Virus record (IMG/VR): IMGVR_UViG_3300048606_000120
Coordinates: 32,001 to 96,000 of that record
Origin: a virus
Taxonomy: Duplodnaviria > Caudoviricetes
Strand: one strand, 5' to 3'
DNA length: 64,000 nucleotides
In this document: one piece after another, positions 1 to 64,000 of the stretch
Layout of the letters: every line of letters starts with the position of its first letter
How positions within the stretch are numbered: the stretch's first letter is position 1
Program-made: the position numbers and the translations under genes
Notes under the pieces: generated by a model
Told to the model about the DNA's origin: nothing
What the model saw: the letters and a program-made list of their open reading frames with translations, nothing else
The model's database searches: none

Positions 1-1023
1 AGTAACGGGCTCAAGGTAGTCAGCACGTTTAGCGGCTGCGGCGGCTCCTGCCTTGGCTTCGAAATGGCCGGCTACCGAATCCTTTGGGCGAATGAGTTCG
101 TGCCAGAGGCGCGCGCGACGTATGTGCAAAACCATCCCGGCGTCATCCTCGACGATCGCGACATCAGGCTCGTGAAAGCAGCCGACATCCTGCAAGCTAC
201 TGGCCTGAAGTCAGGTGAGCTGGACGTCTTTGAGGGGTCGCCGCCGTGCTCATCGTTTTCGACCGCTGGCAAGCGCGCGAAAGGGTGGGGCGAAACCAAA
301 AAATACAGCGATGTAAAGCAGCGCTCGGACGACCTGTTTTTCGAGTACGCGCGCCTGCTAGACGGCTTGCAGCCGAAGGTGTTTATCGCCGAGAACGTGA
401 GCGGGCTCGTGAAAGGCGCTGCGTGGGGCTACTTCGAGCAGATCATTCGCGCGCTCAAGCGCTGCGGCTACCGGGTCAAGGCAAAGGTGCTCGACGCGCA
501 GTGGCTTGGCGTGCCGCAAAAGCGAGCGCGGCTGATCTTCATGGGCGTGCGCGAAGACCTCGAGCTCGATCCAGTGCATCCGAAACCGCTGGCTCGCCGC
601 TACTCGATCCGCGACGCGCTGCCGGCGTTCAAAGGCGTTCTGCAGGTCGGTAACCCGGATCACAAACAGAAGCCTGGCAATAGCTTTCCTCGAGGCGCGA
701 TCGTGCACGCTCACGAAAGCGCGCTGACTGTGTGCGCGGGAGTCGGGACTATGTCTGGTGCGCCTGTTCGGATCTTTGAGAACGGCATCCCGAAGCGTGG
801 CGCGCTAGCCGAACCACGCAAGTTCACCATTCCCGAAATCAAACGGCTATGCGGGTTCCCAGATGATTTCATCCTGACGGGAAGCTTCGCGCAGCAGTGG
901 GAGCGTTGCGGGCGCTCCGTGCCGCCAGTCATGATGTTTCACGTGGCGCGGACGCTGCGGGATGAAGTATTTGGCAAGGTATGCAAGCTGCCGGCTCAAG
1001 CTCGCGAAGCGCGGCCAACCTGA
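1..1023 (+). CDS. C5-cytosine DNA methyltransferase-fold enzyme, predicted carboxymethyltransferase; 5'-truncated by the window edge
   Basis: Frame 1 is open from base 1 (SNGLKVVSTFSGCGG = motif I). Also GSPPC (motif IV), ENVSG (VI), QKRARL (VIII), RLCGFPDDF (IX) and motif X ERCGRSVPP with Arg (913-915) in place of the usual Asn. Confidence 0.93.
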   Translation, partial: SNGLKVVSTFSGCGGSCLGFEMAGYRILWANEFVPEARATYVQNHPGVILDDRDIRLVKAADILQATGLKSGELDVFEGSPPCSSFSTAGKRAKGWGETKKYSDVKQRSDDLFFEYARLLDGLQPKVFIAENVSGLVKGAAWGYFEQIIRALKRCGYRVKAKVLDAQWLGVPQKRARLIFMGVREDLELDPVHPKPLARRYSIRDALPAFKGVLQVGNPDHKQKPGNSFPRGAIVHAHESALTVCAGVGTMSGAPVRIFENGIPKRGALAEPRKFTIPEIKRLCGFPDDFILTGSFAQQWERCGRSVPPVMMFHVARTLRDEVFGKVCKLPAQAREARPT

Positions 1024-1487
1024 TCTGGAGCGACGACGGGTTCAAGATCGTGCTTGTGGGTCAAGCGCCGTCGCGCGACACGGACGGCAGAGCGCCGTTC
1101 AGCGGCAAGTCTGGGCAGCGACTTGAACGGCTAGCCGGTCTTGGCTCGGGCGAGCTGCAGGCGCGCTTCGCGCTGGCCAACGTGCTGCAGCGCTGGCCAG
1201 GCAGCGCCGGCAAGGGCGACTTGTTCCCGATGGCAGACGCGAGGAGGGCTGCGCCGCGCCTTCTGCGGGCGCTGGCTGGCAGGAGGGTGGTGGCTGTCGG
1301 GTGTGCCGTGGCCAAGGCGCTTGGCGTCGCGAGCGCTCTTCCGGACCTGACTTGGCGGAAGTTCGCGCTGCTTGACGCGATCGCGGTTGTGCCTCACCCA
1401 TCAGGAGTCAATCGGTGGTGGAACGAGCCCGGCAACCGCGACGCGGCAGCGGCGTTCTTGAGGTCGTTGTGGCCGGCAGCGCACTAA
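981..1487 (+). CDS. Uracil-DNA glycosylase superfamily protein (family-4-like, no Fe-S cysteines); true start may be slightly downstream
   Basis: VLVGQAPS...PFSGKSGQRL (motif A region) and PHPSGVNRWWN (motif B). Confidence 0.8.
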   Translation: MQAAGSSSRSAANLIWSDDGFKIVLVGQAPSRDTDGRAPFSGKSGQRLERLAGLGSGELQARFALANVLQRWPGSAGKGDLFPMADARRAAPRLLRALAGRRVVAVGCAVAKALGVASALPDLTWRKFALLDAIAVVPHPSGVNRWWNEPGNRDAAAAFLRSLWPAAH

Positions 1488-1526
1488 CGGAATTCGGTAG
1501 AAGGGCAATCCCATGACGGAGCCGAC

Positions 1527-2909
1527 GTGTGCGGAATAGTTGGCGGGCTCGGCGAGCCGAGCGAAGCGGCGCTCGCGGCCATCGAGCACCGCGGCCCTGA
1601 TCATCAGGCCATCATTCGGCGAGGCTCGATCTGGCTTGGTCACGCTCGCCTCTCAATCATCGACGTGGGCAGCTTGAGCGACCAGCCGTTCGTGCGCGGA
1701 GATCTCACGTTGGTCTACAACGGCGAGCTGTGGAATTATGTCGAGCTTCGCGAGGAGCTCCGGGCGCTCGGCCACCGCTTCGCGACGGCTGGCGACACTG
1801 AGGTCTTCGCAGCTGCTTTGCAGCAGTGGAGCGTGGACGCGCTGCATCGCATGCAAGGCATGTTCGCCGCAGCATGGACGAACGGCGACGGCGTTCTGCA
1901 CCTCGCTCGCGATCGACACGGCGAGGTGCCGCTGCACGGCTTCCTCGGCAAGCCGTTTACGTTCGCGAGCGAGCTTAAGGCGTTCAAGGCGATGGGTCTC
2001 GACTCGCGCGGCTACGAGTGGGTCGGTCCAGGCGAGTGGTGGCAGGTGAGCGCCGCCGGCATTCGCCGATCGATCTGGTACATCACGCCGAAAAAGGTTC
2101 TTGACTGCAGCCGACAGAAAGCCGAAGAACTCGTGTTCGCGGGCGTCGAGCAGGGCGCCGTCGAGCGAACCATCTCGGACGTGCCTGTGTGCACCCTGCT
2201 GTCAGGCGGAGTTGACTCAGCAGCAGTCGCGGCTCACCTCGCAACTCGGCTGCCGAACTTGGTCGCGTATGTTGCCGTGATGAATCCGAGCTCGCCTGAC
2301 GTGCGCGCAGCGCGCGAAGTCGCTGAGTTCATCGGGATTGAGCTGCGCGAGGTGATCGTGCCAGCTCCGACGTCCGACGACCTAGCGGCGGTGGTCCGGC
2401 AGATCGAGCAGCCGCACAAAGCTCAGGTTGAGATCGGCTGGGCGTGCTCGCGGCTCGCGCTGGCGATGCGCGCTGACGGCTTCAAGGTCACGTTCTCGGG
2501 CGAGGGTTCGGATGAGCTGTGGGCTTCGTACGGGTTCGCCTATCACGGGATTCAAAGCAAGGGTTGGGGGCCGTTCCGGCGCGAGCTCTTCTACGATCAG
2601 CACCGCAAGAACTTCGCGCGCTGCAACAAGGTCTTCATGGCCGCCGGCATCGAGTGCCGCTTACCGTTTCTTTCGACGTACCTCGTAGAAGTCGCTCTTG
2701 CGCTGCCGCAGGAGATCGTTCAGCGAGGCAAGTCGCGTCCGAAGGCAGTGCTCCAGGATAGCCACGCTCGCCTGCTTCCGAAGCGCATCGTGGCGCGGCA
2801 GAAGCTCGCCTTCCAGGACGGTTTGGGGCTCAAGGACGAGTGCAAGAAGGCAGCAGCAGACCCGCGCGCCTTCTATCAGGGCGTGTGGTCTGAGCTGTTC
2901 GGAAGTTGA
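1527..2909 (+). CDS. asnB: Asparagine synthetase B-like glutamine amidotransferase
   Basis: N-terminal nucleophile MCGI, then RGPD, HARLSIID, NGELWN, DTEV; ATP-pyrophosphatase loop LLSGGVDS; SGEGSDE; ECRLPFL. GGAG ribosome-binding site before the GTG start. Confidence 0.93.
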   Translation: MCGIVGGLGEPSEAALAAIEHRGPDHQAIIRRGSIWLGHARLSIIDVGSLSDQPFVRGDLTLVYNGELWNYVELREELRALGHRFATAGDTEVFAAALQQWSVDALHRMQGMFAAAWTNGDGVLHLARDRHGEVPLHGFLGKPFTFASELKAFKAMGLDSRGYEWVGPGEWWQVSAAGIRRSIWYITPKKVLDCSRQKAEELVFAGVEQGAVERTISDVPVCTLLSGGVDSAAVAAHLATRLPNLVAYVAVMNPSSPDVRAAREVAEFIGIELREVIVPAPTSDDLAAVVRQIEQPHKAQVEIGWACSRLALAMRADGFKVTFSGEGSDELWASYGFAYHGIQSKGWGPFRRELFYDQHRKNFARCNKVFMAAGIECRLPFLSTYLVEVALALPQEIVQRGKSRPKAVLQDSHARLLPKRIVARQKLAFQDGLGLKDECKKAAADPRAFYQGVWSELFGS

Positions 2910-2942
2910 TCTCTGCCCCCTGAACCACGTCTTCTTTGATCC

Positions 2943-3665
2943 ATGGACGGTCAAAAAGACGAGGTGGTCCCAAGTGCGCGCTGGGAGTTCGACTCGAACG
3001 TGGCCGCCGCGTTCGACGACATGCTGGCGCGATCGATCCCGCAGATCGATGTCATGCGCGACTCGGTGCACCAGGTGGCACGCCAACACGTTGTTCCGAT
3101 GGCGCCGATCGTGGATCTCGGCTGCTCGCGCGGCGGGGCGCTGGCGCGCTTCGTCGATGAGTTCGGAGTGAGCAATCGGTATTACGGAGTCGACGTGTCC
3201 GAGCCGATGCTCGCCGCGGCGCGCGAGCGCTTCGCGAAGATGGACGGTGTCGTTCAGATCGAGAACCGGGACCTGCGCACGAGCTACCCTGACGTTGGCG
3301 TCGCGTGCGTGACGACCGCGGTGCTCACGCTCCAGTTTGTGCCGATCAACTACCGCCAGCAGATCATGCGGCAGGTCTACGGCCACACGCTGCCTGGCGG
3401 TGCGTTCGTCGTCGTCGAGAAGATCCTCGGCAACGGAGCTCGCGTCGACGACATGCTGGTATCGCTCTACCACCGCTTCAAGGAGCAGAGCGGCGGCTAC
3501 TCGCGCGAAGCGATCGCCCGCAAAGCGGCTTCGCTCGAAGGCGTGCTTGTGCCCGTGACAGCCGAGATGAATGAGCAGATGCTGCGCTCAGCCGGATTTC
3601 GCGAAGTTGACTGTTTTTGGAGATGGATGAACTTCGCCGCGTGGGTTGCGATCAAGGGAGGCTGA
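2943..3665 (+). CDS. cmoA: CmoA-like carboxy-S-adenosylmethionine synthase
   Basis: WEFDSNVAAAFDDMLARSIP, DLGCSRG, LTLQFV, PGGAFVVVEK, FK..GYS..I..K..SLEGV and AGF....FWRWMNF match the CmoA pattern along the whole length. Confidence 0.88.
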   Translation: MDGQKDEVVPSARWEFDSNVAAAFDDMLARSIPQIDVMRDSVHQVARQHVVPMAPIVDLGCSRGGALARFVDEFGVSNRYYGVDVSEPMLAAARERFAKMDGVVQIENRDLRTSYPDVGVACVTTAVLTLQFVPINYRQQIMRQVYGHTLPGGAFVVVEKILGNGARVDDMLVSLYHRFKEQSGGYSREAIARKAASLEGVLVPVTAEMNEQMLRSAGFREVDCFWRWMNFAAWVAIKGG

Positions 3666-3666
3666 G

Positions 3667-3960
3667 ATGCGACTCGAGAGCGTGGTGCTGACAGTGCCAG
3701 CCGCGCCTGGAAACGGCGCTTCTGCCAAAGTTCGCGACCTGACCACGAAATACGTGCAGGTCGGCGGAACGTTCACGGGTTCACTCAACATCGAGGTGAG
3801 CCTCAACGGAACCGACTACGTGCCGACGGTCGCGGGAATCACCGCGCCGGGGCTCTTCGAAGTGCCAGAGCCAGCGACGTATGTCCGCATGGCCGTGGGC
3901 TCGCTGTCATCGGGCACGCCCACGGCAACTCTCAACGGCTACGACATTCGAACTGACTGA
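3667..3960 (+). CDS. Hypothetical beta-rich virion-type protein
   Basis: ATG at 3667 follows GGAGG; Gly/Thr/Val-rich; lies immediately before the portal. Confidence 0.65.
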   Translation: MRLESVVLTVPAAPGNGASAKVRDLTTKYVQVGGTFTGSLNIEVSLNGTDYVPTVAGITAPGLFEVPEPATYVRMAVGSLSSGTPTATLNGYDIRTD

Positions 3961-3962
3961 CC

Positions 3963-6911
3963 ATGGCTCCTGACGACGGCGAAATAACGGCTGAGGAGCG
4001 GATCAACGAGGTTGCTGGTCCTCGCGACGTCCTCATGAAGGCCTACTCGATTGGGCTGGAGAAGGCCGAGAAGCAGTCCTCGAGCTCGGCTGACAGCAGC
4101 GGCGTCGTGCAGATGGGGATTATCGCCGATGTCATCGAGCCTCCCTACGATCCACAGGTGTTGTGCAAGCTGTACGAGCACAGCAGCTCGCTGCGGCAAA
4201 ACGTCGATGCCTACGCAACCAACATCGACGGGTTCGGGCACGTGTTCGAGCCGTTAGTTGAGCTGAAGGAGGCGGGCGCTCGCGAGCTCGTGGCGGACGC
4301 GATTTACCTCGAGCGATCGCAGGCGATCAATGAAGGCGTTTTGGGGTCAATCCTGACCACGAATCCTCCGAGCGAAGCGGAGGTCTCGAAGAAGATCGAA
4401 GATCTTCGCTACCAGATGCGGGTCGAGAAGGCTCGGATCGACAGCTTCTTCGAGAACTGCGTTGCTGAGGAGAGCTTCACCCGATTGCGTCGCAAAACGC
4501 GAGAAGACATCGAGGTCACTGGCAACGGTTATTGGGAGGTCATCCGCAACGACTCGGGACAGATCTCGCAGTTCGCCCACATGCCAAGTCGATCCGTGCG
4601 GGTGATGAAGGAAAAGAGCCCGTCCATCAGCGTCACTCAGCCGATCCGCGTCAGCTTGCTGTTGTTCCGACACGAGACATTCAAACGACGTTTTCGCCGC
4701 TACGTTCAGATCGGCGACGAGCACGCGTGGTTCAAGGAGTTCGGCGATCCGACGGTCGTGTCGAACAAGACCGGCAAATCGTTCGAAAACGTCGAAGCTT
4801 TGCGAGCAGTCGAGGGAAGTGCTCAGCCGGCAAACGAGGTTTTCCACTTCAAGATTCCCAGCCTGAAAAACGGGTCGTACGGCGTACCGCGGTGGATCGG
4901 TAACCTGCTTTCGGTGCTCGGCTCGCGCAGTGCTGAAGAGGTGAACCTCGCCTATTTCGACAACAAGTCGATCCCGCCGATGGCGATCCTCGTGTCGGGT
5001 GGTCGCTTGGGCAGTGACTCGGTGAAGCGCATCGAGAGCTTTGTCGAGACTCAACTGAAGGGCCGCAAGAACTACCACAAGATCCTCGTCATCGAAGCTG
5101 AGACAACTGCAGGCTCGATCGGTTTGGCCGACAACAACGGCTCGATGCGAGTCGAGATCAAGATGCTGACCGACGCGCAACTCAAGGACGGCTTGTTCCT
5201 CGCTTACGACGCGGCGAACATGGACAAAGTCGGCATGGGGTTCCGGTTACCGCGCTTGCTTCGTGGTGACATTCGAGATTTTAACCGCGCTTGCTACAGC
5301 GCCGACACGGAAACGCTGACAGAGAACGGTTGGAAGTTGCATCACGAGATTGCGTCAGACGAGCGCATCGCCGTGTTCGATCCGAAAGCTTGCGAGCTCA
5401 GGTTCGAAGTGCCGTCTGCAAAGCATGTCTACGATGTCGACGAAAACCTGTACCGGTTCAACAGCCAGCACATCGATGCGAACGTGACTGCAAATCATAC
5501 GATGTTGGTTCGCTGCCCGGGGCGAGGATGGACATTTGAAGCCGCGGCAGATACCGCTACACGGTCGCGGTTCGAAGTGATGTGTGCGCCCGAGGTCGAC
5601 TCGCACGGTGAGACGATTGGCAAGTTCGTTTTACCCAAGCAGTGCCAGATCGAACGGGGCCATTCTCACGGCCCGATCGCAGGCGACGATTGGCTCGAGT
5701 TTTTGGGGTATTTTCTTTCAGACGGCGGCCTGCTCGAAACAGACAACCCGGCAGCGGAATACCTAGTCTTCATTCGGCAGCAGAAAGAGCCGTGCCGGTC
5801 GAAGATGCAGGCTTGTTTGGACCGCATCGGGTGGGCGTATTCGATTCAGATCAAGGCAGACGGCGCCAATGTCTTCTGCATCTCGAATCGTTGCCTGCGA
5901 GGGTGGTTGCTCGAACATTGCGGGGGTCGTTCTGCGGGTCGTCACATGCCGGCTGGGTATGCGACTGGCTTGCCGCGTGCTCAGCTCAAGATTCTGTGGC
6001 AAGCGATGCTTTTGGGCGACGGCTCGTGTGGAAAACAGTCGACAAACGGCAGCTACTATTCTGCTTCACGAGCGCTGATTGACGACGTGCAGATCGTCGC
6101 TCTCAGGCTCGGGTTGCGCTCTCTCATTCGCTGGGCACCGAACGCGCACGTGTTCCAGCTCGGCTGGTCCACATGGAAGACAACTCAATTGAAGGATTTT
6201 CACGTCGAGGCTGAGCGCTACAAGGGCGAGGTCTTTTGCTTCACATGTCCGGGAGCAGGGTTCTTCGTTACACGCCGCAACGGGAAAATCGCGATCCAGG
6301 GTAACAGTGCAGAAGCGGCGTTGGACTTTGCCGAGTCTCAAGTGTTCGTGCCGGAGCGCAACGACTTCGATTTCACGATGAACCGCTTCATCCTGGCGAG
6401 CTTCGGCATTCGCTATTGGCGCTTCAAGAGCAATGGTCCGCGCCTGAGTGATGCGCAGAGCTGGGGCGAGATGATCGTGAAGCTCACGAACGCGGGAGTC
6501 TTGGTGCCTGCCGATGCTCGCGAGCTCACGAGCAAGAAGGTGCTCGCCCAAGAGCTACCCGTCATCAAAGCCGACTGGGTCAATCAGCCGCTTAGCCTGA
6601 CGATCGCTGGCATTCAAGCGGACAACGCTCTTGATGGTGAGATTCCGATGGCCGTCAGTGGCCCGAGCGGCTCGAGCGGTACCAACGATCAGGGCATCGG
6701 AGTGACGCCGACTCCGAGCTTGCTGAAGGCAGCGAAGGATAAGCTCATGCGCAAGGCGAAGAGCCTCGTGAAGCTGCGCAACGAGTTCTTGAAGCAGCAA
6801 GCCGTCGAAGCCGTGAAAGAGTACCAGGACGAGCGCGTCGACGAAGGCGAGATCGTGTTTCAGATGAGCGCTGCTGAGATGGAGGAGCACTTCGGGATCA
6901 AGCCTCAGTGA
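3963..6911 (+). CDS. Portal protein (PBSX/XkdE-like) containing an intein
   Basis: IEPPYD, TGNGYWEVIRN, YGVPRWIG, N.AYFDN..IP; the exteins rejoin as DFNRA|SAEAA. Confidence 0.92.
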   Translation: MAPDDGEITAEERINEVAGPRDVLMKAYSIGLEKAEKQSSSSADSSGVVQMGIIADVIEPPYDPQVLCKLYEHSSSLRQNVDAYATNIDGFGHVFEPLVELKEAGARELVADAIYLERSQAINEGVLGSILTTNPPSEAEVSKKIEDLRYQMRVEKARIDSFFENCVAEESFTRLRRKTREDIEVTGNGYWEVIRNDSGQISQFAHMPSRSVRVMKEKSPSISVTQPIRVSLLLFRHETFKRRFRRYVQIGDEHAWFKEFGDPTVVSNKTGKSFENVEALRAVEGSAQPANEVFHFKIPSLKNGSYGVPRWIGNLLSVLGSRSAEEVNLAYFDNKSIPPMAILVSGGRLGSDSVKRIESFVETQLKGRKNYHKILVIEAETTAGSIGLADNNGSMRVEIKMLTDAQLKDGLFLAYDAANMDKVGMGFRLPRLLRGDIRDFNRACYSADTETLTENGWKLHHEIASDERIAVFDPKACELRFEVPSAKHVYDVDENLYRFNSQHIDANVTANHTMLVRCPGRGWTFEAAADTATRSRFEVMCAPEVDSHGETIGKFVLPKQCQIERGHSHGPIAGDDWLEFLGYFLSDGGLLETDNPAAEYLVFIRQQKEPCRSKMQACLDRIGWAYSIQIKADGANVFCISNRCLRGWLLEHCGGRSAGRHMPAGYATGLPRAQLKILWQAMLLGDGSCGKQSTNGSYYSASRALIDDVQIVALRLGLRSLIRWAPNAHVFQLGWSTWKTTQLKDFHVEAERYKGEVFCFTCPGAGFFVTRRNGKIAIQGNSAEAALDFAESQVFVPERNDFDFTMNRFILASFGIRYWRFKSNGPRLSDAQSWGEMIVKLTNAGVLVPADARELTSKKVLAQELPVIKADWVNQPLSLTIAGIQADNALDGEIPMAVSGPSGSSGTNDQGIGVTPTPSLLKAAKDKLMRKAKSLVKLRNEFLKQQAVEAVKEYQDERVDEGEIVFQMSAAEMEEHFGIKPQ
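5292..6305 (+). mobile_element. Intein with LAGLIDADG-type homing endonuclease, in the portal
   Basis: Begins CYSADTETLTENGW, block B VTANH, endonuclease blocks FLGYFLSDG and AMLLGDG, ends IAIQGN followed by Ser at +1. Confidence 0.93.
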
Positions 6912-8989
6912 GGCGGCAGCAGCCCACGATTGCAGATGGCATCCGGGCAGCGGAAGATTTGGCGTCGGCGCTGCTCGGCTTCAGCGTTCACAAGGCGACT
7001 GACCCGATGTCACCGAGTGGGTTCTTGCTGATCGGCAAGGCTGTCTCCGAGAAGCTGAAGGGGGCCGTCAAAGGAGCTGAGGCAGACGCGGTCGCCGGCG
7101 TCATTCACAAGCTCGGGTTCGACTGGGCGAAGCTCTCTCCAGAAGCTGCGACGCGCGCGATGGATGCCGTCAATCAGGCGATCGGGGCCTCCTACGAGGC
7201 GAAGGTCATGCCCAAGATCGACGGCGTGTTGGAGATCGAAGGTCCCAAGGTTATGAAGGGGACCAAGAAGTCGATTGCAGTGCGCGAGAAGTTCGCGATC
7301 GCTACGAGCCTCGCTCAACGCGATCTGCAGGCAGAGAAGGCGATTCGCAAGCAGCAAGTGAACTTTATCCGTAACTCGAGCGGCGACCGCATCGCGACTG
7401 CATCGGTCAAAGCTCGGTCGATTGTCGCTCGTGGTGTGCGCGACGGAGTCGGAACTGATTTGATCGCTAAAAACCTGCATTCGCACTTCCTCGAGAACGT
7501 TCCGAGGCCGGAGTCCTATTGGCGAGTGGTGGCCGATGCATTTGTCGGCCGAGCTCGCACGACTTCGCAGGTCTATTCGTACGAGGATTCTGGAGTCGAG
7601 ACGATCGAGATCGTCGCAGTGCTCGATGAGGTGACCACCGACCAATGCCGCTTCATGGACGGCAAAGTCTTCACGATCCAGTCGGCGCGCGCTCTGCTCG
7701 ATACGCTGGGTTCGCTCGAGGAGCCGGAGGATGTGAAGTTCGCAGCGCCGTGGATTCGCAAAGGTCGTGATGAGCAAGGCGGTGGGATGCGCTTGTTCGT
7801 ACCGCATTCCGACGGCTCGACTACGACGATCGCGAAGATCGATCGCAGCGGCATTGGCAGTGCCGATGACAGGGGCCAGTTTTCAGGCGGAAAGAACTCA
7901 GCAGATCTCGCAAAGCTTGGCTCCTCGATGCCGCCCTACCATGGCCGTTGCCGAACAACGACAGTAGCTGCATCGGAGTCAGGCCAATCAGCGCCGGTGA
8001 TGGTGCCGGGCGCCGATCTTCAGGTTCCTGTCGCAGCTCCTGTCGAAGAGGCTCCCTCTCTTCCGCCAGAGGCGGAGATCCCAGATTGGATGACTGCTGA
8101 TGAGCTCAATGTGGTGTCGCAACGGCGAATCGACGGCGGCATGACCGGTGCTCGACAGCTGACGATCAAAGATGCGGACGGCGTCGAACAGCGTGCGGTG
8201 TGGAAAGCAGTCTCGGGCGAAGACGTCGGCGAGGTGCTTCGCAGGGGGGTTCAAGCCGGCACCTACTACCAGCGGGAGGGCGCCGCCTATCAGCTCGATT
8301 CGATGCTCGGCGGAGAGACGGTCGTTCCTCCGACGGTGAGCCGGAAGCATAAGGCATGGAGCAACGCTCACTTTCAAGAGGAAGGTAGTTTGCAGGCGTT
8401 TGTACAAGGGGCGAAGCCGACATCCAATGTTGATTGGAAGAAAGATGCCGGTGGTAAGAGTGCAAACGTGCTTGGCGCCGAGCTTGAACAGAAGCTGGCC
8501 AATGACCCGACCGTGCGTCGGCAGTTTTTGCTCGACGTGATCATGGCGAACGATGACCGCCATTCGGAGAACACTCTGTGGCGCACGGTCGGCGACTCGA
8601 TAAAGCCGGTCGCGATCGACAACGGGTTGAGCTTTCCCGAAAAACCGTGCCGATTTCTTTTCGCAGTGGAGAACTCAACAGAGTTGAAGAAGACGTTACT
8701 GACGTTCGACGAGGGCAGCATTGCGCATCTTGCGAAGCTCGATGTTGAGCGGGTTGCGACGCTGCTGAAGGGGTATGACGGCATCACCGAGACCCAGATC
8801 ACTGCAACTCTCGGCCGCATCCGAGCGTTGCAGAACAACTCGGGCACTCTGGCAGCCGGCGCTCAGTCATGGGAACAGCCGCAAGACACTGTATACTTTT
8901 GGCTTACACGTACTCCAGCAGAACGTGCTAAGCTAGGGGAGTTGACCGATGCCGACTTGGCAGAGATCACGAAACTCGCGAAGCGATGA
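6908..8989 (+). CDS. MuF / SPP1 gp7-like head morphogenesis protein with a C-terminal PI3/4-kinase/HipA-like domain
   Basis: AVLDEVTTDQCRFMDGK and PPYHGRCRTT (MuF); Pro/Glu linker; then AVWK, REGAAYQLD, VVPPT, GSLQAFV, NDDRHSEN, AIDNGLSF. Confidence 0.88.
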   Translation: MRRQQPTIADGIRAAEDLASALLGFSVHKATDPMSPSGFLLIGKAVSEKLKGAVKGAEADAVAGVIHKLGFDWAKLSPEAATRAMDAVNQAIGASYEAKVMPKIDGVLEIEGPKVMKGTKKSIAVREKFAIATSLAQRDLQAEKAIRKQQVNFIRNSSGDRIATASVKARSIVARGVRDGVGTDLIAKNLHSHFLENVPRPESYWRVVADAFVGRARTTSQVYSYEDSGVETIEIVAVLDEVTTDQCRFMDGKVFTIQSARALLDTLGSLEEPEDVKFAAPWIRKGRDEQGGGMRLFVPHSDGSTTTIAKIDRSGIGSADDRGQFSGGKNSADLAKLGSSMPPYHGRCRTTTVAASESGQSAPVMVPGADLQVPVAAPVEEAPSLPPEAEIPDWMTADELNVVSQRRIDGGMTGARQLTIKDADGVEQRAVWKAVSGEDVGEVLRRGVQAGTYYQREGAAYQLDSMLGGETVVPPTVSRKHKAWSNAHFQEEGSLQAFVQGAKPTSNVDWKKDAGGKSANVLGAELEQKLANDPTVRRQFLLDVIMANDDRHSENTLWRTVGDSIKPVAIDNGLSFPEKPCRFLFAVENSTELKKTLLTFDEGSIAHLAKLDVERVATLLKGYDGITETQITATLGRIRALQNNSGTLAAGAQSWEQPQDTVYFWLTRTPAERAKLGELTDADLAEITKLAKR

Positions 8990-9234
8990 AGCAGCTCGTC
9001 CAAATTGATCCCGAGACCTATGAGCGACAGGCAGTCATTTGCACGTTCGCTCTCGAGGATGAGCGGGTTGTGGTGTCGCCAGCAGAGGCTCTGGAGATGC
9101 GGCCGCATCTCGCGAAGCTCGCCTACGGCGGCGAGATCCTGACTCCTGAAGATGGGGCTGCGTACTACGACGTCCTCGAGAAGGCGGTACGCGGCAGCTA
9201 TTTCTTCGTCGAGAAAGTTCCGAGCGAGGAATGA
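8986..9234 (+). CDS. Small acidic protein, candidate immunity protein for the MuF kinase domain
   Basis: 82 aa, ATGA overlap with the MuF stop; function inferred from position only. Confidence 0.55.
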   Translation: MKQLVQIDPETYERQAVICTFALEDERVVVSPAEALEMRPHLAKLAYGGEILTPEDGAAYYDVLEKAVRGSYFFVEKVPSEE

Positions 9235-9253
9235 GCCACGATAGCGTTCACCG

Positions 9254-9559
9254 ATGGCTGGTGAACTGCTTGAGCTCGTAACGGCTGATCCTCGTCTCCG
9301 CTACCGCATCGCCGCTCGTGTGCATCAGGTGATCTCCGACTCGTTCGCAGCTGACAAGTCGCGAGTCACAGCGTCCGAGGCAAAGCGCCGATTCGGAATC
9401 GTCGAGCAGCTGATCCGCGAGTTGCGCGCCGACTACGGTTGGGCATTCGAGCGCATCCTCGACGCAATGCCGATCGCGTTGCGCTGCAAGCTCGACGGGG
9501 CGCCGTGGACTCCTGATCTTCGGCGCAACTCGTGGGCTGGCAGCGGGCAAAAGTTGTAA
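9254..9559 (+). CDS. Hypothetical protein
   Basis: ORF in operon orientation; its stop codon lies inside palindrome copy 1. Confidence 0.65.
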   Translation: MAGELLELVTADPRLRYRIAARVHQVISDSFAADKSRVTASEAKRRFGIVEQLIRELRADYGWAFERILDAMPIALRCKLDGAPWTPDLRRNSWAGSGQKL

Positions 9560-9575
9560 CCTCGAGGTTACAACT
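9552..9575. repeat. Dispersed palindrome copy 1 (AGTTGTAACCTCGAGGTTACAACT, perfect 24 bp)
   Basis: Read directly from the sequence. Confidence 0.97.
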
Positions 9576-9639
9576 CGGGTGAGCCACTTATTGCGATCGC
9601 AGAGCTGGCTAGCGTCTACTTTCTCGAAGTCAAAGGAGA

Positions 9640-10410
9640 TTGGGGATGCCGACCATTTCAGAACAAATCGCCGCTGCCAATGCCAAGCTCGATGCGCTCG
9701 TGACGGCAGCGGTTCCGGCGCCGGTCGAGCAGACCGTCAAGCTGACCATGCCCGAGGCTCTGGTGAGCATCACTGACGAGCTCGCGAAGGACACGGTTAC
9801 CAAAGAGCGAGCAGCCTACCTGCGATCAGTGTTGGGCGAGCTGGCCAAGAACTTCGAAGCTACGTCGTTCATTGAACTCAAAGTTCTGAATGACCCCGAC
9901 TTGATCAAGCCAGTCACCGAGAAGATCGGCACCATTCAGTCGCTCACCGTGGCGAGCCCGGATAGCGGATTTGCATCGAACCTGACGGGCGTCGCCAAAG
10001 CGCAGCTGATTCAGAAGTTGCTCCTCGACAAGGTCGAGCTGAAGAAGTCAGCGCTCACCGACAAGTTGGAGCAGATCAAGTCGATGTTCGCTCTCAACGA
10101 CGCTGATTTGAACGACTCCTATGACCTGCGCTGGAAGATTGGCGACTTGATCGGTGTGCTGCAGAACGCGATCAAGCTCGAGACGATGATCAACGGAGTT
10201 CCTGCACCTGCAGCGACCACGACCACAGCCACAGGAGCGCCTCAGGCGCCTGCGTTCGGAGGCGGAGTCGGAGCGGGCGGCGGAATGACCAAGGCAGCGG
10301 CAGAGCCGCTGTGGCCGCGGGACATGGCCAGCGCCAAGTTCGATCCGGTCAAGAAGGCATACGAGCCTGAGCCGACGGCGTGGGGAAACGACTCGGCGCC
10401 GAAGAGCTGA
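9640..10410 (+). CDS. Head-module hypothetical protein, possibly scaffold or internal protein
   Basis: Helical, Ala/Leu/Lys-rich, located between MuF and the protease; GGAG upstream. Confidence 0.65.
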   Translation: MGMPTISEQIAAANAKLDALVTAAVPAPVEQTVKLTMPEALVSITDELAKDTVTKERAAYLRSVLGELAKNFEATSFIELKVLNDPDLIKPVTEKIGTIQSLTVASPDSGFASNLTGVAKAQLIQKLLLDKVELKKSALTDKLEQIKSMFALNDADLNDSYDLRWKIGDLIGVLQNAIKLETMINGVPAPAATTTTATGAPQAPAFGGGVGAGGGMTKAAAEPLWPRDMASAKFDPVKKAYEPEPTAWGNDSAPKS

Positions 10411-10419
10411 GGTAGATCG

Positions 10420-11157
10420 GTGGAAGAGACAGCCGAGGAGAGCTACAGGGCTGCCATTGCGGCTGCCGTGGCTCTTGAAAAAGACGGGGCCGATACGGTT
10501 GTTATCGAGGCTGGAGATTCCTTCGATCTCGACGCTGCGATCACGAAAGCAGAGCAAGTCGGCCCGTCTTGGTTGATCGAGATTCCCGTGTTCGGCGCTG
10601 TGCTCGAGCATCTCGCGAAGCTTGCTGGAGTGTCTGTCTTCCACGTCGATGATGTGCCAGGCAGCTTGTTCGCAACGACTGAGAAGCTCGCTCCGGGGAA
10701 GAGTTCTGTAATCGTCGCTGACGGCGTGATCGGCGTGCCCGCGCCCGAGAAAGCTCCCGACCAGCAAGATGAACCGAGTGGCCCTCGAGTGACAAAGCTG
10801 CTGAAGACAGCAGAGGAGCGGTTTGTTCTCGGAATCGTGCTCGTGCCTGAAGAGCGTGACTCGCAAGGCGACATCTACTCGCACGATGAGGTGCGGAAGG
10901 CCGCGCACGAGTACATGGAGAAGGCTGGTCATTTGGGGAAGCAGCACTCGGAGATCGTTACTGGGAAGCTGAAGATCCTCGAGACATTCGTTGCGCCCGC
11001 TGAGTTCACGCAAGACGAAGTCACGATCGCAAAGGGAACTTGGTTGATGGGCATCCGAGTCGTCGACGACGAGCTGTGGAGCGACGTGAAGAAGGGTGCG
11101 TTCACAGGCTTCTCGATCGGCGGCGCTGCTCACCGGGCTCCCGAGCAGGCGGCGTGA
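10420..11157 (+). CDS. XkdF-like prohead serine protease
   Basis: VLGIVLVPEERDSQGD, AAHEYM, KQH, GTWLMG, LWSDVKKGAFTGFSIGG. Confidence 0.9.
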   Translation: MEETAEESYRAAIAAAVALEKDGADTVVIEAGDSFDLDAAITKAEQVGPSWLIEIPVFGAVLEHLAKLAGVSVFHVDDVPGSLFATTEKLAPGKSSVIVADGVIGVPAPEKAPDQQDEPSGPRVTKLLKTAEERFVLGIVLVPEERDSQGDIYSHDEVRKAAHEYMEKAGHLGKQHSEIVTGKLKILETFVAPAEFTQDEVTIAKGTWLMGIRVVDDELWSDVKKGAFTGFSIGGAAHRAPEQAA

Positions 11158-11218
11158 TCATTGCGGTGCTGATCTTGTGTCGGTTACGTTGGGTTCGTTG
11201 TCGAGAGGGTTTTGGCCA

Positions 11219-12040
11219 ATGAAAGAGCGAACTCGCGTTCGAAAGTCAGCTGAGGCTGAAACGAAGCCGACGAACCGCTTGACCGGGATCACGGTCAACG
11301 AAGTTTCGATCGTCGACTTAGCAGCCAATCAGAAAAAGTTCTTGGTCGTGAAGGATGCTGCGCCGCCAGCGGCGCCGCCTCCTCCTGCTCCCGCAACTCC
11401 ACCGCCTGCGCCGGCTCCATCGCTGACGATCTCTCCAGAGCTCAAGGCAAAGGTCACTGGTGTGTTGAAGACCGCTCAAGAGAAGATCGCCGTCTTGGCA
11501 AAGGCTCTCGAGGTGGCTGTCGAAACCCCGGGTGCGCCAGCTCCAAAAGAGCTGATGGATGCGCTCGCAGGGATCAGCGGGTTGTTCGCCGCGACTCCGG
11601 CTGCTCCAGCCCCGCCAGCTCCGCCAGGCCCACCCACTCCCCCGGTTCAGAAGGCAGGCAAGAAGATCTCTGCATCTCGCCTCGAACAGCTGCTGACTGC
11701 GAAGACTGCGCTGGACGCGATCTTGGCAGAGGTTGCCGATCCGGAGACTGAGACAGAACCTGAGCCGGAGAAGACCGAGAAGAACGAGCCTGCAGCGCTG
11801 CCAGTCGAGCCTGCGGTTCCTCCGGTCACCACGGATCTTACTGAGATTCGAACCTCGATCGAGCAGCTCGCGGGCATGGTCGGAAAGTTGACTCTCGTTT
11901 TCGAGGGACAGAATCAGCGCATCGATTCACTCGCGAAGGCGCGTGGCCAGAGTCAGCAAGTGGAGATCGACAAGACAACTCCACAGCAGCGCGTCGTGTG
12001 GGACATGGACATGGCCAAGCCGCCGAAGACTGTGCAGTAG
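11219..12040 (+). CDS. Probable capsid scaffolding protein
   Basis: ATG at 11219; N-terminal EVSIVDLAAN motif, Pro-rich linkers and coiled-coil; directly upstream of the capsid gene. Confidence 0.7.
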   Translation: MKERTRVRKSAEAETKPTNRLTGITVNEVSIVDLAANQKKFLVVKDAAPPAAPPPPAPATPPPAPAPSLTISPELKAKVTGVLKTAQEKIAVLAKALEVAVETPGAPAPKELMDALAGISGLFAATPAAPAPPAPPGPPTPPVQKAGKKISASRLEQLLTAKTALDAILAEVADPETETEPEPEKTEKNEPAALPVEPAVPPVTTDLTEIRTSIEQLAGMVGKLTLVFEGQNQRIDSLAKARGQSQQVEIDKTTPQQRVVWDMDMAKPPKTVQ

Positions 12041-12096
12041 AAGTCGAGCGGGGAAACGTTTTCCAACCGTATTTTGGGTGAGTGGGAGAGAAACCT

Positions 12097-13029
12097 GTGG
12101 AAGAGAACAACACGATCCTGGCAAAGGCCGATCTGGCACTAAGTGACCTGACCAGCGCAGGGTTGCTTGTTCCGGCTCAGGCCCAAAAGTTCATTCGGAT
12201 TCTGATCGACGAAGCGAAGGTGATGAGCCTCGCCACGGTCACTCCGATGAAGAGCCACACGCAGGAGATCAACAAGATCAAGTTCGGGTCGCGCATCCTG
12301 CGAGCGGCAGCTGAAAACACGGCGCTCGCAGAAGCGGATCGTGCGAAGCCGACTACCACCAAGGTGTCGCTCGTCGCGAAGCCCTTCAAGGCTCAGGTGA
12401 ACTTGAGCTATGAGGTGCTCGAGGATTCGATCGAGCAGGACACTCTCAAGCAGACGATCATGCAGCTGATGGGAGAGGCCATCGCACGCGACATCGACGA
12501 GGTTCTCGTTCGCGGCGACACGGCATCCTCCGACGTCTTCCTCGCCCAGTTCGACGGCATCCTCAAGCAGTCGACGTCCAACGTGGTGAACGCCGGCACG
12601 GTAGCGCTGACCAAGTCAGTGCTACGCGACATGCTAAAGACGATGCCGAGCCCGTTCCTGCGCGATAAGTCGCGGCTGCGCTACCTGACGTCGGTCGATG
12701 CCGAGATCGACTACCGCGACAGCTTGTCCAATCGCATGACCAATACGGGCGACAAGGCACTCGATGGTGCGGCGCCTGTCGGCTACTCGGGCATTCCTCT
12801 GATCGATGTCGCGCTCTTCCCCGAGAACCTCGGCAGCGGCACGAACGAGACCGACATCATCCTGACCGATCCGAAAAACATCAACGTCGGTATCTGGCGT
12901 CAGATTCAGCTGGAGACTGACAAGGACATCCAAGCGGGCAAGGTCATCATCGTCGCCTCGCTCCGGATGGACATGAAATACATCGAGGAAACCGCGACTG
13001 TGAAAGCAGTCGGGATCAAGGTCTCCTGA
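12097..13029 (+). CDS. Major capsid protein (HK97 fold, XkdG-like)
   Basis: GLLVPAQAQKFIR, LSYEVLEDSIE, GDT...FDGILK, ILTDPKNI; GTG start after GGAG (the ORF could extend to 12082). Confidence 0.92.
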   Translation: MEENNTILAKADLALSDLTSAGLLVPAQAQKFIRILIDEAKVMSLATVTPMKSHTQEINKIKFGSRILRAAAENTALAEADRAKPTTTKVSLVAKPFKAQVNLSYEVLEDSIEQDTLKQTIMQLMGEAIARDIDEVLVRGDTASSDVFLAQFDGILKQSTSNVVNAGTVALTKSVLRDMLKTMPSPFLRDKSRLRYLTSVDAEIDYRDSLSNRMTNTGDKALDGAAPVGYSGIPLIDVALFPENLGSGTNETDIILTDPKNINVGIWRQIQLETDKDIQAGKVIIVASLRMDMKYIEETATVKAVGIKVS

Positions 13030-13072
13030 GGTACGAGCGGGCGTCTAAACAGAATTTCGAAGGAGACTCGTC

Positions 13073-13408
13073 ATGGCAATCGGCGCGATCACTGTCGTGA
13101 GCAAGACCCAGGTGACTGGGCCGTTGAACGTCGACCAGATCTCGTTTGCGGGAGACGGCGCGTATCCGGCGAACGGCACGCCTGGATTCCAGGCGCTCGT
13201 GCGCGCTGCGCTCGGCAAGGGCAACGTGACCATTTTGTACCTCATCCCGCAGGACTGCGGTGGGTACATCCCGGTCTATGACAACGTCGCTGACAAGCTC
13301 AAGGTGTATTACAGCGACAACAACAATGCGGCGGATGGCCCCATGATCGAGAATGCCACCGCGAACTTGAGCGGCCAAACGTTCAAGATCACCGTTCTCT
13401 CGAAGTGA
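13073..13408 (+). CDS. Putative head decoration or structural protein
   Basis: AAGGAG ribosome-binding site; directly follows the capsid gene; beta-rich. Confidence 0.65.
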   Translation: MAIGAITVVSKTQVTGPLNVDQISFAGDGAYPANGTPGFQALVRAALGKGNVTILYLIPQDCGGYIPVYDNVADKLKVYYSDNNNAADGPMIENATANLSGQTFKITVLSK

Positions 13409-13449
13409 ACTAAGCCCGCGAGGCGCGGGCAGAACGTGGAGCTCCGGAC

Positions 13450-13713
13450 ATGGCAGCCATCAGCAGAACTTTCGCAGAGGGCGGCGCGAACTTGGTTCCA
13501 GGCGCCGGAACTCCCAGCATCACAGATGCGCTCCGTGACATCGCAGACGACCTCTCGGGAGTCAGAGGAGCGACTGTCACGGCTCCGGCGCTGGCGGCGT
13601 TCACCGACCCGCCAGCGGCCGCCGAGATGGCTTTGCTGCGCACGCTCGTGAATGAGCTGCGCGCGGCGCAGGTCACCCGATTCGGAACGACCCTCCTCAC
13701 GACGAAGGTCTGA
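13450..13713 (+). CDS. Hypothetical structural protein
   Basis: ORF in the head operon, Ala/Thr-rich. Confidence 0.6.
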   Translation: MAAISRTFAEGGANLVPGAGTPSITDALRDIADDLSGVRGATVTAPALAAFTDPPAAAEMALLRTLVNELRAAQVTRFGTTLLTTKV

Positions 13714-13720
13714 ATAAGCC

Positions 13721-14209
13721 ATGCTGGTACGACTGAAGCCGTTCAACGAGCGGAAGCGGCACTTGACTCGAACCTACATGTTCGATGGGGTTCGCTTCTT
13801 CGTCGATCGTGGATGGTACGACGTGGCGGACGCGTTCGCTGATCGGCTTCGCGACTTGCGCCAGGACTACCACGATCCCGACTCGCCGCTTTTGTTCGAC
13901 GTGTGCACTCCGAAGCAGGCGGAGGCTCTCGAGCAAGCCGAGGTCGCTGCCGAAGTGAAGGCGACTGCGCGTCGTCCTGCGACTGTGGTGACGACCCGAT
14001 CGCAGGAGGAGCGCAAGCAGCAGCAGTCTTCTGAATCGGGAGACATGACCTCGGCAGACGTGACGTCGCCGTCGCCAGCTCCGGCGATGATCGACCCGGC
14101 TGACGAAGACGTCGACGCCGAGGAAGAGCAAGGCCGAGTGGTCGAGGTCGGGCGCGTCAGCAAATCGAGCCCGCCGTCGTCAGGGCCCAAAGAACGCCGC
14201 AAGAAGTGA
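13721..14209 (+). CDS. Hypothetical protein
   Basis: ORF in operon; folded N-terminal half and disordered C-terminal half. Confidence 0.65.
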   Translation: MLVRLKPFNERKRHLTRTYMFDGVRFFVDRGWYDVADAFADRLRDLRQDYHDPDSPLLFDVCTPKQAEALEQAEVAAEVKATARRPATVVTTRSQEERKQQQSSESGDMTSADVTSPSPAPAMIDPADEDVDAEEEQGRVVEVGRVSKSSPPSSGPKERRKK

Positions 14210-14598
14210 GCGGCGGTCTTCGTGGCGGGCTGCTGCCTGATGAGGATGCCGTCGCTTATCCGAGCACGCGCCGAGAGGTCGTGATCCCGGCTGCCCCGCC
14301 GCCGCCGTCCAAGGCAGTTGGCGACGTCGGGAGGCATCTCCAGGCCGTCAAGGATTTGCGCGAGGTGCCGCGCGAGCTCGAAGGCCGCTTGGCCGCCCGG
14401 TTCAATGACGGCACGTTCCAAGCTCGCTGGGATGAGATCGTCATCGAGGCCGAAGCAGCAGGCGCAGACGGCAACCAGGCCCTAGGCATTGCGGCGCGCG
14501 AGCTCATGATCGATTTCGTCGAGTTGCTTCGGGCGGTGCTGTTCGAGCGCGAGAAGGCTGCGTTCGAGCAGATGCGGAACGGCGGCCAGACGCGCTAG
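14206..14598 (+). CDS. Hypothetical protein
   Basis: GTGA overlap with the previous gene. Confidence 0.55.
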   Translation: MSGGLRGGLLPDEDAVAYPSTRREVVIPAAPPPPSKAVGDVGRHLQAVKDLREVPRELEGRLAARFNDGTFQARWDEIVIEAEAAGADGNQALGIAARELMIDFVELLRAVLFEREKAAFEQMRNGGQTR

Positions 14599-14608
14599 GC
14601 TGCGGATC

Positions 14609-15343
14609 ATGTACGCCAGCGTGCAGGAGCTTCGCGACGAGGGGGTGACTGAAGCTCAAGCGAGCGACGAGCAGCTGCTCGCTCGAATCGCTCGCAGCAC
14701 GGCGCTGATCGATCGCTGGACTGGCAGGTGGTTCGAGCCTCGAGCCAAGACACTCCTGCTCGACGGATCGGGCGGTGCGATCCTGCAGCTCGGGCCTCCC
14801 ATCATCTCGATCACTGAGGTGCGGCTTCTGGGCCAGGGATCGCTGCTCATCACGAGTTCAGACGAGGTGGTCGACCTCGACCAAGTGCGCATCTACAACC
14901 GTCACATCACGTCTGGTCTCACCGATCCGGACGATCGTGACGATCCGAAGATCCAGTGGCTCGCGTTCGAGCGTGGGCGCCGCATGCCTGAGATTGCGGC
15001 CATCTCGTATTTCTCGAAGGGAGTGCAGAACATCCAAGTGACGGGCGTGTTCGGCTACACCGATCCGGATCTCGATGATCCCGACAACCTCGAGGGCGTG
15101 ACTCCGACTCTCATCACCTACGCCTGCATGCAGATGGTCGTGGCTGATTTGCCGAAGCTCGGCGACACGGAGTCACGCGACGAACAGGTGATGCGTGGCC
15201 GGATCACCTCGCTGCGCACTCGGGATCAGTCCATCACGTGGTCGGCGCTCAACTCAAAGCAGCAGGGAGCGTGGACAGGTTCGCCGAACGTCGACAACAT
15301 CATCGCCAGCTATCGCAGGCCTCCAACACTCGGAGCGGTTTGA
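14609..15343 (+). CDS. Head-tail adaptor/connector protein
   Basis: MYASVQELR...IDRWTGRWF...LLLDGSG, NIQVTGVFGY, P..I..AC; position after the capsid gene. Confidence 0.75.
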   Translation: MYASVQELRDEGVTEAQASDEQLLARIARSTALIDRWTGRWFEPRAKTLLLDGSGGAILQLGPPIISITEVRLLGQGSLLITSSDEVVDLDQVRIYNRHITSGLTDPDDRDDPKIQWLAFERGRRMPEIAAISYFSKGVQNIQVTGVFGYTDPDLDDPDNLEGVTPTLITYACMQMVVADLPKLGDTESRDEQVMRGRITSLRTRDQSITWSALNSKQQGAWTGSPNVDNIIASYRRPPTLGAV

Positions 15344-15597
15344 TGGAGATCGAGTTCCACAAGAAGACACTCGGCGATGGCTTTGCCGAGATTCGAGTTG
15401 TGATCCCGCGCCCGTCTAGCGACTCGCCGGACATCTCGGTCACGGGCGAGCTGGCACGCAAGACGTGGATCAAGTTCGTGTTGGCCACGTCAGCTGGCAT
15501 CGCTCACAGCTGCAACTGGCGAGAACTTGCTGTGGCTATCAGCGATTTGTGGGAGAGCGTGATGGTCGCTCTTCAAGAAGAGCAGAAGGGCGACTGA
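15343..15597 (+). CDS. Hypothetical protein
   Basis: TGATG overlap with the adaptor gene. Confidence 0.5.
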   Translation: MEIEFHKKTLGDGFAEIRVVIPRPSSDSPDISVTGELARKTWIKFVLATSAGIAHSCNWRELAVAISDLWESVMVALQEEQKGD

Positions 15598-15598
15598 C

Positions 15599-16135
15599 GT
15601 GCCGCGTGGGCGCCTTATTTTCCCGTTCAACGTCGAGCTCGGCTTGCTCGACACGGCAGCGACCGCGGCTGATCCGGACGGGGCAGGACCACTCGAGTCA
15701 GGCTACGACGACGAGTTCCGCGAACCGGTCATGGTACCGCCTGGCAGTGGCAGTGCTCGGGGGCAAGTACGGCGCGTGGAGACTGTGTTCACGTTCAAGG
15801 CGCAGATCGAAGATGACACGGATGATGCGTTGGAGATGGCCGCAAGCGGCAACAACCCAAACAACACGATCGGGCTGGTCTTCCACTTTCGAGATCTCGA
15901 GGAGGCTGGCGCCGTGCAGGTCTCCTCAGGGAAGGCGATCATCAAAGCGCCGGGCGCTCGTCTGATCTCGATCAGCAACCCGAGGACGGGGGCGCTAATC
16001 GAGCGATTCGATGCGCCTCCAGGCTATTGGGCGGTGCAGGCGAAGAGCATGGGGTTCGGCATGGGTCCTGAGCGGAACCTGCTGCTGGTAGTCTTCCAGG
16101 AGCGCGACGTGAGCGTGTCGCCGACTGGAGGCTGA
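15599..16135 (+). CDS. Probable head-closure (neck) protein
   Basis: YDDEFREP motif, beta-rich, syntenic position. Confidence 0.6.
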   Translation: MPRGRLIFPFNVELGLLDTAATAADPDGAGPLESGYDDEFREPVMVPPGSGSARGQVRRVETVFTFKAQIEDDTDDALEMAASGNNPNNTIGLVFHFRDLEEAGAVQVSSGKAIIKAPGARLISISNPRTGALIERFDAPPGYWAVQAKSMGFGMGPERNLLLVVFQERDVSVSPTGG

Positions 16136-16296
16136 CCAGTGGCGAAGCGCAGCATCGCTCGCATGGTGGTCGCTGTCGCGCTTCACATGCTGGAGTCGCT
16201 CGCTGAGGATCCAAACGAGGATGCCACTGGGCTCGATGCGTATGACCGCGCGATCAAGGCGGTGCGTGAGCTGCTCGAGAACGTCGAGGAGTCGTC

Positions 16297-16968
16297 ATGA
16301 TCAAAGCAAAGCTCTTTGGCGACTGGTCGAAGGCTGCGGCGATCCTGGGCGACGTTCAGCGGGTGAAGAAGGCGATCAACTGGGCTGTGGTGCAAGAAGC
16401 TCAGCAGGCTCGCCGCGACATCGTCAAGGGCATCACGTCTCAGGCGCCGGGCGGACGGCCGTTCGCGGCTCTCAGCGCGATCACGCTCGCTCTGCGGAAG
16501 GCGAAGGGGTTTGGCGGCCAGAAAGCGCTGATTCGAACTGCAGGTTTACGCAACTCGATCACGGTGAAGCAGGCAGGCCCTGGGAAGGCCTTCGTCGGCG
16601 TGCTGCGAGGAGCGCAGTCGAAGGATGGCCGCGCAATGGTCAACGTCGCTCGCGTGCACGAAGAGGGCGCGACGATCGTGATTCGAGTCACTCCCAAGAT
16701 GCGCAAGTGGCTCATGATGCAGTTGCGCAGAGCTGGATTCGGTGTGAAGAAAACCGGGCGCGACAAGAAGGGCAAGTTCACGAAGGGCAAGTTCAAGTCC
16801 TCGGGGACCGGGCAGATCTCCAAAGGTGTGATGGTCATCCGGATCGTTGCTCGCCCGTTCATCCGACCGGTCATCGAGAAGATCAACTCGCAGCCAGACG
16901 CGCTGCGCCGCCGCCTTGCCGGACGCATCTCCAAGAAGCTCGGGATGACGCTCGGCGACGGCACGTGA
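16297..16968 (+). CDS. Neck / virion morphogenesis (tail completion) protein
   Basis: Basic protein with ALIRTAGLRNSI, ARVHEEG, IVARPFIRP. Confidence 0.75.
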   Translation: MIKAKLFGDWSKAAAILGDVQRVKKAINWAVVQEAQQARRDIVKGITSQAPGGRPFAALSAITLALRKAKGFGGQKALIRTAGLRNSITVKQAGPGKAFVGVLRGAQSKDGRAMVNVARVHEEGATIVIRVTPKMRKWLMMQLRRAGFGVKKTGRDKKGKFTKGKFKSSGTGQISKGVMVIRIVARPFIRPVIEKINSQPDALRRRLAGRISKKLGMTLGDGT

Positions 16969-17007
16969 AAACTGCGGACTGACGCTCGGCTAGCGTAGCG
17001 TTCTCGT

Positions 17008-17994
17008 GTGGCTGTTCCGACCATCACATCGGTCACTCCGGCGTTCGGGCATACCGGAGGACAAACCCTCGTCGAGATCCTGGGCAGTGGCTTTCAGACG
17101 TGGGTGATCCCGCCTCCCTCGAGCGAACCGAGCAGCGATCCGTGGCCCACGGTCGAAGTGCTGTTTGGCGGCTCTCAAGGGACTGATGTAGCGGTTGTGA
17201 CGAGCAGCCGGCTGTTCGTGCGAGCTCCGTCATCGCCGCTGGCGGGGATCAAGCCGGCATTCGGCGAAGGGGCCGTCGATCTGGTCGTGCGCAACATCGA
17301 CAGTGATGGAGTTTTGATCGGAGCCGAAACGGTTACACAGCTTGCTGGTTATGCGTATAGGCGAGCGCAGCTGGCAACTGAATCTGACATGGCTCGCTTG
17401 GTCCGGCAGCTGATCATCGAGTTGCGCAAGCAAGTCATCCCAAACGTGTCGATCACCAATCATTCGGACTTCGACATTGACACAACGGATCTCGCGAACA
17501 TCGTCGATGTGGCGCAGTTGCCGGCTCTCGTGATCTTCGGGCCGCAGCTGCAGGAGAATCGCTTCTACAGCGTGAATGGCATGGTCAACGTTTCTCGAGC
17601 TGGGTTCGAGAGCGATCGTCGGCGAGCGCCTGACACTGACGACTTGGCCTTCACGTTCCTCGGCATCTCCGATCTCAAGGGCGAAGCTCTCAGCTTGCAG
17701 AGCCTCGTGAGGCAGTTCTTCAAAACGAATCGTTGGCTGCAACTGCAGCGCGATCCGAACGATGCATCTCTCGGCTTCGTCAAGTACGACATGCAGCTGG
17801 ACTCGGGAGCTGGTGGAATTGGCTACTCGCCGCCGGCAGACCAGAAGTCGAACCTCAGATCTTTTTCCGGTAGCTTCGTCGTGCGTGGGTTCGACCACGA
17901 AGATCTGGTCGGGTTCGCCGGAAGCGACGCTGTGGGCCGCCTGCATCAGGTAACCGAAGATCCTTCGATCACCTCGCACAACAAGGACGGGTGA
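17008..17994 (+). CDS. IPT/TIG-domain protein, probable tail terminator
   Basis: PTITSVTPAFGHTGGQTLVEILGSGF (TIG signature); lies upstream of the sheath gene. Confidence 0.7.
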   Translation: MAVPTITSVTPAFGHTGGQTLVEILGSGFQTWVIPPPSSEPSSDPWPTVEVLFGGSQGTDVAVVTSSRLFVRAPSSPLAGIKPAFGEGAVDLVVRNIDSDGVLIGAETVTQLAGYAYRRAQLATESDMARLVRQLIIELRKQVIPNVSITNHSDFDIDTTDLANIVDVAQLPALVIFGPQLQENRFYSVNGMVNVSRAGFESDRRRAPDTDDLAFTFLGISDLKGEALSLQSLVRQFFKTNRWLQLQRDPNDASLGFVKYDMQLDSGAGGIGYSPPADQKSNLRSFSGSFVVRGFDHEDLVGFAGSDAVGRLHQVTEDPSITSHNKDG

Positions 17995-17995
17995 T

Positions 17996-18376
17996 GTGGC
18001 AGCTACCCTGAAGAACAACTCGAAGCAGGCCGTGGTCCTCGTGCTCGATCACCCGGCGTTCGCGAACAAGGAGAGCGGCTGGAGTAGGGGTGTGGGTCGC
18101 TTCGCCGCGTCGACCGAGGAAGGGCACCGTGTCGTTTCAGAGGTGCGGCGCTCCTACGCCGGATCGCTGACCATTCTTCCAGGCGAGTCAGTCGAAGGCC
18201 TCCACGAAGCGATCGAGCATTGCTCGCAAGTGCCGGCGCTGCGCGCTGCCAAGGTGCTGACGCTGACGATTCAGCCGGACGGCGAGCAACCGCCTCCGCT
18301 CAAGTCCGCCCTTGTCGAACGTCAGCCACTTGGCGACGTCGAGATCCAGAAGGCCGATTCGAAGAAGAAGGGTTGA
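17996..18376 (+). CDS. Hypothetical tail-module protein
   Basis: Tightly packed ORF before the sheath gene. Confidence 0.6.
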   Translation: MAATLKNNSKQAVVLVLDHPAFANKESGWSRGVGRFAASTEEGHRVVSEVRRSYAGSLTILPGESVEGLHEAIEHCSQVPALRAAKVLTLTIQPDGEQPPPLKSALVERQPLGDVEIQKADSKKKG

Positions 18377-18379
18377 TCC

Positions 18380-20635
18380 ATGAGCGCTCAGCTTCTCAGC
18401 TCCAAGATCATCGTGCAGGAGGAAGAGCCCTCACTACGCGTGATCCAACCATCGGCGACTGGAGTGCTCGCGTGCAACGGGATCACCGCGAAGGGCCCAG
18501 TCGGAGCGTCAACCCTTTGCACGTCGTTCGAGCAGTTCGTGAAGATCTTCGGCGGCGACATCTCGTCTGGAATCGCCACGTCTGCGGTTCGCGCCTTCTT
18601 CGCGAACGGCGGACAGCGCTTGTACTTCACGCGTGTCGTTCACTACAGCGACATCACGAACGCAGCTTCAAAGACAAGTGCTGCTGGCACGCTGAGCCTG
18701 CAGACGGCTGCAGCGGCTCCATCTGCCGGAGCTGCTCTGGGTTCGATCGTGGGTCCGTTCGCGCTTGCCAACGGCGACACGCTGCTGGTGTCTCGTGATG
18801 CGCTCGGCACTGCGACCGCGACATTCACCGCGACTCGCGCGACTCGCACAGCCGCCAATGCGCCGACGTATGTGCTCACGAATGGCATGACCTTGACCGT
18901 GAAGATCAACGGCGGCGCCGTGCAGACCATCACGTTCACCACGGGTGCTTTCGTGTCGATCGGAGCTGCGACGGGAGCCGAGGTAGTCGCCGTGATCAAC
19001 GCTGCGCTGCAAGGCGGCTTCGCAGACCTGAACTCGGGCACGCCTCGGATCAACAGCGACAAGCTCGGCACGGGCAGCCACGTCGAGGTCACTGGAGGCA
19101 CAGCGAACACTCCAATCGGCTTCGTGACAGCGGTGGTCAATGGGACCGGCAACGTCGCAGATGCGAGTGCAGTCACCGTCGCCGAGGTCAAGACGATCGT
19201 CGAAGGTGCTGTCTCGGGCGTGACTGTTTCGAATGCTGGCGGCGCGGTGGCGATCACGTCGAACACAACTGGCGCTTCGAGCTCTGTGCAAGTGACTGCT
19301 CCGAGCACGGCGGACGATGAGCTCGGCTTCGACAACGCCACTCACACGGGCAGCACTGGCACAGCGGTCAACACGTTGACGGTGGATGCGAAGTACGACG
19401 GCACGTATTCGTCGAATGTCACTGTGCTGGTCAGCTCGGCGACGTCCGGAGTTGCCGCCGAGTTCAACCTGGCGATCCTCTACAACGGCGTGACGGTCGA
19501 GCGTTTTCCGAACCTCACGATGCTGGATTCGGGAGCGCGATTCGTAGAGACGATCGTGAACGCAGAGGACGGCGGGTCTGGGTACATTCACGTGACTGAC
19601 CTCGACGTGAATCCTGCGAGCGCAGTTGCGGAGAGACCCGCCAACAGCTCGGGCAGCCCGGCAGTGGCGTTCGGTCCGTTGACGGGAGGCAGTGACGGGC
19701 TTGCGTCGATTGCCGATGTGGACTTCGTCGGCGACTCATCGAGTCACACTGGGTTCTTCTCGTTCGACCTGAACTCTGACATCGACCTGCTCATCAGTCC
19801 GGAGCGAGCGACGCCGGCGGTTCAGAACGCGATGCTTTCGTACGCATCGGTCACTCGCAACGGCGAAGTGTTCGCCGTTCTCGATCCGCCGGCTGGTCTT
19901 TCTCCCGAAGGAGTTAACACCTACGTCGAGACGACCGCGGCGATCCGGAACCTGACAGAACACGGCGGGTTCTACTGGCCTCGCGTGAAGGTGCTCAACC
20001 CAAACGCGACTGTGTTCGGGTCAGCCGAGACGATCATCGTGCCTCCCTCTGGCCACATCGCTGGCATGTTCAGCCGCACCGACAGTTCACGTGTCGGCGG
20101 CGTCTACGAACCGCCAGGCGGGGTGGAGAAGGGAGTGCTGGCGGGTGTGGTTGGGCTCGAGAACGATCGGGTCAACGACGAGAACGTGCGCGACCTGATC
20201 GCCCCCAAGCAGATCAACCCGATCTGCAAGCTGCGCGGCTACTCGATCGCGGTCGACGACGTGCAGACGCTTCGGATGGGCGGCGCGTTCCCGACCGTGT
20301 CTGAGCGTCGTGGCGTGTCGTTCATCGAGCGGTCGATCAAGGATGGGCTGCAGTTCGCTCGGCTGCGGAACAACGACGAGAGCTTGCGCGACGAGGTCTC
20401 TCGCACGATCGAGGCGTTCCTGCTGGTGCAGATGCGGGTGAAGGCGTTCCGCTCGATGGATCCGGAGAAGGCCTTCTTCGTCGACGTCGGCGACGCTCTC
20501 AATCCTCCGACCGAGCAGTTCGCCGGCAAGCTCAACGCCCGCATTGGGCTCGCGACGCAGAAGCCGAGCCGATTCTTGATCCTGTCGTTCGCCCAAGACA
20601 CGCGAGCCATCGACGAAGAAACTGCAGCTGGCTGA
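18380..20635 (+). CDS. Tail sheath protein
   Basis: KGPVG, FFANGGQRLY, FAVLDPP, YWPRV, VPPSGHIAG, INPI, RR..FIE.SI. Confidence 0.95.
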   Translation: MSAQLLSSKIIVQEEEPSLRVIQPSATGVLACNGITAKGPVGASTLCTSFEQFVKIFGGDISSGIATSAVRAFFANGGQRLYFTRVVHYSDITNAASKTSAAGTLSLQTAAAAPSAGAALGSIVGPFALANGDTLLVSRDALGTATATFTATRATRTAANAPTYVLTNGMTLTVKINGGAVQTITFTTGAFVSIGAATGAEVVAVINAALQGGFADLNSGTPRINSDKLGTGSHVEVTGGTANTPIGFVTAVVNGTGNVADASAVTVAEVKTIVEGAVSGVTVSNAGGAVAITSNTTGASSSVQVTAPSTADDELGFDNATHTGSTGTAVNTLTVDAKYDGTYSSNVTVLVSSATSGVAAEFNLAILYNGVTVERFPNLTMLDSGARFVETIVNAEDGGSGYIHVTDLDVNPASAVAERPANSSGSPAVAFGPLTGGSDGLASIADVDFVGDSSSHTGFFSFDLNSDIDLLISPERATPAVQNAMLSYASVTRNGEVFAVLDPPAGLSPEGVNTYVETTAAIRNLTEHGGFYWPRVKVLNPNATVFGSAETIIVPPSGHIAGMFSRTDSSRVGGVYEPPGGVEKGVLAGVVGLENDRVNDENVRDLIAPKQINPICKLRGYSIAVDDVQTLRMGGAFPTVSERRGVSFIERSIKDGLQFARLRNNDESLRDEVSRTIEAFLLVQMRVKAFRSMDPEKAFFVDVGDALNPPTEQFAGKLNARIGLATQKPSRFLILSFAQDTRAIDEETAAG

Positions 20636-20648
20636 TTAGGAGACAACG

Positions 20649-21116
20649 ATGCCGGTCATCGGAAAACCGCGTCACTTTCACACCAAGTTTCGCTTCTTGG
20701 TTGAGGTCGACGGCTTGGGCAGCGCGGCTTTCCAGAGCTGTTCAGAGCTCAAGGCCGAGATCGCGAAGATCGAGTACTTCGAGGGCGGCGTCATCATCCC
20801 GAATAAAGATCCGGGCCGCATGACGATCAGCGACCTGACGATCGAGCGAGCCGCGACGAAGGACATTGACCTCTACAACTGGTTTCAGATCACGTCGAAT
20901 GCGGCTCTCAACGGCGGCCTGGCGAGTCCTCTCTTCAAGCGCATGGGAGCGGTCGTTCAGTTCGACCGTGACAATCGCACCCTGCGTCGTTGGCGGCTCG
21001 CCGGCCTGTGGCCGCTCTCGTTCGTAGCGGGGGCATGGGACAACAACTCGGACGAGTTCACGATGGAGCAACTCGTTCTCACCTTCGATTTCTTCCAGCT
21101 CACGAAGAACGCCTGA
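20649..21116 (+). CDS. Tail tube protein (T4 gp19-like)
   Basis: FRFLVEVDG, FQSCSEL, YFEGG, K.PGR, LYNWF, RRWRL..WP. Confidence 0.93.
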   Translation: MPVIGKPRHFHTKFRFLVEVDGLGSAAFQSCSELKAEIAKIEYFEGGVIIPNKDPGRMTISDLTIERAATKDIDLYNWFQITSNAALNGGLASPLFKRMGAVVQFDRDNRTLRRWRLAGLWPLSFVAGAWDNNSDEFTMEQLVLTFDFFQLTKNA

Positions 21117-21324
21117 GCGGCGCAGTGACGGCAGCGGATCCCAATCGCGACTACCTGCGCTTTGTCGAGCGCATGCGGCAGTGGGAGGTTCGTGCTGAGG
21201 CGGTGAAGCGAACGCGTTCGGCGGGTCTGTACGCAGACGAAGAAGAGTTGCCCGAGGTCGAGTTCGACGAAGCTCGCCGTCGCTACCGTCGAAAGGTCAA
21301 GGACCTGCCTCGGGTGAGGCGTGC

Positions 21325-21534
21325 ATGAGTTTGGTCGGCGTGGTCGTCGGCATCCTCTGCATGGAGGTGGGTTACGAGCTCGGCAGGTTCGTTCAGAACC
21401 GCAGCCAGCGGCAGATGATGGATATGCTCCTGGAGCGCGATGCGCAGCTCCTGGAGGCGCAGCGCGAGCTTACGGGCTATGTGCGAGAGATGGTCGACGA
21501 AGTCCGGAGCGGCCGCTTGAGCCGCATGCACTGA
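21325..21534 (+). CDS. Small membrane-anchored hypothetical protein
   Basis: N-terminal hydrophobic helix followed by coiled coil; GAGG upstream. Confidence 0.5.
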   Translation: MSLVGVVVGILCMEVGYELGRFVQNRSQRQMMDMLLERDAQLLEAQRELTGYVREMVDEVRSGRLSRMH

Positions 21535-21879
21535 AGGGTCCCGAACCATGACCGTCCATTGGGCTCTTGTCGCGTTCGCCGTACCTTTCAGCTGGTTCAG
21601 TGGCTTCTGGTTCGGTCGCCTAGCCGAGGCCTACAAGTGGCAAGGCAAGGCCCACTCATCACGGGTCGCTGGACCGCGCATGCTCAGTGGCGGGCACTTT
21701 TACCGGGTGCATTTCGACGACTGAGGCAGCAGCACTGTTCTGAACTCATACCGTGCGTCACAGACAACGCACGGCGTGTCCTCTGGATCGATCTCGGCGC
21801 ACAGACACTCTGCCCACGCGTAGCCAGGTTCTGGCTTGTGCTCGATCGTGTCGATGCGAACTAGCTCGGGTCGGTTCAT

Positions 21880-22104
21880 TTAGGTCCTCACCACAGCCCG
21901 ACGGCGCTGCCAGCGGCCAGTGCTCTTGAGCATCGACTGCACGATCCAGCGCATCCGTTCGTAGCCGCACTGGGTGCATTGGAATCGAGCCCGAGAGCAG
22001 CAGCCTCGTCGTTCTCCCAAATGCAGCTTGACCGCTTCGGCGGCGTCACAGCGGCTGCAGGGGAGATTCAGAAGCTCTCGCCAGCGGATTAGACGCTTCG
22101 GCAT
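21880..22104 (-). CDS. Small zinc-ribbon hypothetical protein
   Basis: CSRC...CTQC pairs. Confidence 0.45.
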   Translation of the reverse strand: MPKRLIRWRELLNLPCSRCDAAEAVKLHLGERRGCCSRARFQCTQCGYERMRWIVQSMLKSTGRWQRRRAVVRT

Positions 22105-22446
22105 TGGTTGTCCGTGAGGAGCCGTGAACGGGCGTCACATCCGTCCACGGCTCCACCGGAGTGCTTTTGGGGTAGCGCAGCTTTCGGCTACGTTCAAGGG
22201 GCTATTCGTGATCTCCACCGTGCGGCGTGGTACGACGTGTGGGCATGGACGACGAGCCCGACAACGAGTTCACCGAAGCGGAGCGGCCGTCGACTCGCCA
22301 TCGACTTGGCCAGCTGGAGCTCATACCGGAGCGAGTCACTTTGCTGGAGCGTCAGATGCAGTGCGTTTGGCCGCTGCTCGTGTGCATGGGTCTAGCGGTT
22401 GGTGCGCTGCTCGGGCGCGGCTGCATAGGCTAGACTCGAGAGGCAA

Positions 22447-22782
22447 ATGAAGCAGGCTTGCGAATGCTGTCGCCGCAAAGTGATTTGGGCGTACACCGAC
22501 AACGGCAGTCGCATGATCCTCGACTGTGAGCCGTCATCGACAGGTCCTATCGTAGTCACGCAAACGCCGGACGGCTTGCACGCTCGGATCTTGCCGCGCC
22601 ATCAGCGCAAGCAGCCACAGCCAGACATTGACCCGACCACTCGCTACCGATCCCATTACCTTATCTGTCCGGAGTCTGAGCAGCAGGGCAACCAGCACAA
22701 GCCTCGCAAGCGGAGCAAGAGCAAGGTCGGGGCGCGTGAGAAGCGCATGCAGCATATCCGAGCTCTGCTGAAGGAGTCTTAG
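22447..22782 (+). CDS. Hypothetical zinc-binding phage protein
   Basis: CECC..VIWA...SHYLICP; GAGG ribosome-binding site. Confidence 0.65.
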   Translation: MKQACECCRRKVIWAYTDNGSRMILDCEPSSTGPIVVTQTPDGLHARILPRHQRKQPQPDIDPTTRYRSHYLICPESEQQGNQHKPRKRSKSKVGAREKRMQHIRALLKES

Positions 22783-23174
22783 CGAGGGCTCTGCTCGCTC
22801 GCAGCGCTGGCTAGGCGCCTCTTGGGAGCGGAGTCGAGCCATTCAAGCAGGTTGTCGATGCCGGCCCGCACATCGTCTGGCAGGTGCGGCAGCGTGGCTG
22901 CGATGGCCAGCCGCAGCAGTTGGATCGACTTGTTCAGCCGCATCGTTTCGATCGTTTTGCGAGCGACCTCGGACTGAAAATCGTCAAGCCAACGCTGCGT
23001 GCGAGCGTGAGCCGCTCTCTCCGCGGCGAGCTGTTCTTTGAGCGCAGCAGCGATGTCCGACGGTCGCTCTGCTGGCGTGAATGCCGGGCAGTTGCTTGCG
23101 CACGGCGGCTCGTATCCGCACTCGCACCATGTCGATTTTGAGGGCGCTTGGTCTGTCACGAAGGCCTCCTCCAA
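22779..23174 (-). CDS. Hypothetical protein (Cys cluster plus coiled coil)
   Basis: CECG...CASNC then coiled coil; starts next to palindrome copy 2. Confidence 0.55.
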   Translation of the reverse strand: MEEAFVTDQAPSKSTWCECGYEPPCASNCPAFTPAERPSDIAAALKEQLAAERAAHARTQRWLDDFQSEVARKTIETMRLNKSIQLLRLAIAATLPHLPDDVRAGIDNLLEWLDSAPKRRLASAASEQSPR

Positions 23175-23177
23175 GAA

Positions 23178-23199
23178 GTTGTAACCTCGAGGTTACAAC
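23178..23199. repeat. Dispersed palindrome copy 2 (22 bp perfect)
   Basis: GTTGTAACCTCGAGGTTACAAC between divergent genes. Confidence 0.97.
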
Positions 23200-23258
23200 A
23201 AGTTGCGAGTTCAACCCGCTTCCATTTATTCCCTACTGAGGCACCGAAAAGGATCTAC

Positions 23259-24035
23259 ATGGCTAGAGAGACCGAGCTGACATGTCCATCAGGGTTGCGC
23301 GTTCGGCTACGCAGCATCAAGGGCAAGGATTTGGACGGGCTGCGCGACAAGCGAAAAGTGGCGACTGGAGAAGCCATAAGCACGCTGTTGAACGAGTGCA
23401 CGCTCGAGGTTCTTGACGCTGCGATCTACAAGGACCTACCGACTGCGTTCAGCTGGGCAGATACGCTGATCGGTGATCGGATGAAGGCGATCGTGGCGTT
23501 GCGCCAGGCCACGTCAGGGGAGGAGTACGATTTCCGGCTGCGCTGTCGTGATCCAGAGTGCAGGGAAATGATCGACTGGACGATCAACTTGAGCGACTTG
23601 CCCGAGAAGCGGCTCACGCCCGAGAACGCGGCGGTCTTTCTCTCAGGCAACGTGTTCGAGACGCTGATCAACGACACACTTGTGAAGTTCAAGCTGCGGA
23701 CCGGGCGCGATCAGGCGAAGCTCCAGAAGCAGATCTTGCAGATGGACGCCGCTGCTCGGGATCACGACAAGAAGAACCGCCAGTCTGCTGAAAACAGAGC
23801 TGTGATCGGCGTGTTCGCTCGGATCATCTCGGTCGACGGTGTGACGAACGTAATGGACTGGCTAGGTGAGCTGGATTTGTCTGAGATCAATCAGCTCTCG
23901 AAGGCGATGGATGCTGCTGACTGCGGCATCGAAACCACGATCCAAGTCGTCTGCGAAAACGTGAACGGGAACGGGTGCGGGTTGAAGCAGGAGGTGGAGC
24001 TCCCTTTGGACAGCACCTTCTTTCAGCAGAGGTAG
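23259..24035 (+). CDS. Tail assembly chaperone / baseplate-hub assembly protein (T4 gp26-like)
   Basis: ATG at 23259; LTCPSG, IGDR...LRQ, CxxxxC pairs, ends LPLDSTFF; upstream of the tape measure gene. Confidence 0.75.
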   Translation: MARETELTCPSGLRVRLRSIKGKDLDGLRDKRKVATGEAISTLLNECTLEVLDAAIYKDLPTAFSWADTLIGDRMKAIVALRQATSGEEYDFRLRCRDPECREMIDWTINLSDLPEKRLTPENAAVFLSGNVFETLINDTLVKFKLRTGRDQAKLQKQILQMDAAARDHDKKNRQSAENRAVIGVFARIISVDGVTNVMDWLGELDLSEINQLSKAMDAADCGIETTIQVVCENVNGNGCGLKQEVELPLDSTFFQQR

Positions 24036-24268
24036 ATGCTGAGCCGTTCGACTACCTGTTGTTTTACGACGAAAAAACTGGCGAAAGTCAGTGGTGGGAG
24101 ATTCGCTTTGCGCTGATGTGGATTCAGCACGGCGGCAGCGGACTTGGCATGTCGTACGATCAAGTGAACGACCTCGATGTGATGGAGATCGCGTGGTTGG
24201 TCGAGCGAATGCATGAGCAGCGGAAGATCGAGGTCGAAGCCATGAAAAGAGCCAACCGGAGCCGGTGA
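24002..24268 (+). CDS. Second tail-chaperone ORF in the -1 frame (possible frameshift extension)
   Basis: EIRFALMW..HGG..MSYDQV..L...E..W; no good independent start; heptamer C CCT TTG at 24002-24008. Confidence 0.6.
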   Translation, partial: PFGQHLLSAEVDAEPFDYLLFYDEKTGESQWWEIRFALMWIQHGGSGLGMSYDQVNDLDVMEIAWLVERMHEQRKIEVEAMKRANRSR

Positions 24269-24307
24269 GCATAGGCTGGTGGGCATGCTCACCGCCGCCG
24301 CCGCCGA

Positions 24308-24331
24308 AGTTGTAACCTCGAGGTTACAACT
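24308..24331. repeat. Dispersed palindrome copy 3 (24 bp perfect), abutting the tape-measure ATG
   Basis: AGTTGTAACCTCGAGGTTACAACT|ATG. Confidence 0.97.
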
Positions 24332-26656
24332 ATGGGCCTGAACTCACTCGGGCTCGGGTTCTTGTTCACGGCGACCGACCTTGCGTCGGGCGTGATGTCC
24401 AACGTCGGCAAGAACTTCAAGGAGCTCGAGGAACAGTCCGGCCGGTCGATCGGCAATATCGACGAGATGACTAAGAAACTCGGCGCTGGCTTGATCACCA
24501 CAGCTGTCGGCGTGGGTGGGTTGGCAGCGAGCTTCAGCCTGGCTGGTAAAGCTTCCACGTTCGAGGCCGCGCTCGCCGCAGTCGGCGCAGTCAGCAACGC
24601 CACGGCTGCTGAGATGAAGCAGCTGGAGGATGCGGCGATCAAGGCTGGCAAGGAGACCCAGTTCTCGCCCACTGAAGCCGTTCAGGGGCTCAATGAGCTG
24701 TCGCAGGCCGGGTACAACGTCAAGGAGTCAATCGACCTCCTGCAGCCGTCCTTGCTGCTTGCTGCGGGTTCTCTGGGCGACCTCTCGCCAGCAGAAGCTG
24801 CTGGTCTTGCTTCGCAGGGCCTCAAGGCGTTCGGAATCGACGCCAAGTACGCCGGCCGGATGGTCGATCAGTTGCTGCAGTCGGCCAATGCGTTTGCGGT
24901 GAAACCGGCCGACCTCGCTCTCGGTTTGGGCACCGTGTCGAGCGGCGCGCAGACGTTGAACCAGAGCCTCACCGAGAGCGTCATCGCGTTCGGGTTGGTG
25001 AAGAACATCATCCCGGGCACGGAGCGAGCAGCTACCAGTGTGAAGGTGGCGATGGAGCGGCTCGCTGATCCGAAGGTCCAGAAGGCGATGAAGGCACACC
25101 ACGTCTCGGTGCTCGATGCCAACGGCGGTTATCGCCAGTTCCTCGACATCATCAAAGACCTGATGCCTCAACTCGACAAGATGAGTGAGGGTGACAAGGG
25201 AGCTTTTCTCATCAAGACGTTCGGGACCGAAGGCTTGTCTGGCGTCAACGCGATGTTGTCTCAGTTCGGGGCTGGCATAAAAGGCGCTGATGGTCAGATT
25301 CGAAAAGGTGGCGATGCGATCGACTACCTGCGCAAACAGTTCTCAGGAGCCAATGGAGTTGCCGAGGACTTTTCGAAGAAGACTCTCAACACGTTCGAGG
25401 GCTCGAAGAAGCTGCTGATGGGTTCGATGGAGACTCTCGCGATCATGATCGGCAAGCCGTTCATGAAGGCGTGGAAACCAGTAGTCGACTCGTTCACGGC
25501 GTCGGTGAACGAGATCATCGTGATCCTCGACAAAATGAGTCCCTCGACGAAGAACTACTTCGCGAAGGTCATCGTCGGAGGCTTGGCAGTGGTAGCGCTC
25601 GCTGGCGCGATTCTGCTGGTGGATGCAGCTATCCCGATGGTCATGGGAGGCATCGCGTCTCTCACGACAGCGGTGATCGGCTTGGGAACCTCCGCCGGCA
25701 TTGCGCTTATCGAGCTGTGGCCGCTGACTCTCATCGCTCTTCTGCTCGGCGGAGTTCTCTACGGCTTGAGCAAACAGACTGGAGGACTACAAGCTGCTTG
25801 GGACGCTTTGTGCAATGGGTTCGAAGCCATGGACGTCTGGAACGAGCTGAAGATCTCGGCCGACAACTTGAGGGCAGCGTTCGCGTTTCTCTCAAAACAG
25901 TTCGGCGGCACTGGGAAAGATGCCAACCTGACCAAGATCATGTTCGGCTTGCTCGGTGGAGTTATTGGCGGGCTCGTGCGCTTTGCATCTTGGCTTGTTG
26001 TTATTTTTGTAGATGTGGTTGCCTCAATTGTGGCCGTCGGAGGCTGGGTGGTCTGGCTGGCGAAGAAGTTCAGTTTCTTGATCGACGCGGTCAAGGACGC
26101 TTGGAACTGGATGAAGAAGCTCGTCGGGCTTGGTCCTGTCGCCACAGCGACTCTCAAGGACATGAGTCCGAAGTTCAAGCTGTCCGATCAGGGCAAAGCT
26201 CAGCCGGATCCCGTCGACTACAAAGCGCGCGGTCACAACCTAGTGAGCGATGTACCTCAAGTGCTCGACCCATACATGCCGGTGCCGTTAGCCAACATCG
26301 CGACGCAGCGAGACCTGCTCTCGCTTGCTCAAGATCAGAACCTTCGAGAGCAGCAAAAGCGCTTTGCGCTCGCTCAACGCAACCAACAAACCCATCCAGG
26401 GTTCGAGCCGGACTACTCGCAATACATGCCCTCGGCTGCAAGCGCGGCTGGCTTGGCAGAAGCCTCGAGCCTGCATCGTGGCGAGGGTCCGATCGACTAC
26501 GACAAGATGGCCGAGTCGCTCACGAAGCTGGTGCCATTCCAGTTCAACGTGTCGATCGGGCAGGACAAGTTGATCACCATCATTCAGAAGGCGCAGGCGT
26601 CGCAGTCTGCTCGCATGAGCAACACGAACACGTACATCAGCTCCCACGAAGGTTGA
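24332..26656 (+). CDS. Tape measure protein (TP901-like core)
   Basis: FEAALAAVGAV..AT..EM..L...A, TQFSPTEA, hydrophobic central segment. Confidence 0.93.
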   Translation: MGLNSLGLGFLFTATDLASGVMSNVGKNFKELEEQSGRSIGNIDEMTKKLGAGLITTAVGVGGLAASFSLAGKASTFEAALAAVGAVSNATAAEMKQLEDAAIKAGKETQFSPTEAVQGLNELSQAGYNVKESIDLLQPSLLLAAGSLGDLSPAEAAGLASQGLKAFGIDAKYAGRMVDQLLQSANAFAVKPADLALGLGTVSSGAQTLNQSLTESVIAFGLVKNIIPGTERAATSVKVAMERLADPKVQKAMKAHHVSVLDANGGYRQFLDIIKDLMPQLDKMSEGDKGAFLIKTFGTEGLSGVNAMLSQFGAGIKGADGQIRKGGDAIDYLRKQFSGANGVAEDFSKKTLNTFEGSKKLLMGSMETLAIMIGKPFMKAWKPVVDSFTASVNEIIVILDKMSPSTKNYFAKVIVGGLAVVALAGAILLVDAAIPMVMGGIASLTTAVIGLGTSAGIALIELWPLTLIALLLGGVLYGLSKQTGGLQAAWDALCNGFEAMDVWNELKISADNLRAAFAFLSKQFGGTGKDANLTKIMFGLLGGVIGGLVRFASWLVVIFVDVVASIVAVGGWVVWLAKKFSFLIDAVKDAWNWMKKLVGLGPVATATLKDMSPKFKLSDQGKAQPDPVDYKARGHNLVSDVPQVLDPYMPVPLANIATQRDLLSLAQDQNLREQQKRFALAQRNQQTHPGFEPDYSQYMPSAASAAGLAEASSLHRGEGPIDYDKMAESLTKLVPFQFNVSIGQDKLITIIQKAQASQSARMSNTNTYISSHEG

Positions 26657-26660
26657 GCCA

Positions 26661-27188
26661 ATGGCAATCGACTCGATGGAAGCCTACGTACGAGTTCCCG
26701 AGCGGTTCTCGGTCCTGAACTTGTCAACAGACGAAGAGGTGATCGCTCAGCTGAACCCGACTGAGTTCGAGGAGTCGATCAGTGCCAACTGGAACAGGCT
26801 CGGCACCCCGGGCGCGTCGCGGCAGCACATGCATTTCTCGAACACCGACAACGGCACGGTCTCGCTGGAGCTCTACTTTCGAGCCGCGAATGAGATTGAG
26901 TACGACAACATCAATAAGGCCAAATACCAGATCAAAAGCTGGTGCTACCCGCAAGCCGCAACTTCGACAGCTCCGGGTAAGGGCCCGCCTGTGTTGCTCG
27001 CTACGTGGCCGATGGTATTCTCGATCGACTGTGTCCTGCTCAGCTGCACGTTCAAGAACAAGCGGTTTGCGCCGGATGGGCGCTGCACGATGTTCACTGC
27101 ACAGGTGAAGTTCGAGGAATGCAGCGATGGTAGGCTGACCTCTGAAGACATCGTGCAGGCATCTGTCGTGCGAGGGTTGACCTCTTGA
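26661..27188 (+). CDS. Tail tube initiator (contractile-system tube-like protein)
   Basis: QLNPTEF, PPVLL.TW, RFAPDG...AQVKFEE; follows the tape measure gene. Confidence 0.75.
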   Translation: MAIDSMEAYVRVPERFSVLNLSTDEEVIAQLNPTEFEESISANWNRLGTPGASRQHMHFSNTDNGTVSLELYFRAANEIEYDNINKAKYQIKSWCYPQAATSTAPGKGPPVLLATWPMVFSIDCVLLSCTFKNKRFAPDGRCTMFTAQVKFEECSDGRLTSEDIVQASVVRGLTS

Positions 27189-27520
27189 CTGTCTTCGAGA
27201 AGAGCCGCTTCACGTTCTGCAACGCCTGGTTCGACGATGCGGGCCGTGTCTTCCTCGACGATCGTGTTCCGTACGGCTATCGAGCGTTCAGCGACAACAC
27301 GATTCACATCGTGACCGAAGGCGAAACCATTTGGTCCATCGCTGGCCAGCACTTTCAGCCGACACCTCGAGCGGCCGGCCTCTGGTGGGCGATCGCTGAC
27401 TTTCAGCCGAACCCGATTCATGACCCGACGATCGCTCTGGTGCCTGGCTCTATGCTCGTGCTGCCGAGCCTAAGGACCGTCCTCGAGGAGGTCCTGGGCG
27501 AAGCCAGGCGGACTGGATGA
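27185..27520 (+). CDS. LysM-like baseplate protein (tail protein X-like)
   Basis: HIVTEGETIWSIA, WWAIADF, LVPG..LVLPS. Confidence 0.8.
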   Translation: MTVFEKSRFTFCNAWFDDAGRVFLDDRVPYGYRAFSDNTIHIVTEGETIWSIAGQHFQPTPRAAGLWWAIADFQPNPIHDPTIALVPGSMLVLPSLRTVLEEVLGEARRTG

Positions 27521-28818
27521 GCCGGAATGTTCCCATCATCCAAGTCTCGGTTCAGCCCGAGGGCTCGCCGAAGGTGCGAGTCGACGTGAGCGATCGCGTC
27601 ATCTCGATGCAGTACCAGGACTGCGAGCACCAAGCCGACAAACTTGAGCTGACGATCGACAATGAAGATCTGTCCGGCTTCGACGATCCGATTTGGCGCA
27701 AGGGCAACATGATCATCATCAGCTGGGGTTATCCCGAAGCGATGGCGATTCCGCGCACCTGCCAGATCCGAAAAGTGATGGGCTTCAAGAAGCTGACGAT
27801 CGAAGCTCTCGGCAAAGAGGTGCTGCTGAACGTCGAGACCAAGAACCGCGTGTTCGAGAACACGCGGCGCTCTGAGGTGGTGCGGTTCATCGCAGAGGAG
27901 TGGGGATTTCGTGAGGAGGAACTGCTCCACATCCAAGACACAGAGATCGTCCGAGACCACATCGCGCAAGCGCGCATGACCGATGCTCAGTTCCTGCGCC
28001 GGCTGGCGAAGAAGGAAGGCTTCGAGTGGTACATCGACCACGACGGCTTTCACTTCCACGAGCGCGACTTTCTTCAGCGCTCGATTCGCACTCTCGTCTA
28101 TTACTCGGAGCCAGAAGGCTCAGAAATCTCGGACATCACGATCGAGAATGACATCACGCGGCGAGCTGGATCGGTGAAGCTCAAGACGCACGTCCCGACT
28201 GTGCGCAGGACGATCGACCTTGACGCAAACAACCTCAATCAAGGCGATCGACCGGTCCTTGGGACGGTGGTCGAGGCTCCTGGTAAAACGGAAGCGTCGA
28301 CGCCTGGATTCGGAGGGATCGCTCACCACGTGATCGGGTCGACCACGGAGCCGAATGAAGCTGCCGTGAAGCGCCGGGCCGCAGCAGACTTGCGGCTCGC
28401 TCAACAGCGCGCTGTGAAGTGCAACATCACCTTGGCCGGGGATCCCAACATCAATGCCAAGACGGTGATCAACCTGCTTGGCGTCGGCAAGCGTTTGTCG
28501 CAGCTCTACTACGTTCGCGGCACGTCGCACACGATCGATGGGATCTACACGATGAGCCTCGAGTGCATCTCGGACGGCTCGGGCGGGCATTCGACCAAGA
28601 GCACGCTTGCGAAGGAAGCATCTGCCGTGCAGGTTGGGCCAAAGTTGAAGGGAAAGAAGAACCACGCCCCGACCCCTAATCGCTCGATCGACCTAGATGG
28701 GAAGCCGCCTGCTGAAGTTCCAAAGGTGCCGGTCGCGACAAACGCCGCTGATCTGCAAGCCCAAGTTGCGCAGGCGAAGGCAACTCTCGAGGCTCTACAA
28801 TCGGCGCCTGAGGAGTGA
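27517..28818 (+). CDS. Baseplate hub protein (late control D / gp27-like)
   Basis: ADKLELTIDN, TDAQFLRRLAKKEGF, GDPNI, YYV....H. Confidence 0.88.
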   Translation: MSRNVPIIQVSVQPEGSPKVRVDVSDRVISMQYQDCEHQADKLELTIDNEDLSGFDDPIWRKGNMIIISWGYPEAMAIPRTCQIRKVMGFKKLTIEALGKEVLLNVETKNRVFENTRRSEVVRFIAEEWGFREEELLHIQDTEIVRDHIAQARMTDAQFLRRLAKKEGFEWYIDHDGFHFHERDFLQRSIRTLVYYSEPEGSEISDITIENDITRRAGSVKLKTHVPTVRRTIDLDANNLNQGDRPVLGTVVEAPGKTEASTPGFGGIAHHVIGSTTEPNEAAVKRRAAADLRLAQQRAVKCNITLAGDPNINAKTVINLLGVGKRLSQLYYVRGTSHTIDGIYTMSLECISDGSGGHSTKSTLAKEASAVQVGPKLKGKKNHAPTPNRSIDLDGKPPAEVPKVPVATNAADLQAQVAQAKATLEALQSAPEE

Positions 28819-28832
28819 TAAGAGGCCTTTCC

Positions 28833-29279
28833 ATGTCCCAAAGGCTGATAGCGATGGTGCGGAAGTTCGCAGATGCTTACAACAACGCAGACGGCGATGC
28901 TGTGGACGCTGCGTTCAACGAGATGACAGAAGCCCTCTGGGAGTGTCCTGGTTGGGCCGAGGCCAAAGCAGAGACGGCAGAGTTGCCCACCGGCAAGGAG
29001 CAGCGGATCGTGTTCGCCGTTGCGCTCGACAGCAGCGACAGCGTGCCGCTAGTGCTCCTGGGAATGCCTGCTGGCGCGTGGACGTACATCAAGGATGGGA
29101 TGACGTCGACCTTCGATCTCACGAAAGCAGGGATCCCCGTCAAGCTGATGATCTTCGGCAGCGCGACCCACGATTCGGTCATGGAGCTCATGAATCGGAT
29201 GATGGCTGAATCTTTCTCGAAGGACATTCCGATCGTCGATCGCCGTGGAGAGGACTTCTCCATCAAGCCGCGCGAATGA
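28833..29279 (+). CDS. Hypothetical protein between hub and spike genes
   Basis: ORF with GAGG upstream; overlaps the next gene by ATGA. Confidence 0.55.
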   Translation: MSQRLIAMVRKFADAYNNADGDAVDAAFNEMTEALWECPGWAEAKAETAELPTGKEQRIVFAVALDSSDSVPLVLLGMPAGAWTYIKDGMTSTFDLTKAGIPVKLMIFGSATHDSVMELMNRMMAESFSKDIPIVDRRGEDFSIKPRE

Positions 29280-29845
29280 GAGAAGAAGACAACCACATCT
29301 CGATCTACGACGGTGTTGTGTACGACAACGTCGATCCGCTGCGCATCGGCCGAGTGCGCGTGACCGTGCCTGGCATGATCGAGCCGTACAGTTCGTGGGC
29401 CTTGCCTAGTGGCAACTGCGGCTCGGGCTCGAGCGAAAGGGGCTTCTGGTGCGTGCCTGCCATCGGGTCCAACGTCAGCGTGATGTTCAACGAAGGGGAC
29501 CCCGATCATCCGCGGTACTTTCCTGGGCCCTGGGCGGCTCCGGATGACCAGCCCGAAAGCCCGACGTTCGCCGGCAGCTTGTCGCCGAAGGACGCCACGC
29601 AGGTCTCGGGGCTGCAAACGAAGCGCTGGGAGGTCGTCTGCGACGATCGACCGGGCCAGGAGAAGCTCACGATCCGCGATCGCCAGATGGACCAGAACAT
29701 GATCGAGATCGACGGCGTCGCTCAAGCAGTGACCATCAGCGGCACGGTGGCGATTCAGATCAAGAGCACTGGCGTCATCAACATCGAGGCCTTGCAGGTC
29801 ATCATCAACGGTCGTGCCGTGCTGCCTTCGGGTAGTCCGATATGA
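29276..29845 (+). CDS. Baseplate central spike (gpV / gp5 OB-fold)
   Basis: DNVDPLRIGRVRVTVP, SWALP, VPAIGSNV.V.F.EGDPDHP. Confidence 0.92.
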   Translation: MREEDNHISIYDGVVYDNVDPLRIGRVRVTVPGMIEPYSSWALPSGNCGSGSSERGFWCVPAIGSNVSVMFNEGDPDHPRYFPGPWAAPDDQPESPTFAGSLSPKDATQVSGLQTKRWEVVCDDRPGQEKLTIRDRQMDQNMIEIDGVAQAVTISGTVAIQIKSTGVINIEALQVIINGRAVLPSGSPI

Positions 29846-30552
29846 CGATCGACCTTCAAGCGCTATGCGTTCCGATCGCAGAGGCACCACGTGACCTCTG
29901 CATCACGCTGCCTGGCGGCTTGGAAGTTTGCGCGCAGAGCGGCGATCTCCCGCCGTCGCTGTTCGGCTATGCAAAGCTCGCGCTCGGTGCTGCCAACAGC
30001 GCGATGGCGCCGCTCGGTCCGATCTTCACGATCATCGAGACGATCACAGCTATCCAGAAGTGCCTGACGGCGATCCCAGGGATCCTCGGGCCGCCGCCAA
30101 ACCCGAAGAAGCTTCTCGATGCGCTGGTAGAGCTCGCCGAGAAGATCGAGAAGCTGCTGAAGCTGCTGCCGCAGTTGAGTGTGCCGTTGATGGTGGTGCA
30201 GCTTATCGACGTGATTATCGCAACCATCGAAGGCGCAGCGTCTGAGCTCTCTGCGATCGCTAGGCAAGTCGAGCGCCTCTCGGCAGCGCAGAGCTTGGTC
30301 TCTCAAGCGCCTGGGCTGAGCGTCATGATCCTGTGTGCGCAGACGTCCATCGACACCCAACTTTCGAACATCGAGAGAGCGTTTGCGTCGATCAACCCGA
30401 TCATCGAGGTGATCAACTTGCTCGGCTCGCTTGCTGGGTTGAAGCCGCTTCCGCCGTTCGAGGGCTTACCCGGAGACCCGATCGACGCTGTCACGGTTCT
30501 CCACTCCGCAGCCGACTCGCTGCGAGTGGTTCGATCAGCAATTCCCGTATGA
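29842..30552 (+). CDS. Hypothetical helical hydrophobic baseplate-region protein
   Basis: ATGA-coupled to the spike gene. Confidence 0.65.
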   Translation: MTIDLQALCVPIAEAPRDLCITLPGGLEVCAQSGDLPPSLFGYAKLALGAANSAMAPLGPIFTIIETITAIQKCLTAIPGILGPPPNPKKLLDALVELAEKIEKLLKLLPQLSVPLMVVQLIDVIIATIEGAASELSAIARQVERLSAAQSLVSQAPGLSVMILCAQTSIDTQLSNIERAFASINPIIEVINLLGSLAGLKPLPPFEGLPGDPIDAVTVLHSAADSLRVVRSAIPV

Positions 30553-30802
30553 AGCAGCGACGTGTTTCGTATTTGGTCATCTGTACACCCCGCGCTCTTG
30601 GTCATCGCAGAACTTGGCGGCGCTCAGCCGGTGTTCGTTTCGCACAAGACACAATTCGTACTCCGGAGAGTGCGTGCCGGAATAGCCGCCGCACCCGGCC
30701 AACAGCACCAAAACTAAATACTTCATCGCCAATTCTCCCTAGCCGTCAAGCGGTGCGTGCGCAAGTAGAGAAGGACCTTCCGGATCGTCGATTCTCGTCT
30801 GC

Positions 30803-33400
30803 ATGGCGCTGATGAAGATCGATCAGGCGGGCTTGTCAGCAGGCGTCGCTGGAAGGGCTCGGAACGACGGCCTGAGCGATGGGTCACTTGTGACCCTGAC
30901 CGACATGACGCCGGGCGGCAGTACGCTGTTCGAGCTGTTGTGGGCCCATCCTGAAGACACAACTTCGGTGCTTTCGTTGGCGCCGACAGTTGATCCGCAT
31001 GTCTGGACGTTCTCACCCACAGAAGCCGTGGGAGTTGGCTACGGCTTTCGGATTCGCCTGACGCACACGACAAACATCGGAGTCGTCACAACGCAGACGA
31101 GGATTTTCGGCATCCCGGATGGGCTCGGAGTCGTGAAGCCGATCCCTGGCGAGCGCTCAGACCCAAACGCGACGATCGCGAATGCGACTGATTCGGCGGT
31201 CATCGCGAGGTGCGAGCGCAACTGGCCAACCACTGGCTATCCGCTCGGCAACCCATTCGGATGGGGGCCTGAGCTGATCGAGCTGATCGAGTCGGCGACG
31301 GGTGGTCTGACGGCTCCTCAGCGCAACGCGATTCAAGCCGGCGACGTGCCGACGGACCTGAACCCGTTCATCACGATTAGTCATCTTGCAAAGCTCGGGA
31401 CTAGCGTCATCTCGCTCACTGATCAGCGATTTGGTTGGCCTGGGCACGCCACCAACATTGGCCCGTACCTGCAGGCTGCGATTGCTTACGCGATTGCACA
31501 TCGCATCGGAACGATCGAGCTGCCCGCAGGGTTGCTCATCTGCGATCGCCAGATAGTGGTGCCGCCTGCACCAGGGCCCGACGGCTTCAACCACGCAATC
31601 ATGATCCGCGGCCAGGGACGCGAGCAGACTTACATCTATTTCTACAATCACACCGGTGGCTTTCGGCTCGAAGGCACAATCGACAGCAGTGGGATGTACT
31701 ACTTCGGCGGCGGCTTGCGCGATCTCGCGCTCGTCGGGGTCTATGACGACGGCAGTCCGGCGGGCACACACAACGGCGTCGAGATGTTCGAGTGCATTTT
31801 CACGATGCTCGACAACGTGCACATCCGCGGCTTCAATGGATACGGCCTTTTCCTCGACAACATCTGGCCCAACGGCCAGCAAGATCTGCACTTCAGCAAC
31901 TGCCACATTCAGCTAAACCGAGCCGGTGGCATTTGGTGTAACTCGGTCCAACAGGCCGTGTTCAGCAACATGCAGATCAACCAGAACCTCGGCGATGGCG
32001 TGACATTCACATCTGGCAACAACGGCATCGCTTGGGTTGGCGGCTTATTCCAGAACGAGGGTCGCGCCATGCGCTTTACGCGGCGTGACGAGCCAGGCGA
32101 TGAGCAAGACGGCGAGCTAGCCATCAACATGTCGATGTACGGCTCGGTATACGTCGAACAGATTGATTTGGATGTACCGCTCTTCGATTTTGAAGAGCCA
32201 GCTGGCTCGAGTGAGTTCAATATGTTCGGGTCGCTGGTGGTTCAAGGCGGCTCACTAACCACCCCAGTCTTTCGATTCGAAGGTAACTACGCTGTGGTGG
32301 TGGCTGGAAAGATCCACGCAGCTGGCTGGAGCAAACATATTCAGGCCGTCAACCTCGCCGAGTTCACGGGCATAGGCCTGCAGAGCGGCAGCGACTACTA
32401 CGACTTCGACACCATCTCGCAAGCCAACGCCACGTTCATCGGCCGCGGAGGTCTATGTGTGGGCGCTGCCGCGCCCGCGGGCGATCGCGTTGCGCTTTAC
32501 AAGCCGTTGCAGCTCATGGAGCTGACGACTGGCCACGAGCCGGCTCTCAAAGGCGTGATCTACGACACTGCTCTCAACAAGTTGCGCTTCAGTCCTGACG
32601 GCACGCTGTGGTACACACTGTCAGTCGATCCGTTCAACCTCGCGATCGATCTCGCTCCGTATCTCGCCGAGTTCTGGGACGCTACGAGCGCGGCTGACTC
32701 AGGGGGCGCTCTCAGTGCATGGGTTGGCAGCTTCCATGCGACTCCATTCACATGGTCGGGCACGCCACCTACAGTCACGACATCTGCAGAGCTCAACGGC
32801 CAGAAGGTGGTCAAGTTCTCCAAGGCCAGCAGCATGTGGGTCGACACTGGCACGCTGACCGGCGGGGGCATTCTACCAGGTACATCCAACGACACTCCGT
32901 ATGCTGTGACCGTCCTGTGCCGTACGCCGCTCGGAGCTACCTCTGACCTCGATGTCATCAGCCAGCTGAGCGACGCGAACAACGATCAATTGGAACTGAA
33001 GGTGTGGGGCAACGGCGCAGCCGCCGATACGTTCCAAACTCGCGTCCAAGATCACATCGGAGGGGGAGGCGACTCTGGCAACCTCGCGATCGGGAACGTC
33101 GCCCCTGCTGGTCACATGGTCGAGTACATGCTGTCCGACTACCCGACTCCAGGCACTGTCAAGAACGTCATCACGATCGACCAAGGCGCCCCGCCGGCAA
33201 TGAATAACTTCCCGTCCACCAAGATCGGCCCCATCACTCGCGTGCTTTTGGGCAACAACCTCTTGGGGGACGCCACTCATCCGGCCGACGTCGAAGTCGG
33301 GCTCCATCTTGTGTGTCATACTCGCCCGCCCGCGAGCATCCGGGCGCGGTTCTATCAGTACATCCAGCAGCGTTTCGGGATCGATATAGCTGGCGTCTGA
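30803..33400 (+). CDS. Tail spike/fibre with right-handed beta-helix (pectate-lyase-like) and C-terminal lectin-like domain
   Basis: LQAAI...GTIELPAG...IRGQG; repeating N/G-rich beta-helix rungs. Confidence 0.8.
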   Translation: MALMKIDQAGLSAGVAGRARNDGLSDGSLVTLTDMTPGGSTLFELLWAHPEDTTSVLSLAPTVDPHVWTFSPTEAVGVGYGFRIRLTHTTNIGVVTTQTRIFGIPDGLGVVKPIPGERSDPNATIANATDSAVIARCERNWPTTGYPLGNPFGWGPELIELIESATGGLTAPQRNAIQAGDVPTDLNPFITISHLAKLGTSVISLTDQRFGWPGHATNIGPYLQAAIAYAIAHRIGTIELPAGLLICDRQIVVPPAPGPDGFNHAIMIRGQGREQTYIYFYNHTGGFRLEGTIDSSGMYYFGGGLRDLALVGVYDDGSPAGTHNGVEMFECIFTMLDNVHIRGFNGYGLFLDNIWPNGQQDLHFSNCHIQLNRAGGIWCNSVQQAVFSNMQINQNLGDGVTFTSGNNGIAWVGGLFQNEGRAMRFTRRDEPGDEQDGELAINMSMYGSVYVEQIDLDVPLFDFEEPAGSSEFNMFGSLVVQGGSLTTPVFRFEGNYAVVVAGKIHAAGWSKHIQAVNLAEFTGIGLQSGSDYYDFDTISQANATFIGRGGLCVGAAAPAGDRVALYKPLQLMELTTGHEPALKGVIYDTALNKLRFSPDGTLWYTLSVDPFNLAIDLAPYLAEFWDATSAADSGGALSAWVGSFHATPFTWSGTPPTVTTSAELNGQKVVKFSKASSMWVDTGTLTGGGILPGTSNDTPYAVTVLCRTPLGATSDLDVISQLSDANNDQLELKVWGNGAAADTFQTRVQDHIGGGGDSGNLAIGNVAPAGHMVEYMLSDYPTPGTVKNVITIDQGAPPAMNNFPSTKIGPITRVLLGNNLLGDATHPADVEVGLHLVCHTRPPASIRARFYQYIQQRFGIDIAGV

Positions 33401-33461
33401 GGTCTCGCTGGAAAGCATCCACGTCAGCGCAAGCACGCTGCAGCGCATTGCGCGCTGGCTG

Positions 33462-33851
33462 ATGCCATCTGCCAGCGTCATATTCTCCGCGTTAGCCCTC
33501 GGCTACCGCTGGATGGGCGACGTTGCCAGCATGACCGAAGTCGGCACCGCGATCGCCCCCATCGCCCAGACTGCCAAAGCGGCAGCCGCGGACGGCCTGC
33601 ACTGCGCGAGCTTGATCGATGTGCACGAAGCGCAGCTCGCGGCTGCATGGGCGGAAGTGGTAGCGATGCATGCAGAGCTCAGGGTTTACCGCGCATACAG
33701 CAACCAGCCGGCAGCTAGGCGCAACGATCTCATCGATCAAGCGACTGGCTATTACCGCGCGCGCTATGCCGAACAGCTCGAAAAGCGCCCGACCAATCCA
33801 GCTGAAGCCGCGCGGCTCGCGCTCCTGCAGCAATGGAGGCCTGACAAATGA
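33462..33851 (+). CDS. Hypothetical membrane-anchored protein
   Basis: N-terminal hydrophobic stretch plus helices, in the lysis region. Confidence 0.5.
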   Translation: MPSASVIFSALALGYRWMGDVASMTEVGTAIAPIAQTAKAAAADGLHCASLIDVHEAQLAAAWAEVVAMHAELRVYRAYSNQPAARRNDLIDQATGYYRARYAEQLEKRPTNPAEAARLALLQQWRPDK

Positions 33852-34093
33852 GTGGTCGAGCTCGAACGCGAGAGCTGCTGCAGGAGTTCATCAAGCAAAT
33901 GCGAGGTCGTCGACCTCCTCGACGTGGGCGTGTTGCACGCGCTGCGTGATCTCGCTTCTGCCTGCTACGAACGTGGCTACCAGGATGCCCAAGACGCACA
34001 CCGCAGCAGCACGTTGCCGGCTCCTGCAAACTATCCGGGACGCGACGATTGACGGCACCATGAGAAATCGTCATCCACACAGGGAGACCTTTC

Positions 34094-34423
34094 ATGAATG
34101 AGAAACTGAGCGAGCTCCTCGTGCACATGGCCTGTGTCGTCATCATCGGGGGATGCTTTGCGCTCGCCGAGCTGACGCCGCTTCACACCGTGCTGATCGG
34201 CGGCATGGCGGTGTTCTCGCGCTCGCTGGAGGTTGCCGGGTTCTTCCTGTGGGGCAAGCTCGGGTTCAAGCCGGCCGAGGCCATCATGACCAAGCTGCTG
34301 CTCCAGATGGAACCGGAGAAGGTCGAGCGGATCATGTCGCAGCGTCCACCTCCACCCTTGAGCGAGCCGCGGCTCGTCGTGTCCGCATCGGTCGCTCCTG
34401 CGCCGGCAGATCGGGACGTATGA
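34094..34423 (+). CDS. Holin-like membrane protein
   Basis: Two hydrophobic segments; directly upstream of the amidase; GGGAG ribosome-binding site. Confidence 0.55.
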   Translation: MNEKLSELLVHMACVVIIGGCFALAELTPLHTVLIGGMAVFSRSLEVAGFFLWGKLGFKPAEAIMTKLLLQMEPEKVERIMSQRPPPPLSEPRLVVSASVAPAPADRDV

Positions 34424-35040
34424 CCGAAGAGCTTCCTCCTCGCAAAGGACCTCCGCCGCTTCCGATCGAGCCGGTGATCGTGGCTGTTCATGGGCCGCTC
34501 GCACTCAAGCAACGGCCGGCAGCCCGCAGCAACTACGGCGGTCGACGCTCAGCGAGCCCGACTTTGATTGCTTTGCACTGCACGGATGGCCACGAAGGCT
34601 TCAGCAAGGACGACGATGTCGCTGCGATGTTCGCTAACCCGCACCTGATTCCAGAGCGCAGTGCGGGCTACGTGGTCGACAGTGACAGCGCGACGCAGTG
34701 CGTGTCCGATGACTTCATCGCGTGGCACTGCGGTCGAACAGGCAACCTGATGGCGTTGTCGGTCGAGTTCTGCGGCTTCGCAAAGCAGACGCGAGCCGAC
34801 TGGCTCGACAAGCTGTCGTTGCCGATGTTGAACATCGGAGCTCGCCTGGTCGCTGATCTCTGCGTCAAGCACAAGCTACCTGTGATGCTGGTCAACGCAG
34901 AAGGCCTGATCCACGCACAGACCGGGATCACGACTCATGCTTTCATCTCGCAGGCATTCAAGCAGTCGATTCATACCGATCCGGGCCCGGGCTTCCCGAT
35001 GGCTGCTTTTCTGAACGCGGTCGGTCGAGCAATGCCATGA
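34420..35040 (+). CDS. Endolysin, N-acetylmuramoyl-L-alanine amidase (Amidase_2)
   Basis: IALHCT, AWHCG..GN, SVEFCG, ITTH, HTDPG. Confidence 0.9.
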   Translation: MTEELPPRKGPPPLPIEPVIVAVHGPLALKQRPAARSNYGGRRSASPTLIALHCTDGHEGFSKDDDVAAMFANPHLIPERSAGYVVDSDSATQCVSDDFIAWHCGRTGNLMALSVEFCGFAKQTRADWLDKLSLPMLNIGARLVADLCVKHKLPVMLVNAEGLIHAQTGITTHAFISQAFKQSIHTDPGPGFPMAAFLNAVGRAMP

Positions 35041-35438
35041 GCGGCGAATCTCCCGGGTACGGATCGACGCCTTGGTCATTGTTCAGTCCAGGCGCGGGCG
35101 AGGATGACTTTGCGCCGTTCATCGGTCGCTGGAGCCCGTTCTTCGGCGCTGCGATTTCACGTCTGACCCCAATCATGTTCGAGGTGACTGACGACTTCGG
35201 AGTAGTCGACGCGCGAGTGCAGGTGGTGCTTCCCGCAGGTGTGATCGAAGTCGTGTGGACACAAAACGTCGGCTTCTGGGAGCTCTACAAACGCGGCAGC
35301 GGGCGAGTCGGGATCGAAGGCGGGCACAGGTACACCGTGCGGCGCACGGGAGGCTGGCCGAGCTCCAACGTGAGATTCGATGTGACTGCTACCGATCTCG
35401 CGGGCAACGTCGCGACCGGGCAAGCTGTCTTTTCGTGA
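35037..35438 (+). CDS. Hypothetical Ig-like virion protein
   Basis: FEVTDD...VTATDLAGN Ig-like terminus. Confidence 0.6.
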   Translation: MSGESPGYGSTPWSLFSPGAGEDDFAPFIGRWSPFFGAAISRLTPIMFEVTDDFGVVDARVQVVLPAGVIEVVWTQNVGFWELYKRGSGRVGIEGGHRYTVRRTGGWPSSNVRFDVTATDLAGNVATGQAVFS

Positions 35439-35455
35439 ACCTCTCGTGGCAAATC

Positions 35456-35929
35456 ATGCCAGATCCGGTCACACCGGACTTGGCATCGACCGAGCAGTCG
35501 ACCGCTGACACAGGGCGATCGGTTGATCGTGGTGTGTCGGGCCGCGGGATCCTGCTGCCTTTCAGGCGCGACAAGAAGTCTGATTTTGCGAATGGCCAAG
35601 GAGCCGCTTTGGTGACAAGCGCTGTGCGACTGGCGCTCGGAACGATTTGCGGCTCGGATTCGTCGCAGGGCGAGCTGCCGTGGCGAACCGAGTTCGGGTC
35701 GCTTTTGCAACAGCTGCGCATGCGCAACAACAGCCCAGCACTGGCAGAGATTGCACGCTACAGGGTGGTTCGTGCGCTTCGGCAATGGGTACCGTCAGTG
35801 CGAGTGCGATCAGTGCTGGTGACTCAACAAGGGGATCGAACGACGCTCTCGCTGCGGTGGGACGTCATCGATCCTGCTGGCACAAAGGTGCTGATTCCTG
35901 GGTTGGAGACGTCAGTGCCAGTCGGCTAG
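35456..35929 (+). CDS. Baseplate wedge gp25/GPW-like protein
   Basis: GELPWRTEFGSLL, AL.QW.P.VRV. Confidence 0.88.
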   Translation: MPDPVTPDLASTEQSTADTGRSVDRGVSGRGILLPFRRDKKSDFANGQGAALVTSAVRLALGTICGSDSSQGELPWRTEFGSLLQQLRMRNNSPALAEIARYRVVRALRQWVPSVRVRSVLVTQQGDRTTLSLRWDVIDPAGTKVLIPGLETSVPVG

Positions 35930-35942
35930 TTTCGGAGGACAG

Positions 35943-37433
35943 ATGCCCATCCAAACCTCGCTTGACTACACGTCCAAGGACTTCGACGCTCTGCGCGATC
36001 GGCTGTTCAACGTCATTCCCAGCGCATTCCCAGACTGGACCGATCGCCAGGTTGCGGACTTTGGGAACATCCTTGTCGAGCTCTTCGCGTTCTGCGGCGA
36101 CGTTCTCGGGTTTTATCAAGACAACCAAGCGCAGGAGAGCCGGTGGACGTCGGCGCGCCTGAGGCGCTCGCTGTTCGCGATGACGAAGCTGATCGGCTAC
36201 GTGCCTCCTGGAGCGAGCGCAGCGACGACTGACCTGACCATTCAGCTGAGCGAGCCTCCGACGGGCTCTGTGAGCATCGACGTCGGCGATGTCTTTCGTA
36301 CGCGGGACGCGACGAGCCCAGTTGTGTTTCAAGCCATCACAGCTGCGACGATCGCTGCTGGAGAGGATCCCCCGATTGCCACGATCACCGTGGAGAACAG
36401 CTCTGCTGCGCAAGACATCGTCCAATCGACGAACTTGCCCAATCAGGAGTACCAGCTCGGCGAAGCACCGTTCCTCGACAGCTCGCTCACGATTGCAGCC
36501 GCTGATGGCGCCTACACGATCGTCGATGACTTCCTGAGCTCCACTGGAACAGATCATCACGCGACGGTGACTGTCGATGAGAACAACAAAGCCCGAGTGA
36601 GGTTCGGCGACGGGATCAGCGGTTCTGTCCCAAGCGGCGCGATTACGTTCACGTACAAAACAGGCGGTGGATTTGCCGGTAACGTGTCGTCGAACACGAT
36701 CCAGAAGGCGGATCGCGCCTACGTCGATAACTTCGGCACGCCCGTTACCATCTCTGTGACGAACCTGCAGAAAGCCGGGGGAGGGTTCGAGCGGCAGACC
36801 GTGGAAGGCATCCGCAGCGGTGCTCCTCGCAGCTTGCGAACGCTTACAAGGACCGTGAGCCGTGAGGATTACGAGACCAACGCGCTTCGCGTTCCTGGAG
36901 TGGCTCGGGCTCTCATGCTCAGCGTCGACGAGAGCCCGAGCATCCTGGAGAACAACGGAGCGCTCTACATCGTGCCTGCTGGTGGCGGCGCCGCGTCGTC
37001 TGCGTTGATCGATGCGGTGCGGACGAATATCACGATCACGTACCCGAAGACGATCACGTTCAAAGCGTCGATCTTCTCTGCGCTCTACCTGCCCGTGAAC
37101 ATCACGACTCGCGTTCACCTGTCGAAGGGAGCTGTGCCGGGAGTTGTTGGTCCAGCTATCCGCAAGTCGCTCATCGGGCTCTTTGCGATCACGAACTTGG
37201 ACGGATCGGAGAACGACGCGATCGACTTCGGTTACTACATGGAAGGCGCGCTTGCGTGGTCGGACGTGTTCAACGCGATTCGCGACACGGCCGGCGTGCG
37301 GAAGATCGACGACGGCCTTGGCAACCTGACTTTGAACCTGGCGTCTGAAGACGTGGAGGTGCCGCTCGCGCAGTTCCCGATCCTCGGCACGGTGACGATC
37401 GTCGACGCCATCACTGGGTTAGCTTTGCCATGA
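35943..37433 (+). CDS. Baseplate J-like (gp6-like) wedge protein
   Basis: DYTSKDF, PDWTD...DFG, RFGDG..G..P, R.V..EDYE..A..VPGV. Confidence 0.93.
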   Translation: MPIQTSLDYTSKDFDALRDRLFNVIPSAFPDWTDRQVADFGNILVELFAFCGDVLGFYQDNQAQESRWTSARLRRSLFAMTKLIGYVPPGASAATTDLTIQLSEPPTGSVSIDVGDVFRTRDATSPVVFQAITAATIAAGEDPPIATITVENSSAAQDIVQSTNLPNQEYQLGEAPFLDSSLTIAAADGAYTIVDDFLSSTGTDHHATVTVDENNKARVRFGDGISGSVPSGAITFTYKTGGGFAGNVSSNTIQKADRAYVDNFGTPVTISVTNLQKAGGGFERQTVEGIRSGAPRSLRTLTRTVSREDYETNALRVPGVARALMLSVDESPSILENNGALYIVPAGGGAASSALIDAVRTNITITYPKTITFKASIFSALYLPVNITTRVHLSKGAVPGVVGPAIRKSLIGLFAITNLDGSENDAIDFGYYMEGALAWSDVFNAIRDTAGVRKIDDGLGNLTLNLASEDVEVPLAQFPILGTVTIVDAITGLALP

Positions 37434-38266
37434 TCTTGAACAGCGGGTTCGAGACTGCTGAGGATTCGACTCATCCAGGAGCGGCTGCGAGCTGGACGTC
37501 GACCGCGTCTGCTTCACTCGAGCAGACCGCTGAGTTTGCGGGCGACTCAGGGCTTGCTGTCAGCGGCCAAGAGACGTTCGAGCACGGTTGGGGAGCGATC
37601 GATCCGCAGACGTTGCTGAGTGAGCTCGTCAACACAGAAAAGACGCTTCTGCAGGCGGAGACATTCGACCGCAAATGGTACCCAGACCAAGGCTTCATGT
37701 TCTTGGCTGCGCTCGAGGCAGCGACATTCGATGCTGCTTCGCAAGCGTTCGAGGACTTCGAAGACGTGTGGGCCACGGTAGACGCTGACATGGAGCTGTC
37801 ATCGTTCGAAACCAGGGCTGCCTTGTTCGGTGACATCGAGTCCCCCGAGTCTCAAGAGACGTTCGAAGTCAGGTGGGGAGGAGATGCCTCCTTCGCGATG
37901 ACGACTGTCGCACTCCTGTTCGACATGCAGGGGTTGAGCGCAAACTCTCCCTCGCCGAGCTCGTTCGAGATATTCAATCTCAAGGTGCGGCAGCGAGTCA
38001 CGTCCGACATCCCCGAAAGCAAGCTGGTGGCTGTGACTCCGCCGCTGCTGCTCGCCGTCGGCAACGCGATCACTCTCGTCGCCGAGAGTGGCGACTTGCC
38101 CGAGCCGCTCCTCGAAGACACGACGTACCTGGTGGAGTCGATCGCCGCCAACGCGATCACGGTGGCAGCGCAGTCCGGATCGTCGCCGATCACTCTGAGT
38201 GCCGAAGGGACCGGAGCTAACTATGTACTCGCGGATCCTGGTAGGTTTTGGCTCGACGAGTTCTGA
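37430..38266 (+). CDS. Acidic virion protein with repeated E-T-F-E/D-x-x-W motifs
   Basis: ATGA-coupled to the baseplate J gene. Confidence 0.65.
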   Translation: MILNSGFETAEDSTHPGAAASWTSTASASLEQTAEFAGDSGLAVSGQETFEHGWGAIDPQTLLSELVNTEKTLLQAETFDRKWYPDQGFMFLAALEAATFDAASQAFEDFEDVWATVDADMELSSFETRAALFGDIESPESQETFEVRWGGDASFAMTTVALLFDMQGLSANSPSPSSFEIFNLKVRQRVTSDIPESKLVAVTPPLLLAVGNAITLVAESGDLPEPLLEDTTYLVESIAANAITVAAQSGSSPITLSAEGTGANYVLADPGRFWLDEF

Positions 38267-38281
38267 AGAGGGCCAAACCAA

Positions 38282-39025
38282 ATGGGTCAGCTGGATTGGG
38301 GCAACTTGAGCGGCGCTTTGACGACCGATGATGCCGTCAGCGGTCCCACAGCGGGCACGACTCCGCCGTCAGGCGGAGGAACGTACGTGTTCGGCATGAA
38401 GGCCGTGCAGAACGTCGTCGGGGTTGTCGGCAAGTACTGCTTGCAGACGAACTTTTCACCAACGCTCACCGGGAAAGGTGGGCGCATCTCCGGAGCACTG
38501 CGCAAGTCATCCGTCGGAGCAGCCAGCGGGTTTTCGCCGTTCCTGTTCTTTGCTGCAGGCGGCACAGCGGTCTCTGACAATGCGTACTTGCTGGGCCTGT
38601 CGGACGAGAACCCGAGCCACATCGAGCTGCGCAAGGGCGCTATCTCGGAGGGGCTGCCGGCGATCGTGGCTCTCGATCCCGATGCCAGCCCGAATGTCCT
38701 GATGCGCTCGACCGATGTGTTTCCTGCCGACACGTGGCAGCACCTGCGACTCGACGTGGTGATTCAGGGCACTGGCGACGTCATCTTGCAGGTCTATCGC
38801 AGCGACTTGGCCCTGCACAACGTCAGCAGCCCCTCCTGGGCGCTTGTGCCGGGCATGGAAGGGCCGCACTACCCAACGTTCGCCGGGTTCGTCGACGACG
38901 TCCTGGGCGTCAACACAGGCTCGCCGCCGTATGCCGCTGGCGGGCGCATCGGCTTCGCATCGCGGTTCAGCACGGCGAACCGGGCGGCCTACTTCGATCA
39001 AATTTCGGTCGAACGTCAACTTTAG
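38282..39025 (+). CDS. Hypothetical beta-sandwich virion protein
   Basis: WQHLRLDV, GRIGF, AYFDQISV resemble a concanavalin-like fold. Confidence 0.65.
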   Translation: MGQLDWGNLSGALTTDDAVSGPTAGTTPPSGGGTYVFGMKAVQNVVGVVGKYCLQTNFSPTLTGKGGRISGALRKSSVGAASGFSPFLFFAAGGTAVSDNAYLLGLSDENPSHIELRKGAISEGLPAIVALDPDASPNVLMRSTDVFPADTWQHLRLDVVIQGTGDVILQVYRSDLALHNVSSPSWALVPGMEGPHYPTFAGFVDDVLGVNTGSPPYAAGGRIGFASRFSTANRAAYFDQISVERQL

Positions 39026-39027
39026 AA

Positions 39028-39048
39028 AGTTGTAACCTCGAGGTTACA
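39028..39048. repeat. Dispersed palindrome copy 4 (18-bp perfect core 39031-39048)
   Basis: AGTTGTAACCTCGAGGTTACA in a 26-bp intergenic gap. Confidence 0.95.
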
Positions 39049-39051
39049 GGT

Positions 39052-39537
39052 TTGAACCCCTTCACGAAGGACCTGGGAGTCCATCAAGGACGGATCGTTC
39101 GAGCGGATGCGCCGGAGGGCTCCTACGTCTACGAGCTCGGTCACGCACTGTTGCAGGGTGTGAACGTCGATGTCGGCGACTATCACGAGGTTGCGCAGAC
39201 CTTCGTGATGGATAACCAGGCTCACCTCGTACGGGCGACGATCAGGGTGGTGACTCCTCCGATTTTGCCGATCGGCTCCTCTTGGGAAGTCTCGGCGTGG
39301 CTGCGGGGCGTGAAGATGGTGCGGCGCGTGTTGCGCCCATCCAAGAGGGTCGTCGAGCTCAGCGACTGGCGGATTCGGCTGCGCGCTCTCGGCGTGGACG
39401 AAGATCCGAACATCGAGGTGAAGTTTCGCTTGGAGCTGGTTGAAGGCGGCGGTGTTGTTCCCGAGGACTCCTTCACGGACGACGACGGCGACTCGTTGGT
39501 CGATGACGATGATGACGACTATCTGACGGAGTCCTGA
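39052..39537 (+). CDS. Hypothetical virion protein with an acidic tail
   Basis: TTG start 7 nt after the GAGGT inside palindrome copy 4; fills the gap to the next gene. Confidence 0.55.
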   Translation: MNPFTKDLGVHQGRIVRADAPEGSYVYELGHALLQGVNVDVGDYHEVAQTFVMDNQAHLVRATIRVVTPPILPIGSSWEVSAWLRGVKMVRRVLRPSKRVVELSDWRIRLRALGVDEDPNIEVKFRLELVEGGGVVPEDSFTDDDGDSLVDDDDDDYLTES

Positions 39538-39538
39538 C

Positions 39539-40861
39539 ATGCCGAAGCGGTTATCTACGAAGTTGAACAGCACTCTCGAGGTTGATGGCGCTGGCAAGTA
39601 CGGCGTTGCTGCAAGCGTGCAAGATCTCATCACCAGTGCCGGCACAGCAGCAAGCGCTGCCAGCACAGCAGCCAGTGCGGCCAGCACAGCAGCCAGTGCG
39701 GCCAACACAGCAGCAAGCGCTGCCAGCACAGCCGCCAGTACGGCGCAGTCTACCGCGAATGCAGCTGTTCCGAAGTCACTCTACGACGCCAACTCGCTGC
39801 TCACAGCTGACTTGGACAACACCCCAGCGGCTCTCATCGTGCCTGCGAGCACGATCGTAGGCCGCAAAGCATCTGGAGGCATCGCTGCAATCAGCGTCGC
39901 AGAGGCGCTGACGTTGCTGCAGGTATTGACCGAGACAACGTCTGACGCACGGTACGTGGCGAAGAGCTTGTTTGACGCCAACACGCTTCTTTATGCCACC
40001 TCAGACAACACTCCGGTCGCGTTGACCTTGCCCGCGAGCACGATCGTGGGCCGCAAATCATCTGGTGGGATCGTCGCTCTCACGGCCGCAGAGGTGCTCG
40101 CCATCATCGGCTTGAGCACTGCCGCTGGCAGTAAGCCGCTCTATGTGCCGCCTGGCACGCCTGAAGCGATCGATGAAGAGTTCGACTCGACCACGATGCC
40201 GGGTGGTTGGACGTGGCGAGACATCACGAACGCCGCAGACCGAACGCCGTCGTTCAACTCCATCGACATGTTCTCCACGCTGACCGGAACAGCCAGCCCA
40301 CGAGTCGCGCTCCACACCGATTGGCGTGCGAGCTGGATGATGTGGCAGGTCGCAGACGCTGGCTATCACTACGCCACGAAGCCGATCGGCACTGTGCCGA
40401 CGAACGCGTGTTACTGGAGCCGGATACGGCTGCCGTGGCTGGAAGGAAACGCCGCTAACCCGAGTCGGATGCAGCTGATCATTGCAGCCGACAGCAGCGG
40501 GAAGGTCGATCCGTTGAATCAGATTTGCGTTGGTCCGTTCAACGTCGGCGGCGTGCCCCGCATCAGCTCGCTCTACTACTTCAACAGCGCGTCGCCCATC
40601 GGCCAGGAAGACTCAGAGGTTTGGGGTGCCAACAGCCCGCCGCCCGAGTACTTCGCGATCCAAAAGTTCGGAACCACGTACTTCTGCCACTTCGCTAGCG
40701 AAGCCGGGGCCGGGCGTTGCTCTATCAATTTCAACGTGAGTTTCACGCCGGCGCACATCGGTTGGCGCGTGATCGCGGGACCGGCTGGCTCGCAGTTTCC
40801 GGTCGCGGTGTTCGGCGTTGACTTCTTGCGGCGACTCACTGGCTCGAAGCTGCCATGGTGA
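39539..40861 (+). CDS. Tail fibre-like protein
   Basis: Heptad Ala/Ser/Thr repeats, a duplicated KSL(Y/F)DAN...PASTIVGRK.SGGI unit and a C-terminal globular domain. Confidence 0.7.
   Translation: MPKRLSTKLNSTLEVDGAGKYGVAASVQDLITSAGTAASAASTAASAASTAASAANTAASAASTAASTAQSTANAAVPKSLYDANSLLTADLDNTPAALIVPASTIVGRKASGGIAAISVAEALTLLQVLTETTSDARYVAKSLFDANTLLYATSDNTPVALTLPASTIVGRKSSGGIVALTAAEVLAIIGLSTAAGSKPLYVPPGTPEAIDEEFDSTTMPGGWTWRDITNAADRTPSFNSIDMFSTLTGTASPRVALHTDWRASWMMWQVADAGYHYATKPIGTVPTNACYWSRIRLPWLEGNAANPSRMQLIIAADSSGKVDPLNQICVGPFNVGGVPRISSLYYFNSASPIGQEDSEVWGANSPPPEYFAIQKFGTTYFCHFASEAGAGRCSINFNVSFTPAHIGWRVIAGPAGSQFPVAVFGVDFLRRLTGSKLPW
39643..39745 (+). repeat. Imperfect 21-bp tandem repeat encoding (TAASAAS)n, about 5 units
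   Basis: cacagcagc(a/c)ag(c/t)gc(t/g)gccag units. Confidence 0.85.
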
Positions 40862-41060
40862 TCAGAACGGATCGTGCACGGGTTGGCCTGGCTCAGGCCA
40901 AGGCGGCAACTCGCGACGCTCTGCTTGGTAGACGTGGAGCAGAACTGCGATCGTGAGCATAACCACTGCCATCATGCTCACGATTAGCCACTTGAGAGCC
41001 ACGCTGCTGATCTGAACCTTGACCATGGGCGGAGTGTGCCAGAACTGGGAGGGTTTTTGA

Positions 41061-42731
41061 ATGCTGCAGCTACCTTCTATCCAGCTCGACCAAGTCGAGC
41101 AAGACTTCCTCTCGGCGGCTCCTGCGCAGGTCATCTCCGCTGACGGCCCGTTCGAACTCGTCGATGGCGACACGTTGATCGTCACCTTTGACGGCATCCC
41201 CGCAACGATCACATTCGTGGCAGCTGCGTTTGCCGACATTGCCACGGCGACCGTCAGCGAGGTGATCGCCGCTGTGCGCCCAACTGCCGAAAGTGCCAGC
41301 GGTCAAGTGTTCGCGAGCGGCTCGGCGTTCGGGCTCCGGACATCGAACTACGGCGCGCTGAGCGTGTTGGGAATAGGCGCCGGCACGGCGAACGCTGCTC
41401 TCGGGCTCAGCCCCGATGTCATCACGGGAACCGACGCTGAGGACGTGTTGGTAGCGAACCGCAATCCGCAGCCTGGCGAGGTGCAGGTTCCTCTCGAAGC
41501 AGACGTCGAGTTCGACTACATCCGAGCCGATGAGTCGCCGCTGCCCGCCAACTCGACGTTCAGGGTGTGGATCAACGGAGTCCTTGTCTGGAATGCCGCT
41601 GGTTTCCAAGCCGGTCGGTTCGGGTTAGTCAGCAACGGCTTGCCTGATGACGGCACGATTCGCTTCAGCATCCAGGGCAACAACTTCACCAGCGGCCAGC
41701 TGGTAACAGTGATCGTCGATCAAGGAACAGGCGACTTTCAAGAGACGTGGTCATTCGTTGCATACGACACGCAGCCGCCGCTATTGGCTGCAGTGCAAGC
41801 GGTGAACAAAGACCAAGTACGGGTTACATTCAACGAGCCCGTTATGATGATCAGCTCTGCGATTGAAGGCGATGCGCTCAACCCCGACAGCTACTTCATC
41901 GAGCGAGTGAGTCGACCTGCAGCTACGCCTGGGGTGGTTACCGTGCATCCTGTGAGCGAGACGGTTGTCCTGCTCACTACGTCGTTCGAGCTCACGTTCG
42001 GAGCTCAGTACATGCTGGTCGTGACCGGCATCTCGGACGAGTTCGGCAACGTGTTCTTGCCACCCGACAACGTCGTCGCCTTCAGCGGATGGCTGCCGCC
42101 GTTCCCTCCAGGCCGGCAGTTTCTGCTTCACCGCTTCGTGCCCGCATTCGCGCTTGGCGAAGATGTGACCGACGATTTGCGACTGTTCCTTGGCTGCTTG
42201 CAAGACAGCACCAACCTGCTGCTGCACTTGATCGACAAGTGGGCCGAGATTCTCGATCCAGATCTCGCCCCCGAGACCTTCCTTGATCAGATGCTGGAGG
42301 ACCTCGGTAATCCGTTCGTGTTCGACCTGACGGTCGACTTAAAGCGGAAGCTGATCAAGGTGCTCGTACGCATCTATCAGCTGAAGGGGACTGTCCCGGG
42401 CATCATCGACGTGGTGCGCTTCTTTGTCGGAGTTGAAGTCACGGTCGAGGTGTTCAACGGGCTCGGATGGAAGCTTGGCTTCGACAAGCTCGTGGCTCAG
42501 CCGAATCCCGCGATCATCGGCGCTGGCGGGCGAGCTCGCTTTGCGTTTCGTGTTCGTGCCGACGTGATCCTGACCGATGTGCAGCGGGAGCAGATCGCGA
42601 CGATCGCGACCTACATGAAGGGAGCACAAGAGCACATGGTTGGCGTGCTTGACGCGACAGCTCCTCCGCTCACGTACAGGTTTTGGAAGCTCGGCTTCTC
42701 GCTGCTCGGACACGCCAAACTCGCGGCGTGA
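41061..42731 (+). CDS. Baseplate wedge / P2 gpI-like tail protein with N-terminal Ig-like domains
   Basis: DPDLAPETFLD.ML..LG, IYQLKGT..GI; DTQPP Ig-like domain. Confidence 0.8.
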   Translation: MLQLPSIQLDQVEQDFLSAAPAQVISADGPFELVDGDTLIVTFDGIPATITFVAAAFADIATATVSEVIAAVRPTAESASGQVFASGSAFGLRTSNYGALSVLGIGAGTANAALGLSPDVITGTDAEDVLVANRNPQPGEVQVPLEADVEFDYIRADESPLPANSTFRVWINGVLVWNAAGFQAGRFGLVSNGLPDDGTIRFSIQGNNFTSGQLVTVIVDQGTGDFQETWSFVAYDTQPPLLAAVQAVNKDQVRVTFNEPVMMISSAIEGDALNPDSYFIERVSRPAATPGVVTVHPVSETVVLLTTSFELTFGAQYMLVVTGISDEFGNVFLPPDNVVAFSGWLPPFPPGRQFLLHRFVPAFALGEDVTDDLRLFLGCLQDSTNLLLHLIDKWAEILDPDLAPETFLDQMLEDLGNPFVFDLTVDLKRKLIKVLVRIYQLKGTVPGIIDVVRFFVGVEVTVEVFNGLGWKLGFDKLVAQPNPAIIGAGGRARFAFRVRADVILTDVQREQIATIATYMKGAQEHMVGVLDATAPPLTYRFWKLGFSLLGHAKLAA

Positions 42732-42776
42732 GAGCGCAAATAGCGAACCGAGGCTGCGGGGTGGCAGCTTGTCGGG

Positions 42777-44492
42777 ATGGCGAACAGGTTCCACACCTAC
42801 TTCGGTCAGATCGTTACGCCGTCTGAGCTGAATGAGATCTTCGAGTCGTTGTTTAGTGGAATTGACCAGTTCGTCCAAGACTTCGGCTTCAGTGGTGTAG
42901 CGGTCGGCGCGGTCGCGACGCAGCACACGCCGCCGAACCTTACGGTCGACGTCAGTGGGCCTGCTGTCGTTTACGACCAGATGGCGAACCGCATGACGTT
43001 CGGCTCGCCGGTGGTGGTCAACTGCACTCTGGACGAGAACGGCAGCTCTACCTCGGTTGTTGGCGGCTCGAATCAGAAGTGGCTGTCGCTGTTCATCGAG
43101 TTCACGACGACGCCAAGCGATCCACGCACGGATGAGCTGGGCGCGACCGTCTACTACCGCAACGTCACTGGGTACCGGATCAACGTCGTGCAAGGCGCAG
43201 AGGCGCCGATCGGCACGCCGACGAGGCCTGCGCTGCGAGGCGACCAAATCTTGCTGGCTGACGTGCTGCTCGGGTTTTCGCCGGCCTCAATCGTGAACGC
43301 GGACATCTCGACGACTCGGACTCAGGTCATTTACGACTTGACCGGTTCGCCGAACTCCATCCGAGCTAGGAGCTTGGAAGACGTGTTGCAGTCGATGCTC
43401 GGCACGATCAACTCGTTCAGCGGAACGCTCGACACGGAAGCGTTCGACAGATCGACTGCCGACACTGCCTTGGGAGTTCTGATCTCCACGACGGCTGGAT
43501 CCGTCCGCACAGACGAAGCAGTTCGAGCGGAGGTCAACGCTCTTTTGAACTTTCGAGTGGTGGACACTGGCGGCGGGCAGGTGATCAACGCCGCTGCGAT
43601 GGACCTGGGCAACATCGTCGCTGTCGGTGCAGTTGGAACGATCATGTACTCGTTCGACGGCGGGCTCACGTGGAGTGCCAGCACTGCTGCCAACAGTCCG
43701 GCGAGCGGTGGTTCGACGTACAACGGCACCTTTTACGACGTCCTCTGGGTTACCACGCTCGCAAAGTTCGTCGCTGTAGGATCGCTTGGGGAGATCCAAA
43801 CGAGCCCGGACGGCGTCACCTGGACTCACCAAGTGAGCGGCGACGCGACTGACTTACACGCGATCGCATTCAACGGCACCACGCTGTGCACGATTGGCAA
43901 CTTGAGCGGCGCCGGCAAGTCGAAGGTTTCAACCAACGGCACTGCATGGTCGACTACGACTCAGGCATTTCAGTTTTCGCCGGCGCTCGCCGGGGGCTAC
44001 AGCTCTGGCCTGTTCGTGGCGCACGAAGCTGTGAGCGCTAACATGAAGAGCAGTCCGGATGGAGTGACGTGGACAACCCGCACGCTAGATGGCGCTCCTG
44101 TCATGACAGCCGGAGCAGGAAGCATCGGCTGGAGCTACACACAAGGCTTCCTCGTGGTGGGCGCCGTGACGACGCCTCGCATCATGCAGCAGTCGCCGAC
44201 CGGCACGGTGTGGACGTCGCTCCGCACGCCTGCGTCAACTGGCGCTACCAATCAGGTCCTTGTGACCGATCAAGCTGCTTATGCGCTGACGCAGCGTAAA
44301 ACCACAGCTTGGGTGGCAGTCGCTGGCGTGTCGAGCGGTAGTAGGGACTTCACCTCGCTCGGGCCAAGCACGTCGAGCACTCCCAGCAACGGCAAGCCGT
44401 CGTTGCTCAGGTGCAGCTCGCGATCACAGATGGCGTTCTTGCCGACAGGTACCGCGGGCATCGTTGGTCTCTCGCAGGCATGGGCTGCGTAG
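42777..44492 (+). CDS. Tail fibre with BNR-like (S.DG.TW) repeats
   Basis: F..YFGQIV...ELN N-terminus; SFDGGLTW, SPDGVTW (twice), STNGTAW, SPTGTVW. Confidence 0.8.
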   Translation: MANRFHTYFGQIVTPSELNEIFESLFSGIDQFVQDFGFSGVAVGAVATQHTPPNLTVDVSGPAVVYDQMANRMTFGSPVVVNCTLDENGSSTSVVGGSNQKWLSLFIEFTTTPSDPRTDELGATVYYRNVTGYRINVVQGAEAPIGTPTRPALRGDQILLADVLLGFSPASIVNADISTTRTQVIYDLTGSPNSIRARSLEDVLQSMLGTINSFSGTLDTEAFDRSTADTALGVLISTTAGSVRTDEAVRAEVNALLNFRVVDTGGGQVINAAAMDLGNIVAVGAVGTIMYSFDGGLTWSASTAANSPASGGSTYNGTFYDVLWVTTLAKFVAVGSLGEIQTSPDGVTWTHQVSGDATDLHAIAFNGTTLCTIGNLSGAGKSKVSTNGTAWSTTTQAFQFSPALAGGYSSGLFVAHEAVSANMKSSPDGVTWTTRTLDGAPVMTAGAGSIGWSYTQGFLVVGAVTTPRIMQQSPTGTVWTSLRTPASTGATNQVLVTDQAAYALTQRKTTAWVAVAGVSSGSRDFTSLGPSTSSTPSNGKPSLLRCSSRSQMAFLPTGTAGIVGLSQAWAA

Positions 44493-44513
44493 TCCGATTT
44501 TTGAAAGGGCACC

Positions 44514-44885
44514 ATGAACAGGTTTCTGAAGCAGTTGGCAGGAGCGACTGGGTTCCTCAAGACCACGATCGTCGGCGGCGATCACGTGCCGAGCGTGAGC
44601 GTCGACTTGCCGACGAGCTTCACTGTGTTCCAGGTCACTGTCGGCGTGACTGAAGTGCAGCTCACTGGGACCAGCACTCCCGTCAAAGCGGGCACGATCC
44701 TCAAGGCTGACCCTGCCAACACAGGCGTCATTTACGTGATCCTGCACAGCGGCACGACGAGCACAGGATTTCCGCTGTCTGCGGGCGACCCGCTGCCGGT
44801 GAACTTCGTCAACAACTTGAACGCGATCTATCTCATCGCGAGCGTGGCGAGCCAAAAGCTTGCGTGCATCGCTGGCCTGCCATGA
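44514..44885 (+). CDS. Hypothetical virion protein
   Basis: LKADPANTGVIY...GFPLSAGD beta-sandwich. Confidence 0.65.
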   Translation: MNRFLKQLAGATGFLKTTIVGGDHVPSVSVDLPTSFTVFQVTVGVTEVQLTGTSTPVKAGTILKADPANTGVIYVILHSGTTSTGFPLSAGDPLPVNFVNNLNAIYLIASVASQKLACIAGLP

Positions 44886-45652
44886 GCTGGGGCGACGGCA
44901 CAGACGAGCTCTTGCTCTGGCGCCGTAAGAAGACGAGCGTCTTGGCTGCTTCCGTGGTCGCGAGCAGCAAAGTCGCGCTCGATTTGATCTCGGACCTGGG
45001 CATCACGATCGCCACCGGCGTGTCGGCGTGGTCTGACCAGGGCCCTCGCGGTAACCACGTCGTGCAAGCCGCTACGGGCCAGCAGCCGCCGCTGGTGGCA
45101 GCTGTGCTCAATGGCCATCCGGCTCTGCGTCCTGACCTCAGCGACGATAACCTCGAACGTGCGGGCACGTTCACGGGCATAACCGCAGCGCAGACGGTGT
45201 ACGTATACACGATCTGCAACGATCGAGTTGGAACGGGAAACTATCGCGGCTGCCTCTACGACTTCAGCTTGGACGGCGGCGCGAATCATGGCCTGTCGCT
45301 CTTTCACTACGACACGAACCTCTGGGGCAGGCACAGCAACGCATCGGGCGGCACGAACAACATGCTTGTCACAGACGCGACTGTCGGGCCTCGCCTGTAC
45401 ACCCAGCGAATCGACACTGGCCAAATCGCGCTCGATATCAACAACACTCAAGTGTTCACGAGCGGCATCACTGACGGGATGCTGACTACGCCGACTTTCC
45501 TCAAGATCGGCAACATCTATGGCGGGGGCATCGGCAACGGCAACTTTGACATTTTCCGCATCATTGCTCTGTCCCCCAAGCCCACGGCACCCGAGCATGC
45601 AGCCATCCTCGCGATATTGAAGTCGCAATACCCGAGCATCGCGATCGCGTGA
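44882..45652 (+). CDS. LamG/concanavalin-like virion protein
   Basis: VSAWSDQG..GNH..Q...QP.....LNG.PAL motif. Confidence 0.7.
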   Translation: MSWGDGTDELLLWRRKKTSVLAASVVASSKVALDLISDLGITIATGVSAWSDQGPRGNHVVQAATGQQPPLVAAVLNGHPALRPDLSDDNLERAGTFTGITAAQTVYVYTICNDRVGTGNYRGCLYDFSLDGGANHGLSLFHYDTNLWGRHSNASGGTNNMLVTDATVGPRLYTQRIDTGQIALDINNTQVFTSGITDGMLTTPTFLKIGNIYGGGIGNGNFDIFRIIALSPKPTAPEHAAILAILKSQYPSIAIA

Positions 45653-46110
45653 TGAGAGCACTGACCATCGCTTCCATGCTGAGCGCGATCGGCTGCGCTG
45701 GGTCGGCCTCGCTCGACCGAGCCCAGATGGCTACTGACCTTACGCGCAGCTTGCTGACGCTCCTCGACGACACGTTCTCGCCGCTGTGGACCGCTGCGCT
45801 TGCGGCTGCGAACCGAGCCAATCCTGATGACGACGTCGCCTACCACGAGGCGATTGCGCCGCAGGAGCTGGTGTTCCACCTGATCGAGAAGGCTCGCCGA
45901 CAGCATGCTGTGCTCACGATCGCTGTTTCTCGCTGGGAGCAGACGGGCGACTCAAGTGCGTTTCAGCACGAGCTGCCTTGCGCGATCCGGACCTTCGACG
46001 AGCTCGCTCAAGCGCTTGCAGATGCTGACCTCGCCCAAGCGGTGCGAGCCGTGGACACAACGCTTCGAGACGTCATAGACGCTCCTGGCACGTGCACAGA
46101 GGCCCAATGA
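45649..46110 (+). CDS. Putative lipoprotein
   Basis: Signal peptide with lipobox-like AIGC. Confidence 0.55.
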   Translation: MMRALTIASMLSAIGCAGSASLDRAQMATDLTRSLLTLLDDTFSPLWTAALAAANRANPDDDVAYHEAIAPQELVFHLIEKARRQHAVLTIAVSRWEQTGDSSAFQHELPCAIRTFDELAQALADADLAQAVRAVDTTLRDVIDAPGTCTEAQ

Positions 46111-46301
46111 ACTGGGCCGCCATGCTCAAGCGAGTGCCTCGAGCGATCGGCGTGCTGCTCGGCGTCGACGTGCCTGTCGAGCCTGAGAAGCATGTGCAGG
46201 GCCCGCTGCCACCTTCGAAGGCTAGTCTGGCCTACGAGGAGATGCAGGCCAAGCGAGCCGCAGCGAAGAAGCCGGTTGACCCTGCAGGCGGCTCGCGATA
46301 G
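46107..46301 (+). CDS. Small hypothetical protein
   Basis: ATGA overlap with the previous gene. Confidence 0.5.
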   Translation: MNWAAMLKRVPRAIGVLLGVDVPVEPEKHVQGPLPPSKASLAYEEMQAKRAAAKKPVDPAGGSR

Positions 46302-46372
46302 CGTTTGCATTCGCTGACACTTCCTGGGCGGACGAGACAAGCTGGGCGCCGGAGAGTTGGGTGGCACGAGAG

Positions 46373-46603
46373 CTAGGCTCTCCGGCGCTTCAGTTTCCAC
46401 CGCGGTTGTTCTTCAGCAGCTCGAACAGTTCCATGGGCGTCATCAGACGCATCGTGCCTGCAGCGTCCAAGACCACCACGGCAGCGCCGCAGTGCTCGCA
46501 GATGCCGTAATCGCCAGACCTTCGGCCGAGGAGCGCCGACCGGGCTGTCGCCGATCATGCGCTTGCAGCGCGGGCACGGGTTGGGTGGATGCCGCTCGGT
46601 CAT
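46373..46603 (-). CDS. Small hypothetical protein
   Basis: CPRC motif; ATGA-coupled to the upstream minus-strand ORF. Confidence 0.35.
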   Translation of the reverse strand: MTERHPPNPCPRCKRMIGDSPVGAPRPKVWRLRHLRALRRCRGGLGRCRHDASDDAHGTVRAAEEQPRWKLKRRRA

Positions 46604-47131
46604 TGCGGTTCGCTAAGTGGCATCGGCACAGGACAATCGCCGCAGCAGCGCCGATAGATGTGCTTCTCGAGGATGTCGAAGCGCTCCATGGTCCGGCCCA
46701 TGCTGTAGACGACTGCGCCGCAGAGAAAGCCGATCAGCAGGGCCAGGCCGAGGATCGTGAACTGAATGCTGCGCACGCGTCGGCGAAACCACGCCACGCC
46801 AATCATCGAGAGCGCCGCGGTCCAAGCGTCATCGTCATCATCATCATTTGAAAAAGAAGCCTTGCCTCTCATCGCAGGTTCCTTTCGACGACCTCGAGCA
46901 GCATGTTCGCGGTCCGAGCGTTGACCACGTGGGGCTGCTGTGCGGCTCCAGGTCGGTCGTTTGATTTTCCCCGTGTGGAAGGAAGGGCCGATGTCTTCCG
47001 GGCAGCACGCGAGCGCCTCGCACGAGGACGGCGTGGTTTTGCACTGGCGACGCAAGTCGACTTTTTCTTGGGCATGGCTCGGAACCCCACTTACCCCAGA
47101 ATCGAGTGTGCGGTAAAGTCCGCTCAGTCGA

Positions 47132-47153
47132 AGTTGTAACCTCGAGGTTACAA
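47132..47153. repeat. Dispersed palindrome copy 5 (20-bp perfect core 47134-47153)
   Basis: AGTTGTAACCTCGAGGTTACAA. Confidence 0.95.
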
Positions 47154-47344
47154 GTTTTGAGCGATCGCCCCTGCAACCGCTTCCCGCTCATGCTGCTGAT
47201 CGCGGTCTTCGTGCTCAGCGTCACGGTCTTGCTCCAGGCCGATCGCGTCATTCGGCTAACAGCCAGGGTCGACTCGCTCGAACAGGAAGCCGTCACGATC
47301 CGCAAGCGCGAGCTCGCCGTCGGAGCCGCGACCCAGAGCTGCTG

Positions 47345-47686
47345 GTGAAGGCGTTCACGCCCGTGATCATCGAGAGCCGCTACGCCGGCAACGTCGAGCG
47401 CAACCTGCGCTACCTGCGAGCCTGCATGCGCGACTGCCTCTTGCGGGGCGAAGCGCCGCTCGCAAGTCACGCGCTCTACACCCAGTCGGGCGTGCTCGAC
47501 GACAGCGATCCGGTCGAGCGCGACATGGGCATCGCCGCCGGCTTCGCTTGGCGTCCACTCGCGACGCTGACGGTGTTCTACGTCGACCTTGGCTGGTCGA
47601 AGGGCATGCGGGAAGGACTGCTCGACTGCGAGATCCGAAAGCTGCCCTGGGAGGAGCGCCTGCTCGGCGGCGTGTGGAAGAGTTGA
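47345..47686 (+). CDS. Conserved phage protein, nucleoside-deoxyribosyltransferase-like (DUF4406/DUF7768-type)
   Basis: VIIES.YAG, GEAPLASH.LY, LDD....ER..G, YVDLGWS.GM. Confidence 0.65.
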   Translation: MKAFTPVIIESRYAGNVERNLRYLRACMRDCLLRGEAPLASHALYTQSGVLDDSDPVERDMGIAAGFAWRPLATLTVFYVDLGWSKGMREGLLDCEIRKLPWEERLLGGVWKS

Positions 47687-47689
47687 TCC

Positions 47690-48007
47690 CTCTTTTTCTC
47701 TCTTGAACGAGAGTGCAAGTCCAAGTGGATCTTCTCGGCTGAGCGAAAACGCCGCTGTCGGTTAACTCATGTTCCGAAGGAACATGAGTTGTAGATCGAT
47801 CAACCCTGAATCTGCTTCGCTCGCTCCGCTGCGCTCTCGCTGATTCAGAAGATCAAAAACATTCCGGGTTAGGGACTCCCGAAGGGAGAACCGTTAACCC
47901 CCGGTGGGGGGTTATTAGGGGGGAGGGACGTCGGTTTGTAAAGCGCAAACTGACATGCCCGATCTCGATTTCTGCAAAACTAAAATCTGTAACCTCGAGG
48001 TTACAAC
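47690..48007. promoter_or_regulatory. Non-coding hairpin cluster upstream of the replication genes (origin or regulatory candidate)
   Basis: Stems at 47764-47790, 47876-47888, 47895-47914 and 47930-47954; lower GC; no credible ORF. Confidence 0.55.
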
Positions 48008-48009
48008 TT
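47988..48009. repeat. Dispersed palindrome copy 6 (18-bp perfect core 47988-48005)
   Basis: TGTAACCTCGAGGTTACAACTT. Confidence 0.95.
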
Positions 48010-48043
48010 GTCCCTCCTGAGCTCGACGACGAAGTCGGTGCTC

Positions 48044-48640
48044 ATGAAAGACGACGACCAAATCGTAAGAGCAGAAAATGCGGCGTGGTGGGAAGAGGAA
48101 GCTCGGTTCCAGAAACTCGCGGCTCGATGCGAGAGCATCTCGCTCGCTCACGGTTTTGCGAAAACGACGTGGGAGAACCTGCCGGCCAACCTGATGTTCA
48201 TCGTCACGGAGGTAGACGAGGCCTTTCACGCCCCGACCCGCGATGCTTTTTACGAGGAGCTCGCAGACATCGCGATCCGGATCCTCGTGCATCTCCATGC
48301 GCTGTGGGGTCCATGCTGGAGCTTGCGCCGCGCGGCGAACACGGCTCGTGTCGAGTGGCCGTATCCGGGCCTGCTTTACCACCCGCACTTGGTGTCGGTT
48401 GATCCGACGGTTGGCTTGCGGCTGGTGATCAACCGCGTTTGTGAAGCCGCGAAGTCGTGGCGTCTGGGCCATGGCCAAGTGGTGCAGGCCGACGTGCGAG
48501 TCTGCCTCGAGCAAGCGCTTGCGCAGTGCTTGAGCGTTACCAAGATGTGCGGGATCGACGCGCAGCGGGAGATCGACGCGAAGTGCGCGAAGAACGAAGG
48601 GCGGCCCCATCTGCATGGACGGCTCGAGGTGATCGGGTGA
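48044..48640 (+). CDS. MazG-like nucleotide pyrophosphohydrolase (start may be the TTG at 48008)
   Basis: IVTEVDEA, EELADIAIR, ID...EI..K..KN..RP..HG. Confidence 0.78.
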   Translation: MKDDDQIVRAENAAWWEEEARFQKLAARCESISLAHGFAKTTWENLPANLMFIVTEVDEAFHAPTRDAFYEELADIAIRILVHLHALWGPCWSLRRAANTARVEWPYPGLLYHPHLVSVDPTVGLRLVINRVCEAAKSWRLGHGQVVQADVRVCLEQALAQCLSVTKMCGIDAQREIDAKCAKNEGRPHLHGRLEVIG

Positions 48641-50109
48641 ACACCCTGAACCTCTTGGTCACTGTCGACAACCGCATCCGGCTACCAAGCGAGACTCCGA
48701 CCGAGCTCGTGAAGCGCCTGAAAGAGGTGACCACTCACCCGAATCCCGAGTATGGAAAGGCTCGCGCGTTGGGCCGCTGGGTCGGCAGTGTTCCGACCGA
48801 GATCAAGACGTGGCGCATGGACGTACGAAGCACTGCAGCCGGCAAGCAGTTTTCGTTTCCTCGAGGCGTCGCTGGCCTAGTGCGAAGTCATGCGGCGAGC
48901 CTCGGCATCGTGATCCGCTGGTCAGACAAGAGGACGAGCGTTCCTGTCGACTGGAAGCCGTTTCTTGTCGAGCCGAGGCCTTACCAAAGTGAAGGGATCG
49001 CAGCATGTGTGGAGCGTGAGCAGGGTATAGTGAAAGCTCCTACTGGGTCGGGAAAAACCTCGATGGCTCTTGGAGCGCTCCCGCAGCTCAAGCAGAGAGC
49101 GCTCGTGATCGTGCGCGATCGCAACTTGCTTGAGCAGTGGCTCGAGCGTGCGGAGAGCGAGCTAGGGCTGAAGAAGCGCGAGGTGGGAGTGGTGTCGGGC
49201 GGAAAGCGACGCATCGGCGAGCGGCTAACGCTGTCGCTCCAGCAGACGCTGTACTCGAAGTCGTTCCCGCTCGAAGAGTTCGCCCAGCAGTTCGGCGCGG
49301 TGCTGGTTGACGAGGTGCACGAAGCGGCAGCTCGGACCGTCAGCGAGACCGTGGACGCGTTTCCAGCGCGAGTGCGGCTCGGCTTCTCTGCCGATCACCG
49401 CAGGCGCGATCGGAAGGAGTTCCTCAGCGAGGACTTGTTTGGCGACGTGATCTTCGAGGTGAGTAAGCAGCAGCTCGAGGCGGAGAAGCACGTGGTTCCG
49501 GTCGTGGTGCGTCTTGTGCCGACTGCGTTCGCGGCCGATTGGTACGCCGATGCTCCGACCGAAGAGCGAGACTTCATGAAGCTGATCAGCGAGATGTCGG
49601 CAGATGAAGAGCGAGGGTTGCTCTTGCGCCGCGTCGTGCTCGAACTTGTGTCGTCAGGTTGCGCTCCGGTGCTCGTCTTCACTCATCGGCGTGAGCACGC
49701 GTCGCGGCTTGCTGAGCGCGAGCTGCCAGCCGATGGGGTGCCGACAGGACTGTTGCTTGGCAGTGCTGGCAGCGCCGTGCAGTTCGAGGAGAGCAAGTCG
49801 CTGCTGCTGAAGGGCGTGCTCAAGGTCGCAGTCGGCACGTTCAAGGCAGTTGGTCAGGGGATCGATTTACCGAACGTGATGGCGGGGGTTTGCGCGACTC
49901 CGATCGGCGCGAACAAGCAGTTTTTCGGCCAAGTCCGCGGGCGAGTGTGTCGAGTGTGGCCCGGCAAGCAGGTTGGCTATCTCTACTATCTTTGGGATGA
50001 GCAGGTCTTTCCGGACGCAGGACGAAACCTGTTGAACTGGAACGATGGGCTCGTCGAGATTTTCGATCGGGCGAACAAGCAGTGGATGACGTTTCGAGGG
50101 TCTCCCTAA
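48637..50109 (+). CDS. Superfamily 2 (DEAD/DEAH-like) helicase
   Basis: PRPYQ, APTGSGKT, DEVH, GFSA, GIDLP, QVRGR; GTGA overlap. Confidence 0.92.
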   Translation: MNTLNLLVTVDNRIRLPSETPTELVKRLKEVTTHPNPEYGKARALGRWVGSVPTEIKTWRMDVRSTAAGKQFSFPRGVAGLVRSHAASLGIVIRWSDKRTSVPVDWKPFLVEPRPYQSEGIAACVEREQGIVKAPTGSGKTSMALGALPQLKQRALVIVRDRNLLEQWLERAESELGLKKREVGVVSGGKRRIGERLTLSLQQTLYSKSFPLEEFAQQFGAVLVDEVHEAAARTVSETVDAFPARVRLGFSADHRRRDRKEFLSEDLFGDVIFEVSKQQLEAEKHVVPVVVRLVPTAFAADWYADAPTEERDFMKLISEMSADEERGLLLRRVVLELVSSGCAPVLVFTHRREHASRLAERELPADGVPTGLLLGSAGSAVQFEESKSLLLKGVLKVAVGTFKAVGQGIDLPNVMAGVCATPIGANKQFFGQVRGRVCRVWPGKQVGYLYYLWDEQVFPDAGRNLLNWNDGLVEIFDRANKQWMTFRGSP

Positions 50110-50130
50110 ACAGAACACACGAGGTGCGAT

Positions 50131-50496
50131 GTGAGCACTGACGATGACTTCGAAGCTCGTGATGGCGACGTGTTGGTGGTTTCGTATCCTGAGGTGAAGA
50201 TCCCGCTCGCTACGAAGTACAGCACTGTCACGATCGGCGGGCTGATCTACACGCGGCAGTTGCGCAGCAAGGACAGCCCGACCGAGGAATACCAGCGGGT
50301 CTACGCGTTCTTGAGGCACATGGCAGAGGCTGACGCTCGCGCGAAGGTGCAGCAGTGGACCGAGGAGCTTGCGGCAAAGCGACCGCCACCGCTGCCGACG
50401 GCTCCGAAGCCGGTGGGTGAAGTTGTAACCTCGAGGTTACAACCCAGCGCAGCAGCTCCTGGCGGCGTCGTGCGGCCGAAGCCGGTGAGTCGGTGA
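50131..50496 (+). CDS. Hypothetical protein
   Basis: GAGGT ribosome-binding site; contains palindrome copy 7 in frame. Confidence 0.65.
   Translation: MSTDDDFEARDGDVLVVSYPEVKIPLATKYSTVTIGGLIYTRQLRSKDSPTEEYQRVYAFLRHMAEADARAKVQQWTEELAAKRPPPLPTAPKPVGEVVTSRLQPSAAAPGGVVRPKPVSR
50422..50443. repeat. Dispersed palindrome copy 7 (22 bp perfect, intragenic)
   Basis: GTTGTAACCTCGAGGTTACAAC, read as VVTSRLQ. Confidence 0.97.
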
Positions 50497-50954
50497 CGAT
50501 GCGCATCACCGACTTCGTGAATAGCTTCGACAAGCCCACAGGGCCGCGCTTGCGAATGAAGCGCGCCAAGCCGATGACGCTAGTCGAGATTGCGATCGAC
50601 GATGCCAGGCGGCGCGCTGCAAGTGGTGAGTGGGCAGGCGCGAAAGGAGCGGTTCTTGTCGGTCTGTACGCGATGTGCCATCGCATGGTGTACGGCATCA
50701 TCCCGAGTGAGTTGTTCGAGGTGCCGACGTTTCGTGCGGCTGCGAAGATGGCGGCCAAGGCTATGCACGAGCTATTCGGAGACGATCCGGCCGAGGTCGC
50801 CGCGTTCGTGAAGTGGTCGTGGCAGGTCGAGAAGCGCAAGAACGAGTGGGCTCAAACGAAGTCGGTCGACCGCAAACATCTGGGTTGGCGAGCGCAGTTC
50901 TGTAGGTCGCTGGAGACCGATTACCGCATCTGGCAGAAGCAAGGGCGCCGCTGA
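50493..50954 (+). CDS. Hypothetical protein upstream of DnaB (possible replication initiator or loader)
   Basis: Coupled ORF; function inferred from position only. Confidence 0.6.
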   Translation: MTMRITDFVNSFDKPTGPRLRMKRAKPMTLVEIAIDDARRRAASGEWAGAKGAVLVGLYAMCHRMVYGIIPSELFEVPTFRAAAKMAAKAMHELFGDDPAEVAAFVKWSWQVEKRKNEWAQTKSVDRKHLGWRAQFCRSLETDYRIWQKQGRR

Positions 50955-50957
50955 GCT

Positions 50958-52418
50958 GTGGCGGTCTCGAAAGAGTTCGTCTACGACTCGTCCAACGAAG
51001 CACTAGTTTTGCGAGCGGCGATTGCGCTCGCGCGTGAGTCAGATCGCACGCAGTTCCGGGCGCTCGTGCATTCCATCGGAGAGGACGAGTTCCTCGTGGC
51101 TCAGCACTCTTCGCTGTGGCGTGTGCTGCGTCGCACCGCGGACGGGGGGCTCGAGTACACGACGGAGACCGTGCTGCAGCTGATGGCGGCAGAGCCATCA
51201 GAGGTCGACGTCAACTATTTGGCTGAGCTCGAGAGGGCTGCAGTCTTGCCAGCGAACCTAGACTGGCACGTGCAAACGCTTCGTTGGGACGCGACGCGGG
51301 CACGAGTAGTGAAGAACGGGTTGCCCGAGCTAGTTCGCGACTTGAGCGATCCGCGAGTGACAGTTGACCGTGCAGTCACGTCGGCTCGCTCTATTGTTCG
51401 AGCGCTCGAAGGCGGCGGCGGGCGTAAGTTCATTCATCGGCGAGAAGAGCTTGCTGCTGTTTATCGAACCGAGCTCGCTAAGCGGCGCGACCAAGGCAAC
51501 TTCTACCCGTGTGGGTTTGAGCATGTTGATGGGCTGATGTCAGAAGGATTCAAGCCAGGCAATACGGCGATCATCACGGGCTTGTCAGGCAGCGGGAAGA
51601 GCACGTTTGCAGCGCGGCTCGCGATCAACCTAGCTCGTCTGGGAAGGCGGCCGATGATCTGTGCGTGGGAGATGGGCGGCACGTCCACGCTTGACGTCAT
51701 TGTTTCGATGCTCACCGGCATCTCGCTCGACATCGTCATCAAGGGCACTTACAACGACCTCGACTGCAGGCGGCTGGAGCGCGCGAGCGATTGGGCGAAC
51801 AAGAAGATCCTGTTCATGGAGAACGCGTTCTTCGGTCAGCTCGCGAGCAGTGGTGGCGGCAGCAGCAGCAGTGACAGAAAGCAGAGGCGATCGAACGATC
51901 GCAACCTCGACATCTTAGAGGGCTACATCGCCGAAAGCGGCTGCGACGAGATCATTATGGACCTGTGGGATCGCATCCTCGCTGATCAGAATCCCGACGC
52001 GGTCACCGACGCCTTGTATCGTCAGCAGAACATGCATCGGGAATACGGCGTACATGGGACGTTGCTCGTCCAGCTGCGGCTGAAAGACGTCGAGCGGCGC
52101 GCCGATAAGCGACCGACTCGCGAGTCGATCAAAGGCGTCGGCACGTTCGTCGAGGTGGCCGATTTGATCTTCGGCGTGCACCGCGACGCGCAGTTCAAGG
52201 ACGTTCCCGATAACACGATCGAGCTCATCTGCTTGAAGCAGCGCAAAGGCCGGTCGAACTGGGCGGTTCGGTTCGGGTGGTGCGGTGAGATCTGCGAGAT
52301 CAGCGGCGGCGAAGAAGTGCCCTACAACCCCGGGCTCGAGGCGACTGGAGACTACGGCGACATCGCAGATCCCTCTGCGATCCGTACGAGCCCGCGGAAG
52401 ATGAATCGTCGCGATTGA
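50958..52418 (+). CDS. dnaB: DnaB-like replicative helicase
   Basis: GLSGSGKS, WEM, IIMD, LVQL...ERRADKRP, EVADLIFGVHR, KQRKG. Confidence 0.92.
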   Translation: MAVSKEFVYDSSNEALVLRAAIALARESDRTQFRALVHSIGEDEFLVAQHSSLWRVLRRTADGGLEYTTETVLQLMAAEPSEVDVNYLAELERAAVLPANLDWHVQTLRWDATRARVVKNGLPELVRDLSDPRVTVDRAVTSARSIVRALEGGGGRKFIHRREELAAVYRTELAKRRDQGNFYPCGFEHVDGLMSEGFKPGNTAIITGLSGSGKSTFAARLAINLARLGRRPMICAWEMGGTSTLDVIVSMLTGISLDIVIKGTYNDLDCRRLERASDWANKKILFMENAFFGQLASSGGGSSSSDRKQRRSNDRNLDILEGYIAESGCDEIIMDLWDRILADQNPDAVTDALYRQQNMHREYGVHGTLLVQLRLKDVERRADKRPTRESIKGVGTFVEVADLIFGVHRDAQFKDVPDNTIELICLKQRKGRSNWAVRFGWCGEICEISGGEEVPYNPGLEATGDYGDIADPSAIRTSPRKMNRRD

Positions 52419-52672
52419 GGACTGGTCGGCCGGCACACTAGATCGTCTTCCGCCCCACGAGCCGCTGGGAAGGACGCCGAAGAAGCTGAGCAGCCAGAGC
52501 AAGAAGAGCAGCAGCAGGACGACTAACGCGATTCGTTGGAACGGTTGGGGGAGAGGGATCAACGTGATGATCCAATACACGATGCCGCAGATGATCACGG
52601 CGATGAGCAGTTGAACGAGCATTGCGAACATAGCCAGATCATCTGCTTGCCGATCAGCGAGGAGCAACATCG

Positions 52673-53623
52673 ATGACTTTTCGCGATCGAGTTGACGTGG
52701 AGAAGCTATTGCAGGCACTCGGCGTGAAGTACGAGCGACGCGGGCGCAAGTTGCAGGCGTTGTGTCCCAATCCAGATCACCAGGACTCGAGTCCGTCTTG
52801 GGCGATCGTCGACTCGCCAGGCGCGTCGACGCACGCAGGGCACCACTGTTTTAGTTGCAAGTTTGGCGGCGGGCCGTGGGAGCTCGTGATGGCCGTTCGC
52901 GGCGTCGACGAAGCCGAGGCGTTCGCCTTCATGGGCGAGCTCGTGTCAGGCGTTGCGCGCCCCCAAGAGGGTGTGCCGCAGCTCGTGATCAAGCCGCCAG
53001 CGGCGCGTGTGGAGTACGTGTTGCCGCGGGGAGTTCAGATCCCGTCGATTGACGGATCGAGCTGGCCCGAGCCGTTCGCGAAGTACCTCGAAGTGCGGGG
53101 CGTCACCCAGGAGCAGATCGATCGCTGGAGCATCGGGTTCGCGAAGTGGGGTCCGCTCGCTTGGAGGGTGGTGATCCCCGTTCATACACGCGGGCGTTTG
53201 GTGGCACATGTAGCCCGGTCGATTTTTAGGGACGGTTCGAAGCGCTACGACATGCCTACCAAGGGTCGAGCGTCGCCGACAATGGCAGTGTTCGGCGAGC
53301 CGCTGATTGATCCTGAGCTTGGGGTTTTGACCATCGCAGAAGGTTCGTTCTCGATGCTTGCCCTCGAGCGAGCGGGTGCGCCGAATCCTGTTGCGCTGCT
53401 CGGCAGCGATTGGTCGCCGGCGAAGGCCGCGATCCTGACAGCTGTGCAGTGGTCGCATGTGATCGTTGCGACGGATCCCGACATGGCAGGCGACAAAGTC
53501 GCTCGGGCCATTTCAGCGTCCTTTCGAAAAGCGAAAATATCTCGACTGCGGATGGACCAAAGTCCGGATGATTGCGAACTGGGTGTTTTGCGAGCAAGGA
53601 CCCGAGAAGTTCTCGCAGCGTGA
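52673..53623 (+). CDS. DNA primase (CHC2 zinc finger plus TOPRIM)
   Basis: CPNPDH.D..PS...CFSC; AEG..S; DPDMAG. Confidence 0.9.
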   Translation: MTFRDRVDVEKLLQALGVKYERRGRKLQALCPNPDHQDSSPSWAIVDSPGASTHAGHHCFSCKFGGGPWELVMAVRGVDEAEAFAFMGELVSGVARPQEGVPQLVIKPPAARVEYVLPRGVQIPSIDGSSWPEPFAKYLEVRGVTQEQIDRWSIGFAKWGPLAWRVVIPVHTRGRLVAHVARSIFRDGSKRYDMPTKGRASPTMAVFGEPLIDPELGVLTIAEGSFSMLALERAGAPNPVALLGSDWSPAKAAILTAVQWSHVIVATDPDMAGDKVARAISASFRKAKISRLRMDQSPDDCELGVLRARTREVLAA

Positions 53624-53652
53624 AAAATAACCGTTGTTTGCAGGCGCTCCGG

Positions 53653-53676
53653 AGTTGTAACCTCGAGGTCACAACT
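53653..53676. repeat. Dispersed palindrome copy 8 (24 bp, one mismatch at 53670)
   Basis: AGTTGTAACCTCGAGGTCACAACT, intergenic between primase and UvrD. Confidence 0.95.
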
Positions 53677-53746
53677 CGGACGGCTGCAGTACCATCCCGC
53701 ATACGGGACACGTCGACGCAGGGCATAGCCCCAAAGGACGACTGCA

Positions 53747-56605
53747 ATGACGAGCACAAGCCCAACCGAGGGCATGAACCCCGAGCAATCCCAAGCGGTC
53801 CTGCACGATCACACTCCGCTGCTCGTAGCAGCAGTTGCTGGGTGCGGGAAAACGAGGGCTCTCACGCATCGAGTCGTTCAGCTCGTGGCGAGCGGAGCAG
53901 AGCCAGGCCGCATACTCGCTGTCACTTTCTCGGTGAAAGCCGCGCGCGAGATGAACGATCGTTTGCAGCGGCTCGACTGCGAAGGTGTGCGAGTCGGGAC
54001 GTTCCATTCGCTTGCGCTGCAGATCGTGCGCGAAGAGTGGTCGGAGTGCCGCAGCTGGACGATCGACGACTCCGAGCGTTACCGCATCTGTGTGAAGGAT
54101 GCGGTTTCGTTCCGCTACATGGATTGGAAGTCAGCGGACGTCACTTACTTGATGAGCTATATCAGCCGCTGCAAGGCAGCGGGCGCCTATCCGGCAGATG
54201 CGAAAGCTTTGGTTATCGCGACCGAGATGTACCGCAAGCGTCCCACTGCGGGGCGTGAACCAACTCTGTGCAGGCAGGCTTACGAAACAGCTGAGATCGT
54301 ACGGCACGAGCGGCAGCTGCTGACTTTCGATGACATGCTGCTCGACGCTTGGGCTCGATTGTCGACTGACGAAGCAGCTCGCACGCGGTGGGCGCAGCGG
54401 TGGGATCACGTGCTGCAAGATGAGGCACAAGACGAGAATTTCGTGCAGCACGAGCTTGGCGCCATGCTCGCCCGAGACCACCGCAGCTACACAATAGTGG
54501 GCGATCCGGCACAGTGTCATCCAGCTGGGACGCAGATCGAGATTGCTGACGGTGTGACGGTGCCGATCGAAGGGCTTCAGGACGGCGATCTGATTCGCGG
54601 TTGGAATCAGAACTCCCAGAAGATGATCGGCGGGAGACGCGTGCAAGTCGCGGTTCGTCAGTTTAGCGGTCGGTTGCGCGACGTGTTCGTAGCGGGCCGA
54701 GTGGTGCCGGTCACACCGAATCACAAGTTCGTTGCACGATGGACGACGCGGGAGTCAGGGGTGTTGGTCACGTACCTCATGCGTCGCGAGGGATTCGGGT
54801 ACAGAGTCGGATGGTGCAAGCTGTTCGCTCACGGCGGCGAAGGGCCGATCCCCTTCCATTTGGCAACGCGAGCTCGCATCGAGAAGGCCGATGGAGTTTG
54901 GATTCTGAAGGTGCATCAGACACGTACTGACGCGAGTGTGTACGAGAGCATTGTTGCTGCAATGTACGGCTTGCCGACAGCGACGTTCGAACCTGTTCAT
55001 GGGACTGAGCATCAGACTGCAGATGCGATTGCTCGCATCTTCGAGGCTGTTGCTGACGAAAATCGAGAGCGCGGTGAGCGGTGTTTGGCAGTGCACGGCC
55101 TCGATTCGCAGTTGCCGTTGTACCCATGGCCGAATCGAGAGGCAGCTGGCCCTCAAGGGCGACGCACTATCTTCCAAGTGCATGCGGCGAACCTTTTGCC
55201 TGATTTGATGTGCGTGCCGCTTCCTGATCGAGTGGGTGCATGGTCGCCTGTCGAAGGAGTGCGCCCTCGTTCGGTTGAGAGCGTAGCCGTCTACTCTCTT
55301 CAGGTCGCTGAGGATGAGACGTATGCGGCGAACGGCATCGTCGTGCACAACAGCATCTTCCAATTCCGAGGCGCAAACCCGCAGTCGATGCTGAAGTTCG
55401 AGCAAGAGTGGGGCGCTCGTGTCGTGCGCATGGGACTCAACTATCGCAGTTGCGACAGCATCATCGAGATCGCCAACAAGACTCTCGACGCGATGCCGCC
55501 GGCGACCCATTTGGGCGTGAAGATGATCGCGACTCGAGGTGAGCCGGGCCGTGTCAGTGCTGTTGTGTATGAGGACTTCGATGCCGAGGGCGAGGGGGTC
55601 ACCGAGAAGATCCTGGAGCTGCACGAGGACGGCAGGAAGTGGTCTGACTGCGTCGTGCTGTTTCGGACTAACGCTCAGAGCCGCGGCGTCGAGGAGTCGC
55701 TGCTCGGTGCGCGAGTGCCGTACCAGGTGATTGGCGGAACGAACTTCTACGACCGGCGAGAAGTGAAAGACTTGCTCGCTTACCTGCGGGTCGCAGCGGG
55801 GCGAGGCGAGTTTGACGATGTGCGGCGATCGATCAACACGCCGTTTCGGTACTTGGGTAAGGCGTTCTTGGATGGGCTGGAGCGAGTGATTTCCAGCGCA
55901 ACGCCTGAGCAGATCCCTGGGATTGTTCGAGCCTACGTGATGGATCCTGCCACTCGGTTGCAGCAGCGGCAGCGCACGTCGGCGATTGTCTGGTGTGAGC
56001 TCATCAATGGGGTTTCGGCGGCCATCGCGGCAGGCGCAGCTGAGAACGAACTCGGGGGCATCGTCGAGACGTCCGCAACGTGTGTGGAAGCGTCGCCCGC
56101 TCGGCTTCTCGAGAACCTCGTAGCTGACTTGCGGTATTCCGAGTGGTTGACGCGCGACGAAGGCACCGAAAGCCCGGAGAATAACCGGGTGTCGAATGTG
56201 CGTGAGCTCATCCGAGCAGCAGGGCGGTTTCCGACCGTTCCAGAGCTGCTCGACTACGTCGACGACACGCTCGAGCGAGCGGCCAGGGCAAAGCGTGAGG
56301 CGCGTTCGAGCGACGTCGTTACGCTCTGTTCGATCCACAGGTCAAAGGGCCTCGAGTGGCCGATCGTTTTCGTGCTGGGCGTGAACGACAAGATCCTGCC
56401 GCACGCGATGGCGGAGGATCCCGATGAAGAGCGGCGGCTCTTTTACGTGGCGTGCACTCGGGCTCGCGATGTTCTCGAGCTTTCGTGCGTGGCTAAAGCG
56501 GCGGTCAGCAATCGGGTCCTCGACCTCGAGCCGTCTCGCTTCTTGGCGGAGGTCGGGATCAAGCTCGGCGTAGCAGCGAACGTCGTGCCAAAGGAGATCG
56601 GCTAA
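53747..56605 (+). CDS. uvrD: UvrD/PcrA-like SF1 helicase containing an intein
   Basis: AVAGCGKT, DEAQD, VGDPAQ|SIFQFRGA, NYRS, SKGLEW, EERRLFYVACTRA. Confidence 0.95.
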   Translation: MTSTSPTEGMNPEQSQAVLHDHTPLLVAAVAGCGKTRALTHRVVQLVASGAEPGRILAVTFSVKAAREMNDRLQRLDCEGVRVGTFHSLALQIVREEWSECRSWTIDDSERYRICVKDAVSFRYMDWKSADVTYLMSYISRCKAAGAYPADAKALVIATEMYRKRPTAGREPTLCRQAYETAEIVRHERQLLTFDDMLLDAWARLSTDEAARTRWAQRWDHVLQDEAQDENFVQHELGAMLARDHRSYTIVGDPAQCHPAGTQIEIADGVTVPIEGLQDGDLIRGWNQNSQKMIGGRRVQVAVRQFSGRLRDVFVAGRVVPVTPNHKFVARWTTRESGVLVTYLMRREGFGYRVGWCKLFAHGGEGPIPFHLATRARIEKADGVWILKVHQTRTDASVYESIVAAMYGLPTATFEPVHGTEHQTADAIARIFEAVADENRERGERCLAVHGLDSQLPLYPWPNREAAGPQGRRTIFQVHAANLLPDLMCVPLPDRVGAWSPVEGVRPRSVESVAVYSLQVAEDETYAANGIVVHNSIFQFRGANPQSMLKFEQEWGARVVRMGLNYRSCDSIIEIANKTLDAMPPATHLGVKMIATRGEPGRVSAVVYEDFDAEGEGVTEKILELHEDGRKWSDCVVLFRTNAQSRGVEESLLGARVPYQVIGGTNFYDRREVKDLLAYLRVAAGRGEFDDVRRSINTPFRYLGKAFLDGLERVISSATPEQIPGIVRAYVMDPATRLQQRQRTSAIVWCELINGVSAAIAAGAAENELGGIVETSATCVEASPARLLENLVADLRYSEWLTRDEGTESPENNRVSNVRELIRAAGRFPTVPELLDYVDDTLERAARAKREARSSDVVTLCSIHRSKGLEWPIVFVLGVNDKILPHAMAEDPDEERRLFYVACTRARDVLELSCVAKAAVSNRVLDLEPSRFLAEVGIKLGVAANVVPKEIG
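54515..55351 (+). mobile_element. Intein in UvrD
   Basis: Begins CHPAGT, block B VTPNH, ends ANGIVVHN followed by Ser; splits the conserved GDxxQ-SIY motif. Confidence 0.95.
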
Positions 56606-56607
56606 AA

Positions 56608-57510
56608 ATGAGGATGCGAGTCCGTCGAGCAGTTTCTCCCGATCAGCTTACTTTGCCCATCGTCGGAGAGCTGGCGGAACGACCGTTTGCTGGTCGCATG
56701 CGAGTTCGGCGCGATGTTCAACTGCTGGAGTTGCTGCCGAAGCAGTCGCCCGCGAACGATTCGCCGAAGAAGAGTTGGAAAGGGGATCTGCATGCTGTGA
56801 AGCAAGGCAAGCTGCAGTTTGCGGTGTTGGCCAAGCGGCATCGCGCACTCATGTGCGCGATAGCTCGACCGTGGCTAGGCAGGTGTCCGCCGAACGTGGG
56901 TCTAGAAGATTTGGCTCAAGAGATCTTGCTCGAGGTCTGGCAGGCGATCGAAGTTTGGGATTCGGAGCGAGGTACGCCTTTGCTCAACTATGTTCGGGGG
57001 CGGATTCGTCATCGCATGCTCGCTTTCACTCACAAGTTGATTCGCGGCAGCGAGAAGGACGGGCGATATCTTCTGCAGCAGATCATCGAGGAGAAGGTGG
57101 TCAAGGTTTACGGCGCAGGCGAGCATCCCGAGCAGTTGGATTTCGTGCCTGTCACGCTACCAGTGGACGACGATTGTGACGTCGCGCAGCTGGCGGCGTT
57201 AGTTGTCGGAGGATTACCTTCCAAGCAGGCGCGTGTGGTTGCAGGGTTGCTCACTGGTGAACAAACCGACTCAGTCACCGAACGCGTCTATGGTAGTAAA
57301 TGTAAGCTGCAACGAAAAGCTGCACTTCGTGCGTTCGCAGCGGCAACTGCTCTCGTACACTCTTCTGGAGAGCCAGAAGAAAATGGTCAAAGGACGAAAG
57401 AAACTCATGCGCACCAAAGCACCACCTGCTCCCGCAGCAAAGAAAACTTCTCGGCCGCCGGCAGCAGTCGCCAGCAAGCCACCTGCGCCTCTCACCTTGG
57501 TCAAGGGTAA
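56608..57510 (+). CDS. Sigma-70-family (region 2-containing) transcription factor
   Basis: EDLAQE..L.VWQAIE.WD.ERG..L.NY...RIR. Confidence 0.78.
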   Translation: MRMRVRRAVSPDQLTLPIVGELAERPFAGRMRVRRDVQLLELLPKQSPANDSPKKSWKGDLHAVKQGKLQFAVLAKRHRALMCAIARPWLGRCPPNVGLEDLAQEILLEVWQAIEVWDSERGTPLLNYVRGRIRHRMLAFTHKLIRGSEKDGRYLLQQIIEEKVVKVYGAGEHPEQLDFVPVTLPVDDDCDVAQLAALVVGGLPSKQARVVAGLLTGEQTDSVTERVYGSKCKLQRKAALRAFAAATALVHSSGEPEENGQRTKETHAHQSTTCSRSKENFSAAGSSRQQATCASHLGQG

Positions 57511-58525
57511 TCGGACCATGGTCCTTGCTGACGGCAAGACTCGGGCGAACCCAGAGGTGATGCGCAAGGCGGCGAAGGTTCTTGGGGTAAAACTGCCGAG
57601 CGTTCGTGGGGCGAAGTCTGATCAAGAGTTGCTGGGAAACCTGCGATTGGAAGTCAGCAAGCGGGTTGCGAAGCTGGATGTAGGCGATCACGTCAAGTGT
57701 GGCGTCTGCGGCGAAGTGGCGACCGACGACACGCCGTACTGCCCGTTTTGCGGCGATGAAGGCACCACCGAAGAGGCAGCTGCAGCGGCAACCGGAGCAG
57801 CGATCGTGCCTGCCGCTGTGGGGGTGGGAATCGCCAAAACTCCTGTGCCGACCGCGAACGTCGAGGTCGCAACTGTGGTGCTCGCTCAGGACTTGGATGC
57901 TCTGCTCGAGAAGATCCGAGAGCTGAAGCACGCGCAAGTCAGCATGTCGTATGAGATCGGCGTGCTCTGCAGAGAGATTCGCGACAAGCAGCTTTACAAA
58001 GCGCGTGAGTACAAGAGCTTCAGTGCGTTCGCTGCCAAGGAGCTGCCCTTCGCGCGTGAATCTGCGTTGAGCCTGATCGCGATCGTCGAAAAGCACACGA
58101 AGGAGGATTACGACCGGATCGGCTACGCCAAGCTGCGGGTCATATTGGCCGTGAATGACGATGCGGCCAAGACTGAGCTGCTCAGCGCGGCTCGCGAGGG
58201 CGCTACCACGAAGCAGCTGACCGAGCGTGCAGCGCGAGCCAGCACGCCGCCGAAGAGGCTGTCATCCGGGCCCGAGAAGGAGAAGGGCGAGAAGATCACC
58301 CTCCTCGGCAGGATCGGCGCGCGCAATCAGGTGGTGCGCTTCCACGATCTGAAGACTCAAGAAGTCATCGAGTCGGTTGGCACGTTCAAAAACGTCTCGG
58401 CTGATGTTTACGGCGAGCTCGAGATCGCTGACGGTGTGTTCGTGCAGATCGGTTTGCGCGTGAGCGACGAGAAGGAGCTCAAGGGTTTGACGGTTCGGTT
58501 TGTCCGACCGACCGCTGACGAGTGA
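57383..58525 (+). CDS. Zinc-ribbon plus DUF3102/ParB-HTH-like DNA-binding protein
   Basis: CGVC...CPFC; YEIG...REIRDKQLYK...YKSF..F...EL; GYAKL; overlaps the end of the sigma ORF. Confidence 0.6.
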   Translation: MVKGRKKLMRTKAPPAPAAKKTSRPPAAVASKPPAPLTLVKGNRTMVLADGKTRANPEVMRKAAKVLGVKLPSVRGAKSDQELLGNLRLEVSKRVAKLDVGDHVKCGVCGEVATDDTPYCPFCGDEGTTEEAAAAATGAAIVPAAVGVGIAKTPVPTANVEVATVVLAQDLDALLEKIRELKHAQVSMSYEIGVLCREIRDKQLYKAREYKSFSAFAAKELPFARESALSLIAIVEKHTKEDYDRIGYAKLRVILAVNDDAAKTELLSAAREGATTKQLTERAARASTPPKRLSSGPEKEKGEKITLLGRIGARNQVVRFHDLKTQEVIESVGTFKNVSADVYGELEIADGVFVQIGLRVSDEKELKGLTVRFVRPTADE

Positions 58526-58536
58526 ACTACGTCTGA

Positions 58537-61278
58537 GTGGATCTCGTATCTGGCTGGTCTGACGACACGCACGTCTATCTCGTAGAGCGACCTGACGGCG
58601 GCGACGCGGTGAAGGTTCGAAGGATGCGGGCCAAGTGGTCTGCATTCTTCACCGGGCTCGACGACAAAGACCGTCTCGCACTGCAGCGGACGCGCGAGGT
58701 CATTGGACTGTCGACGCAGGGGCAGTACACCCGGGTCGACTTCCGAAACAAGTGGGCTCGCAAAGACATTTGCTGGAAGTTGGGTCAAGCGATCGAAGGA
58801 GCGCGCGCCGCCGGCGCTCTCGACGCTGCGATCCTCGAAGCAGACGTGAACCCGCTGCGTCGGTTTTTGAGCGACTACGGCACAGCGAACGTGTCGACGA
58901 GTCCTCGCTGCGCTTGGTTCGACCTGGAGACTGACAGCCGGCGGTCATTCCTCGATGCGACCGAGCACGGCACTGCAAGGATCCTGTGCTGGTCGATTGC
59001 GACGTTGGTAGACGGCGAGTCGCGCATGGTGGCGAGCGGGTTGCTCGAGGCAGACACAGACGAAGCCGAGCGTCGCTTGATCGAAGATTTTCTCGACGCG
59101 TGCCGCAGCTATGACGTGCTACTTGCGTGGTCTGGCGACGGGTTCGATTTTCCTGTGCTTGCGCTGCGCGCCGACAAGCTTCGAGCGAAGCAAGCGGGCA
59201 TGCGGCCCTTGTGGAACAGGTGGTGCTGGCTCGACTGCCTCGAGGTGTTCAAAAAGTACCACGCTCATGTGCACGAGTCGGGCGAGGAAAAGACGAGCTT
59301 CAAGCTCAACAACATCGCTCAGGTCCTGTGCGGCGAGGGCAAAAAGGAGTTCGCGGTCTCGCGCACCTGGGAGTCATGGGCTGCTGGTGGAGAGGAGCGA
59401 CAGCGCCTGTTGCTCTACAACCAGCAGGACACTCTGCTTATGCCGAAGATCGAGGCTCGAACTGGGTACGTAGCCCTGCACGTCGCTGTGTGCTCGGTCA
59501 CTCGGTGCTTCCCAGATAGCCGCTCGCTGATGGCGAGCCAGCAAGGGGATGGCTTCTTGCTGCGTCTCGGCGAGATTCACGGGCATCGCTGGCCGACGAA
59601 AAAGGGCGTGGAGAATGTAGAGCAGTACTCGGGCGCCTATGTGATGGAGCCGTCGAGGACCGGCATCATCGAGAACGTCCACGTCGCAGACTTCGCTGCG
59701 CTGTACCCGTCGATCATGCGTAGTTGGAACATCAGCCCAGAGACGGCGCTGTGGCAGCGCCAGCCTGATCCGCAGGAGGGTAGCTGTCGGCTGCCATACT
59801 CTGATCTTGTGCGCTTCTCGAAGGCAGCTCGGGGCATGTTTCCGCGGGCGCTTGATGATCTCGTTGTGAAGCGAGCCGAGTACTCTCGTCGGCAAGATGC
59901 GGCCGAGCCAGGCTCGGACGAGTGGGAGCGGTACAAGCGGTTGTCGGGGGCCTACAAGATCGTCGCCAACTCGTTCTACGGGATCATGGGCAGTCCCTAC
60001 GCCCGGTTCTTCAGTTCCACTGCTGCTGAGGCGGTGACGCAGACGGGGGCATGGTTGATCAAGCGAGTCGCAGCAGCGAGCAAGGAGAAGGGGCTCGATG
60101 CGTTCTACGGCGACACAGATTCTTGCTTTGTGAGCGGCGACAGTGGGCAGTTCGCCGAAGTTGTGCGAGGGCTGAACGAGTCATGGCGGCCGCTGTTGAC
60201 CGAGCTCGGCTGCGACGACTGTCACATCAAGCTTGAGTTCGAGAAGTCATTCAATCGGATCGTGCTCGTCAGTGCGAAGCGCTACATCGGGCGCTTCTCG
60301 ATTTACAAAGGCAAGCAGGTTTCCGGCAAGAAGGTCGAAGTCAAAGGTCTCGAGTACAAGCGCGGCGACACAATGCGCTTCGCGCGCACGATGCAGAAGG
60401 AGTTGATCGACTTGCTCCTAGGGGATGAGGTGCCATCGCTCGACGTGGTGCGCGAGTTCGTCGCGGGCTGGAAGGATCGTGTTCTGAACGGCGTGCTGAC
60501 GGTGGAGGACATCGTGCTGAGTCAGAGCGTCAAGGGGCTCGACGAATACGCTGAGCGCTACACGGTGGCTCAGTGCTCGGGCTCTTCGGGCACTGGCAAG
60601 AAGAAGCGGAAGTGTGGCTACAACTTCGGATCGACGGTTGTGGTGGGCCCTGGCAAGTGTCCGCGGTGCGGTACCGAGCGCAAGCAAGCGTCGCCTCCTG
60701 TGCATGTTCGGGTTGCCAAGGTACTTGAAGAGCGCGGCGAAGAGATCCGCGCAGGCACTCGAATCGAGTACTTGATCGTGAGCGACGAGGGTGATCGCAT
60801 CGATGCTGTTCCGGCTCGCGACGAAGGAGCTCTTGCCAAAATCAACCGGCACTACTACTGGAACTCGAGGATCTACCCGCCGACGGCGCGCGTGCTCGAG
60901 AGTGCATTTCCGAGTGAAGATTGGGTCGAAACCAAGGCTCAAAAGAAGGAGCGCCGAAAGCTCGCTGCGATCGAGAAGAACCGAGGTGTGTCGGGACCTT
61001 TGTTCGACTGGCTAGCTCGAACTGGCAGTGAGTCGAGTCGGGTCGTCATTACGATCGATCGCGACCTCGACGGCCAAATCGACATGGCTGCTCTCAAGAG
61101 CGTGTTGGTTGCTCGGCGTGGAGATCGGCCCGTCATGCTGAAGCTTGTCGATGCAAGCGGCGAACAGGAGTTGAACCTCATGCGCTACCCAGTGCAGCTT
61201 GACGACCAAACTATTTTGGAACTCGAGCGCATTTGTGGACGAGGTTCTGTGTCCTTCTCGACGTTGCGCGGCAACTAG
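58537..61278 (+). CDS. polB: Family B DNA polymerase
   Basis: Exonuclease motifs FDLETD, FDFP, YN.QD; polymerase motifs DFAALYPS, K..ANSFYG, YGDTDS; KRY, KGLE. Confidence 0.96.
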   Translation: MDLVSGWSDDTHVYLVERPDGGDAVKVRRMRAKWSAFFTGLDDKDRLALQRTREVIGLSTQGQYTRVDFRNKWARKDICWKLGQAIEGARAAGALDAAILEADVNPLRRFLSDYGTANVSTSPRCAWFDLETDSRRSFLDATEHGTARILCWSIATLVDGESRMVASGLLEADTDEAERRLIEDFLDACRSYDVLLAWSGDGFDFPVLALRADKLRAKQAGMRPLWNRWCWLDCLEVFKKYHAHVHESGEEKTSFKLNNIAQVLCGEGKKEFAVSRTWESWAAGGEERQRLLLYNQQDTLLMPKIEARTGYVALHVAVCSVTRCFPDSRSLMASQQGDGFLLRLGEIHGHRWPTKKGVENVEQYSGAYVMEPSRTGIIENVHVADFAALYPSIMRSWNISPETALWQRQPDPQEGSCRLPYSDLVRFSKAARGMFPRALDDLVVKRAEYSRRQDAAEPGSDEWERYKRLSGAYKIVANSFYGIMGSPYARFFSSTAAEAVTQTGAWLIKRVAAASKEKGLDAFYGDTDSCFVSGDSGQFAEVVRGLNESWRPLLTELGCDDCHIKLEFEKSFNRIVLVSAKRYIGRFSIYKGKQVSGKKVEVKGLEYKRGDTMRFARTMQKELIDLLLGDEVPSLDVVREFVAGWKDRVLNGVLTVEDIVLSQSVKGLDEYAERYTVAQCSGSSGTGKKKRKCGYNFGSTVVVGPGKCPRCGTERKQASPPVHVRVAKVLEERGEEIRAGTRIEYLIVSDEGDRIDAVPARDEGALAKINRHYYWNSRIYPPTARVLESAFPSEDWVETKAQKKERRKLAAIEKNRGVSGPLFDWLARTGSESSRVVITIDRDLDGQIDMAALKSVLVARRGDRPVMLKLVDASGEQELNLMRYPVQLDDQTILELERICGRGSVSFSTLRGN

Positions 61279-61284
61279 CTGTGC

Positions 61285-61917
61285 ATGATCCGCAGACGGA
61301 AGGTTTCAGGCAGCGCTGCTAATGCGCCAGATTCAGAAGCGACTCCCGACCCTGGAAGTGAGCGTTGGGCAGGCAATCCCGAAGAGCCGGCGGCGGCAGC
61401 AGTTGCTGACCCGGTAGCACAGAAGGACGACAGGCACCCGTTTCCGTGGGGCCTCGTTATCTCAGACGTCTTCAATCTGGAAGTTCACAAGCTGTTCAAG
61501 CAGCTCGAGCTGGAGCTGACGCTCGGCGATGGCGCCACCGAGTATGGGACTTTGCTGCATGCGGTCGACAAGAGCGCTCGCAACCTCTACGACGCAGCGC
61601 GCCTGTGTCGGAAAGCCAAGCTTGTCGACGAGCAGTTCGCAGAGGAGCTCGACAAGCGGCTCGAGGTGCTGCGTTCGTCGGCAGTGGCCGAGCTGGAGGA
61701 GGAGAAGCTAAAAGGCATGCGCTCCAAAGCTCCGACGATCAAAGACATCGATGATCGGATGCTCAAGAACTGGCCAGATGAGTACGGCGCGATCAAGTCC
61801 AGGAAGGCCGAGATGCACGGTGCTTTCCGTGCGCTGGAAGCGTTGGAAGGCGCCTGGCGTGATCGTTGCCAGTCGCTTCGGTCAATGGCTCAAGGGCACA
61901 GAACAGCGGGTGTTTGA
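61285..61917 (+). CDS. Hypothetical helical protein, possibly UvsY-like recombination mediator
   Basis: Coiled-coil with PT..DI.....EY......W..R...L pattern; near the SSB and RecA genes. Confidence 0.5.
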   Translation: MIRRRKVSGSAANAPDSEATPDPGSERWAGNPEEPAAAAVADPVAQKDDRHPFPWGLVISDVFNLEVHKLFKQLELELTLGDGATEYGTLLHAVDKSARNLYDAARLCRKAKLVDEQFAEELDKRLEVLRSSAVAELEEEKLKGMRSKAPTIKDIDDRMLKNWPDEYGAIKSRKAEMHGAFRALEALEGAWRDRCQSLRSMAQGHRTAGV

Positions 61918-61931
61918 GCGACAAAGGCACG

Positions 61932-62195
61932 ATGCGAATCAACGTCTACAGTCAGGAACTAACGAACGAAGTCAAACTCCTTGAAAAGGAGAGCAATACT
62001 GGGCTGGTTTACAGCGCGGTGCAGTTGATTTTGCATTCGTCTCCGACCCTCCATCATCCGCCTCAGGATGATGATCGGAGTGCGGTGACTATATGGCTAC
62101 CGAAGAGCGTGCAGCGCCGGGAAGAACTGGCCGACACGCTTCGCAGGATGGCGGTCATGGTGTTGTCAGCGCGCAACGAAACTGGACTGGATTGA
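61932..62195 (+). CDS. Hypothetical protein
   Basis: MRINVYSQEL...LHHPPQDDDRSAVT.W; in operon. Confidence 0.6.
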   Translation: MRINVYSQELTNEVKLLEKESNTGLVYSAVQLILHSSPTLHHPPQDDDRSAVTIWLPKSVQRREELADTLRRMAVMVLSARNETGLD

Positions 62196-62220
62196 CTCGG
62201 ACTACAAAAGCGAGGGCTGA

Positions 62221-63771
62221 ATGACGGCAGAAGCAGGGCTTGGGATCGCTGCGTTCTTGAAGCACAACAGCGACGCTGGCGGCGGCGGACAATGGCTTCG
62301 GCAGTGGCGCAAGAAGGGCGTCGGTGAGGTCACGATTTGGCTGCACACGCTAGCTCCGATCGTGCCGTGCTTCAGTCACTCGTTCATGTTCGAGGACGAG
62401 TACGAAGACAAGCAGACCGGCAAAACGACGCCGACTCTTCGTTACCCGCGCTTCGTTAGTCCGGATGCTGAGATCGTTCACCGAAATCAGTACTTCCGGA
62501 ACGACGACGGAACGATGCAAGTTCCTCCGGATCTAGACCCGTTCTTGCTGTTGCGTGAGTGGCTGCGTTTCGGCGCCGAGCACCTCAGTCTCGAAGAGCC
62601 GATTTTCAAGTGGCATGACGCAAAAGAGCGGCGTGATGTCGTGTGGGAGCGCGGCGAGCTAAGTGGGCTGGTCAAGCGCGGTCAGAAGAACTTTGGGCAT
62701 TCGCTCGACACAAAGCTTGAGTACATTTACGTCGTCGTCGACAACGATGCCGTGAGCGAAGGCCCTGTTTTGGCGCGTGAAGGGAAGCTCGTCAGCCAGA
62801 AGATTGGGGAAGTCATTAAGCAGCAACAGAAGCAGTGGGGCGACAAGCAAGGCGATCCGCTGCAGCACCCGTATGCATTCCAGCTAGTCGGCGAGGACGC
62901 GTCATCGCCGATGAACGCTTACAAAGCGTTCAAAGCAGAGCGGGCCGAGTTTACCGAAGAAGTTTGGGCGCAGATTTCGTGCGAAGACTTCCCAGATCCG
63001 TTGAAGCATGGGCAGCCGGTCGAAGGCGACATGGAGAAGCTTCGCGAGCTGTTCGAGCAAGCGGCGCAAGTGGAGCTGCCAATCGATCAGATCTTCTCGG
63101 ACGATCCCGCAGTGCGACGCGATCTGACGCGAAACACAGGCGGCAATCGGCCAGCGCCACGAGCATCGAAAGCGTCGGCGACAAAGGTTGCTGCTCCGAC
63201 TCAAGCTCAGCGTCCTCCAGTTCCGCAGCGAGGCGGAAAGCCAGCGGCTGCAGCAGCTCCTCAGACGAACACTGGTGCGCCTCAGGTGCGCCGCAAGAAG
63301 GTCGATAAGCCGGCTGAGCCGCCGCCTCCAGAAGTGGAGGTCATTCCTTGCGCTGATTGTGGCAAGGACATGCTTGCAACAGACACGAAGTGTTCGTCGT
63401 GCGGCGCAGAGTACGAGCTGATCGTCGACGAAGCACAAGCGGCGGTTGCAGTACCAACGCTGCCGGCTGCGAATGCGAACGGGAAGCCGAGTACAAGCAC
63501 GAAGCCAAAGTCGGCGGCAGCGCCTAAGCCGATTCCTGCAGCGTCGCCGTCCTCGAGGCAGCCGTCCTTGCCGCACACCGATTCGGCGCAAAAGGAAGTT
63601 GTAGCCAACTGCTGGTCGTGTGGAGCTTTGCTCAACGGCAAAGACAACTGCCCGTCGTGCGGCATCGAGCAAGGAGATGATCTTCCGTTCATTTTCAACG
63701 AGTGTGAAAGCCAACTCAGCGGCATCGGGGAGCGATGGAACTCCAAGCTCACTGCTCGTCAAATCATCTGA
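62221..63771 (+). CDS. Probable single-stranded DNA-binding protein with C-terminal zinc ribbons
   Basis: Aromatic-rich N-terminal domain, Pro/Ala linkers, four CxxC motifs, GDDLPF near the C-terminus; lies between PolB and RecA. Confidence 0.6.
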   Translation: MTAEAGLGIAAFLKHNSDAGGGGQWLRQWRKKGVGEVTIWLHTLAPIVPCFSHSFMFEDEYEDKQTGKTTPTLRYPRFVSPDAEIVHRNQYFRNDDGTMQVPPDLDPFLLLREWLRFGAEHLSLEEPIFKWHDAKERRDVVWERGELSGLVKRGQKNFGHSLDTKLEYIYVVVDNDAVSEGPVLAREGKLVSQKIGEVIKQQQKQWGDKQGDPLQHPYAFQLVGEDASSPMNAYKAFKAERAEFTEEVWAQISCEDFPDPLKHGQPVEGDMEKLRELFEQAAQVELPIDQIFSDDPAVRRDLTRNTGGNRPAPRASKASATKVAAPTQAQRPPVPQRGGKPAAAAAPQTNTGAPQVRRKKVDKPAEPPPPEVEVIPCADCGKDMLATDTKCSSCGAEYELIVDEAQAAVAVPTLPAANANGKPSTSTKPKSAAAPKPIPAASPSSRQPSLPHTDSAQKEVVANCWSCGALLNGKDNCPSCGIEQGDDLPFIFNECESQLSGIGERWNSKLTARQII

Positions 63772-63772
63772 A

Positions 63773-64000
63773 ATGCCAAAGCTTCGAAAAAAAGTGGCAG
63801 CTGTAGCTGACCCTGTGGAGCGCGATGCTGTTCCGTTGCCGCTGCGTCGGGCTATGCCGCTTCCGAAGAACTGGCAGCGAGCCGATGAAGCTCTCGATAA
63901 GATCGAGTCAGTCTCGACGATCTTCCCAGACTTCAATCGAGCAACGCGATGCGGCGGGCTGCCGGTCAATCGGATGCATACCGTACATGGACCTACACAT
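63773..64000 (+). CDS. recA: RecA/UvsX-like recombinase, 3'-truncated by the window edge
   Basis: Manual translation: ...VSTIFPDFNRATRCGGLPVNRMHTVHGPTH, the region preceding and entering Walker A. Confidence 0.7.
   Translation, partial: MPKLRKKVAAVADPVERDAVPLPLRRAMPLPKNWQRADEALDKIESVSTIFPDFNRATRCGGLPVNRMHTVHGPTH

Follow-up and report, generated by a model that had tools for sequence, protein, structure and literature searches.

Four co-oriented genes on the plus strand occupy the left end of the window, i.e. the 64,000-nucleotide stretch of DNA analyzed here, which belongs to the complete 109.5-kb genome of an uncultured phage: a gene with a C5-methyltransferase (MTase) fold (1..1023, 5' end cut by the window edge), a UDG-fold gene (981..1487), an AsnB-like gene (1527..2909) and a CmoA-like gene (2943..3665). 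The end of the MTase gene overlaps the UDG gene by 43 nt, and gaps of 39 nt and 33 nt follow the UDG gene and the AsnB-like gene, respectively. A simple promoter/terminator scan gave little information: it revealed no promoter-like sites and no plus-strand terminator-like sites within the cassette; the two terminator-like sites it returned lie on the minus strand and are fewer than in shuffled sequences. The original prediction had described four tightly packed co-oriented genes lacking a CmoB partner, and reading frames, domain matches and coordinates confirmed this layout, while the missing partner holds genome-wide: a profile search for CmoB (PF08003) found no match in the complete 109.5-kb genome. 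The whole genome carries one C5-MTase gene and one UDG-fold gene. Within the phage's own genome no thymidylate-synthase-like gene was found and ParB_N, chorismate mutase and TET/JBP gave no match, the TET/JBP search having been run without a positive control. Positions 1-8000 of the window had no megablast match among 50,697 phage records. Downstream of the cassette lies a 104-aa ORF; in the relative L146 this ORF goes together with the portal gene.

The MTase reading frame is open at the left edge of the window and stops at 1023. Motif I (FSGCGG), at 25-42, precedes the ATG at 64, and the gene start must therefore fall outside the window; the likely start is GTG/ATG at G000:C1:31836/31839, some 164 nt upstream of window base 1. 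The resulting protein of about 395 aa matches PF00145 (E 9e-55) and has as its closest solved structure SpCmoX (8YF3; E 5.5e-65, 39% identity), with M.HaeIII reaching only 2.8e-26. SpCmoX belongs to the CmoA-CmoX-CmoY pathway proved in Synechococcus phage S-B43 (Yang et al., Nat Commun, Dec 2025, PMC12783734). In that study, 5,615 CmoX sequences were defined by an SPPC motif in a C5-MTase fold and an Arg at the position of SpCmoX R350 (Asn304 in M.HhaI), which binds the carboxylate of Cx-SAM and whose exchange to Asn (R350N) abolished activity. Both features are present in the window protein: the catalytic SPPC motif is encoded at 238-249, with GSPPCSSFS aligned to GSPPCSAFS of SpCmoX (S95-C98), and CGRSVPP is aligned to VGRMVPP of 8YF3, which places Arg360 (codon 913-915) at the R350 position. 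The protein is thus of the CmoX type, with predicted DNA cytosine C5-carboxymethyltransferase activity.

The last gene of the cassette encodes a predicted CmoA-type carboxy-SAM synthase. Its product matched TIGR00740 (E 1.5e-42) with 146 bits, under the cut-off of 193.3, and NF011995 with 97 bits, under the cut-off of 285, and it matched phrog_4752 with E 5e-68. Its top solved relatives are CmoA/YecO structures (E 9e-29 and 1.5e-26), and it is 30% identical to EcCmoA and 25% identical to the proven SpCmoA. [quoted passage not shown] Because SpCmoA is experimentally active with Glu, this position does not discriminate among phage CmoAs, and Arg199 was dropped as a criterion of membership. CmoA was the partner at 11 of 12 loci with an Arg-type CmoX and at none of six loci with an Asn-type MTase (Fisher p 4e-4).

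The AsnB-like gene encodes a protein of 460 aa with GATase_6/7 and Asn_synthase domains, which by domains, residues and fold is a putative glutamine-dependent amide ligase. It starts with GTG followed by Cys2, the Ntn nucleophile (codon 1530-1532), and its SGGVDS PP-loop is encoded at 2202-2219. The AF2 model (pLDDT 94) shows the two-domain fold of E. coli AsnB (1CT9) with a TM score of 0.88 at 26% identity. All glutaminase residues are in place in the window protein, namely the N-terminal Cys, Arg49, Asn74, Glu76 and Asp98. Across the 121 members of the family no substitution occurs at Arg49, Gly75, Glu76 or Asp98; Cys1 is retained in 120-121 of them and Asn74 in 119. The SGGxDS PP-loop, E348, D351 and E352 are likewise invariant and K449 is present in 120. 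The PP-loop, E348, D351, K449 and the glutaminase residues are shared with E. coli AsnB, whereas the synthetase site differs from AsnB throughout the family by T322Q, Glu for the next Arg, K376L and D384N. A loss of the aspartate-binding residues of AsnB was considered and refuted, E348, D351 and E352 being retained. As these residues hold the amino group of aspartate, the residues alone are compatible with aspartate as a substrate, and the residue argument against an asparagine-synthetase role is weak and was not leaned on. The protein scored 263.2 bits against the asparagine-synthase equivalog TIGR01536, just under the cut-off of 267.1, and 223 bits against NF006949, under the cut-off of 499; it ends at about AsnB residue 488 and lacks some 65 residues of the AsnB C-terminus.

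CmoY, too, is homologous to asparagine synthetase (PMC12783734), and the window ligase falls into one particular cluster of CmoY-like ligases. Along its full length it shares 49% identity with gp124 of Streptomyces phage TurkishDelight, i.e. UniRef100_A0A7T0Q3R0, the exemplar of the second-largest ligase cluster, which has a glutaminase domain and for which glutamine-derived ammonia was proposed as the substrate (PMC12783734). By definition, members of this cluster are at least ~30% identical to the exemplar, contain a glutaminase domain and have a CmoX on their contig (PMC12783734, Fig. 8f), and the window ligase combines its 49% identity with these domains and an adjoining CmoX. Placement in the SpCmoY-type glycine ligase cluster, whose members have the ATP-binding domain only, was rejected, as the window ligase has a full glutaminase domain; its similarity to SpCmoY is 27% over 147 aa (E 7e-7). 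Yang et al. obtained no soluble enzyme from the A0A7T0Q3R0 cluster (PMC12783734), and consequently no member has been assayed so far. We infer that the window ligase may act on 5cxmC in DNA with ammonia as the nucleophile.

The association of the three genes was followed across non-redundant IMG/VR viral loci with enough flanking sequence (n=34). An Arg-type CmoX and a CmoA stood beside the glutaminase ligase in 33 of them, spanning three gene orders and GC contents of 32-72%, and the original call to look for dcm-cmoA-asnB together in other genomes was thereby answered in the affirmative. In bacterial assemblies, close relatives of the ligase were linked to CmoX and CmoA in 10 of 11 cases, while distant AsnB homologs (≤38% identity over partial matches) never were; this linkage also sets the window ligase family apart from E. 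coli AsnB. In marine loci with a CmoA that shares 85% identity with the proven SpCmoA, the glutaminase ligase occupies the exact slot of CmoY.

Two phages offer the closest comparisons. The S-B43 cassette (MN018232.1 147082-149704; PDB 8YF3) combines, like that of the window, a Cx-SAM synthase, an Arg-type CmoX and an ATP-dependent amide ligase of the asparagine-synthetase family, and likewise has no CmoB. Its SpCmoY, however, has 271 aa, lacks a glutaminase domain and ligates glycine, whereas the window ligase has 460 aa and a complete glutaminase domain. TurkishDelight gp123-gp125 (MW291017.1) has the order CmoX(Arg)-glutaminase ligase-CmoA, as in the window, with 49% identity for the ligase and 48% for CmoX, and glutamine-derived ammonia is the predicted substrate here as well. 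Two ParB-like genes lie upstream of it and there is no UDG-fold gene, whereas the window genome has the UDG-fold gene and no ParB_N. Neither S-B43 nor TurkishDelight carries a UDG of the window's clade and SpCmoY works without one, which indicates that the UDG is dispensable for the core chemistry.

The UDG gene product matched PF03167 (E 1.2e-10), and its AF2 model (pLDDT 88) reached TM scores of 0.6-0.69 to UdgX and family-4 UDGs. Its motifs are GQAPS, an invariant Asn67, a WPGxxGKGDxFP loop and HPSGVNRWWN. Membership in family 4 was rejected: motif A reads GQAPS and not GE(A/G)PG, the protein has a single Cys and not the four Fe-S cysteines, and it scored 17 bits against TIGR00758, under the cut-off of 125, with the fold and the motif B HPS present. 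By these features the protein is assigned to a separate clade of the UDG superfamily, which comprises 793 clusters at E≤1e-30. C5-MTases are direct neighbors of this clade in about 22 of 49 loci and TAGT glycosyltransferases in 10 loci; one member is fused to a chorismate mutase. The closest relative phage has the identical order MTase-UDG-AsnB-CmoA, and the UDG gene is found in about one of eight cassettes. Neither the phage TET paper nor the glycosyltransferase preprint refers to a UDG in its main text, and the tie of this clade to phage C5-cytosine modifiers is new relative to the literature searched.

In E. coli, the dcm and vsr genes overlap, and Vsr repairs the T:G mismatches arising at Dcm sites. 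The window resembles this arrangement in that the end of a gene for a C5-cytosine transferase runs into a small gene with a DNA-repair fold (by the 43 nt given above), and the proposed role of the UDG is modeled on this arrangement. Vsr differs in being an endonuclease and not a UDG-fold glycosylase, and the analogy is a presumed one, of function only. We infer that the window UDG is most likely a glycosylase that would remove uracil or 5-substituted uracil arising at the target cytosines of the transferase, in a Vsr-like manner. A reading that we regard as rather less probable is that it is not a repair enzyme but a subunit that docks DNA or presents bases for the ligase and for further C5-cytosine modifiers, or that it acts as a decoy for glycosylases of the host. 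Two independent CmoY::UDG fusions located between CmoX and CmoA (L190, L188) speak for such a role, as does the proximity of the clade to TAGT glycosyltransferases and C5-MTases. However, the two residues described as catalytic in family-4 UDGs (PMC5387724), Asn of motif 3 and His of motif B, are both invariant in the window's clade; moreover, most cassettes function without a UDG, and the clade also stands beside plain Asn-type methyltransferases lacking any ligase.

Taken together, we consider it probable that the locus is a cassette of the CmoA-CmoX-ligase kind that hypermodifies cytosine in DNA after replication, with 5-carbamoylmethylcytosine as its product and the UDG as an accessory. 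This assignment is based on the genes present, their diagnostic residues and folds, and their conserved linkage, and the activities of CmoA, CmoX and CmoY were demonstrated by others, for homologs only. In the proposed sequence of events, CmoA would convert SAM and host prephenate to carboxy-SAM, and Cys138 of CmoX would attack C6 of cytosine, so that the carboxymethyl group is moved to C5 while Arg360 holds the carboxylate of the cofactor. The PP-loop site of the ligase would then adenylate the carboxylate of 5-carboxymethylcytosine on DNA, and ammonia, freed from glutamine at the N-terminal Cys and channeled from one domain to the other, would amidate the adenylate. The expected 5-carbamoylmethylcytosine (dC +57.02 Da) would be a neutral mark, probably one that blocks restriction. 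N6-carbamoylmethyladenine made by Mu Mom and ncm5U in tRNA carry the same appended group, but the enzymes are unrelated and a different atom is modified, the likeness being one of product only.

The same cassette might instead yield another end product, if another amine were joined, if the neighboring N4 amino group trapped the adenylate to form a bicyclic lactam or if an unrecognized enzyme processed the amide further. Sister ligase clusters take glycine or unknown amines (PMC12783734), and the family-wide departures from AsnB in the synthetase site would fit such a change. Nevertheless we hold this to be unlikely: a complete and invariant glutaminase site would be costly unless glutamine is hydrolyzed, and no further tailoring gene is conserved beside the cassette, the 104-aa ORF going with the portal gene. 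An order in which the ligase acts before transfer, turning carboxy-SAM into carbamoylmethyl-SAM that the MTase-fold enzyme would then move onto DNA, predicts an identical end product from the same gene set, and the sequences do not fix the order of steps. It is very unlikely all the same, as the Arg for binding the carboxylate of the cofactor is retained in the transferase, the homologous SpCmoY acts on 5cxmC within double-stranded DNA in vitro (PMC12783734), and the CmoY::UDG fusions join the ligase to a fold that binds DNA. The notion that the genes form no single pathway, with the MTase making ordinary 5mC, the AsnB homolog serving as an auxiliary asparagine synthetase and CmoA feeding host tRNA modification, is hardly credible despite the retained acidic residues that contact aspartate in AsnB and the near-cut-off equivalog score, given the 33/34 co-occurrence in three gene orders and very different phages, the Arg-for-Asn change in motif X of the MTase, a genome without CmoB and the roughly 65 C-terminal AsnB residues missing from the ligase.

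Preferring 5-carbamoylmethylcytosine as the product, we find the originally suggested chemistry consistent with the residues, the folds and the linkage, the product itself being a deduction, albeit a well supported one. The novelty claimed for the pathway, on the other hand, has been overtaken in print, as the pathway, CmoY as an asparagine-synthetase homolog and the A0A7T0Q3R0 cluster with its proposed ammonia substrate are all described in PMC12783734, which thus anticipates the predicted chemistry. The suggestion that the base is undescribed in DNA stands within the literature searched, which held nothing relevant on 5-carbamoylmethylcytosine in DNA under any name. More tentatively, and with considerable doubt, one may propose in addition that the cassette makes this naturally unobserved base and that the UDG clade represents a new, large group of modification-coupled proofreading glycosylases, analogous to Vsr and sometimes fused to the ligase.

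With the core pathway published in December 2025, the locus is one more example of it. The near-complete conservation of the glutaminase site, the 33/34 linkage and the exchange of this module for the glycine ligase between nearly identical cassettes make the amide prediction firm enough to test; if true, a charge-neutral primary amide on C5 of cytosine would add a new base to those occurring naturally in DNA. The UDG clade linked to C5-cytosine modifiers may show how such phages deal with deamination where cytosines are heavily modified.

The source record is a complete virus of 109,517 bp with direct terminal repeats and a GC content of about 61%, in which portal and MuF-like head genes lie directly downstream of the modification cassette. 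Gene calls and family matches bore out the four plus-strand genes of the original prediction. The C5-MTase fold at the head of the cassette was confirmed, but the window edge cuts this gene: its motif I (FSGCGG) lies at window positions 25-42, ahead of the ATG at position 64, which therefore places the start about 164 nt upstream of the window (GTG/ATG at record coordinates G000:C1:31836/31839), for a plus-strand product of about 395 residues. The UDG-fold gene (981-1487, plus strand) overlaps the end of the C5-MTase gene by 43 nt and is followed after 39 nt by the AsnB-like gene (1527-2909, plus strand) and after a further 33 nt by the CmoA-like gene (2943-3665, plus strand). The reported lack of CmoB in the window holds for the whole genome, in which likewise no second C5-MTase, second UDG, thymidylate-synthase-like gene, ParB_N or chorismate mutase was found. 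The sole other DNA methyltransferase-like gene is of the N6/N4 type and lies outside the window (G000:C1 about 100.4-101.2 kb; PF01555, E 2e-11).

The surroundings of the cassette showed several further features. About 0.7 kb upstream of the C5-MTase gene lies a ParE-family toxin gene (L001:349-606, equal to G000:C1:30849-31106; PF05016, E 5.5e-14), preceded by an 81-residue ORF that could be its antitoxin. Downstream, a 104-residue ORF without family match (window 3646-3960) is 61% identical to the 98-residue ORF preceding the portal gene of the closest relative phage (L146), and its linkage is thus to the portal gene and not to the cassette. The portal gene itself (3963-6911) contains a 334-residue intein-like insert with a LAGLIDADG domain at about 5304-6305, whose first residue is a Cys following residue 447; the L146 portal (646 residues, 74% identical) lacks this insert, and a free-standing LAGLIDADG gene is located between cmoA and the portal gene of that phage. 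The MuF-like head protein (6908-8989) gave a weak C-terminal PI3/PI4-kinase-like match below the cut-off (E 2.4e-5).

The closest solved relative of the C5-MTase is SpCmoX of Synechococcus phage S-B43 (crystal structure 8YF3, E 5.5e-65; M.HaeIII, 2.8e-26). Yang et al. define CmoX by an SPPC motif and an Arg contacting the Cx-SAM carboxylate (PMC12783734). The window enzyme carries the motif as GSPPCSSFS, and its R360, within CGRSVPP, aligns with SpCmoX R350, a position occupied by Asn in ordinary C5-MTases. Closely related Arg-type and Asn-type transferases at UDG-anchored loci served as a natural control: CmoA was found nearby in 11 of 12 loci with an Arg-type transferase and in none of six with SPPCQ (or SPPCT) and G-N-(S/A)-VPP (Fisher p 4e-4). 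Compared with its L146 counterpart (L146:3200-4552), the window CmoX (1-1023) is 78% identical at both ends, while the central target-recognition regions (window residues about 271-325 versus about 143 residues in L146) do not align, which suggests from the alignment that sequence specificity has been swapped between these close relatives.

In S-B43, CmoA makes Cx-SAM (PMC12783734; Nat Commun, 7 Dec 2025), CmoX produces 5-carboxymethylcytosine (5cxmC) at GC sites in double-stranded DNA, and CmoY, an asparagine-synthetase homolog without glutaminase domain, ligates glycine to this base (PMC12783734). The same study presented a network of 2,251 CmoX-associated ligases, the second-largest cluster of which is exemplified by A0A7T0Q3R0; for this cluster the authors predict glutamine-derived ammonia as the substrate and report insoluble enzyme (PMC12783734). 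Exact look-up identified A0A7T0Q3R0 as gp124 of the cultured Streptomyces phage TurkishDelight. This protein is 49% identical to the window ligase over the full length and is encoded in the same CmoX-ligase-CmoA order; the pathway, originally put forward as new, is therefore a member of the published cluster, for which a substrate prediction is in print (PMC12783734). 5-Carbamoylmethylcytosine in DNA was not mentioned in the literature searched.

The CmoA-like protein has H. influenzae YecO and E. coli CmoA as its best solved relatives and matches phrog_4752 at 5e-68, although it scores below the curated CmoA cut-offs of NCBIfam and, in the alignment, lacks an equivalent of E. coli Arg199, reported to bind the cofactor carboxylate (PMC3663124). 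Neither observation discriminates, because the experimentally active SpCmoA has Glu in this column and is only 27.9% identical to E. coli CmoA. We assign the protein as a probable Cx-SAM synthase because of its family resemblance and because it strictly accompanies Arg-type transferases.

The N-terminal sequence of the ligase is fMet-Cys-Gly-Ile-Val-Gly. When it was aligned with E. coli AsnB and 120 relatives, the glutaminase-site residues Cys1, Arg49, Asn74 (119/121), Gly75, Glu76 and Asp98 were all but invariant, as were the SGGxDS PP-loop, Glu348, Asp351, Glu352 and Lys449 (120/121), and both domains of the AlphaFold model (pLDDT 94, pTM 0.91) superpose on E. coli AsnB with a TM-score of 0.88. 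The conserved residues and the AsnB-like model argue for a complete glutamine-hydrolysing, adenylate-forming amidotransferase, as predicted. By the NCBI cut-off of 267.1 bits the protein, which scores 263.2, does not count as an asparagine-synthase equivalog. The C-terminus falls near AsnB residue 488, and family-wide changes relative to AsnB replace T322 by Gln, the next Arg by Glu, K376 by Leu and D384 by Asn. The acidic residues that hold the amino group of aspartate in models of human ASNS are kept, so that, judged by residues alone, aspartate is still admissible as a substrate; possibly they are kept because 5cxmC also offers an amino group (N4) near the carboxylate.

A ligase profile search of IMG/VR returned 168 relatives, 80 of which were fetched; these contained 34 non-redundant loci whose flanks reached at least 1.8 kb on the upstream and at least 1.2 kb on the downstream side. 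The co-occurrence of the three genes proposed as a check was found at 33 of these 34 viral loci; the 33 encode both an Arg-type CmoX and CmoA and span three gene orders and GC contents from 0.32 to 0.72. In bacterial assemblies, the trio accompanied 10 of 11 close ligase relatives (Nonomuraea, Streptosporangium, Streptomyces and one Gemmataceae MAG contig) and never the more distant AsnB homologs. At marine loci such as L098 (5303-8561), CmoA is 85% identical to SpCmoA and a 463-residue glutaminase ligase occupies the exact slot of the 271-residue CmoY in S-B43 (L147 4501-7123); the ligase is thus a module that can be exchanged while the carboxymethyl handle stays the same. These linkage data, including the module swap, are the strongest evidence that the window ligase would act on 5cxmC in DNA.

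The AF2 model of the UDG-fold protein (pLDDT 88) resembles UdgX and family-4 UDGs (TM 0.6-0.69), followed by MUG/TDG. Its clade, 793 representative clusters at E<=1e-30 in a profile search, has motif A GQAPS, motif B HPSGVNRWWN, an invariant Asn (N67) and an invariant G-K-G-D-x-F-P loop, and lacks the Fe-S cysteines. Catalytic roles in family-4 UDGs have been reported for the Asn of motif 3 and the His of motif B (PMC5387724); both are retained in the clade. Among 49 non-redundant IMG/VR loci, about 13 adjoin an Arg-type CmoX and in nearly every case also have CmoA in the vicinity, and about nine adjoin Asn-type C5-MTases without CmoA. The remaining loci include 14 with a homolog of the TET-associated glycosyltransferase (PF20691), directly adjacent in ten (L032, L033, L039, L063, L021, L037, L060, L056, L013 and L038); no CmoX-like gene was found within 8 kb in phage contigs with this adjacency. 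The UDG is present in four of the 34 ligase cassettes and in L146, with the gene order of the window, and a search with positive control found none of this clade in S-B43 and TurkishDelight. In P0354 (two samples) and P0276, a SpCmoY-like ligase is fused to a UDG domain between an Arg-type CmoX and CmoA (L190:6001-7158; L188:418-1659), and in P0157 a chorismate mutase::UDG fusion lies beside CmoA (L007:1468-2160). Chorismate mutase produces prephenate, the co-substrate of CmoA. Sigma70::UDG and UDG::HNH fusions also occur in the clade.

A role of the UDG-fold protein as a docking subunit for the ligase is possible. By analogy with dcm-vsr, we read the UDG-fold protein as a putative optional, pathway-linked glycosylase that would act on deaminated target cytosines. 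The overall mechanism of the cassette is well supported by inference. The kind of pathway is already known, 5-carbamoylmethylcytosine is its predicted end product, and the UDG association offers a modest new lead.

Follow-up and report, generated by a model that had tools for sequence, protein, structure and literature searches.

A predicted CmoX-family cytosine carboxymethyltransferase of a soil phage, encoded beside CmoA and a glutaminase-containing amide ligase

Does a phage enzyme with the fold of a C5-cytosine methyltransferase, but with an arginine at the motif X position where such enzymes carry an asparagine, transfer a methyl or a carboxymethyl group, and which DNA base would its neighbouring genes produce? 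The question is raised by a gene at the 5' end of a window of 64,000 nucleotides, comprising bases 32001-96000 of a 109,517-bp IMG/VR virus record (109.5 kb, direct terminal repeats). An open frame (frame 1) runs from base 1 of the window to a stop codon at 1021-1023 and encodes the C-terminal 340 residues of a protein of C5-cytosine methyltransferase fold (1-1023, plus strand, as for every motif and cassette gene given window coordinates below; PF00145, E 5e-55), a homologue of the DNA cytosine C5-carboxymethyltransferase CmoX. The reading frame passes the 5' window edge and is intact in the whole record (L001), where the start with the best support, 78 nt before window position 1, gives a protein of 366 aa (L001 1423-2523). 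The longest open reading frame comprises 395 codons and the form proposed by the gene caller 349 codons from a later ATG; we preferred the 366-aa start to the latter because the N-terminal segment Y-R-V-P-S-M-A-E-I is conserved in 28 homologues, and residues are numbered accordingly, the motif X arginine being R331. Among public sequencing runs the stretch was found in Logan contigs of one soil-metagenome study only, from which this DNA may itself derive, and no public RNA run was listed for it.

The first-pass annotation had read motif X of this protein as GRSVPP with an arginine codon CGC at 913-915, and this was confirmed by the frame-1 codons at 895-927 (CAG TGG GAG CGT TGC GGG CGC TCC GTG CCG CCA), which translate to Q-W-E-R-C-G-R-S-V-P-P. 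HMMER alignments placed G-R-S-V-P of the window opposite G-N-A-V-P of M.HaeIII (1DCT) and E-R-C-G-R-S-V-P-P opposite E-R-V-G-R-M-V-P-P of chain 8YF3_A, in which residue 350 faces Arg331, so that the arginine occupies the position of the motif X asparagine, corresponding to R350 of SpCmoX and N304 of M.HhaI. When the PDB was searched by sequence and by profile, M.HhaI matched over its N-terminal half only and M.MpeI (4DKJ) over motifs IV-VIII only, with motif X outside; the alignment to a motif X asparagine is thus supplied by M.HaeIII, and the equivalence with N374 of M.MpeI was taken from the literature. Across 207 close homologues the motif X column holds arginine in 194 and asparagine in 13, and among the 120 best database homologues in 112 and 8, respectively, which argues that the arginine of the window protein is not a chance variant.

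The function of an arginine at this position has been described for SpCmoX of Synechococcus phage S-B43, whose 1.9 A crystal structure is 8YF3 (PMC12783734, Nat Commun, December 2025). SpCmoX carboxymethylates cytosine C5 at GpC sites, its activity in vivo needs CmoA, a phage CmoA converts SAM and prephenate to Cx-SAM, and the Asn-synthetase-like ligase SpCmoY then adds glycine (PMC12783734). [quoted passage not shown] For the window protein, 8YF3 was the best solved relative in sequence searches (E 4.6e-65 for the sequence alone and 2.1e-90 for a 29-homologue profile) and also the top Foldseek match (E 1.4e-28, TM 0.70/0.77) of its AlphaFold2 model (pLDDT 83.5, pTM 0.87), with M.HaeIII and M.HhaI behind. 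The proposal of the earlier annotation, in which the natural arginine pairs with the carboxylate of Cx-SAM and turns the protein into a carboxymethyltransferase, is supported by this analogy, and its background, that a basic residue in M.MpeI N374K confers carboxymethyl transfer, was borne out by two further papers. Its suggestion of an R-to-N revertant needs a changed expectation: such a variant of the window protein would probably not switch cofactor, because SpCmoX R350N is dead and not a methyltransferase.

At about 50% over two conserved blocks aligned by HMMER and 32% over the whole Foldseek alignment, identity to SpCmoX is moderate, and all of the contact and catalytic residues considered (F25, E47, F48, D69, C98 and R350 of SpCmoX) are conserved. 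The phenylalanine of the cofactor-binding motif I (F-S-G-C-G-G, 28-45), a motif whose columns are invariant in the homologue alignment, aligns with F25 in 8YF3, and the Glu-Phe of motif II (94-99) and an aspartate at 160-162 align with E47/F48, which serve the ribose hydroxyls and adenine stacking, and with D69, according to the residues given in PMC12783734; these columns, too, are invariant in the homologue alignment. Motif IV reads S-P-P-C (238-249) and holds the catalytic Cys109 (247-249), equivalent to C98, followed by Ser110 (250-252) in the place of the canonical P-C-Q glutamine. Motif VI (E-N-V, 391-399) and motif VIII (Q-K-R-A-R, 517-531) were recognised in the translation and the homologue alignment, so that motifs I, IV, VI and VIII are intact, as had been claimed. 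The target-recognition region between motifs VIII and IX aligned only weakly to 8YF3, and the GpC specificity of SpCmoX can therefore not be transferred to the window enzyme.

The comparison with characterised enzymes sets the window protein apart from ordinary methyltransferases of the M.HhaI/Dcm type. With M.HaeIII and M.HhaI it shares the fold, motifs I, IV, VI, VIII, IX and X and the catalytic cysteine mechanism, but their motif X asparagine (G-N-(A/S)-V) is replaced by arginine and their motif IV P-C-Q by P-C-S (244-252). In M.MpeI N374K and M.MedI N377K the motif X asparagine is likewise replaced by a basic residue, which binds the Cx-SAM carboxylate through a salt bridge and enables carboxymethyl transfer; they differ in that the residue is an engineered lysine rather than arginine, the activity with SAM is kept and the enzymes are CpG-specific. 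In contrast, those features of CmoX that can be read from sequence, i.e. the fold, SPPC, the arginine, the Cx-SAM contacts and a nearby CmoA gene, were all found, and here as in the SpCmoX locus the neighbouring genes include CmoA and an Asn-synthetase-like ligase. The two loci differ in their source, a cyanophage for SpCmoX and a high-GC soil phage for the window protein, in the glutaminase domain of the window ligase, and in a UDG-fold gene which in the window separates CmoX from the ligase.

To define what else distinguishes the two classes, we compared the 194 Arg-type with the 13 Asn-type close homologues. The Asn-type relatives, presumably methyltransferases, are 50-60% identical to the window protein, and S-P-P-C is common to both classes, so that this motif alone does not discriminate between them. 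The residue after the catalytic cysteine (position 110) separates the groups fully: every one of the 194 Arg-type enzymes has Ala or Ser there, and 12 of the 13 Asn-type enzymes have Gln. Furthermore, Glu327 (901-903), four residues before the arginine, is present in all 194 Arg-type but only 4 of the 13 Asn-type sequences, and the catalytic-loop segment Y-S-D-x-x-Q-R-x-D-D (304-333), which has low pLDDT in the model, is conserved in Arg-type enzymes only (S129 in 194/194, R134 in 191/194, D136 in 193/194; variable in the Asn-type). From these patterns we infer that position 110, E327 and the loop changes may shape the pocket for a larger, charged donor. The tree has only 3-5 independent Arg/Asn switches for tests against CmoA, residue 110 and E327, too few for significance; the direction was consistent throughout, with four of five independent pairs as expected and none against.

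The gene neighbourhood supplies the putative source of such a donor. A CmoA homologue, a carboxy-SAM synthase, is encoded at 2943-3665 (phrog_4752), 1.9 kb downstream of CmoX and in the same orientation; its match to TIGR00740 (E 1.5e-42) is full-length but scores 146 bits against an NCBIfam trusted cut-off of 193, and its top PDB matches are H. influenzae YecO and E. coli CmoA (1IM8, 4GEK). Immediately upstream of CmoX lies a ParB-like gene, whose domain was missed by Pfam and recovered by PHROGs (phrog_620, E 1e-26), and a ParB-like gene is also found upstream in many published CmoX contigs (PMC12783734). Further upstream, about 0.9-1.4 kb before window position 1, a pair of small genes overlapping by 4 nt (L001 107-606), the second of which encodes a ParE-family toxin (PF05016, E 5.5e-14), is likely a toxin-antitoxin module preceding the ParB-CmoX cassette.

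A scan of viral contigs with the single sequence yielded 4 loci, and a scan with the CmoX alignment yielded 84 IMG/VR loci, in which CmoA accompanied 69/78 Arg-type and 0/5 Asn-type enzymes. In 48 loci collected through the UDG-like gene the corresponding counts were 11/12 and 0/9. Pooled, CmoA was found within 10 kb of 80/90 Arg-type and 0/14 Asn-type enzymes (raw Fisher p 2.5e-11, uncorrected for kinship), and 10 of the 90 Arg-type loci had no CmoA in the DNA examined. CmoA goes with arginine in each informative pair on the tree; after correction for phylogeny, neither this association nor that with position 110 was significant (sign test p 0.125-0.25; 3-5 switches). The link between arginine and CmoA is consistent with the published biochemistry, and since the sequences are related and the switches so few, we do not take it as independent proof.

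Two readings of the enzyme itself compete with carboxymethyl transfer. The protein could be an ordinary SAM-dependent 5mC methyltransferase which tolerates the arginine, with CmoA serving tRNA modification or another purpose; its fold and all of its catalytic motifs are those of C5-methyltransferases and its relatives at 50-60% identity carry the asparagine. We consider this highly improbable in view of SpCmoX, which with the same arginine rejects SAM entirely (PMC12783734), of the absence of CmoA from all 14 Asn-type loci against its presence in most Arg-type ones, and of the simultaneous replacement of the P-C-Q glutamine. Only marginally less improbable is a promiscuous enzyme using both SAM and Cx-SAM, which would leave a mixture of 5mC and 5cxmC in the DNA: the engineered Asn-to-Lys enzymes M.MpeI N374K and M.MedI N377K do retain SAM methylation, but the natural SpCmoX takes Cx-SAM only (PMC12783734), and the further changes at position 110, E327 and the catalytic loop point to a pocket adapted at more than one residue. 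We favour, with a probability of about 0.88, the reading that the soil-phage gene ending at 1023 encodes a CmoX-family C5-carboxymethyltransferase acting in a proposed pathway that leads from CmoA through CmoX to the ligase. This reading is built on sequence, alignment, fold and gene neighbourhood, with the chemistry and the role of the arginine taken from the homologue SpCmoX; from these we infer the activity, the target motif and the final amide of the window system.

The last step depends on the amide ligase encoded at 1527-2909, a CmoY-type protein of the AsnB (asparagine synthetase B) class whose N terminus forms a glutamine amidotransferase domain (PF13522, PF13537, PF00733; TIGR01536, E 5.7e-78; E. 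coli AsnB 1CT9, E 8e-39). The residues of its class II glutaminase domain (Cys2, R, N-G-E and D) align to the glutaminase site of E. coli AsnB, and the S-G-G-V-D-S PP-loop and the S-G-E-G-S-D-E motif of the synthetase part are conserved. By domain architecture and by its CmoX and CmoA neighbours the ligase resembles the second-largest published ligase cluster (A0A7T0Q3R0), which combines an AMP-forming Asn-synthetase with a glutamine-hydrolysing amidase domain beside CmoX and CmoA (PMC12783734). Ammonia was predicted as the nucleophile of this Gln-type cluster (PMC12783734), and we found no later report on its product in the literature. Because the window ligase carries an intact glutaminase domain, which is absent altogether from SpCmoY, we predict 5-carbamoylmethylcytosine as the end product, a base so far not reported in any DNA.

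Alternatively, carboxymethyl transfer may be followed by a different ending, in which the ligase uses another nucleophile or substrate and the final base is 5cxmC or another amide such as an amino-acid or amine adduct. The one CmoY characterised so far attaches glycine, the glutaminase-containing cluster yielded no soluble enzyme, so that its product is a prediction (PMC12783734), and the C-terminal part of the window ligase is about 90 residues shorter than that of E. coli AsnB. Set against this, the glycine ligase SpCmoY lacks the very domain that would deliver ammonia, and ligases of the window type are full-length, with intact glutaminase and synthetase motifs, in about 20 related loci. 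We regard such a different final base as somewhat unlikely, a good deal less so than the two alternatives for the transferase.

For amidation with ammonia as the final step, the following sequence of events is proposed. CmoA would convert SAM and prephenate of the host to Cx-SAM, and CmoX would flip out its target cytosine, whose C6 would be attacked by Cys109. The resulting C5 carbanion would receive the carboxymethyl group of Cx-SAM, giving 5-carboxymethylcytosine, with Arg331 holding the Cx-SAM carboxylate in place of the motif X asparagine of SAM-dependent enzymes. The AsnB-like ligase could then adenylate the carboxylate and amidate it with glutamine-derived ammonia to 5-carbamoylmethylcytosine, which would shield the phage DNA from host nucleases.

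A gene of the UDG superfamily (981-1487; PF03167, E 1.2e-10) stands between CmoX and the ligase and overlaps the 3' end of CmoX by 43 nt. It belongs to phrog_12275, a small family without assigned function whose members lack Fe-S cysteines and share the conserved motifs V-G-Q-A-P-S, G-K-G-D-x-F-P and P-H-P-S-G-V-N-R-W-W-N. The top fold matches of its confident model (pLDDT 89) were the family 4 UDG 1UI1 and UdgX; matches of the protein to HERC2 were discarded as low-complexity noise. We rejected the idea that the gene is specific to Cx-SAM systems, since its 48 viral loci include 12 with an Arg-type enzyme, 9 with an Asn-type enzyme without CmoA and 26 with no C5 enzyme within 10 kb. The gene is an accessory one, not tied to the carboxymethyl pathway, and it is plausible that the protein handles uracil-type lesions arising from C5-cytosine enzymes.

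Chorismate mutase makes prephenate, the co-substrate of CmoA. A type II chorismate mutase gene adjoins CmoX or CmoA in seven related loci (L138 1468-2160, L094 7563-7958, L124 12025-12306 and L060 2618-3295, as well as L061, L071 and L040), six of which have an Arg-type enzyme on the contig; L138 is without a CmoX gene. One member of the phrog_12275 family forms a fusion protein with a type II chorismate mutase, its contig having the order CmoY, CmoA, fusion, and free-standing mutases occur in six further Arg-type loci, three of them confirmed by Pfam (E 1e-13 to 1e-15). None was found beside an Asn-type enzyme among the loci examined, nor was one found in the genome of this phage. A chorismate mutase beside CmoA or CmoX would supply prephenate for Cx-SAM synthesis. 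Chorismate mutase is not mentioned in PMC12783734, where the availability of prephenate is left as an open question, and the phage mutases beside CmoA bear on it.

A cassette of the same order is present in a cultured phage, Streptomyces phage TurkishDelight (NC_073473), in which gp121-gp125 include a ParB-like gene, an Arg-type CmoX, a glutaminase-containing ligase and a CmoA-like gene. Its CmoX is 48% identical to the window protein and reads SPPC-A, and its ligase is 49% identical over the full length with the PP-loop present; it differs in that the UDG-like gene is absent and the CmoA-like methyltransferase is only 27% identical. The cassette is annotated only as methyltransferase and glutamine amidotransferase, and we found no literature report on DNA modification in TurkishDelight. 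In Pseudomonas phage PaBG, ParB, an Arg-type CmoX (S-P-P-C-K) and CmoA are accompanied by a short Asn-synthetase-like gene that lacks the glutaminase domain. CmoA homologues were found in 82 phage records, among which Erwinia jumbo phages are numerous.

Downstream of the cassette, the portal gene of the window (PF04860, 3963-6911) is split by a large insert that contains a LAGLIDADG homing-endonuclease domain and is probably an intein. It is followed at 6908-8989 by a MuF-like head domain fused to a region weakly resembling PI3/PI4-kinases, both Pfam matches being below the curated cut-offs. Identity to portals of Pseudomonas, Aeromonas and Streptomyces phages is only about 33%; Pseudomonas siphoviruses of the SM1/PaMx31 type are among the cultured phages whose portals come closest, at this identity, to the segment at 3963-5270, and the CmoA matches include Pseudomonas phages from the SM1 host strain. 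Together, the portal and CmoA matches hint at a distant shared lineage carrying the modification system.

The arginine mechanism is already published with structure, mutagenesis and a census in which 5,615 CmoX candidates were gathered by "SPPC plus R350" from IMG/VR v4, UniProtKB and MGnify (PMC12783734). The window protein may already be among these candidates, since the census screened IMG/VR, in which this record is classified. What is new beyond that work are the added signature positions, the prediction of a Gln-type amide, the chorismate mutase cassettes and the cassette of a cultured Streptomyces phage. The wider picture, to which we give slightly less than even odds, is that this phage and cultured relatives, TurkishDelight among them, carry 5-carbamoylmethylcytosine made by CmoA, an Arg-type CmoX and a Gln-dependent ligase; the UDG-fold gene would keep watch over sites left deaminated or unmodified by the C5 enzyme, and the chorismate mutase of sister cassettes would boost prephenate.

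What keeps the locus of interest is the predicted glutamine-type amide, together with the added signature positions and the accessory genes. Loss of the P-C-Q glutamine and the conserved Glu327 may sharpen the sequence signature of CmoX and may also help to engineer carboxymethyltransferases for sequencing methods. Moreover, the cassette belongs to the ligase class that yielded no soluble enzyme in the published work and points to a still-unobserved DNA base, for which TurkishDelight, as a cultured phage with the same cassette, offers a practical system for a direct test.

Follow-up and report, generated by a model that had tools for sequence, protein, structure and literature searches.

What does a tailed phage do with a kinase-like domain fused to one of its head proteins, and what is the role of the small gene that overlaps the end of the fusion? 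These questions are raised by the gene for a 693-aa protein in a 64,000-nt stretch of a Caudoviricetes genome (positions 32,001 to 96,000 of IMG/VR record IMGVR_UViG_3300048606_000120), which is referred to here as the window. MuF-borne toxin tips are a recognised phage route for carrying enzymes into cells; nucleases, ADP-ribosyltransferases, peptidases and (p)ppApp synthetases make up most of the tips described to date. A first-pass annotation of the sequence had proposed a MuF head protein fused to a PI3/4-kinase/HipA-like domain, delivered in the virion as an effector and accompanied by its inhibitor. As a whole, this interpretation is partly supported by the analysis reported here. The features concerned are collected in Table 1.

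Table 1. Features of the MuF-kinase locus and its head-module neighbours (window positions, nt)
Feature	Position	Strand	Evidence
Portal gene, intein-bearing, directly upstream of the MuF-kinase gene	3963..6911	+	Pfam Phage_portal 46.7 bits; phrog_12 E 1.5e-33
MuF-kinase fusion gene, 693 aa	6908..8989	+	Open frame; full-length homologues keep gene order
MuF/SPP1 gp7-type head morphogenesis region, residues 1-355	6908..7972	+	phrog_13868, TIGR01641
Pro/Ala/Glu-rich linker, residues 356-394	7973..8089	+	Length and sequence vary among homologues in alignment A1
Type II PI 4-kinase-like domain, residues 395-693, 299 aa	8090..8986	+	AF2 model, VIA-align, Foldseek, profile
K433 of AVWK (residues 430-433), predicted ATP-binding lysine	8204..8206	+	Invariant in 71; aligns with AVFKP lysine of PI4K2A
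Catalytic loop DRHSEN, D550-N555	8555..8572	+	D, R, H, N invariant in 71; aligns with TDRGNDN of PI4K2A
IDNG, residues 570-573, D571 metal-binding (DFG equivalent)	8615..8626	+	D invariant; AIDNGLxFP aligns with AIDNGLAFP of PI4K2A
82-aa acidic partner gene	8986..9234	+	ATGA overlap with MuF-kinase stop; family adjoins kinase genes
Prohead protease (head module context)	10420..11157	+	Pfam Peptidase_S78_2 E 5e-29

The N-terminus of the 693-aa protein is a portal-associated minor head protein of the MuF/gp7 type. Residues 12-355 match phrog_13868 (E 2.4e-51), several further 'minor head protein' PHROGs were also matched, and the region passes the TIGR01641 family model (43.3 bits, cut-off 39.65), while its score against Pfam PF04233 (24.6 bits) is short of the 29.6 cut-off. 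The MuF region closes, as had been suggested, with the motif PPYHGRCRTT (residues 342-351, nt 7931-7960), and the Pro/Glu linker proper occupies residues 374-394. The gene follows the portal gene directly, its GTG start overlapping the portal stop (CAGTGAG), and is followed by protease and capsid genes, an arrangement also found in L001, L002, L003 and L107. Full-length homologues of 682-702 aa, with the order portal-MuF-small ORF-protease-capsid, are encoded in L001, L002 and one more contig. When 50,697 cultured-phage records were searched by tblastn, the full protein found Rhizobium and Stenotrophomonas matches through its MuF part only (26-29% identity), and the kinase domain found no match at E<=0.01. 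The genome of the window encodes a tyrosine-integrase-like gene, which is consistent with a temperate phage, and its polymerase and capsid matches are scattered over many host groups.

Fold prediction and profile comparison agree that the C-terminal domain is type II PI 4-kinase-like. The AF2 model built from a 71-sequence alignment has a pLDDT of 96.2 and a pTM of 0.94; prediction from the single sequence gave a pLDDT of 38.7, and the alignment-based model alone was used. Its best match among solved structures is human PI4KIIalpha (VIA-align Z 20.5 over 254 residues, 3.5 A, 24% identity), with an alignment that spans both lobes (model residues 1-290), followed by CtkA (Z 13.4), Fam20 (12.9) and HipA/HipT (10.5-10.7). 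Foldseek also assigned the model to a PI4KII-type fold (E 2.9e-10). A profile (A2) searched against 177,635 PDB sequences matched PI4K2A and PI4K2B only (E 3.9e-15), with the lysine, DRxxxN and IDNGLxFP aligned with those of PI4K2A; phmmer with the single kinase domain against PDB sequences returned nothing meaningful. Against Pfam PF00454 the domain itself scores 25.9 bits, slightly short of the 27.1 cut-off, which is passed by its relatives P0037 (35.7), P0048 (33.6) and P0054 (32.7). Assignment of a non-kinase fold had been named beforehand as a possible refutation; the profile and fold searches gave a kinase as the best match. The PI3/4-kinase half of the original label is thereby upheld by the PI4K2A/B profile match and the Z score of 20.5; the HipA-like half, with a Z score of 10.7 and no profile match, is not.

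The kinase signature read in the first-pass annotation after the Pro/Glu linker was recovered in full, including REGAAY at residues 456-461 and DRHSEN at exactly the position given. K433 (K39 in kinase-domain numbering), D550, R551, H552, N555 and D571 are invariant in 71/71 aligned relatives. The phage kinase is predicted to be catalytically competent from these intact residues, and a pseudokinase was ruled out because all of them are invariant. The domain has one Cys (residue 581) and no Cys cluster, and the CCPCC insert is absent. In PI4KII, this Cys-rich palmitoylation insert anchors the enzyme to the membrane.

The kinase family is large and almost wholly metagenomic. An exhaustive search recovered 479 related kinase clusters at E<=1e-3 (clusters at 50% identity), and a scan of genome contigs with one narrow peptide pattern found 14 distant cellular homologues. 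The MuF profile matches, these clusters and the invariant motif residues discount chance as the origin of the features first noted. Among 71 relatives, 49 match Pfam PI3_PI4_kinase and 27 match Phage_Mu_F. The domain occurs on divergent MuF types, on Portal_Mu+MuF, on Flp-like + PT-HINT and as a stand-alone protein. In P0086, Portal_Mu, MuF and kinase form one chain, and in P0012 and P0016 a single MuF carries both kinase and ADP-ribosyltransferase tips. Stand-alone kinases of 256-425 aa accompanied by the partner were found in L094, L084 and L109, the L094 pair adjoining VWA and MoxR-like genes and the L109 pair adjoining GrpB. Further, P0009/L101 has the kinase-partner pair on a Flp-like, non-phage scaffold that resembles secreted toxins, and in P0035 a relative with 43% identity in the aligned stretch lies behind a PT-HINT pretoxin domain (Flp-like + PT-HINT), on a contig that stops 275 nt past the kinase gene, too early for any partner gene to be seen.

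The 82-aa ORF is conserved as a partner dedicated to the kinase domain and not to MuF. The description of an acidic ORF overlapping the stop codon was accurate: the protein has a pI of 4.5 (D+E 16, K+R 8), and its ATG sits in an ATGA shared with the stop of the MuF-kinase gene. It has no match in Pfam, PHROG or NCBIfam. Homologues of the partner directly adjoin the kinase gene in 29/29 close viral loci that have downstream DNA. Non-redundant kinase-partner pairs number 41, usually with a 4-nt gene overlap, and all three partner homologues found independently follow a kinase gene in reciprocal look-ups. These loci were also those from which the partner HMM was iteratively built, and the safeguards are the positional specificity of its matches, the reciprocal look-ups and negative controls; Rhizobium phages whose MuF is without a kinase gave no partner homologue, and the genome of the window has exactly one kinase and one partner. 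In the more distant kinase loci, the partner was undetected in approximately half.

Other approaches to the partner family were less productive. A word-indexed profile search with the small protein yielded 11 proteins, none usefully annotated, and the ESM Atlas had no usable look-alike, the model of the small protein itself reaching a pLDDT of 0.49. Locus searches seeded with small-protein alignments gave nothing because conservation is too low, and a degenerate DNA pattern returned one already known locus and one chance match (L105) without an HMM match.

Kinase and partner behave as a two-gene cassette, moving jointly from one MuF backbone to another, unrelated one. Compared with L005, L003 and L010, the kinase of the window is 45-49% identical and the partner 33-46%, whereas the N-terminal part is 15-17% identical. 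Pairwise identities of kinase and partner are correlated (Mantel r 0.73, 0/2000 permutations as high), a correlation that still includes shared ancestry. A comparison of MuF C-termini among relatives, as suggested in the first-pass annotation, has shown the pair swapping between backbones, its settings extending from unrelated MuF proteins to portal-MuF fusions, the Flp-like secreted-toxin-like scaffold and the stand-alone form. As in polymorphic toxins, one C-terminal domain is found on different scaffolds with unrelated N-terminal parts, and a small cognate gene lies immediately downstream, co-varies with the kinase and is absent beside kinase-less MuF genes. No description of the kinase-partner pair was found in the searchable literature.

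We consider it reasonably probable that the MuF-borne kinase is a virion-carried effector and that the partner acts as its guardian in the producing cell. The kinase, tethered by the flexible linker to the portal-associated minor head protein, would be carried in the virion into the next host cell, since the place of MuF/gp7 proteins in the capsid is at the portal and they exit with the DNA; the single Portal_Mu+MuF+kinase chain of P0086 lends packaging indirect support. Once delivered, the kinase may phosphorylate a target in the host as soon as infection begins, with takeover, counter-defence or toxicity as the outcome. Most bacteria are without phosphatidylinositol, and for this reason the expected target is a protein or another non-phosphatidylinositol substrate. 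The ATGA overlap would allow the small protein to be produced in step with the kinase, to bind it and to keep the producing cell safe, by analogy with the immunity proteins of other MuF toxin tips. The occurrence of the kinase behind PT-HINT and beside ADP-ribosyltransferase tips fits an effector, and a small ORF dedicated to the kinase fits an inhibitor.

It is conceivable, if rather unlikely, that the small protein is instead an obligatory helper of the kinase, for example, a chaperone for folding or packaging, an activating subunit or a perhaps co-delivered adaptor for its substrates, and no inhibitor. Strict co-inheritance and translational coupling with the kinase would suit such a role. 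In addition, the partner, which has a fixed PxDGxxFxDAL motif, is conserved across a range as wide as that of the kinase, whereas the divergence of many immunity proteins outpaces that of their toxins. In L085, three tandem kinase genes share a single partner gene, as do two in L072. The broad conservation is as compatible with a cofactor or chaperone as with an immunity protein. However, position, size, acidity and stop-start overlap are typical of immunity genes behind MuF and other polymorphic toxin tips (PMC5576092), and activation is favoured by no data.

The substrate could also be something other than protein. That the enzyme is a lipid or glycolipid kinase acting at the host membrane or envelope after ejection, as an aid to genome entry or in envelope remodelling, is improbable in our judgement, even with the lipid kinases PI4K2A/B as its nearest relatives by fold and sequence. 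Haloarchaeal viruses and phages of mycobacteria and Gordonia have structural look-alikes of the kinase, and their hosts have inositol lipids. Nevertheless, the palmitoylated membrane insert of PI4KII is missing from a domain with a single Cys, the other structural neighbours (CtkA, Fam20C, CotH, actin-fragmin kinase and HipA) are protein kinases, and phosphatidylinositol is absent from most bacteria.

A kinase that acts in the producing cell only, on scaffold, portal, capsid or ejection proteins during phage assembly, would not be an injected effector at all. The gene belongs to the head module and is fused to a morphogenesis protein, in P0086 even to the portal, which suits such a role. We regard it as very doubtful: the pair also exists outside head modules (stand-alone in L094 and L109, and on the Flp-like scaffold of P0009/L101), the kinase of P0035 follows a pretoxin domain, and the nearest cultured relatives build their heads using MuF without a kinase. 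Finally, a persistence toxin of the HipA type, with an aminoacyl-tRNA synthetase as its substrate and the small protein acting as its HipS/HipB-like antitoxin, is hardly credible, and HipA identity was rejected. HipA and HipT do have the same broad fold (Z 10.7), and HipA_2 is weakly matched, below cut-off, by 2/71 relatives and the L094 stand-alone form. However, the Z score of PI4KII is about double, no HipA chain appeared in the profile-versus-PDB search at E<=0.01, Pfam HipA models gave no match to the 693-aa protein at E<=10, and the partner is downstream rather than upstream, with no HTH or HipS match.

Returning to the reading of a virion-carried effector with its guardian, a broader proposal can be put forward tentatively. 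The PI4KII-like kinase and its acidic partner of ~80 aa may constitute an undescribed effector-immunity family of prokaryotic conflict systems. In phages, MuF would bring the kinase into the capsid, in some cases alongside an ADP-ribosyltransferase, and the injected kinase would phosphorylate a host target; bacteria would use the same cassette on secreted polymorphic toxins. On this view, the eukaryotic type II PI 4-kinases might have their closest non-eukaryotic kin in the prokaryotic and viral kinases and possibly derive from them. The prokaryotic and viral kinases supply a concrete set of relatives for tracing the origin of the eukaryotic enzymes. If a protein or lipid kinase is indeed carried in the capsid, phosphorylation at DNA entry joins the tools of phage takeover and counter-defence. 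In the linked small protein there is also a candidate for a natural protein that specifically inhibits, or helps, a PI4KII-type kinase.

In its proposed logic, the system can be likened to T4 Alt, a capsid-packaged and injected enzyme that modifies the host at the onset of infection, and to T7 gp0.7, which phosphorylates host proteins. T7 gp0.7 is made after entry and is not virion-carried. No sequence or fold relationship of the phage kinase to either protein was seen. The T7 kinase is also given as a precedent in the study of MuF polyvalent proteins (Iyer et al., 2017, PMC5512222), where two further kinases are mentioned, one P-loop zeta-toxin-like and fused to MuF, the other of Ser/Thr/Tyr type and truncated, in polyvalent proteins. 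Neither is described as PI4KII-like, and the truncated one may overlap the present family.

Eukaryotic PI4K2A and PI4K2B (PDB 4hnd, 4pla, 4wtv) have the G-rich loop, AVxKP lysine, xDRxxxN loop and AIDNGLxFP in common with the phage kinase. The phage enzyme differs in being ~24% identical, without CCPCC, fused to a capsid protein and paired with a small partner. We take the DRH of its catalytic loop to be as in PI3K and PI4KIII, whereas PI4KII has DRG. Among bacterial proteins, the TIGR03843 SCO1664-family of PI3/4-kinase-like hypotheticals is weakly though significantly matched by residues 28-204 of the domain, covering the N-lobe and catalytic loop (E 2e-9). The phage kinase is placed outside this family because its 37 bits are far under the 172-bit cut-off; members of TIGR03843 are cellular and stand-alone, whereas the phage kinase is MuF-fused.

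The closest parallel is with the MuF polymorphic toxins of temperate phages (Jamet et al., 2017, PMC5576092) and MuF polyvalent proteins (PMC5512222), which likewise have a MuF/gp7 N-terminus encoded beside the portal. Also in common are a linker, a variable enzymatic C-terminal tip, a small ORF immediately downstream and the exchange of tip and ORF. In contrast to those systems, the present protein has a type II PI4K-like kinase as its tip, the word 'kinase' being absent from the text of PMC5576092, and the partner belongs to a family that is nameless in Pfam, PHROGs and NCBIfam. We regard the MuF-kinase and its partner as a variation on the known MuF polymorphic-toxin and polyvalent-protein theme, distinguished by the kinase tip and the partner family.

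By its sequence, the N-terminal part of the 693-aa protein is MuF/gp7, in agreement with the first-pass annotation. Residues 12–355 matched phrog_13868 (E 2.4e-51), several PHROGs for 'minor head protein / head morphogenesis' matched its core, and TIGR01641 (SPP1 gp7 domain) scored over its cut-off with 43.3 bits, while Pfam Phage_Mu_F fell slightly short (24.6 bits vs a cut-off of 29.6). The portal-then-MuF gene order is kept among relatives. The sequence motifs that the annotation had listed all lie at the places it gave, so that the observation is confirmed: PPYHGRCRTT (residues 342–351), AVWK (430–433), REGAAY (456–461), DRHSEN (nt 8555–8572) and IDNG (570–573).

The C-terminal part (residues 395–693) is a type II PI4K-like kinase by fold and sequence, a class that does not imply the substrate. 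On this one sequence, Pfam PI3_PI4_kinase reached 25.9 bits vs a cut-off of 27.1, and TIGR03843 matched at E 2e-9 with a score far under its cut-off. An exhaustive HMMER search over 1.84 billion cluster representatives returned 479 relatives at E ≤ 1e-3; tightening the threshold to 1e-10 and 1e-30 left 90 and 20. In most of the hits the kinase domain is C-terminal in a protein of 600–900 aa. In an alignment of 71 domain sequences, K39, R62, E63, P80, D149, D156, R157, H158, N161, D177 and R243 (domain numbering) are invariant; their full-protein equivalents include K433, R456, E457, D550-R-H, N555 and D571. Searched against all PDB sequences, the profile of this alignment matched PI4K2A and PI4K2B only (E 3.9e-15), and the glycine-rich loop, AVxKP lysine, LDxIxxNxDRxxxNxL catalytic loop and AIDNGLxFP all line up.

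The AlphaFold2 model built with this alignment (pLDDT 96.2, pTM 0.94) likewise ranked PI4KIIalpha and PI4KIIbeta first when used as a Foldseek query against PDB (E 2.9e-10, 23–25% identity). An aligner independent of Foldseek placed PI4KIIalpha (Z 20.5, 254 residues, 3.5 A) clearly apart from the next-ranked folds, namely CtkA (Z 13.4), Fam20 (12.9), CotH (12.5), actin-fragmin kinase (12.0), MavQ (10.8) and HipT/HipA (10.7). The original 'PI3/4-kinase/HipA-like' call can thus be narrowed to type II PI4K-like, and membership of HipA, at about half the Z score of PI4KIIalpha, is unsupported. The phage domain differs from eukaryotic type II PI4K in lacking the membrane-anchoring CCPCC palmitoylation insert. 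With regard to substrate, the nearest relatives are lipid kinases and the next structural neighbours are protein kinases; phosphatidylinositol is missing in most bacteria.

The parent virus record is complete (109,517 bp, direct terminal repeats) and also carries a tyrosine-integrase-like gene. Two syntenic relatives, L001 and L002, and a third relative have ORFs that correspond in size and position to the 101-aa and 256-aa ORFs. After the protease gene, L001 and L002 continue with a ~297-aa ORF and then the major capsid gene. The portal protein contains a 338-aa intein (C444 to N781, then Ser) with a LAGLIDADG_3 homing-endonuclease domain, and the 655-aa intein-free homologue of L001 aligns with both flanks of the insertion.

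Coordinates of the MuF-kinase gene and neighbouring features in the window
Feature	Position	Strand	Remarks
Portal gene	3963-6911	+	Stop overlapped by GTG of MuF-kinase gene
Portal intein	5292-6305		
MuF-kinase gene	6908-8989	+	693 aa; GTG start overlapping portal stop
Partner ORF	8986-9234		82 aa; ATG within ATGA overlap with MuF-kinase stop
101-aa ORF	9254-9559		Between partner gene and prohead protease; no family match
256-aa ORF	9640-10410		Between partner gene and prohead protease; no family match
Prohead protease, XkdF-type	10420-11157		3' of 256-aa ORF
315-aa ORF	12082-13029		Matches phage capsid proteins

The small acidic ORF (pI 4.5) overlapping the kinase stop, also noticed at first pass, had no match in Pfam, PHROG or NCBIfam. 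It is tied to the kinase domain as its dedicated partner, independently of MuF. Eighty viral loci encoding kinase relatives were fetched, and a partner HMM from four seeds was iterated over their 5,105 ORFs (≥40 aa). Every match at E < 1e-8 adjoins a kinase-domain ORF. Wherever the DNA continues beyond a close, full-length kinase gene, the partner is present (29/29 loci; gap −65 to +41 nt, a 4-nt overlap in most); in the only two close-kinase loci without it, the DNA ends at, or ≤48 nt from, the kinase gene. Three partner homologues from a context-blind profile search each lie directly 3' of a kinase-domain gene. As a control, the window's genome holds exactly one kinase and one partner, and the nearest cultured phages by MuF part, Rhizobium phages L338C and P11VFA, have MuF without kinase and no partner homologue. 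The family, with 41 distinct kinase–partner pairs after de-duplication, has in common a hairpin-like segment at the N-terminus (tF.L..g.kV) together with the motif PxDGxxFxDAL...GS.

The pair is mobile between scaffolds. Three loci (L005, L003 and L010) are 45–49% identical to the window in the kinase and 33–46% in the partner, and only 15–17% in the N-terminal part; L003 also differs in portal family, and its structural module is E217-like. Kinase and partner pairwise identities are correlated (Mantel r 0.73, 0/2000 permutations as high), a value inflated by shared descent. The partner also follows stand-alone kinases of 258 aa (L109) and 256 aa, the latter in a Gammaproteobacteria MAG (L094:3902-8407) just ahead of VWA and MoxR-like AAA_5 ATPase genes, which may be a non-phage setting of the cassette. 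Elsewhere it follows a 425-aa protein, extended N-terminally by 122 aa and without Pfam match (L084), or, cut off by the contig end, a Flp-like N-terminus plus kinase (P0009). Tandem kinase genes have one common partner in L085, L072 and L053. The three L085 kinases (L085:4974-10749; 746, 482 and 590 aa) have no MuF that Pfam recognises and lie amid many small phage-like ORFs on a 142-kb metagenomic contig. In L006 the partner is inverted (4840-5094, minus strand), converging on the kinase gene with overlapping stop codons, and in L107 (1248-4004) an Intein_splicing domain separates both parts of a 918-aa MuF-kinase protein that precedes the partner gene.

The kinase is part of further domain combinations as well. 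P0035 has a Flp-like leader, a PT-HINT pretoxin domain (E 1.2e-25) and then the kinase (43% identical over the matched stretch). P0012 (L011) and P0016 (L022/L023) carry the kinase together with an ADP-ribosyltransferase domain on one MuF protein, the two coming in either order, and appear to be dual-effector head proteins. P0070 joins the kinase to an inorganic-pyrophosphatase domain, P0086 (1411 aa) is Portal_Mu, MuF and kinase in a single polypeptide, and the metagenomic P0088 (3,184 aa; PI3_PI4_kinase 183.8 bits, with DUF4347) and P0121 (1967 aa) carry about four tandem kinase copies each.

The window encodes a MuF head protein with an intact, strongly conserved PI4KII-type catalytic centre and a dedicated, translationally coupled partner. 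By analogy with MuF/gp7 proteins and MuF toxins (PMC5576092, PMC5512222), the virion would carry the fusion at its portal and deliver it into the next host, and there the kinase may modify a host component. The simplest reading of the partner is that it shields the producing cell as an immunity protein or inhibitor; the main alternative is a chaperone, activator or adaptor. We consider the overall model, a MuF-carried kinase effector with a guarding partner, rather probable. The first-pass interpretation, a virion-delivered kinase effector with its inhibitor, is partly supported: domains and partner were right, and function is what we infer.

The founding paper on MuF toxins makes no mention of kinases (PMC5576092). 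The polyvalent-protein survey describes a MuF-fused, zeta-toxin-like P-loop kinase and a truncated kinase of Ser/Thr/Tyr type, and no PI4KII-like kinase (PMC5512222). Literature searches for PI3/PI4-kinases in connection with MuF, head morphogenesis or phage found nothing relevant. Some viral proteins of similar fold (from Halorubrum virus HSTV-2, and uncultured Caudovirales head-morphogenesis proteins) are automatically labelled 'PI3K/PI4K catalytic domain-containing protein', so the domain is already on record in viruses, with no analysis in the papers searched. We classify the system among MuF polymorphic toxins or polyvalent proteins, its tip and its cognate small-protein family both being new; the architectures around this kinase are of the kinds seen in polymorphic toxins and phage 'polyvalent proteins'.

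Follow-up and report, generated by a model that had tools for sequence, protein, structure and literature searches.

Near-identical palindromes dispersed at gene borders of an uncultivated myovirus: candidate operator or roadblock sites for a phage regulator

Dispersed binding sites for a phage repressor are known from actinophages. The cluster A mycobacteriophages, such as L5 and Bxb1, carry tens of near-identical short sites, the stoperators, in short intergenic gaps (PMC6550527, PMC9283540, PMC4557955), with motif variants that track the repressor of each phage (PMC6550527), and 18–30 dispersed repressor sites have been described in phiC31 and L5, the conserved inverted repeats (CIRs) of phiC31 numbering about 18 (PMC4557955). 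Stoperators are asymmetric 13-mers that are bound by a monomer, are oriented with transcription and share their sequence with the operator of the early promoter. The CIRs, in the work of Ingham et al. 1994 and Smith et al. 1999, are reportedly 17 bp long, intergenic and bound by the phage repressor. The palindromes analyzed here resemble stoperators in being near-identical, dispersed and intergenic with a genome-specific variant, and CIRs in being highly conserved inverted repeats of intergenic regions. However, the site is a perfect palindrome whose orientation is free in the relatives, a different repeat is found at the early promoters, and the carrier is an uncultivated myovirus; phiC31, for which binding was shown, is likewise unrelated in repressor family, in host and in phage type, while here binding is predicted from sequence.

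The phage genome (G000) has a length of 109,517 bp with a 127-bp terminal repeat and belongs to an uncultivated tailed phage, a myovirus. A preliminary description of the window, which is the whole stretch of 64,000 nucleotides analyzed, had reported eight copies of the palindrome, seven with an identical core and one with a single mismatch, and the motif scan recovered all of them in place, where about none is expected by chance (Table 1); the 18-mer was absent from all 100 dinucleotide-preserving shuffles. Most copies are lengthened by AGT/ACT flanks to a perfect palindrome of 22–26 bp, and the core is AT-richer than the genome, as had been noted (G+C of 44% vs. 60.6%). The scan of the full genome that had been proposed there revealed a total of 14 copies (~0 expected), beside a degenerate extra copy at genome position 18672, and the heptamer TGTAACC was detected outside the motif in two other places and in the degenerate copy. 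The variant arm of the mismatched window copy was also observed at genome position 900.

Table 1. Palindrome copies found in the window by motif scan (window positions; G001 is a relative).
Copy	Core	Core mismatches	Length with flanks	Strand	Location	Position in G001
1	9555–9572	0	24 bp (9552–9575)	.	Core positions 3–5 (TAA) are the stop codon of a 101-aa gene (9254–9559); next gene from 9646	63323
2	23180–23197	0		.	Gap 5′ of a T4-baseplate-like gene (23259–24035)	Absent at the equivalent place
3	24311–24328	0		.	Ends 3 nt 5′ of the tape-measure gene ATG (24332)	81180
4	39031–39048	0		.	Fills the 26-bp gap between a gene (38282–39025) and a TTG start (39052)	
5	47135–47152	0	26 bp	.	4 nt 5′ of a TTG start (47157)	
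6	47988–48005	0		.	2 nt 5′ of a TTG start (48008)	
7	50424–50441	0		.	Intragenic, near the 3′ end of an ORF (50131–50496)	
8	53656–53673	1 (GGTCACA arm)		.	Between primase (52673–53623) and helicase (53747–56605) genes	

Our own gene calls placed seven window copies between genes and one within a gene, in agreement with the preliminary description. Genome-wide, the centers of 12 (or 13) of the 14 copies fall between genes, in a genome whose coding fraction is 0.92 (binomial p ~5e-12), and the copy at genome position 31193, outside the window, lies probably inside the N-terminal extension of its gene. Such numerous near-identical copies, mostly in short intergenic gaps, are the pattern expected of dispersed repressor sites. 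Five copies end 2–5 nt upstream of a start codon and contain the ribosome-binding site of the downstream gene, with GAGG located 7–9 nt 5′ of the start, three of these starts being TTG, and about half of the sites are 50–390 nt from the next start. In the tape-measure copy, this internal GAGG stands at Shine-Dalgarno distance from the ATG; copy 5 stands at the head of the replication module, copy 6 closes a 320-bp non-coding block, and copy 7 occupies part of the last 24 codons of a 121-aa ORF, where it reads V-T-S-R-L-Q in frame, with the next gene 58 nt downstream.

The preliminary description had held that sites without positional conservation in related phages would favor a mobile or selfish micro-repeat. 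Seven sites were found at orthologous positions in G001, an 82-kb relative with ~70% nucleotide identity to G000, out of 9–10 comparable sites across ~30% nucleotide divergence. The 18-mer is 92% identical at these seven sites vs. 28%, which is chance level, for the 20-nt flanks (anchored ungapped counts, which replaced a free-end global alignment that was too noisy). The unconserved positions expected of a mobile REP- or MITE-like micro-repeat were not observed, and the comparison indicates that the sites are old and under selection. Copy 1 is placed alike relative to the orthologous gene in G001, and at the ortholog of copy 3 the G001 variant is reversed in orientation. The symmetric form is present at 14/14 sites in G000, while G001, L269, L270, L271 and L274 harbor one asymmetric variant at 20/20 sites, with A/T at positions 5/14 and one arm changed, in 13 '+' and seven '−' orientations that are nearly all between + strand genes. 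The single copy of L268 has both arms changed symmetrically. The variant is uniform within each genome and changes in concert among the relatives, as is the case for repressor sites, and the length conserved in the relatives is 18 bp only. In IMG/VR, the exact 18-mer was found in no genome except this one, and the degenerate pattern was found in G001 only, plus unrelated single matches. De novo k-mer and palindrome searches detected no equivalent repeat in the complete relatives G002 and G004 (sheath identity 46–54%), and none of the relatives recovered from metagenomes with the sheath protein exceeded 56%. A megablast search of isolated phages with 20 kb of window sequence returned no match, and the only relatives of the sheath protein among isolated phages are at ≤29% identity.

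Since the sequence is kept but the hairpin is not, and the orientation is free, it is suggested that a phage protein, sequence-specific and probably a dimer, recognizes the duplex DNA. The earlier proposal of sites for a dimeric phage protein holds in kind, while its parS-like, extrachromosomal-prophage alternative does not. The palindromes would be high-affinity duplex-DNA sites for one sequence-specific phage-encoded protein and would form a genome-wide operator/roadblock set at gene and module borders. Once occupied, they would block or insulate transcription between modules, namely the early/regulatory, DNA modification plus head, tail, and replication modules, and because five copies contain the ribosome-binding site of the downstream gene, occupancy would also cover initiation regions. 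The most likely binder would be an XRE-family helix-turn-helix protein (genome 19946–20353, outside the window), acting as a dimer, alone or together with the 304-aa protein encoded upstream, a conserved partner. We give about an even chance to this explanation, in which the palindromes are dispersed operators or roadblocks and the XRE protein is the most likely regulator to bind them. The analysis shows how many copies there are, that they lie between genes and at conserved positions, that the relatives keep the sequence and not the hairpin, that orientation is free and that variants change in concert across each genome; protein binding, the identity of the binder and a repression or roadblock effect are what we infer. 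Two features count against operators: a homodimer leaves the strictly heterotypic half-sites of the relatives unexplained, and near-invariance at all 18–24 positions, including the center, is tighter than usual for operators. Moreover, the leaderless-type early promoters (genome 25.9–29.8 kb) carry another conserved repeat, so the palindrome, which does not recur as an operator at an early lytic promoter, would not be a classical immunity operator. A promoter function of the palindrome itself was rejected, since no shared −10 element follows the five start-adjacent copies and the phage has its distinct early-promoter repeat.

In a six-frame search of the genome, no gene but the XRE gene matched HTH_3 strongly, and this gene is present in every motif-bearing relative whose examined stretch spans the region (G001, L269 and L277), while none was found beside the homolog of the partner in the motif-less L272. 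G000, G001 and L269 each have a palindrome site upstream of the partner–XRE pair, and L277 has one at the stop codon of the XRE gene. In the predicted recognition helix, whose assignment follows solved XRE repressors by analogy, residue two is A where sites are symmetric and P or V where they are asymmetric (four sequences, with the XRE region covered in five genomes only). Counting against the XRE protein as binder, other conserved DNA-binding proteins are encoded, namely a serine recombinase, an HTH_8 protein and an HTH_31 protein. The 304-aa partner (genome 19013–19927) is a predicted winged-helix protein with, by eye only, a possible nuclease-like N-terminal half, and its AlphaFold model is poor (pLDDT 45) and inadequate for a fold search. 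A sigma-70 region-4-like protein (genome 23067–23453, minus strand) was rejected as the specific binder, since its helix-turn-helix hardly differs between motif-bearing and motif-less genomes.

It is unlikely, yet conceivable, that the palindromes are instead targets of a phage site-specific enzyme, either the serine recombinase or the 304-aa protein, with DNA cleavage or exchange taking place at the borders of modules. The recombinase gene (genome 179–868; PF00239, E 8e-33; catalytic Ser and DRLxR motifs) adjoins a copy in two genomes, ending 29 nt from the next copy in G000 and 20 nt in G001. The palindrome, a dyad of about 24–26 bp around a central CG dinucleotide, matches the size of serine-recombinase crossover sites (gix, hix, res site I), and its TGTAA..CC and GG..TTACA arms may resemble those of gix. 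Several copies also stand where G000–G001 homology begins or ends (e.g., 900/21003 and 31193/57759), and invariance over the full length fits an enzyme site. However, 14 copies are present and not 2–3, the CC–GG spacing is 4 bp and not 2, only 18 bp are kept in the relatives, and the 304-aa protein is poorly modeled; with fourteen identical crossover sites that lack polarity, the genome would be scrambled, whereas G000 and G001 are collinear, and copies flank no inversion or deletion between them. That such substrates would enable programmed module exchange or excision between co-infecting relatives is distinctly unlikely; if true, it would represent a genome-wide cassette system in a virus, in which the heterotypic half-sites would reflect asymmetric synapsis and not repression.

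A selfish or passively homogenised micro-repeat, whose near-palindromic copies would have spread, or been evened out among themselves by gene conversion, without a factor acting in trans, is quite unlikely as well. It would account for one uniform variant per genome, for the orientation that differs between clades at one orthologous site, for the three central-TG copies of G001, all of the same compound variant, and for site turnover, with one site lost in L267 and others found only in G000 or only in G001. Against it stand the intergenic placement and the positions kept between random flanks, and we know of no mechanism that copies an 18-bp unit. REP/BIME palindromes and the start-associated sequences of cluster K mycobacteriophages are likewise short gene-border repeats, some of which overlap the ribosome-binding site, but REPs are defined by their hairpin and variable in position, while here the positions are kept and the hairpin is not kept in the relatives.

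It is very unlikely that the palindrome works at the RNA level, as a hairpin of polycistronic mRNA that serves processing or stability or that masks the Shine-Dalgarno sequence of the next gene. The predicted hairpin of the G000 24-mer is stable (−12.1 kcal/mol, up to −19.5 in context), all sites are transcribed, and the start-adjacent GAGG and TTG starts would suit such a mask. However, the stem is mismatched in the asymmetric variant conserved in five relatives (−2.6 to −3.0 kcal/mol), which in its native context is not always within the minimum-energy fold, and the two orientations of this variant would give two different RNAs. The distance to the next start at about half of the sites also speaks against a mask. 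Neither a conserved stable stem nor a U-tract was found, and the sole compensatory-type change is the single copy of L268. An intrinsic terminator was rejected, there being no U-tract 3′ of the copies.

Equally improbable is binding by a host regulator, such as an alphaproteobacterial XRE protein, which the phage would borrow to sense the state of its host. Half-sites identical to those of the phage (TGTAACC-N4-GGTTACA) occur once or twice per genome upstream of a small-XRE operon, as its apparent autoregulatory operator, in several Alphaproteobacteria (Sphingomonadales, Brevundimonas, Rhodobacteraceae and Rhodobiaceae genomes). This suggests that sequences of this type are used elsewhere as operators by helix-turn-helix proteins, which also speaks for the phage XRE protein as binder. 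The recognition helix of that bacterial XRE differs from the one of the phage, which also counts against the phage XRE protein as binder. A large-terminase search found no related prophage in 401 alphaproteobacterial genomes; the lineage-specific phage variants are easier to explain by a phage-encoded partner, and the half-site may simply recur, given the multi-copy clusters of the same pattern in unrelated phages (iterons and a hicAB upstream region).

Partition sites are the least probable. RK2 carries 12 KorB operators, and phage N15 has dispersed parS sites. KorB, one protein with a global silencing role, works from multiple identical palindromes dispersed across a mobile replicon (PMC11790492), as the palindromes here are, and a copy stands at the 5′ end of a gene for a ParB-like protein (genome 31146/31218–31763; PHROG ParB-like families, phrog_620 E 1.6e-24) in seven genomes. 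The suggestion that a ParB-family protein loads on them in the manner of parS or KorB sites, for partition or organisation of a plasmid prophage, is nevertheless most improbable and was not upheld: six-frame searches of the genome found neither ParA (PF13614) nor Pfam ParB_N (PF02195), the ParB-like protein has an N-terminal ParB/Srx-type domain only, followed by a Cys-rich C-terminal tail, and sequence searches of Pfam, PHROGs and PDB recognised no helix-turn-helix in it, its gene heads a cluster for DNA modification, no motif copy accompanies its homologs in L272 and L273, the palindrome sequence is unlike parS, and the genome encodes a tyrosine integrase.

The best reading of the G000 palindromes is a further case of dispersed phage-regulator sites, the pattern known from L5 and phiC31. 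If operator or roadblock sites are indeed what they are, a control strategy of actinophages would extend to an uncultivated ~110-kb myovirus lineage with 60% G+C, and a very specific 24-bp protein–DNA pair would be available for study. The relatives offer a clean natural experiment, with a perfect dyad in one lineage and, in others, one arm altered throughout, whichever way the site is oriented, and this pattern, which a simple homodimer does not explain, may reveal an unusual recognition mode.

The genome under study (G000) is an IMG/VR virus contig of 109,517 bp that carries a 127-bp terminal repeat and has a G+C content of 60.6%; the window corresponds to its bases 32001–96000. It belongs to a myovirus in which the portal, MuF-like head protein, sheath and tape measure were identified, along with helicases, primase and DNA polymerase for replication, and nearly all of its genes lie on the plus strand, the exceptions being two leftward blocks. 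The eight copies of the palindromic core reported for the window in the preliminary description were all recovered by a window scan, seven exact and one with a single mismatch, whereas 100 dinucleotide-preserving shuffles yielded none of the 18-mer. A total of 14 copies were obtained from the whole genome, most of which are extended by AGT/ACT flanks to perfect palindromes of 22–26 bp. The TGTAACC heptamer is nearly exclusive to the motif in this genome, and all 18–24 motif positions are invariant within one genome.

Genome coordinates of the palindromic motif and of the regulatory and recombination genes in G000
Feature	Genome position	Strand	Location
Motif copies	900, 7412, 18614, 21200, 31193, 41555, 55180, 56311, 71031, 79135, 79988, 82424, 85656, 102599		
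Degenerate motif copy	18672		
Serine recombinase	179–868		outside window
Tyrosine integrase	14211–15482	minus	outside window
HTH_31 protein	17476–17712		outside window
304-aa protein	19013–19927		outside window
XRE HTH_3 protein	19946–20353		outside window
Sigma-70 region-4-like protein	23067–23453	minus	outside window
HTH_8 protein	23719–24012		outside window

Based on our own codon-usage gene calls (coding fraction 0.92), the motif centres are intergenic at 12 of 14 sites genome-wide (p about 5e-12). At three sites (window 9555; genome 18614 and 102599) the TAA of the motif terminates the preceding gene, and at five (window 24311, 39031, 47135 and 47988; genome 31193) the motif's GAGG is located 7–9 nt 5′ of a start codon; the next start is 50–390 nt away at the remaining sites. 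The large terminase gene immediately follows the copy at genome 7412. Neither a U-tract nor a common −10 element was found 3′ of the copies. A 320-bp non-coding block (window 47690–48007) with a copy at both sides contains a perfect 12-bp stem (window 47764–47790, genome 79764–79790). It leads into the replication genes and may serve as an origin or control region.

With the sheath protein as query, one close relative was obtained from IMG/VR, G001 (82 kb), which is collinear with G000 and shows 77% sheath identity and ~70% nucleotide identity. All ten of its motif copies are altered in a single arm (A/T at positions 5/14), with orientations split six to four. In three of them, constituting one compound variant, the central CG is also replaced by TG. 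Positional conservation in relatives, on which the preliminary description had in part staked its reading beforehand, was observed, as seven G000 sites share their position relative to orthologous genes in G001; the core is 92% identical at these pairs, against 28% (chance level) for the 20-nt flanks. Further relatives were retrieved from public assemblies through homologs of the ParB-like protein, and the loci L269, L270, L271 and L274/L275 share the asymmetric variant of G001. Across these loci and G001, 20 of 20 sites are heterotypic (13 "+" and 7 "−"), nearly all between plus-strand genes, and the site at the ParB-like gene is oriented "+" in L269 and L274 and "−" in G001, L270 and L271. 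Both arms are changed symmetrically in L268, the site at the ParB-like gene is lost in L267, the closest relative, and the copies are decayed in L276 and L277. No motif was found in L272 or L273, nor any equivalent repeat in G002 and G004, two complete genomes of more distant relatives. This symmetric/asymmetric dichotomy among relatives is unusual.

Binding by a homodimer leaves the strictly heterotypic half-sites at all 20 sites unexplained. Given the heterotypic sites, the within-genome invariance and the single compound central-TG variant, the motif may instead be bound by an asymmetric or heteromeric binder, may be an enzyme target, or its copies may be homogenised by gene conversion. As for a folded structure, in RNA or DNA, the G000 24-mer has a hairpin energy of −12.1 kcal/mol, versus −2.6 to −3.0 for the variant kept in five relatives, whose hairpin in native context is sometimes outside the minimum-energy fold. 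The primary sequence of the motif is under selection and the stem is not, while orientation with respect to transcription is free; a terminator, a processing hairpin or an SD-masking stem is therefore disfavoured as the conserved function, and recognition of duplex DNA is favoured. Of the protein-site reading put forward earlier, duplex recognition is thus strengthened, as positions are conserved and the stem is not, and the parS-like, plasmid-prophage alternative is not supported, since ParA and Pfam ParB_N (like Peptidase_S24) were not found in searches of G000 and an integrase is present.

A protein matching PHROG ParB-like families (genome 31146–31763) does have its start on or close to the motif copy at genome 31193. 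Besides a Cys-rich tail it has only the N-domain of ParB/Srx type, and its gene heads a DNA-modification cluster. This motif copy probably lies inside the conserved N-terminal extension of the protein, which is rich in Lys/Arg; the C-terminus bears a Cys motif. Throughout many relatives the gene is always first in a cluster with DNA_methylase, UDG, Asn_synthase and methyltransferase genes (window 1–3665 in G000).

Three proteins are considered candidate binders of the motif by inference: the XRE protein, its 304-aa upstream partner and the serine recombinase. HTH_3 has no strong match in the genome other than the XRE protein, whose gene was found in G001, L269 and L277, but not adjacent to the homolog of the partner in L272, which lacks the motif. 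A motif site lies 5′ of the partner–XRE gene pair in three genomes, and that of L277 is at the XRE stop codon. In the predicted recognition helix, assigned by analogy with solved XRE repressors, one residue distinguishes the genome with symmetric sites from those with asymmetric ones. The partner has a predicted winged helix at residues 152–211 (pLDDT 64–88) within a model that is poor overall, and its N-terminal half shows an alpha/beta pattern and a D...QxK motif that is PD-(D/E)XK-like by eye only. This protein (in L168, a stretch outside the window) is conserved together with the XRE gene, its winged helix falling in the C-terminal part, and has no Pfam or PDB sequence match. The serine recombinase stop codon is followed 20–29 nt on by a motif copy in both G000 and G001. 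The sigma region-4-like protein was rejected as a specific partner because genomes that have the motif and genomes that lack it do not differ in this helix-turn-helix. Little more than a sigma-70 region 4.2 helix-turn-helix and a Cys-rich tail is present in this small protein, which is conserved throughout the phage group (homologs in L271, L272, L273 and L277) and could target host RNA polymerase or −35 elements.

A pattern scan of 185,579 species genomes gave a match count of about chance. TGTAACC-N4-GGTTACA occurs once per genome, often as a tandem pair, in several Alphaproteobacteria (Sphingomonadales, Brevundimonas, Rhodobacteraceae and Rhodobiaceae; L085, L090, L110, L112, L115, L116 and L121), 5′ of a conserved operon of a small membrane protein and a ~70-aa XRE protein, of which it is a probable autoregulatory operator. 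Such a sequence therefore probably serves as a helix-turn-helix operator elsewhere; however, the phage XRE protein shares only 27–32% identity with these proteins and differs from them in the recognition helix, so that specificity cannot be carried over. The pattern also clusters in iteron-like arrays and upstream of hicAB in unrelated viral contigs, indicating that the half-site recurs in unrelated systems. At least six degenerate-pattern matches (L072, L076, L080, L098, L109 and L132), far above any other bacterial genome scanned, come from one low-G+C uncultured Clostridia MAG and may be a separate repeat family.

CTCGAG, the XhoI site, lies at the motif centre. In whole genomes it is almost absent from G002 (2 observed vs 82 expected) and G004 (0 vs 53), reduced in G001 (56 vs 90) and at expectation in G000 (137 vs 140), which contains a cytosine-modification cluster (window 1–3665) that G001 lacks; together these suggest restriction pressure on CTCGAG in the phage group. 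The large-terminase ORF of G001 (28939–31725) encodes 928 aa versus 524 aa in G000, with ~1.4 kb of extra internal sequence, possibly an intein or other insertion. At least seven copies of a ~27-bp repeat were observed outside the window at genome 25.9–29.8 kb (about 5900–9800 of the stretch L169), each followed by a TAnnnT hexamer and, 5–9 nt on, by ATG; the spacer holds an imperfect dyad resembling an operator. They look like early promoters of leaderless mRNAs, and ~20 copies of a very different repeat, CCGGATGCGGGACAGA, take the same role in G001.

Uniform genome-wide variants that differ among relatives are the product expected of co-evolution with a trans-acting protein. The motif behaves in this like the stoperators of cluster A mycobacteriophages, which vary along with their repressors (PMC6550527), and 18–30 dispersed repressor sites are known from phiC31 and L5 (PMC4557955). 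The motif is a real, selected cis-element, and its copies most likely make up a set of dispersed operators or roadblocks, a known kind of system occurring here in a new lineage of phages.
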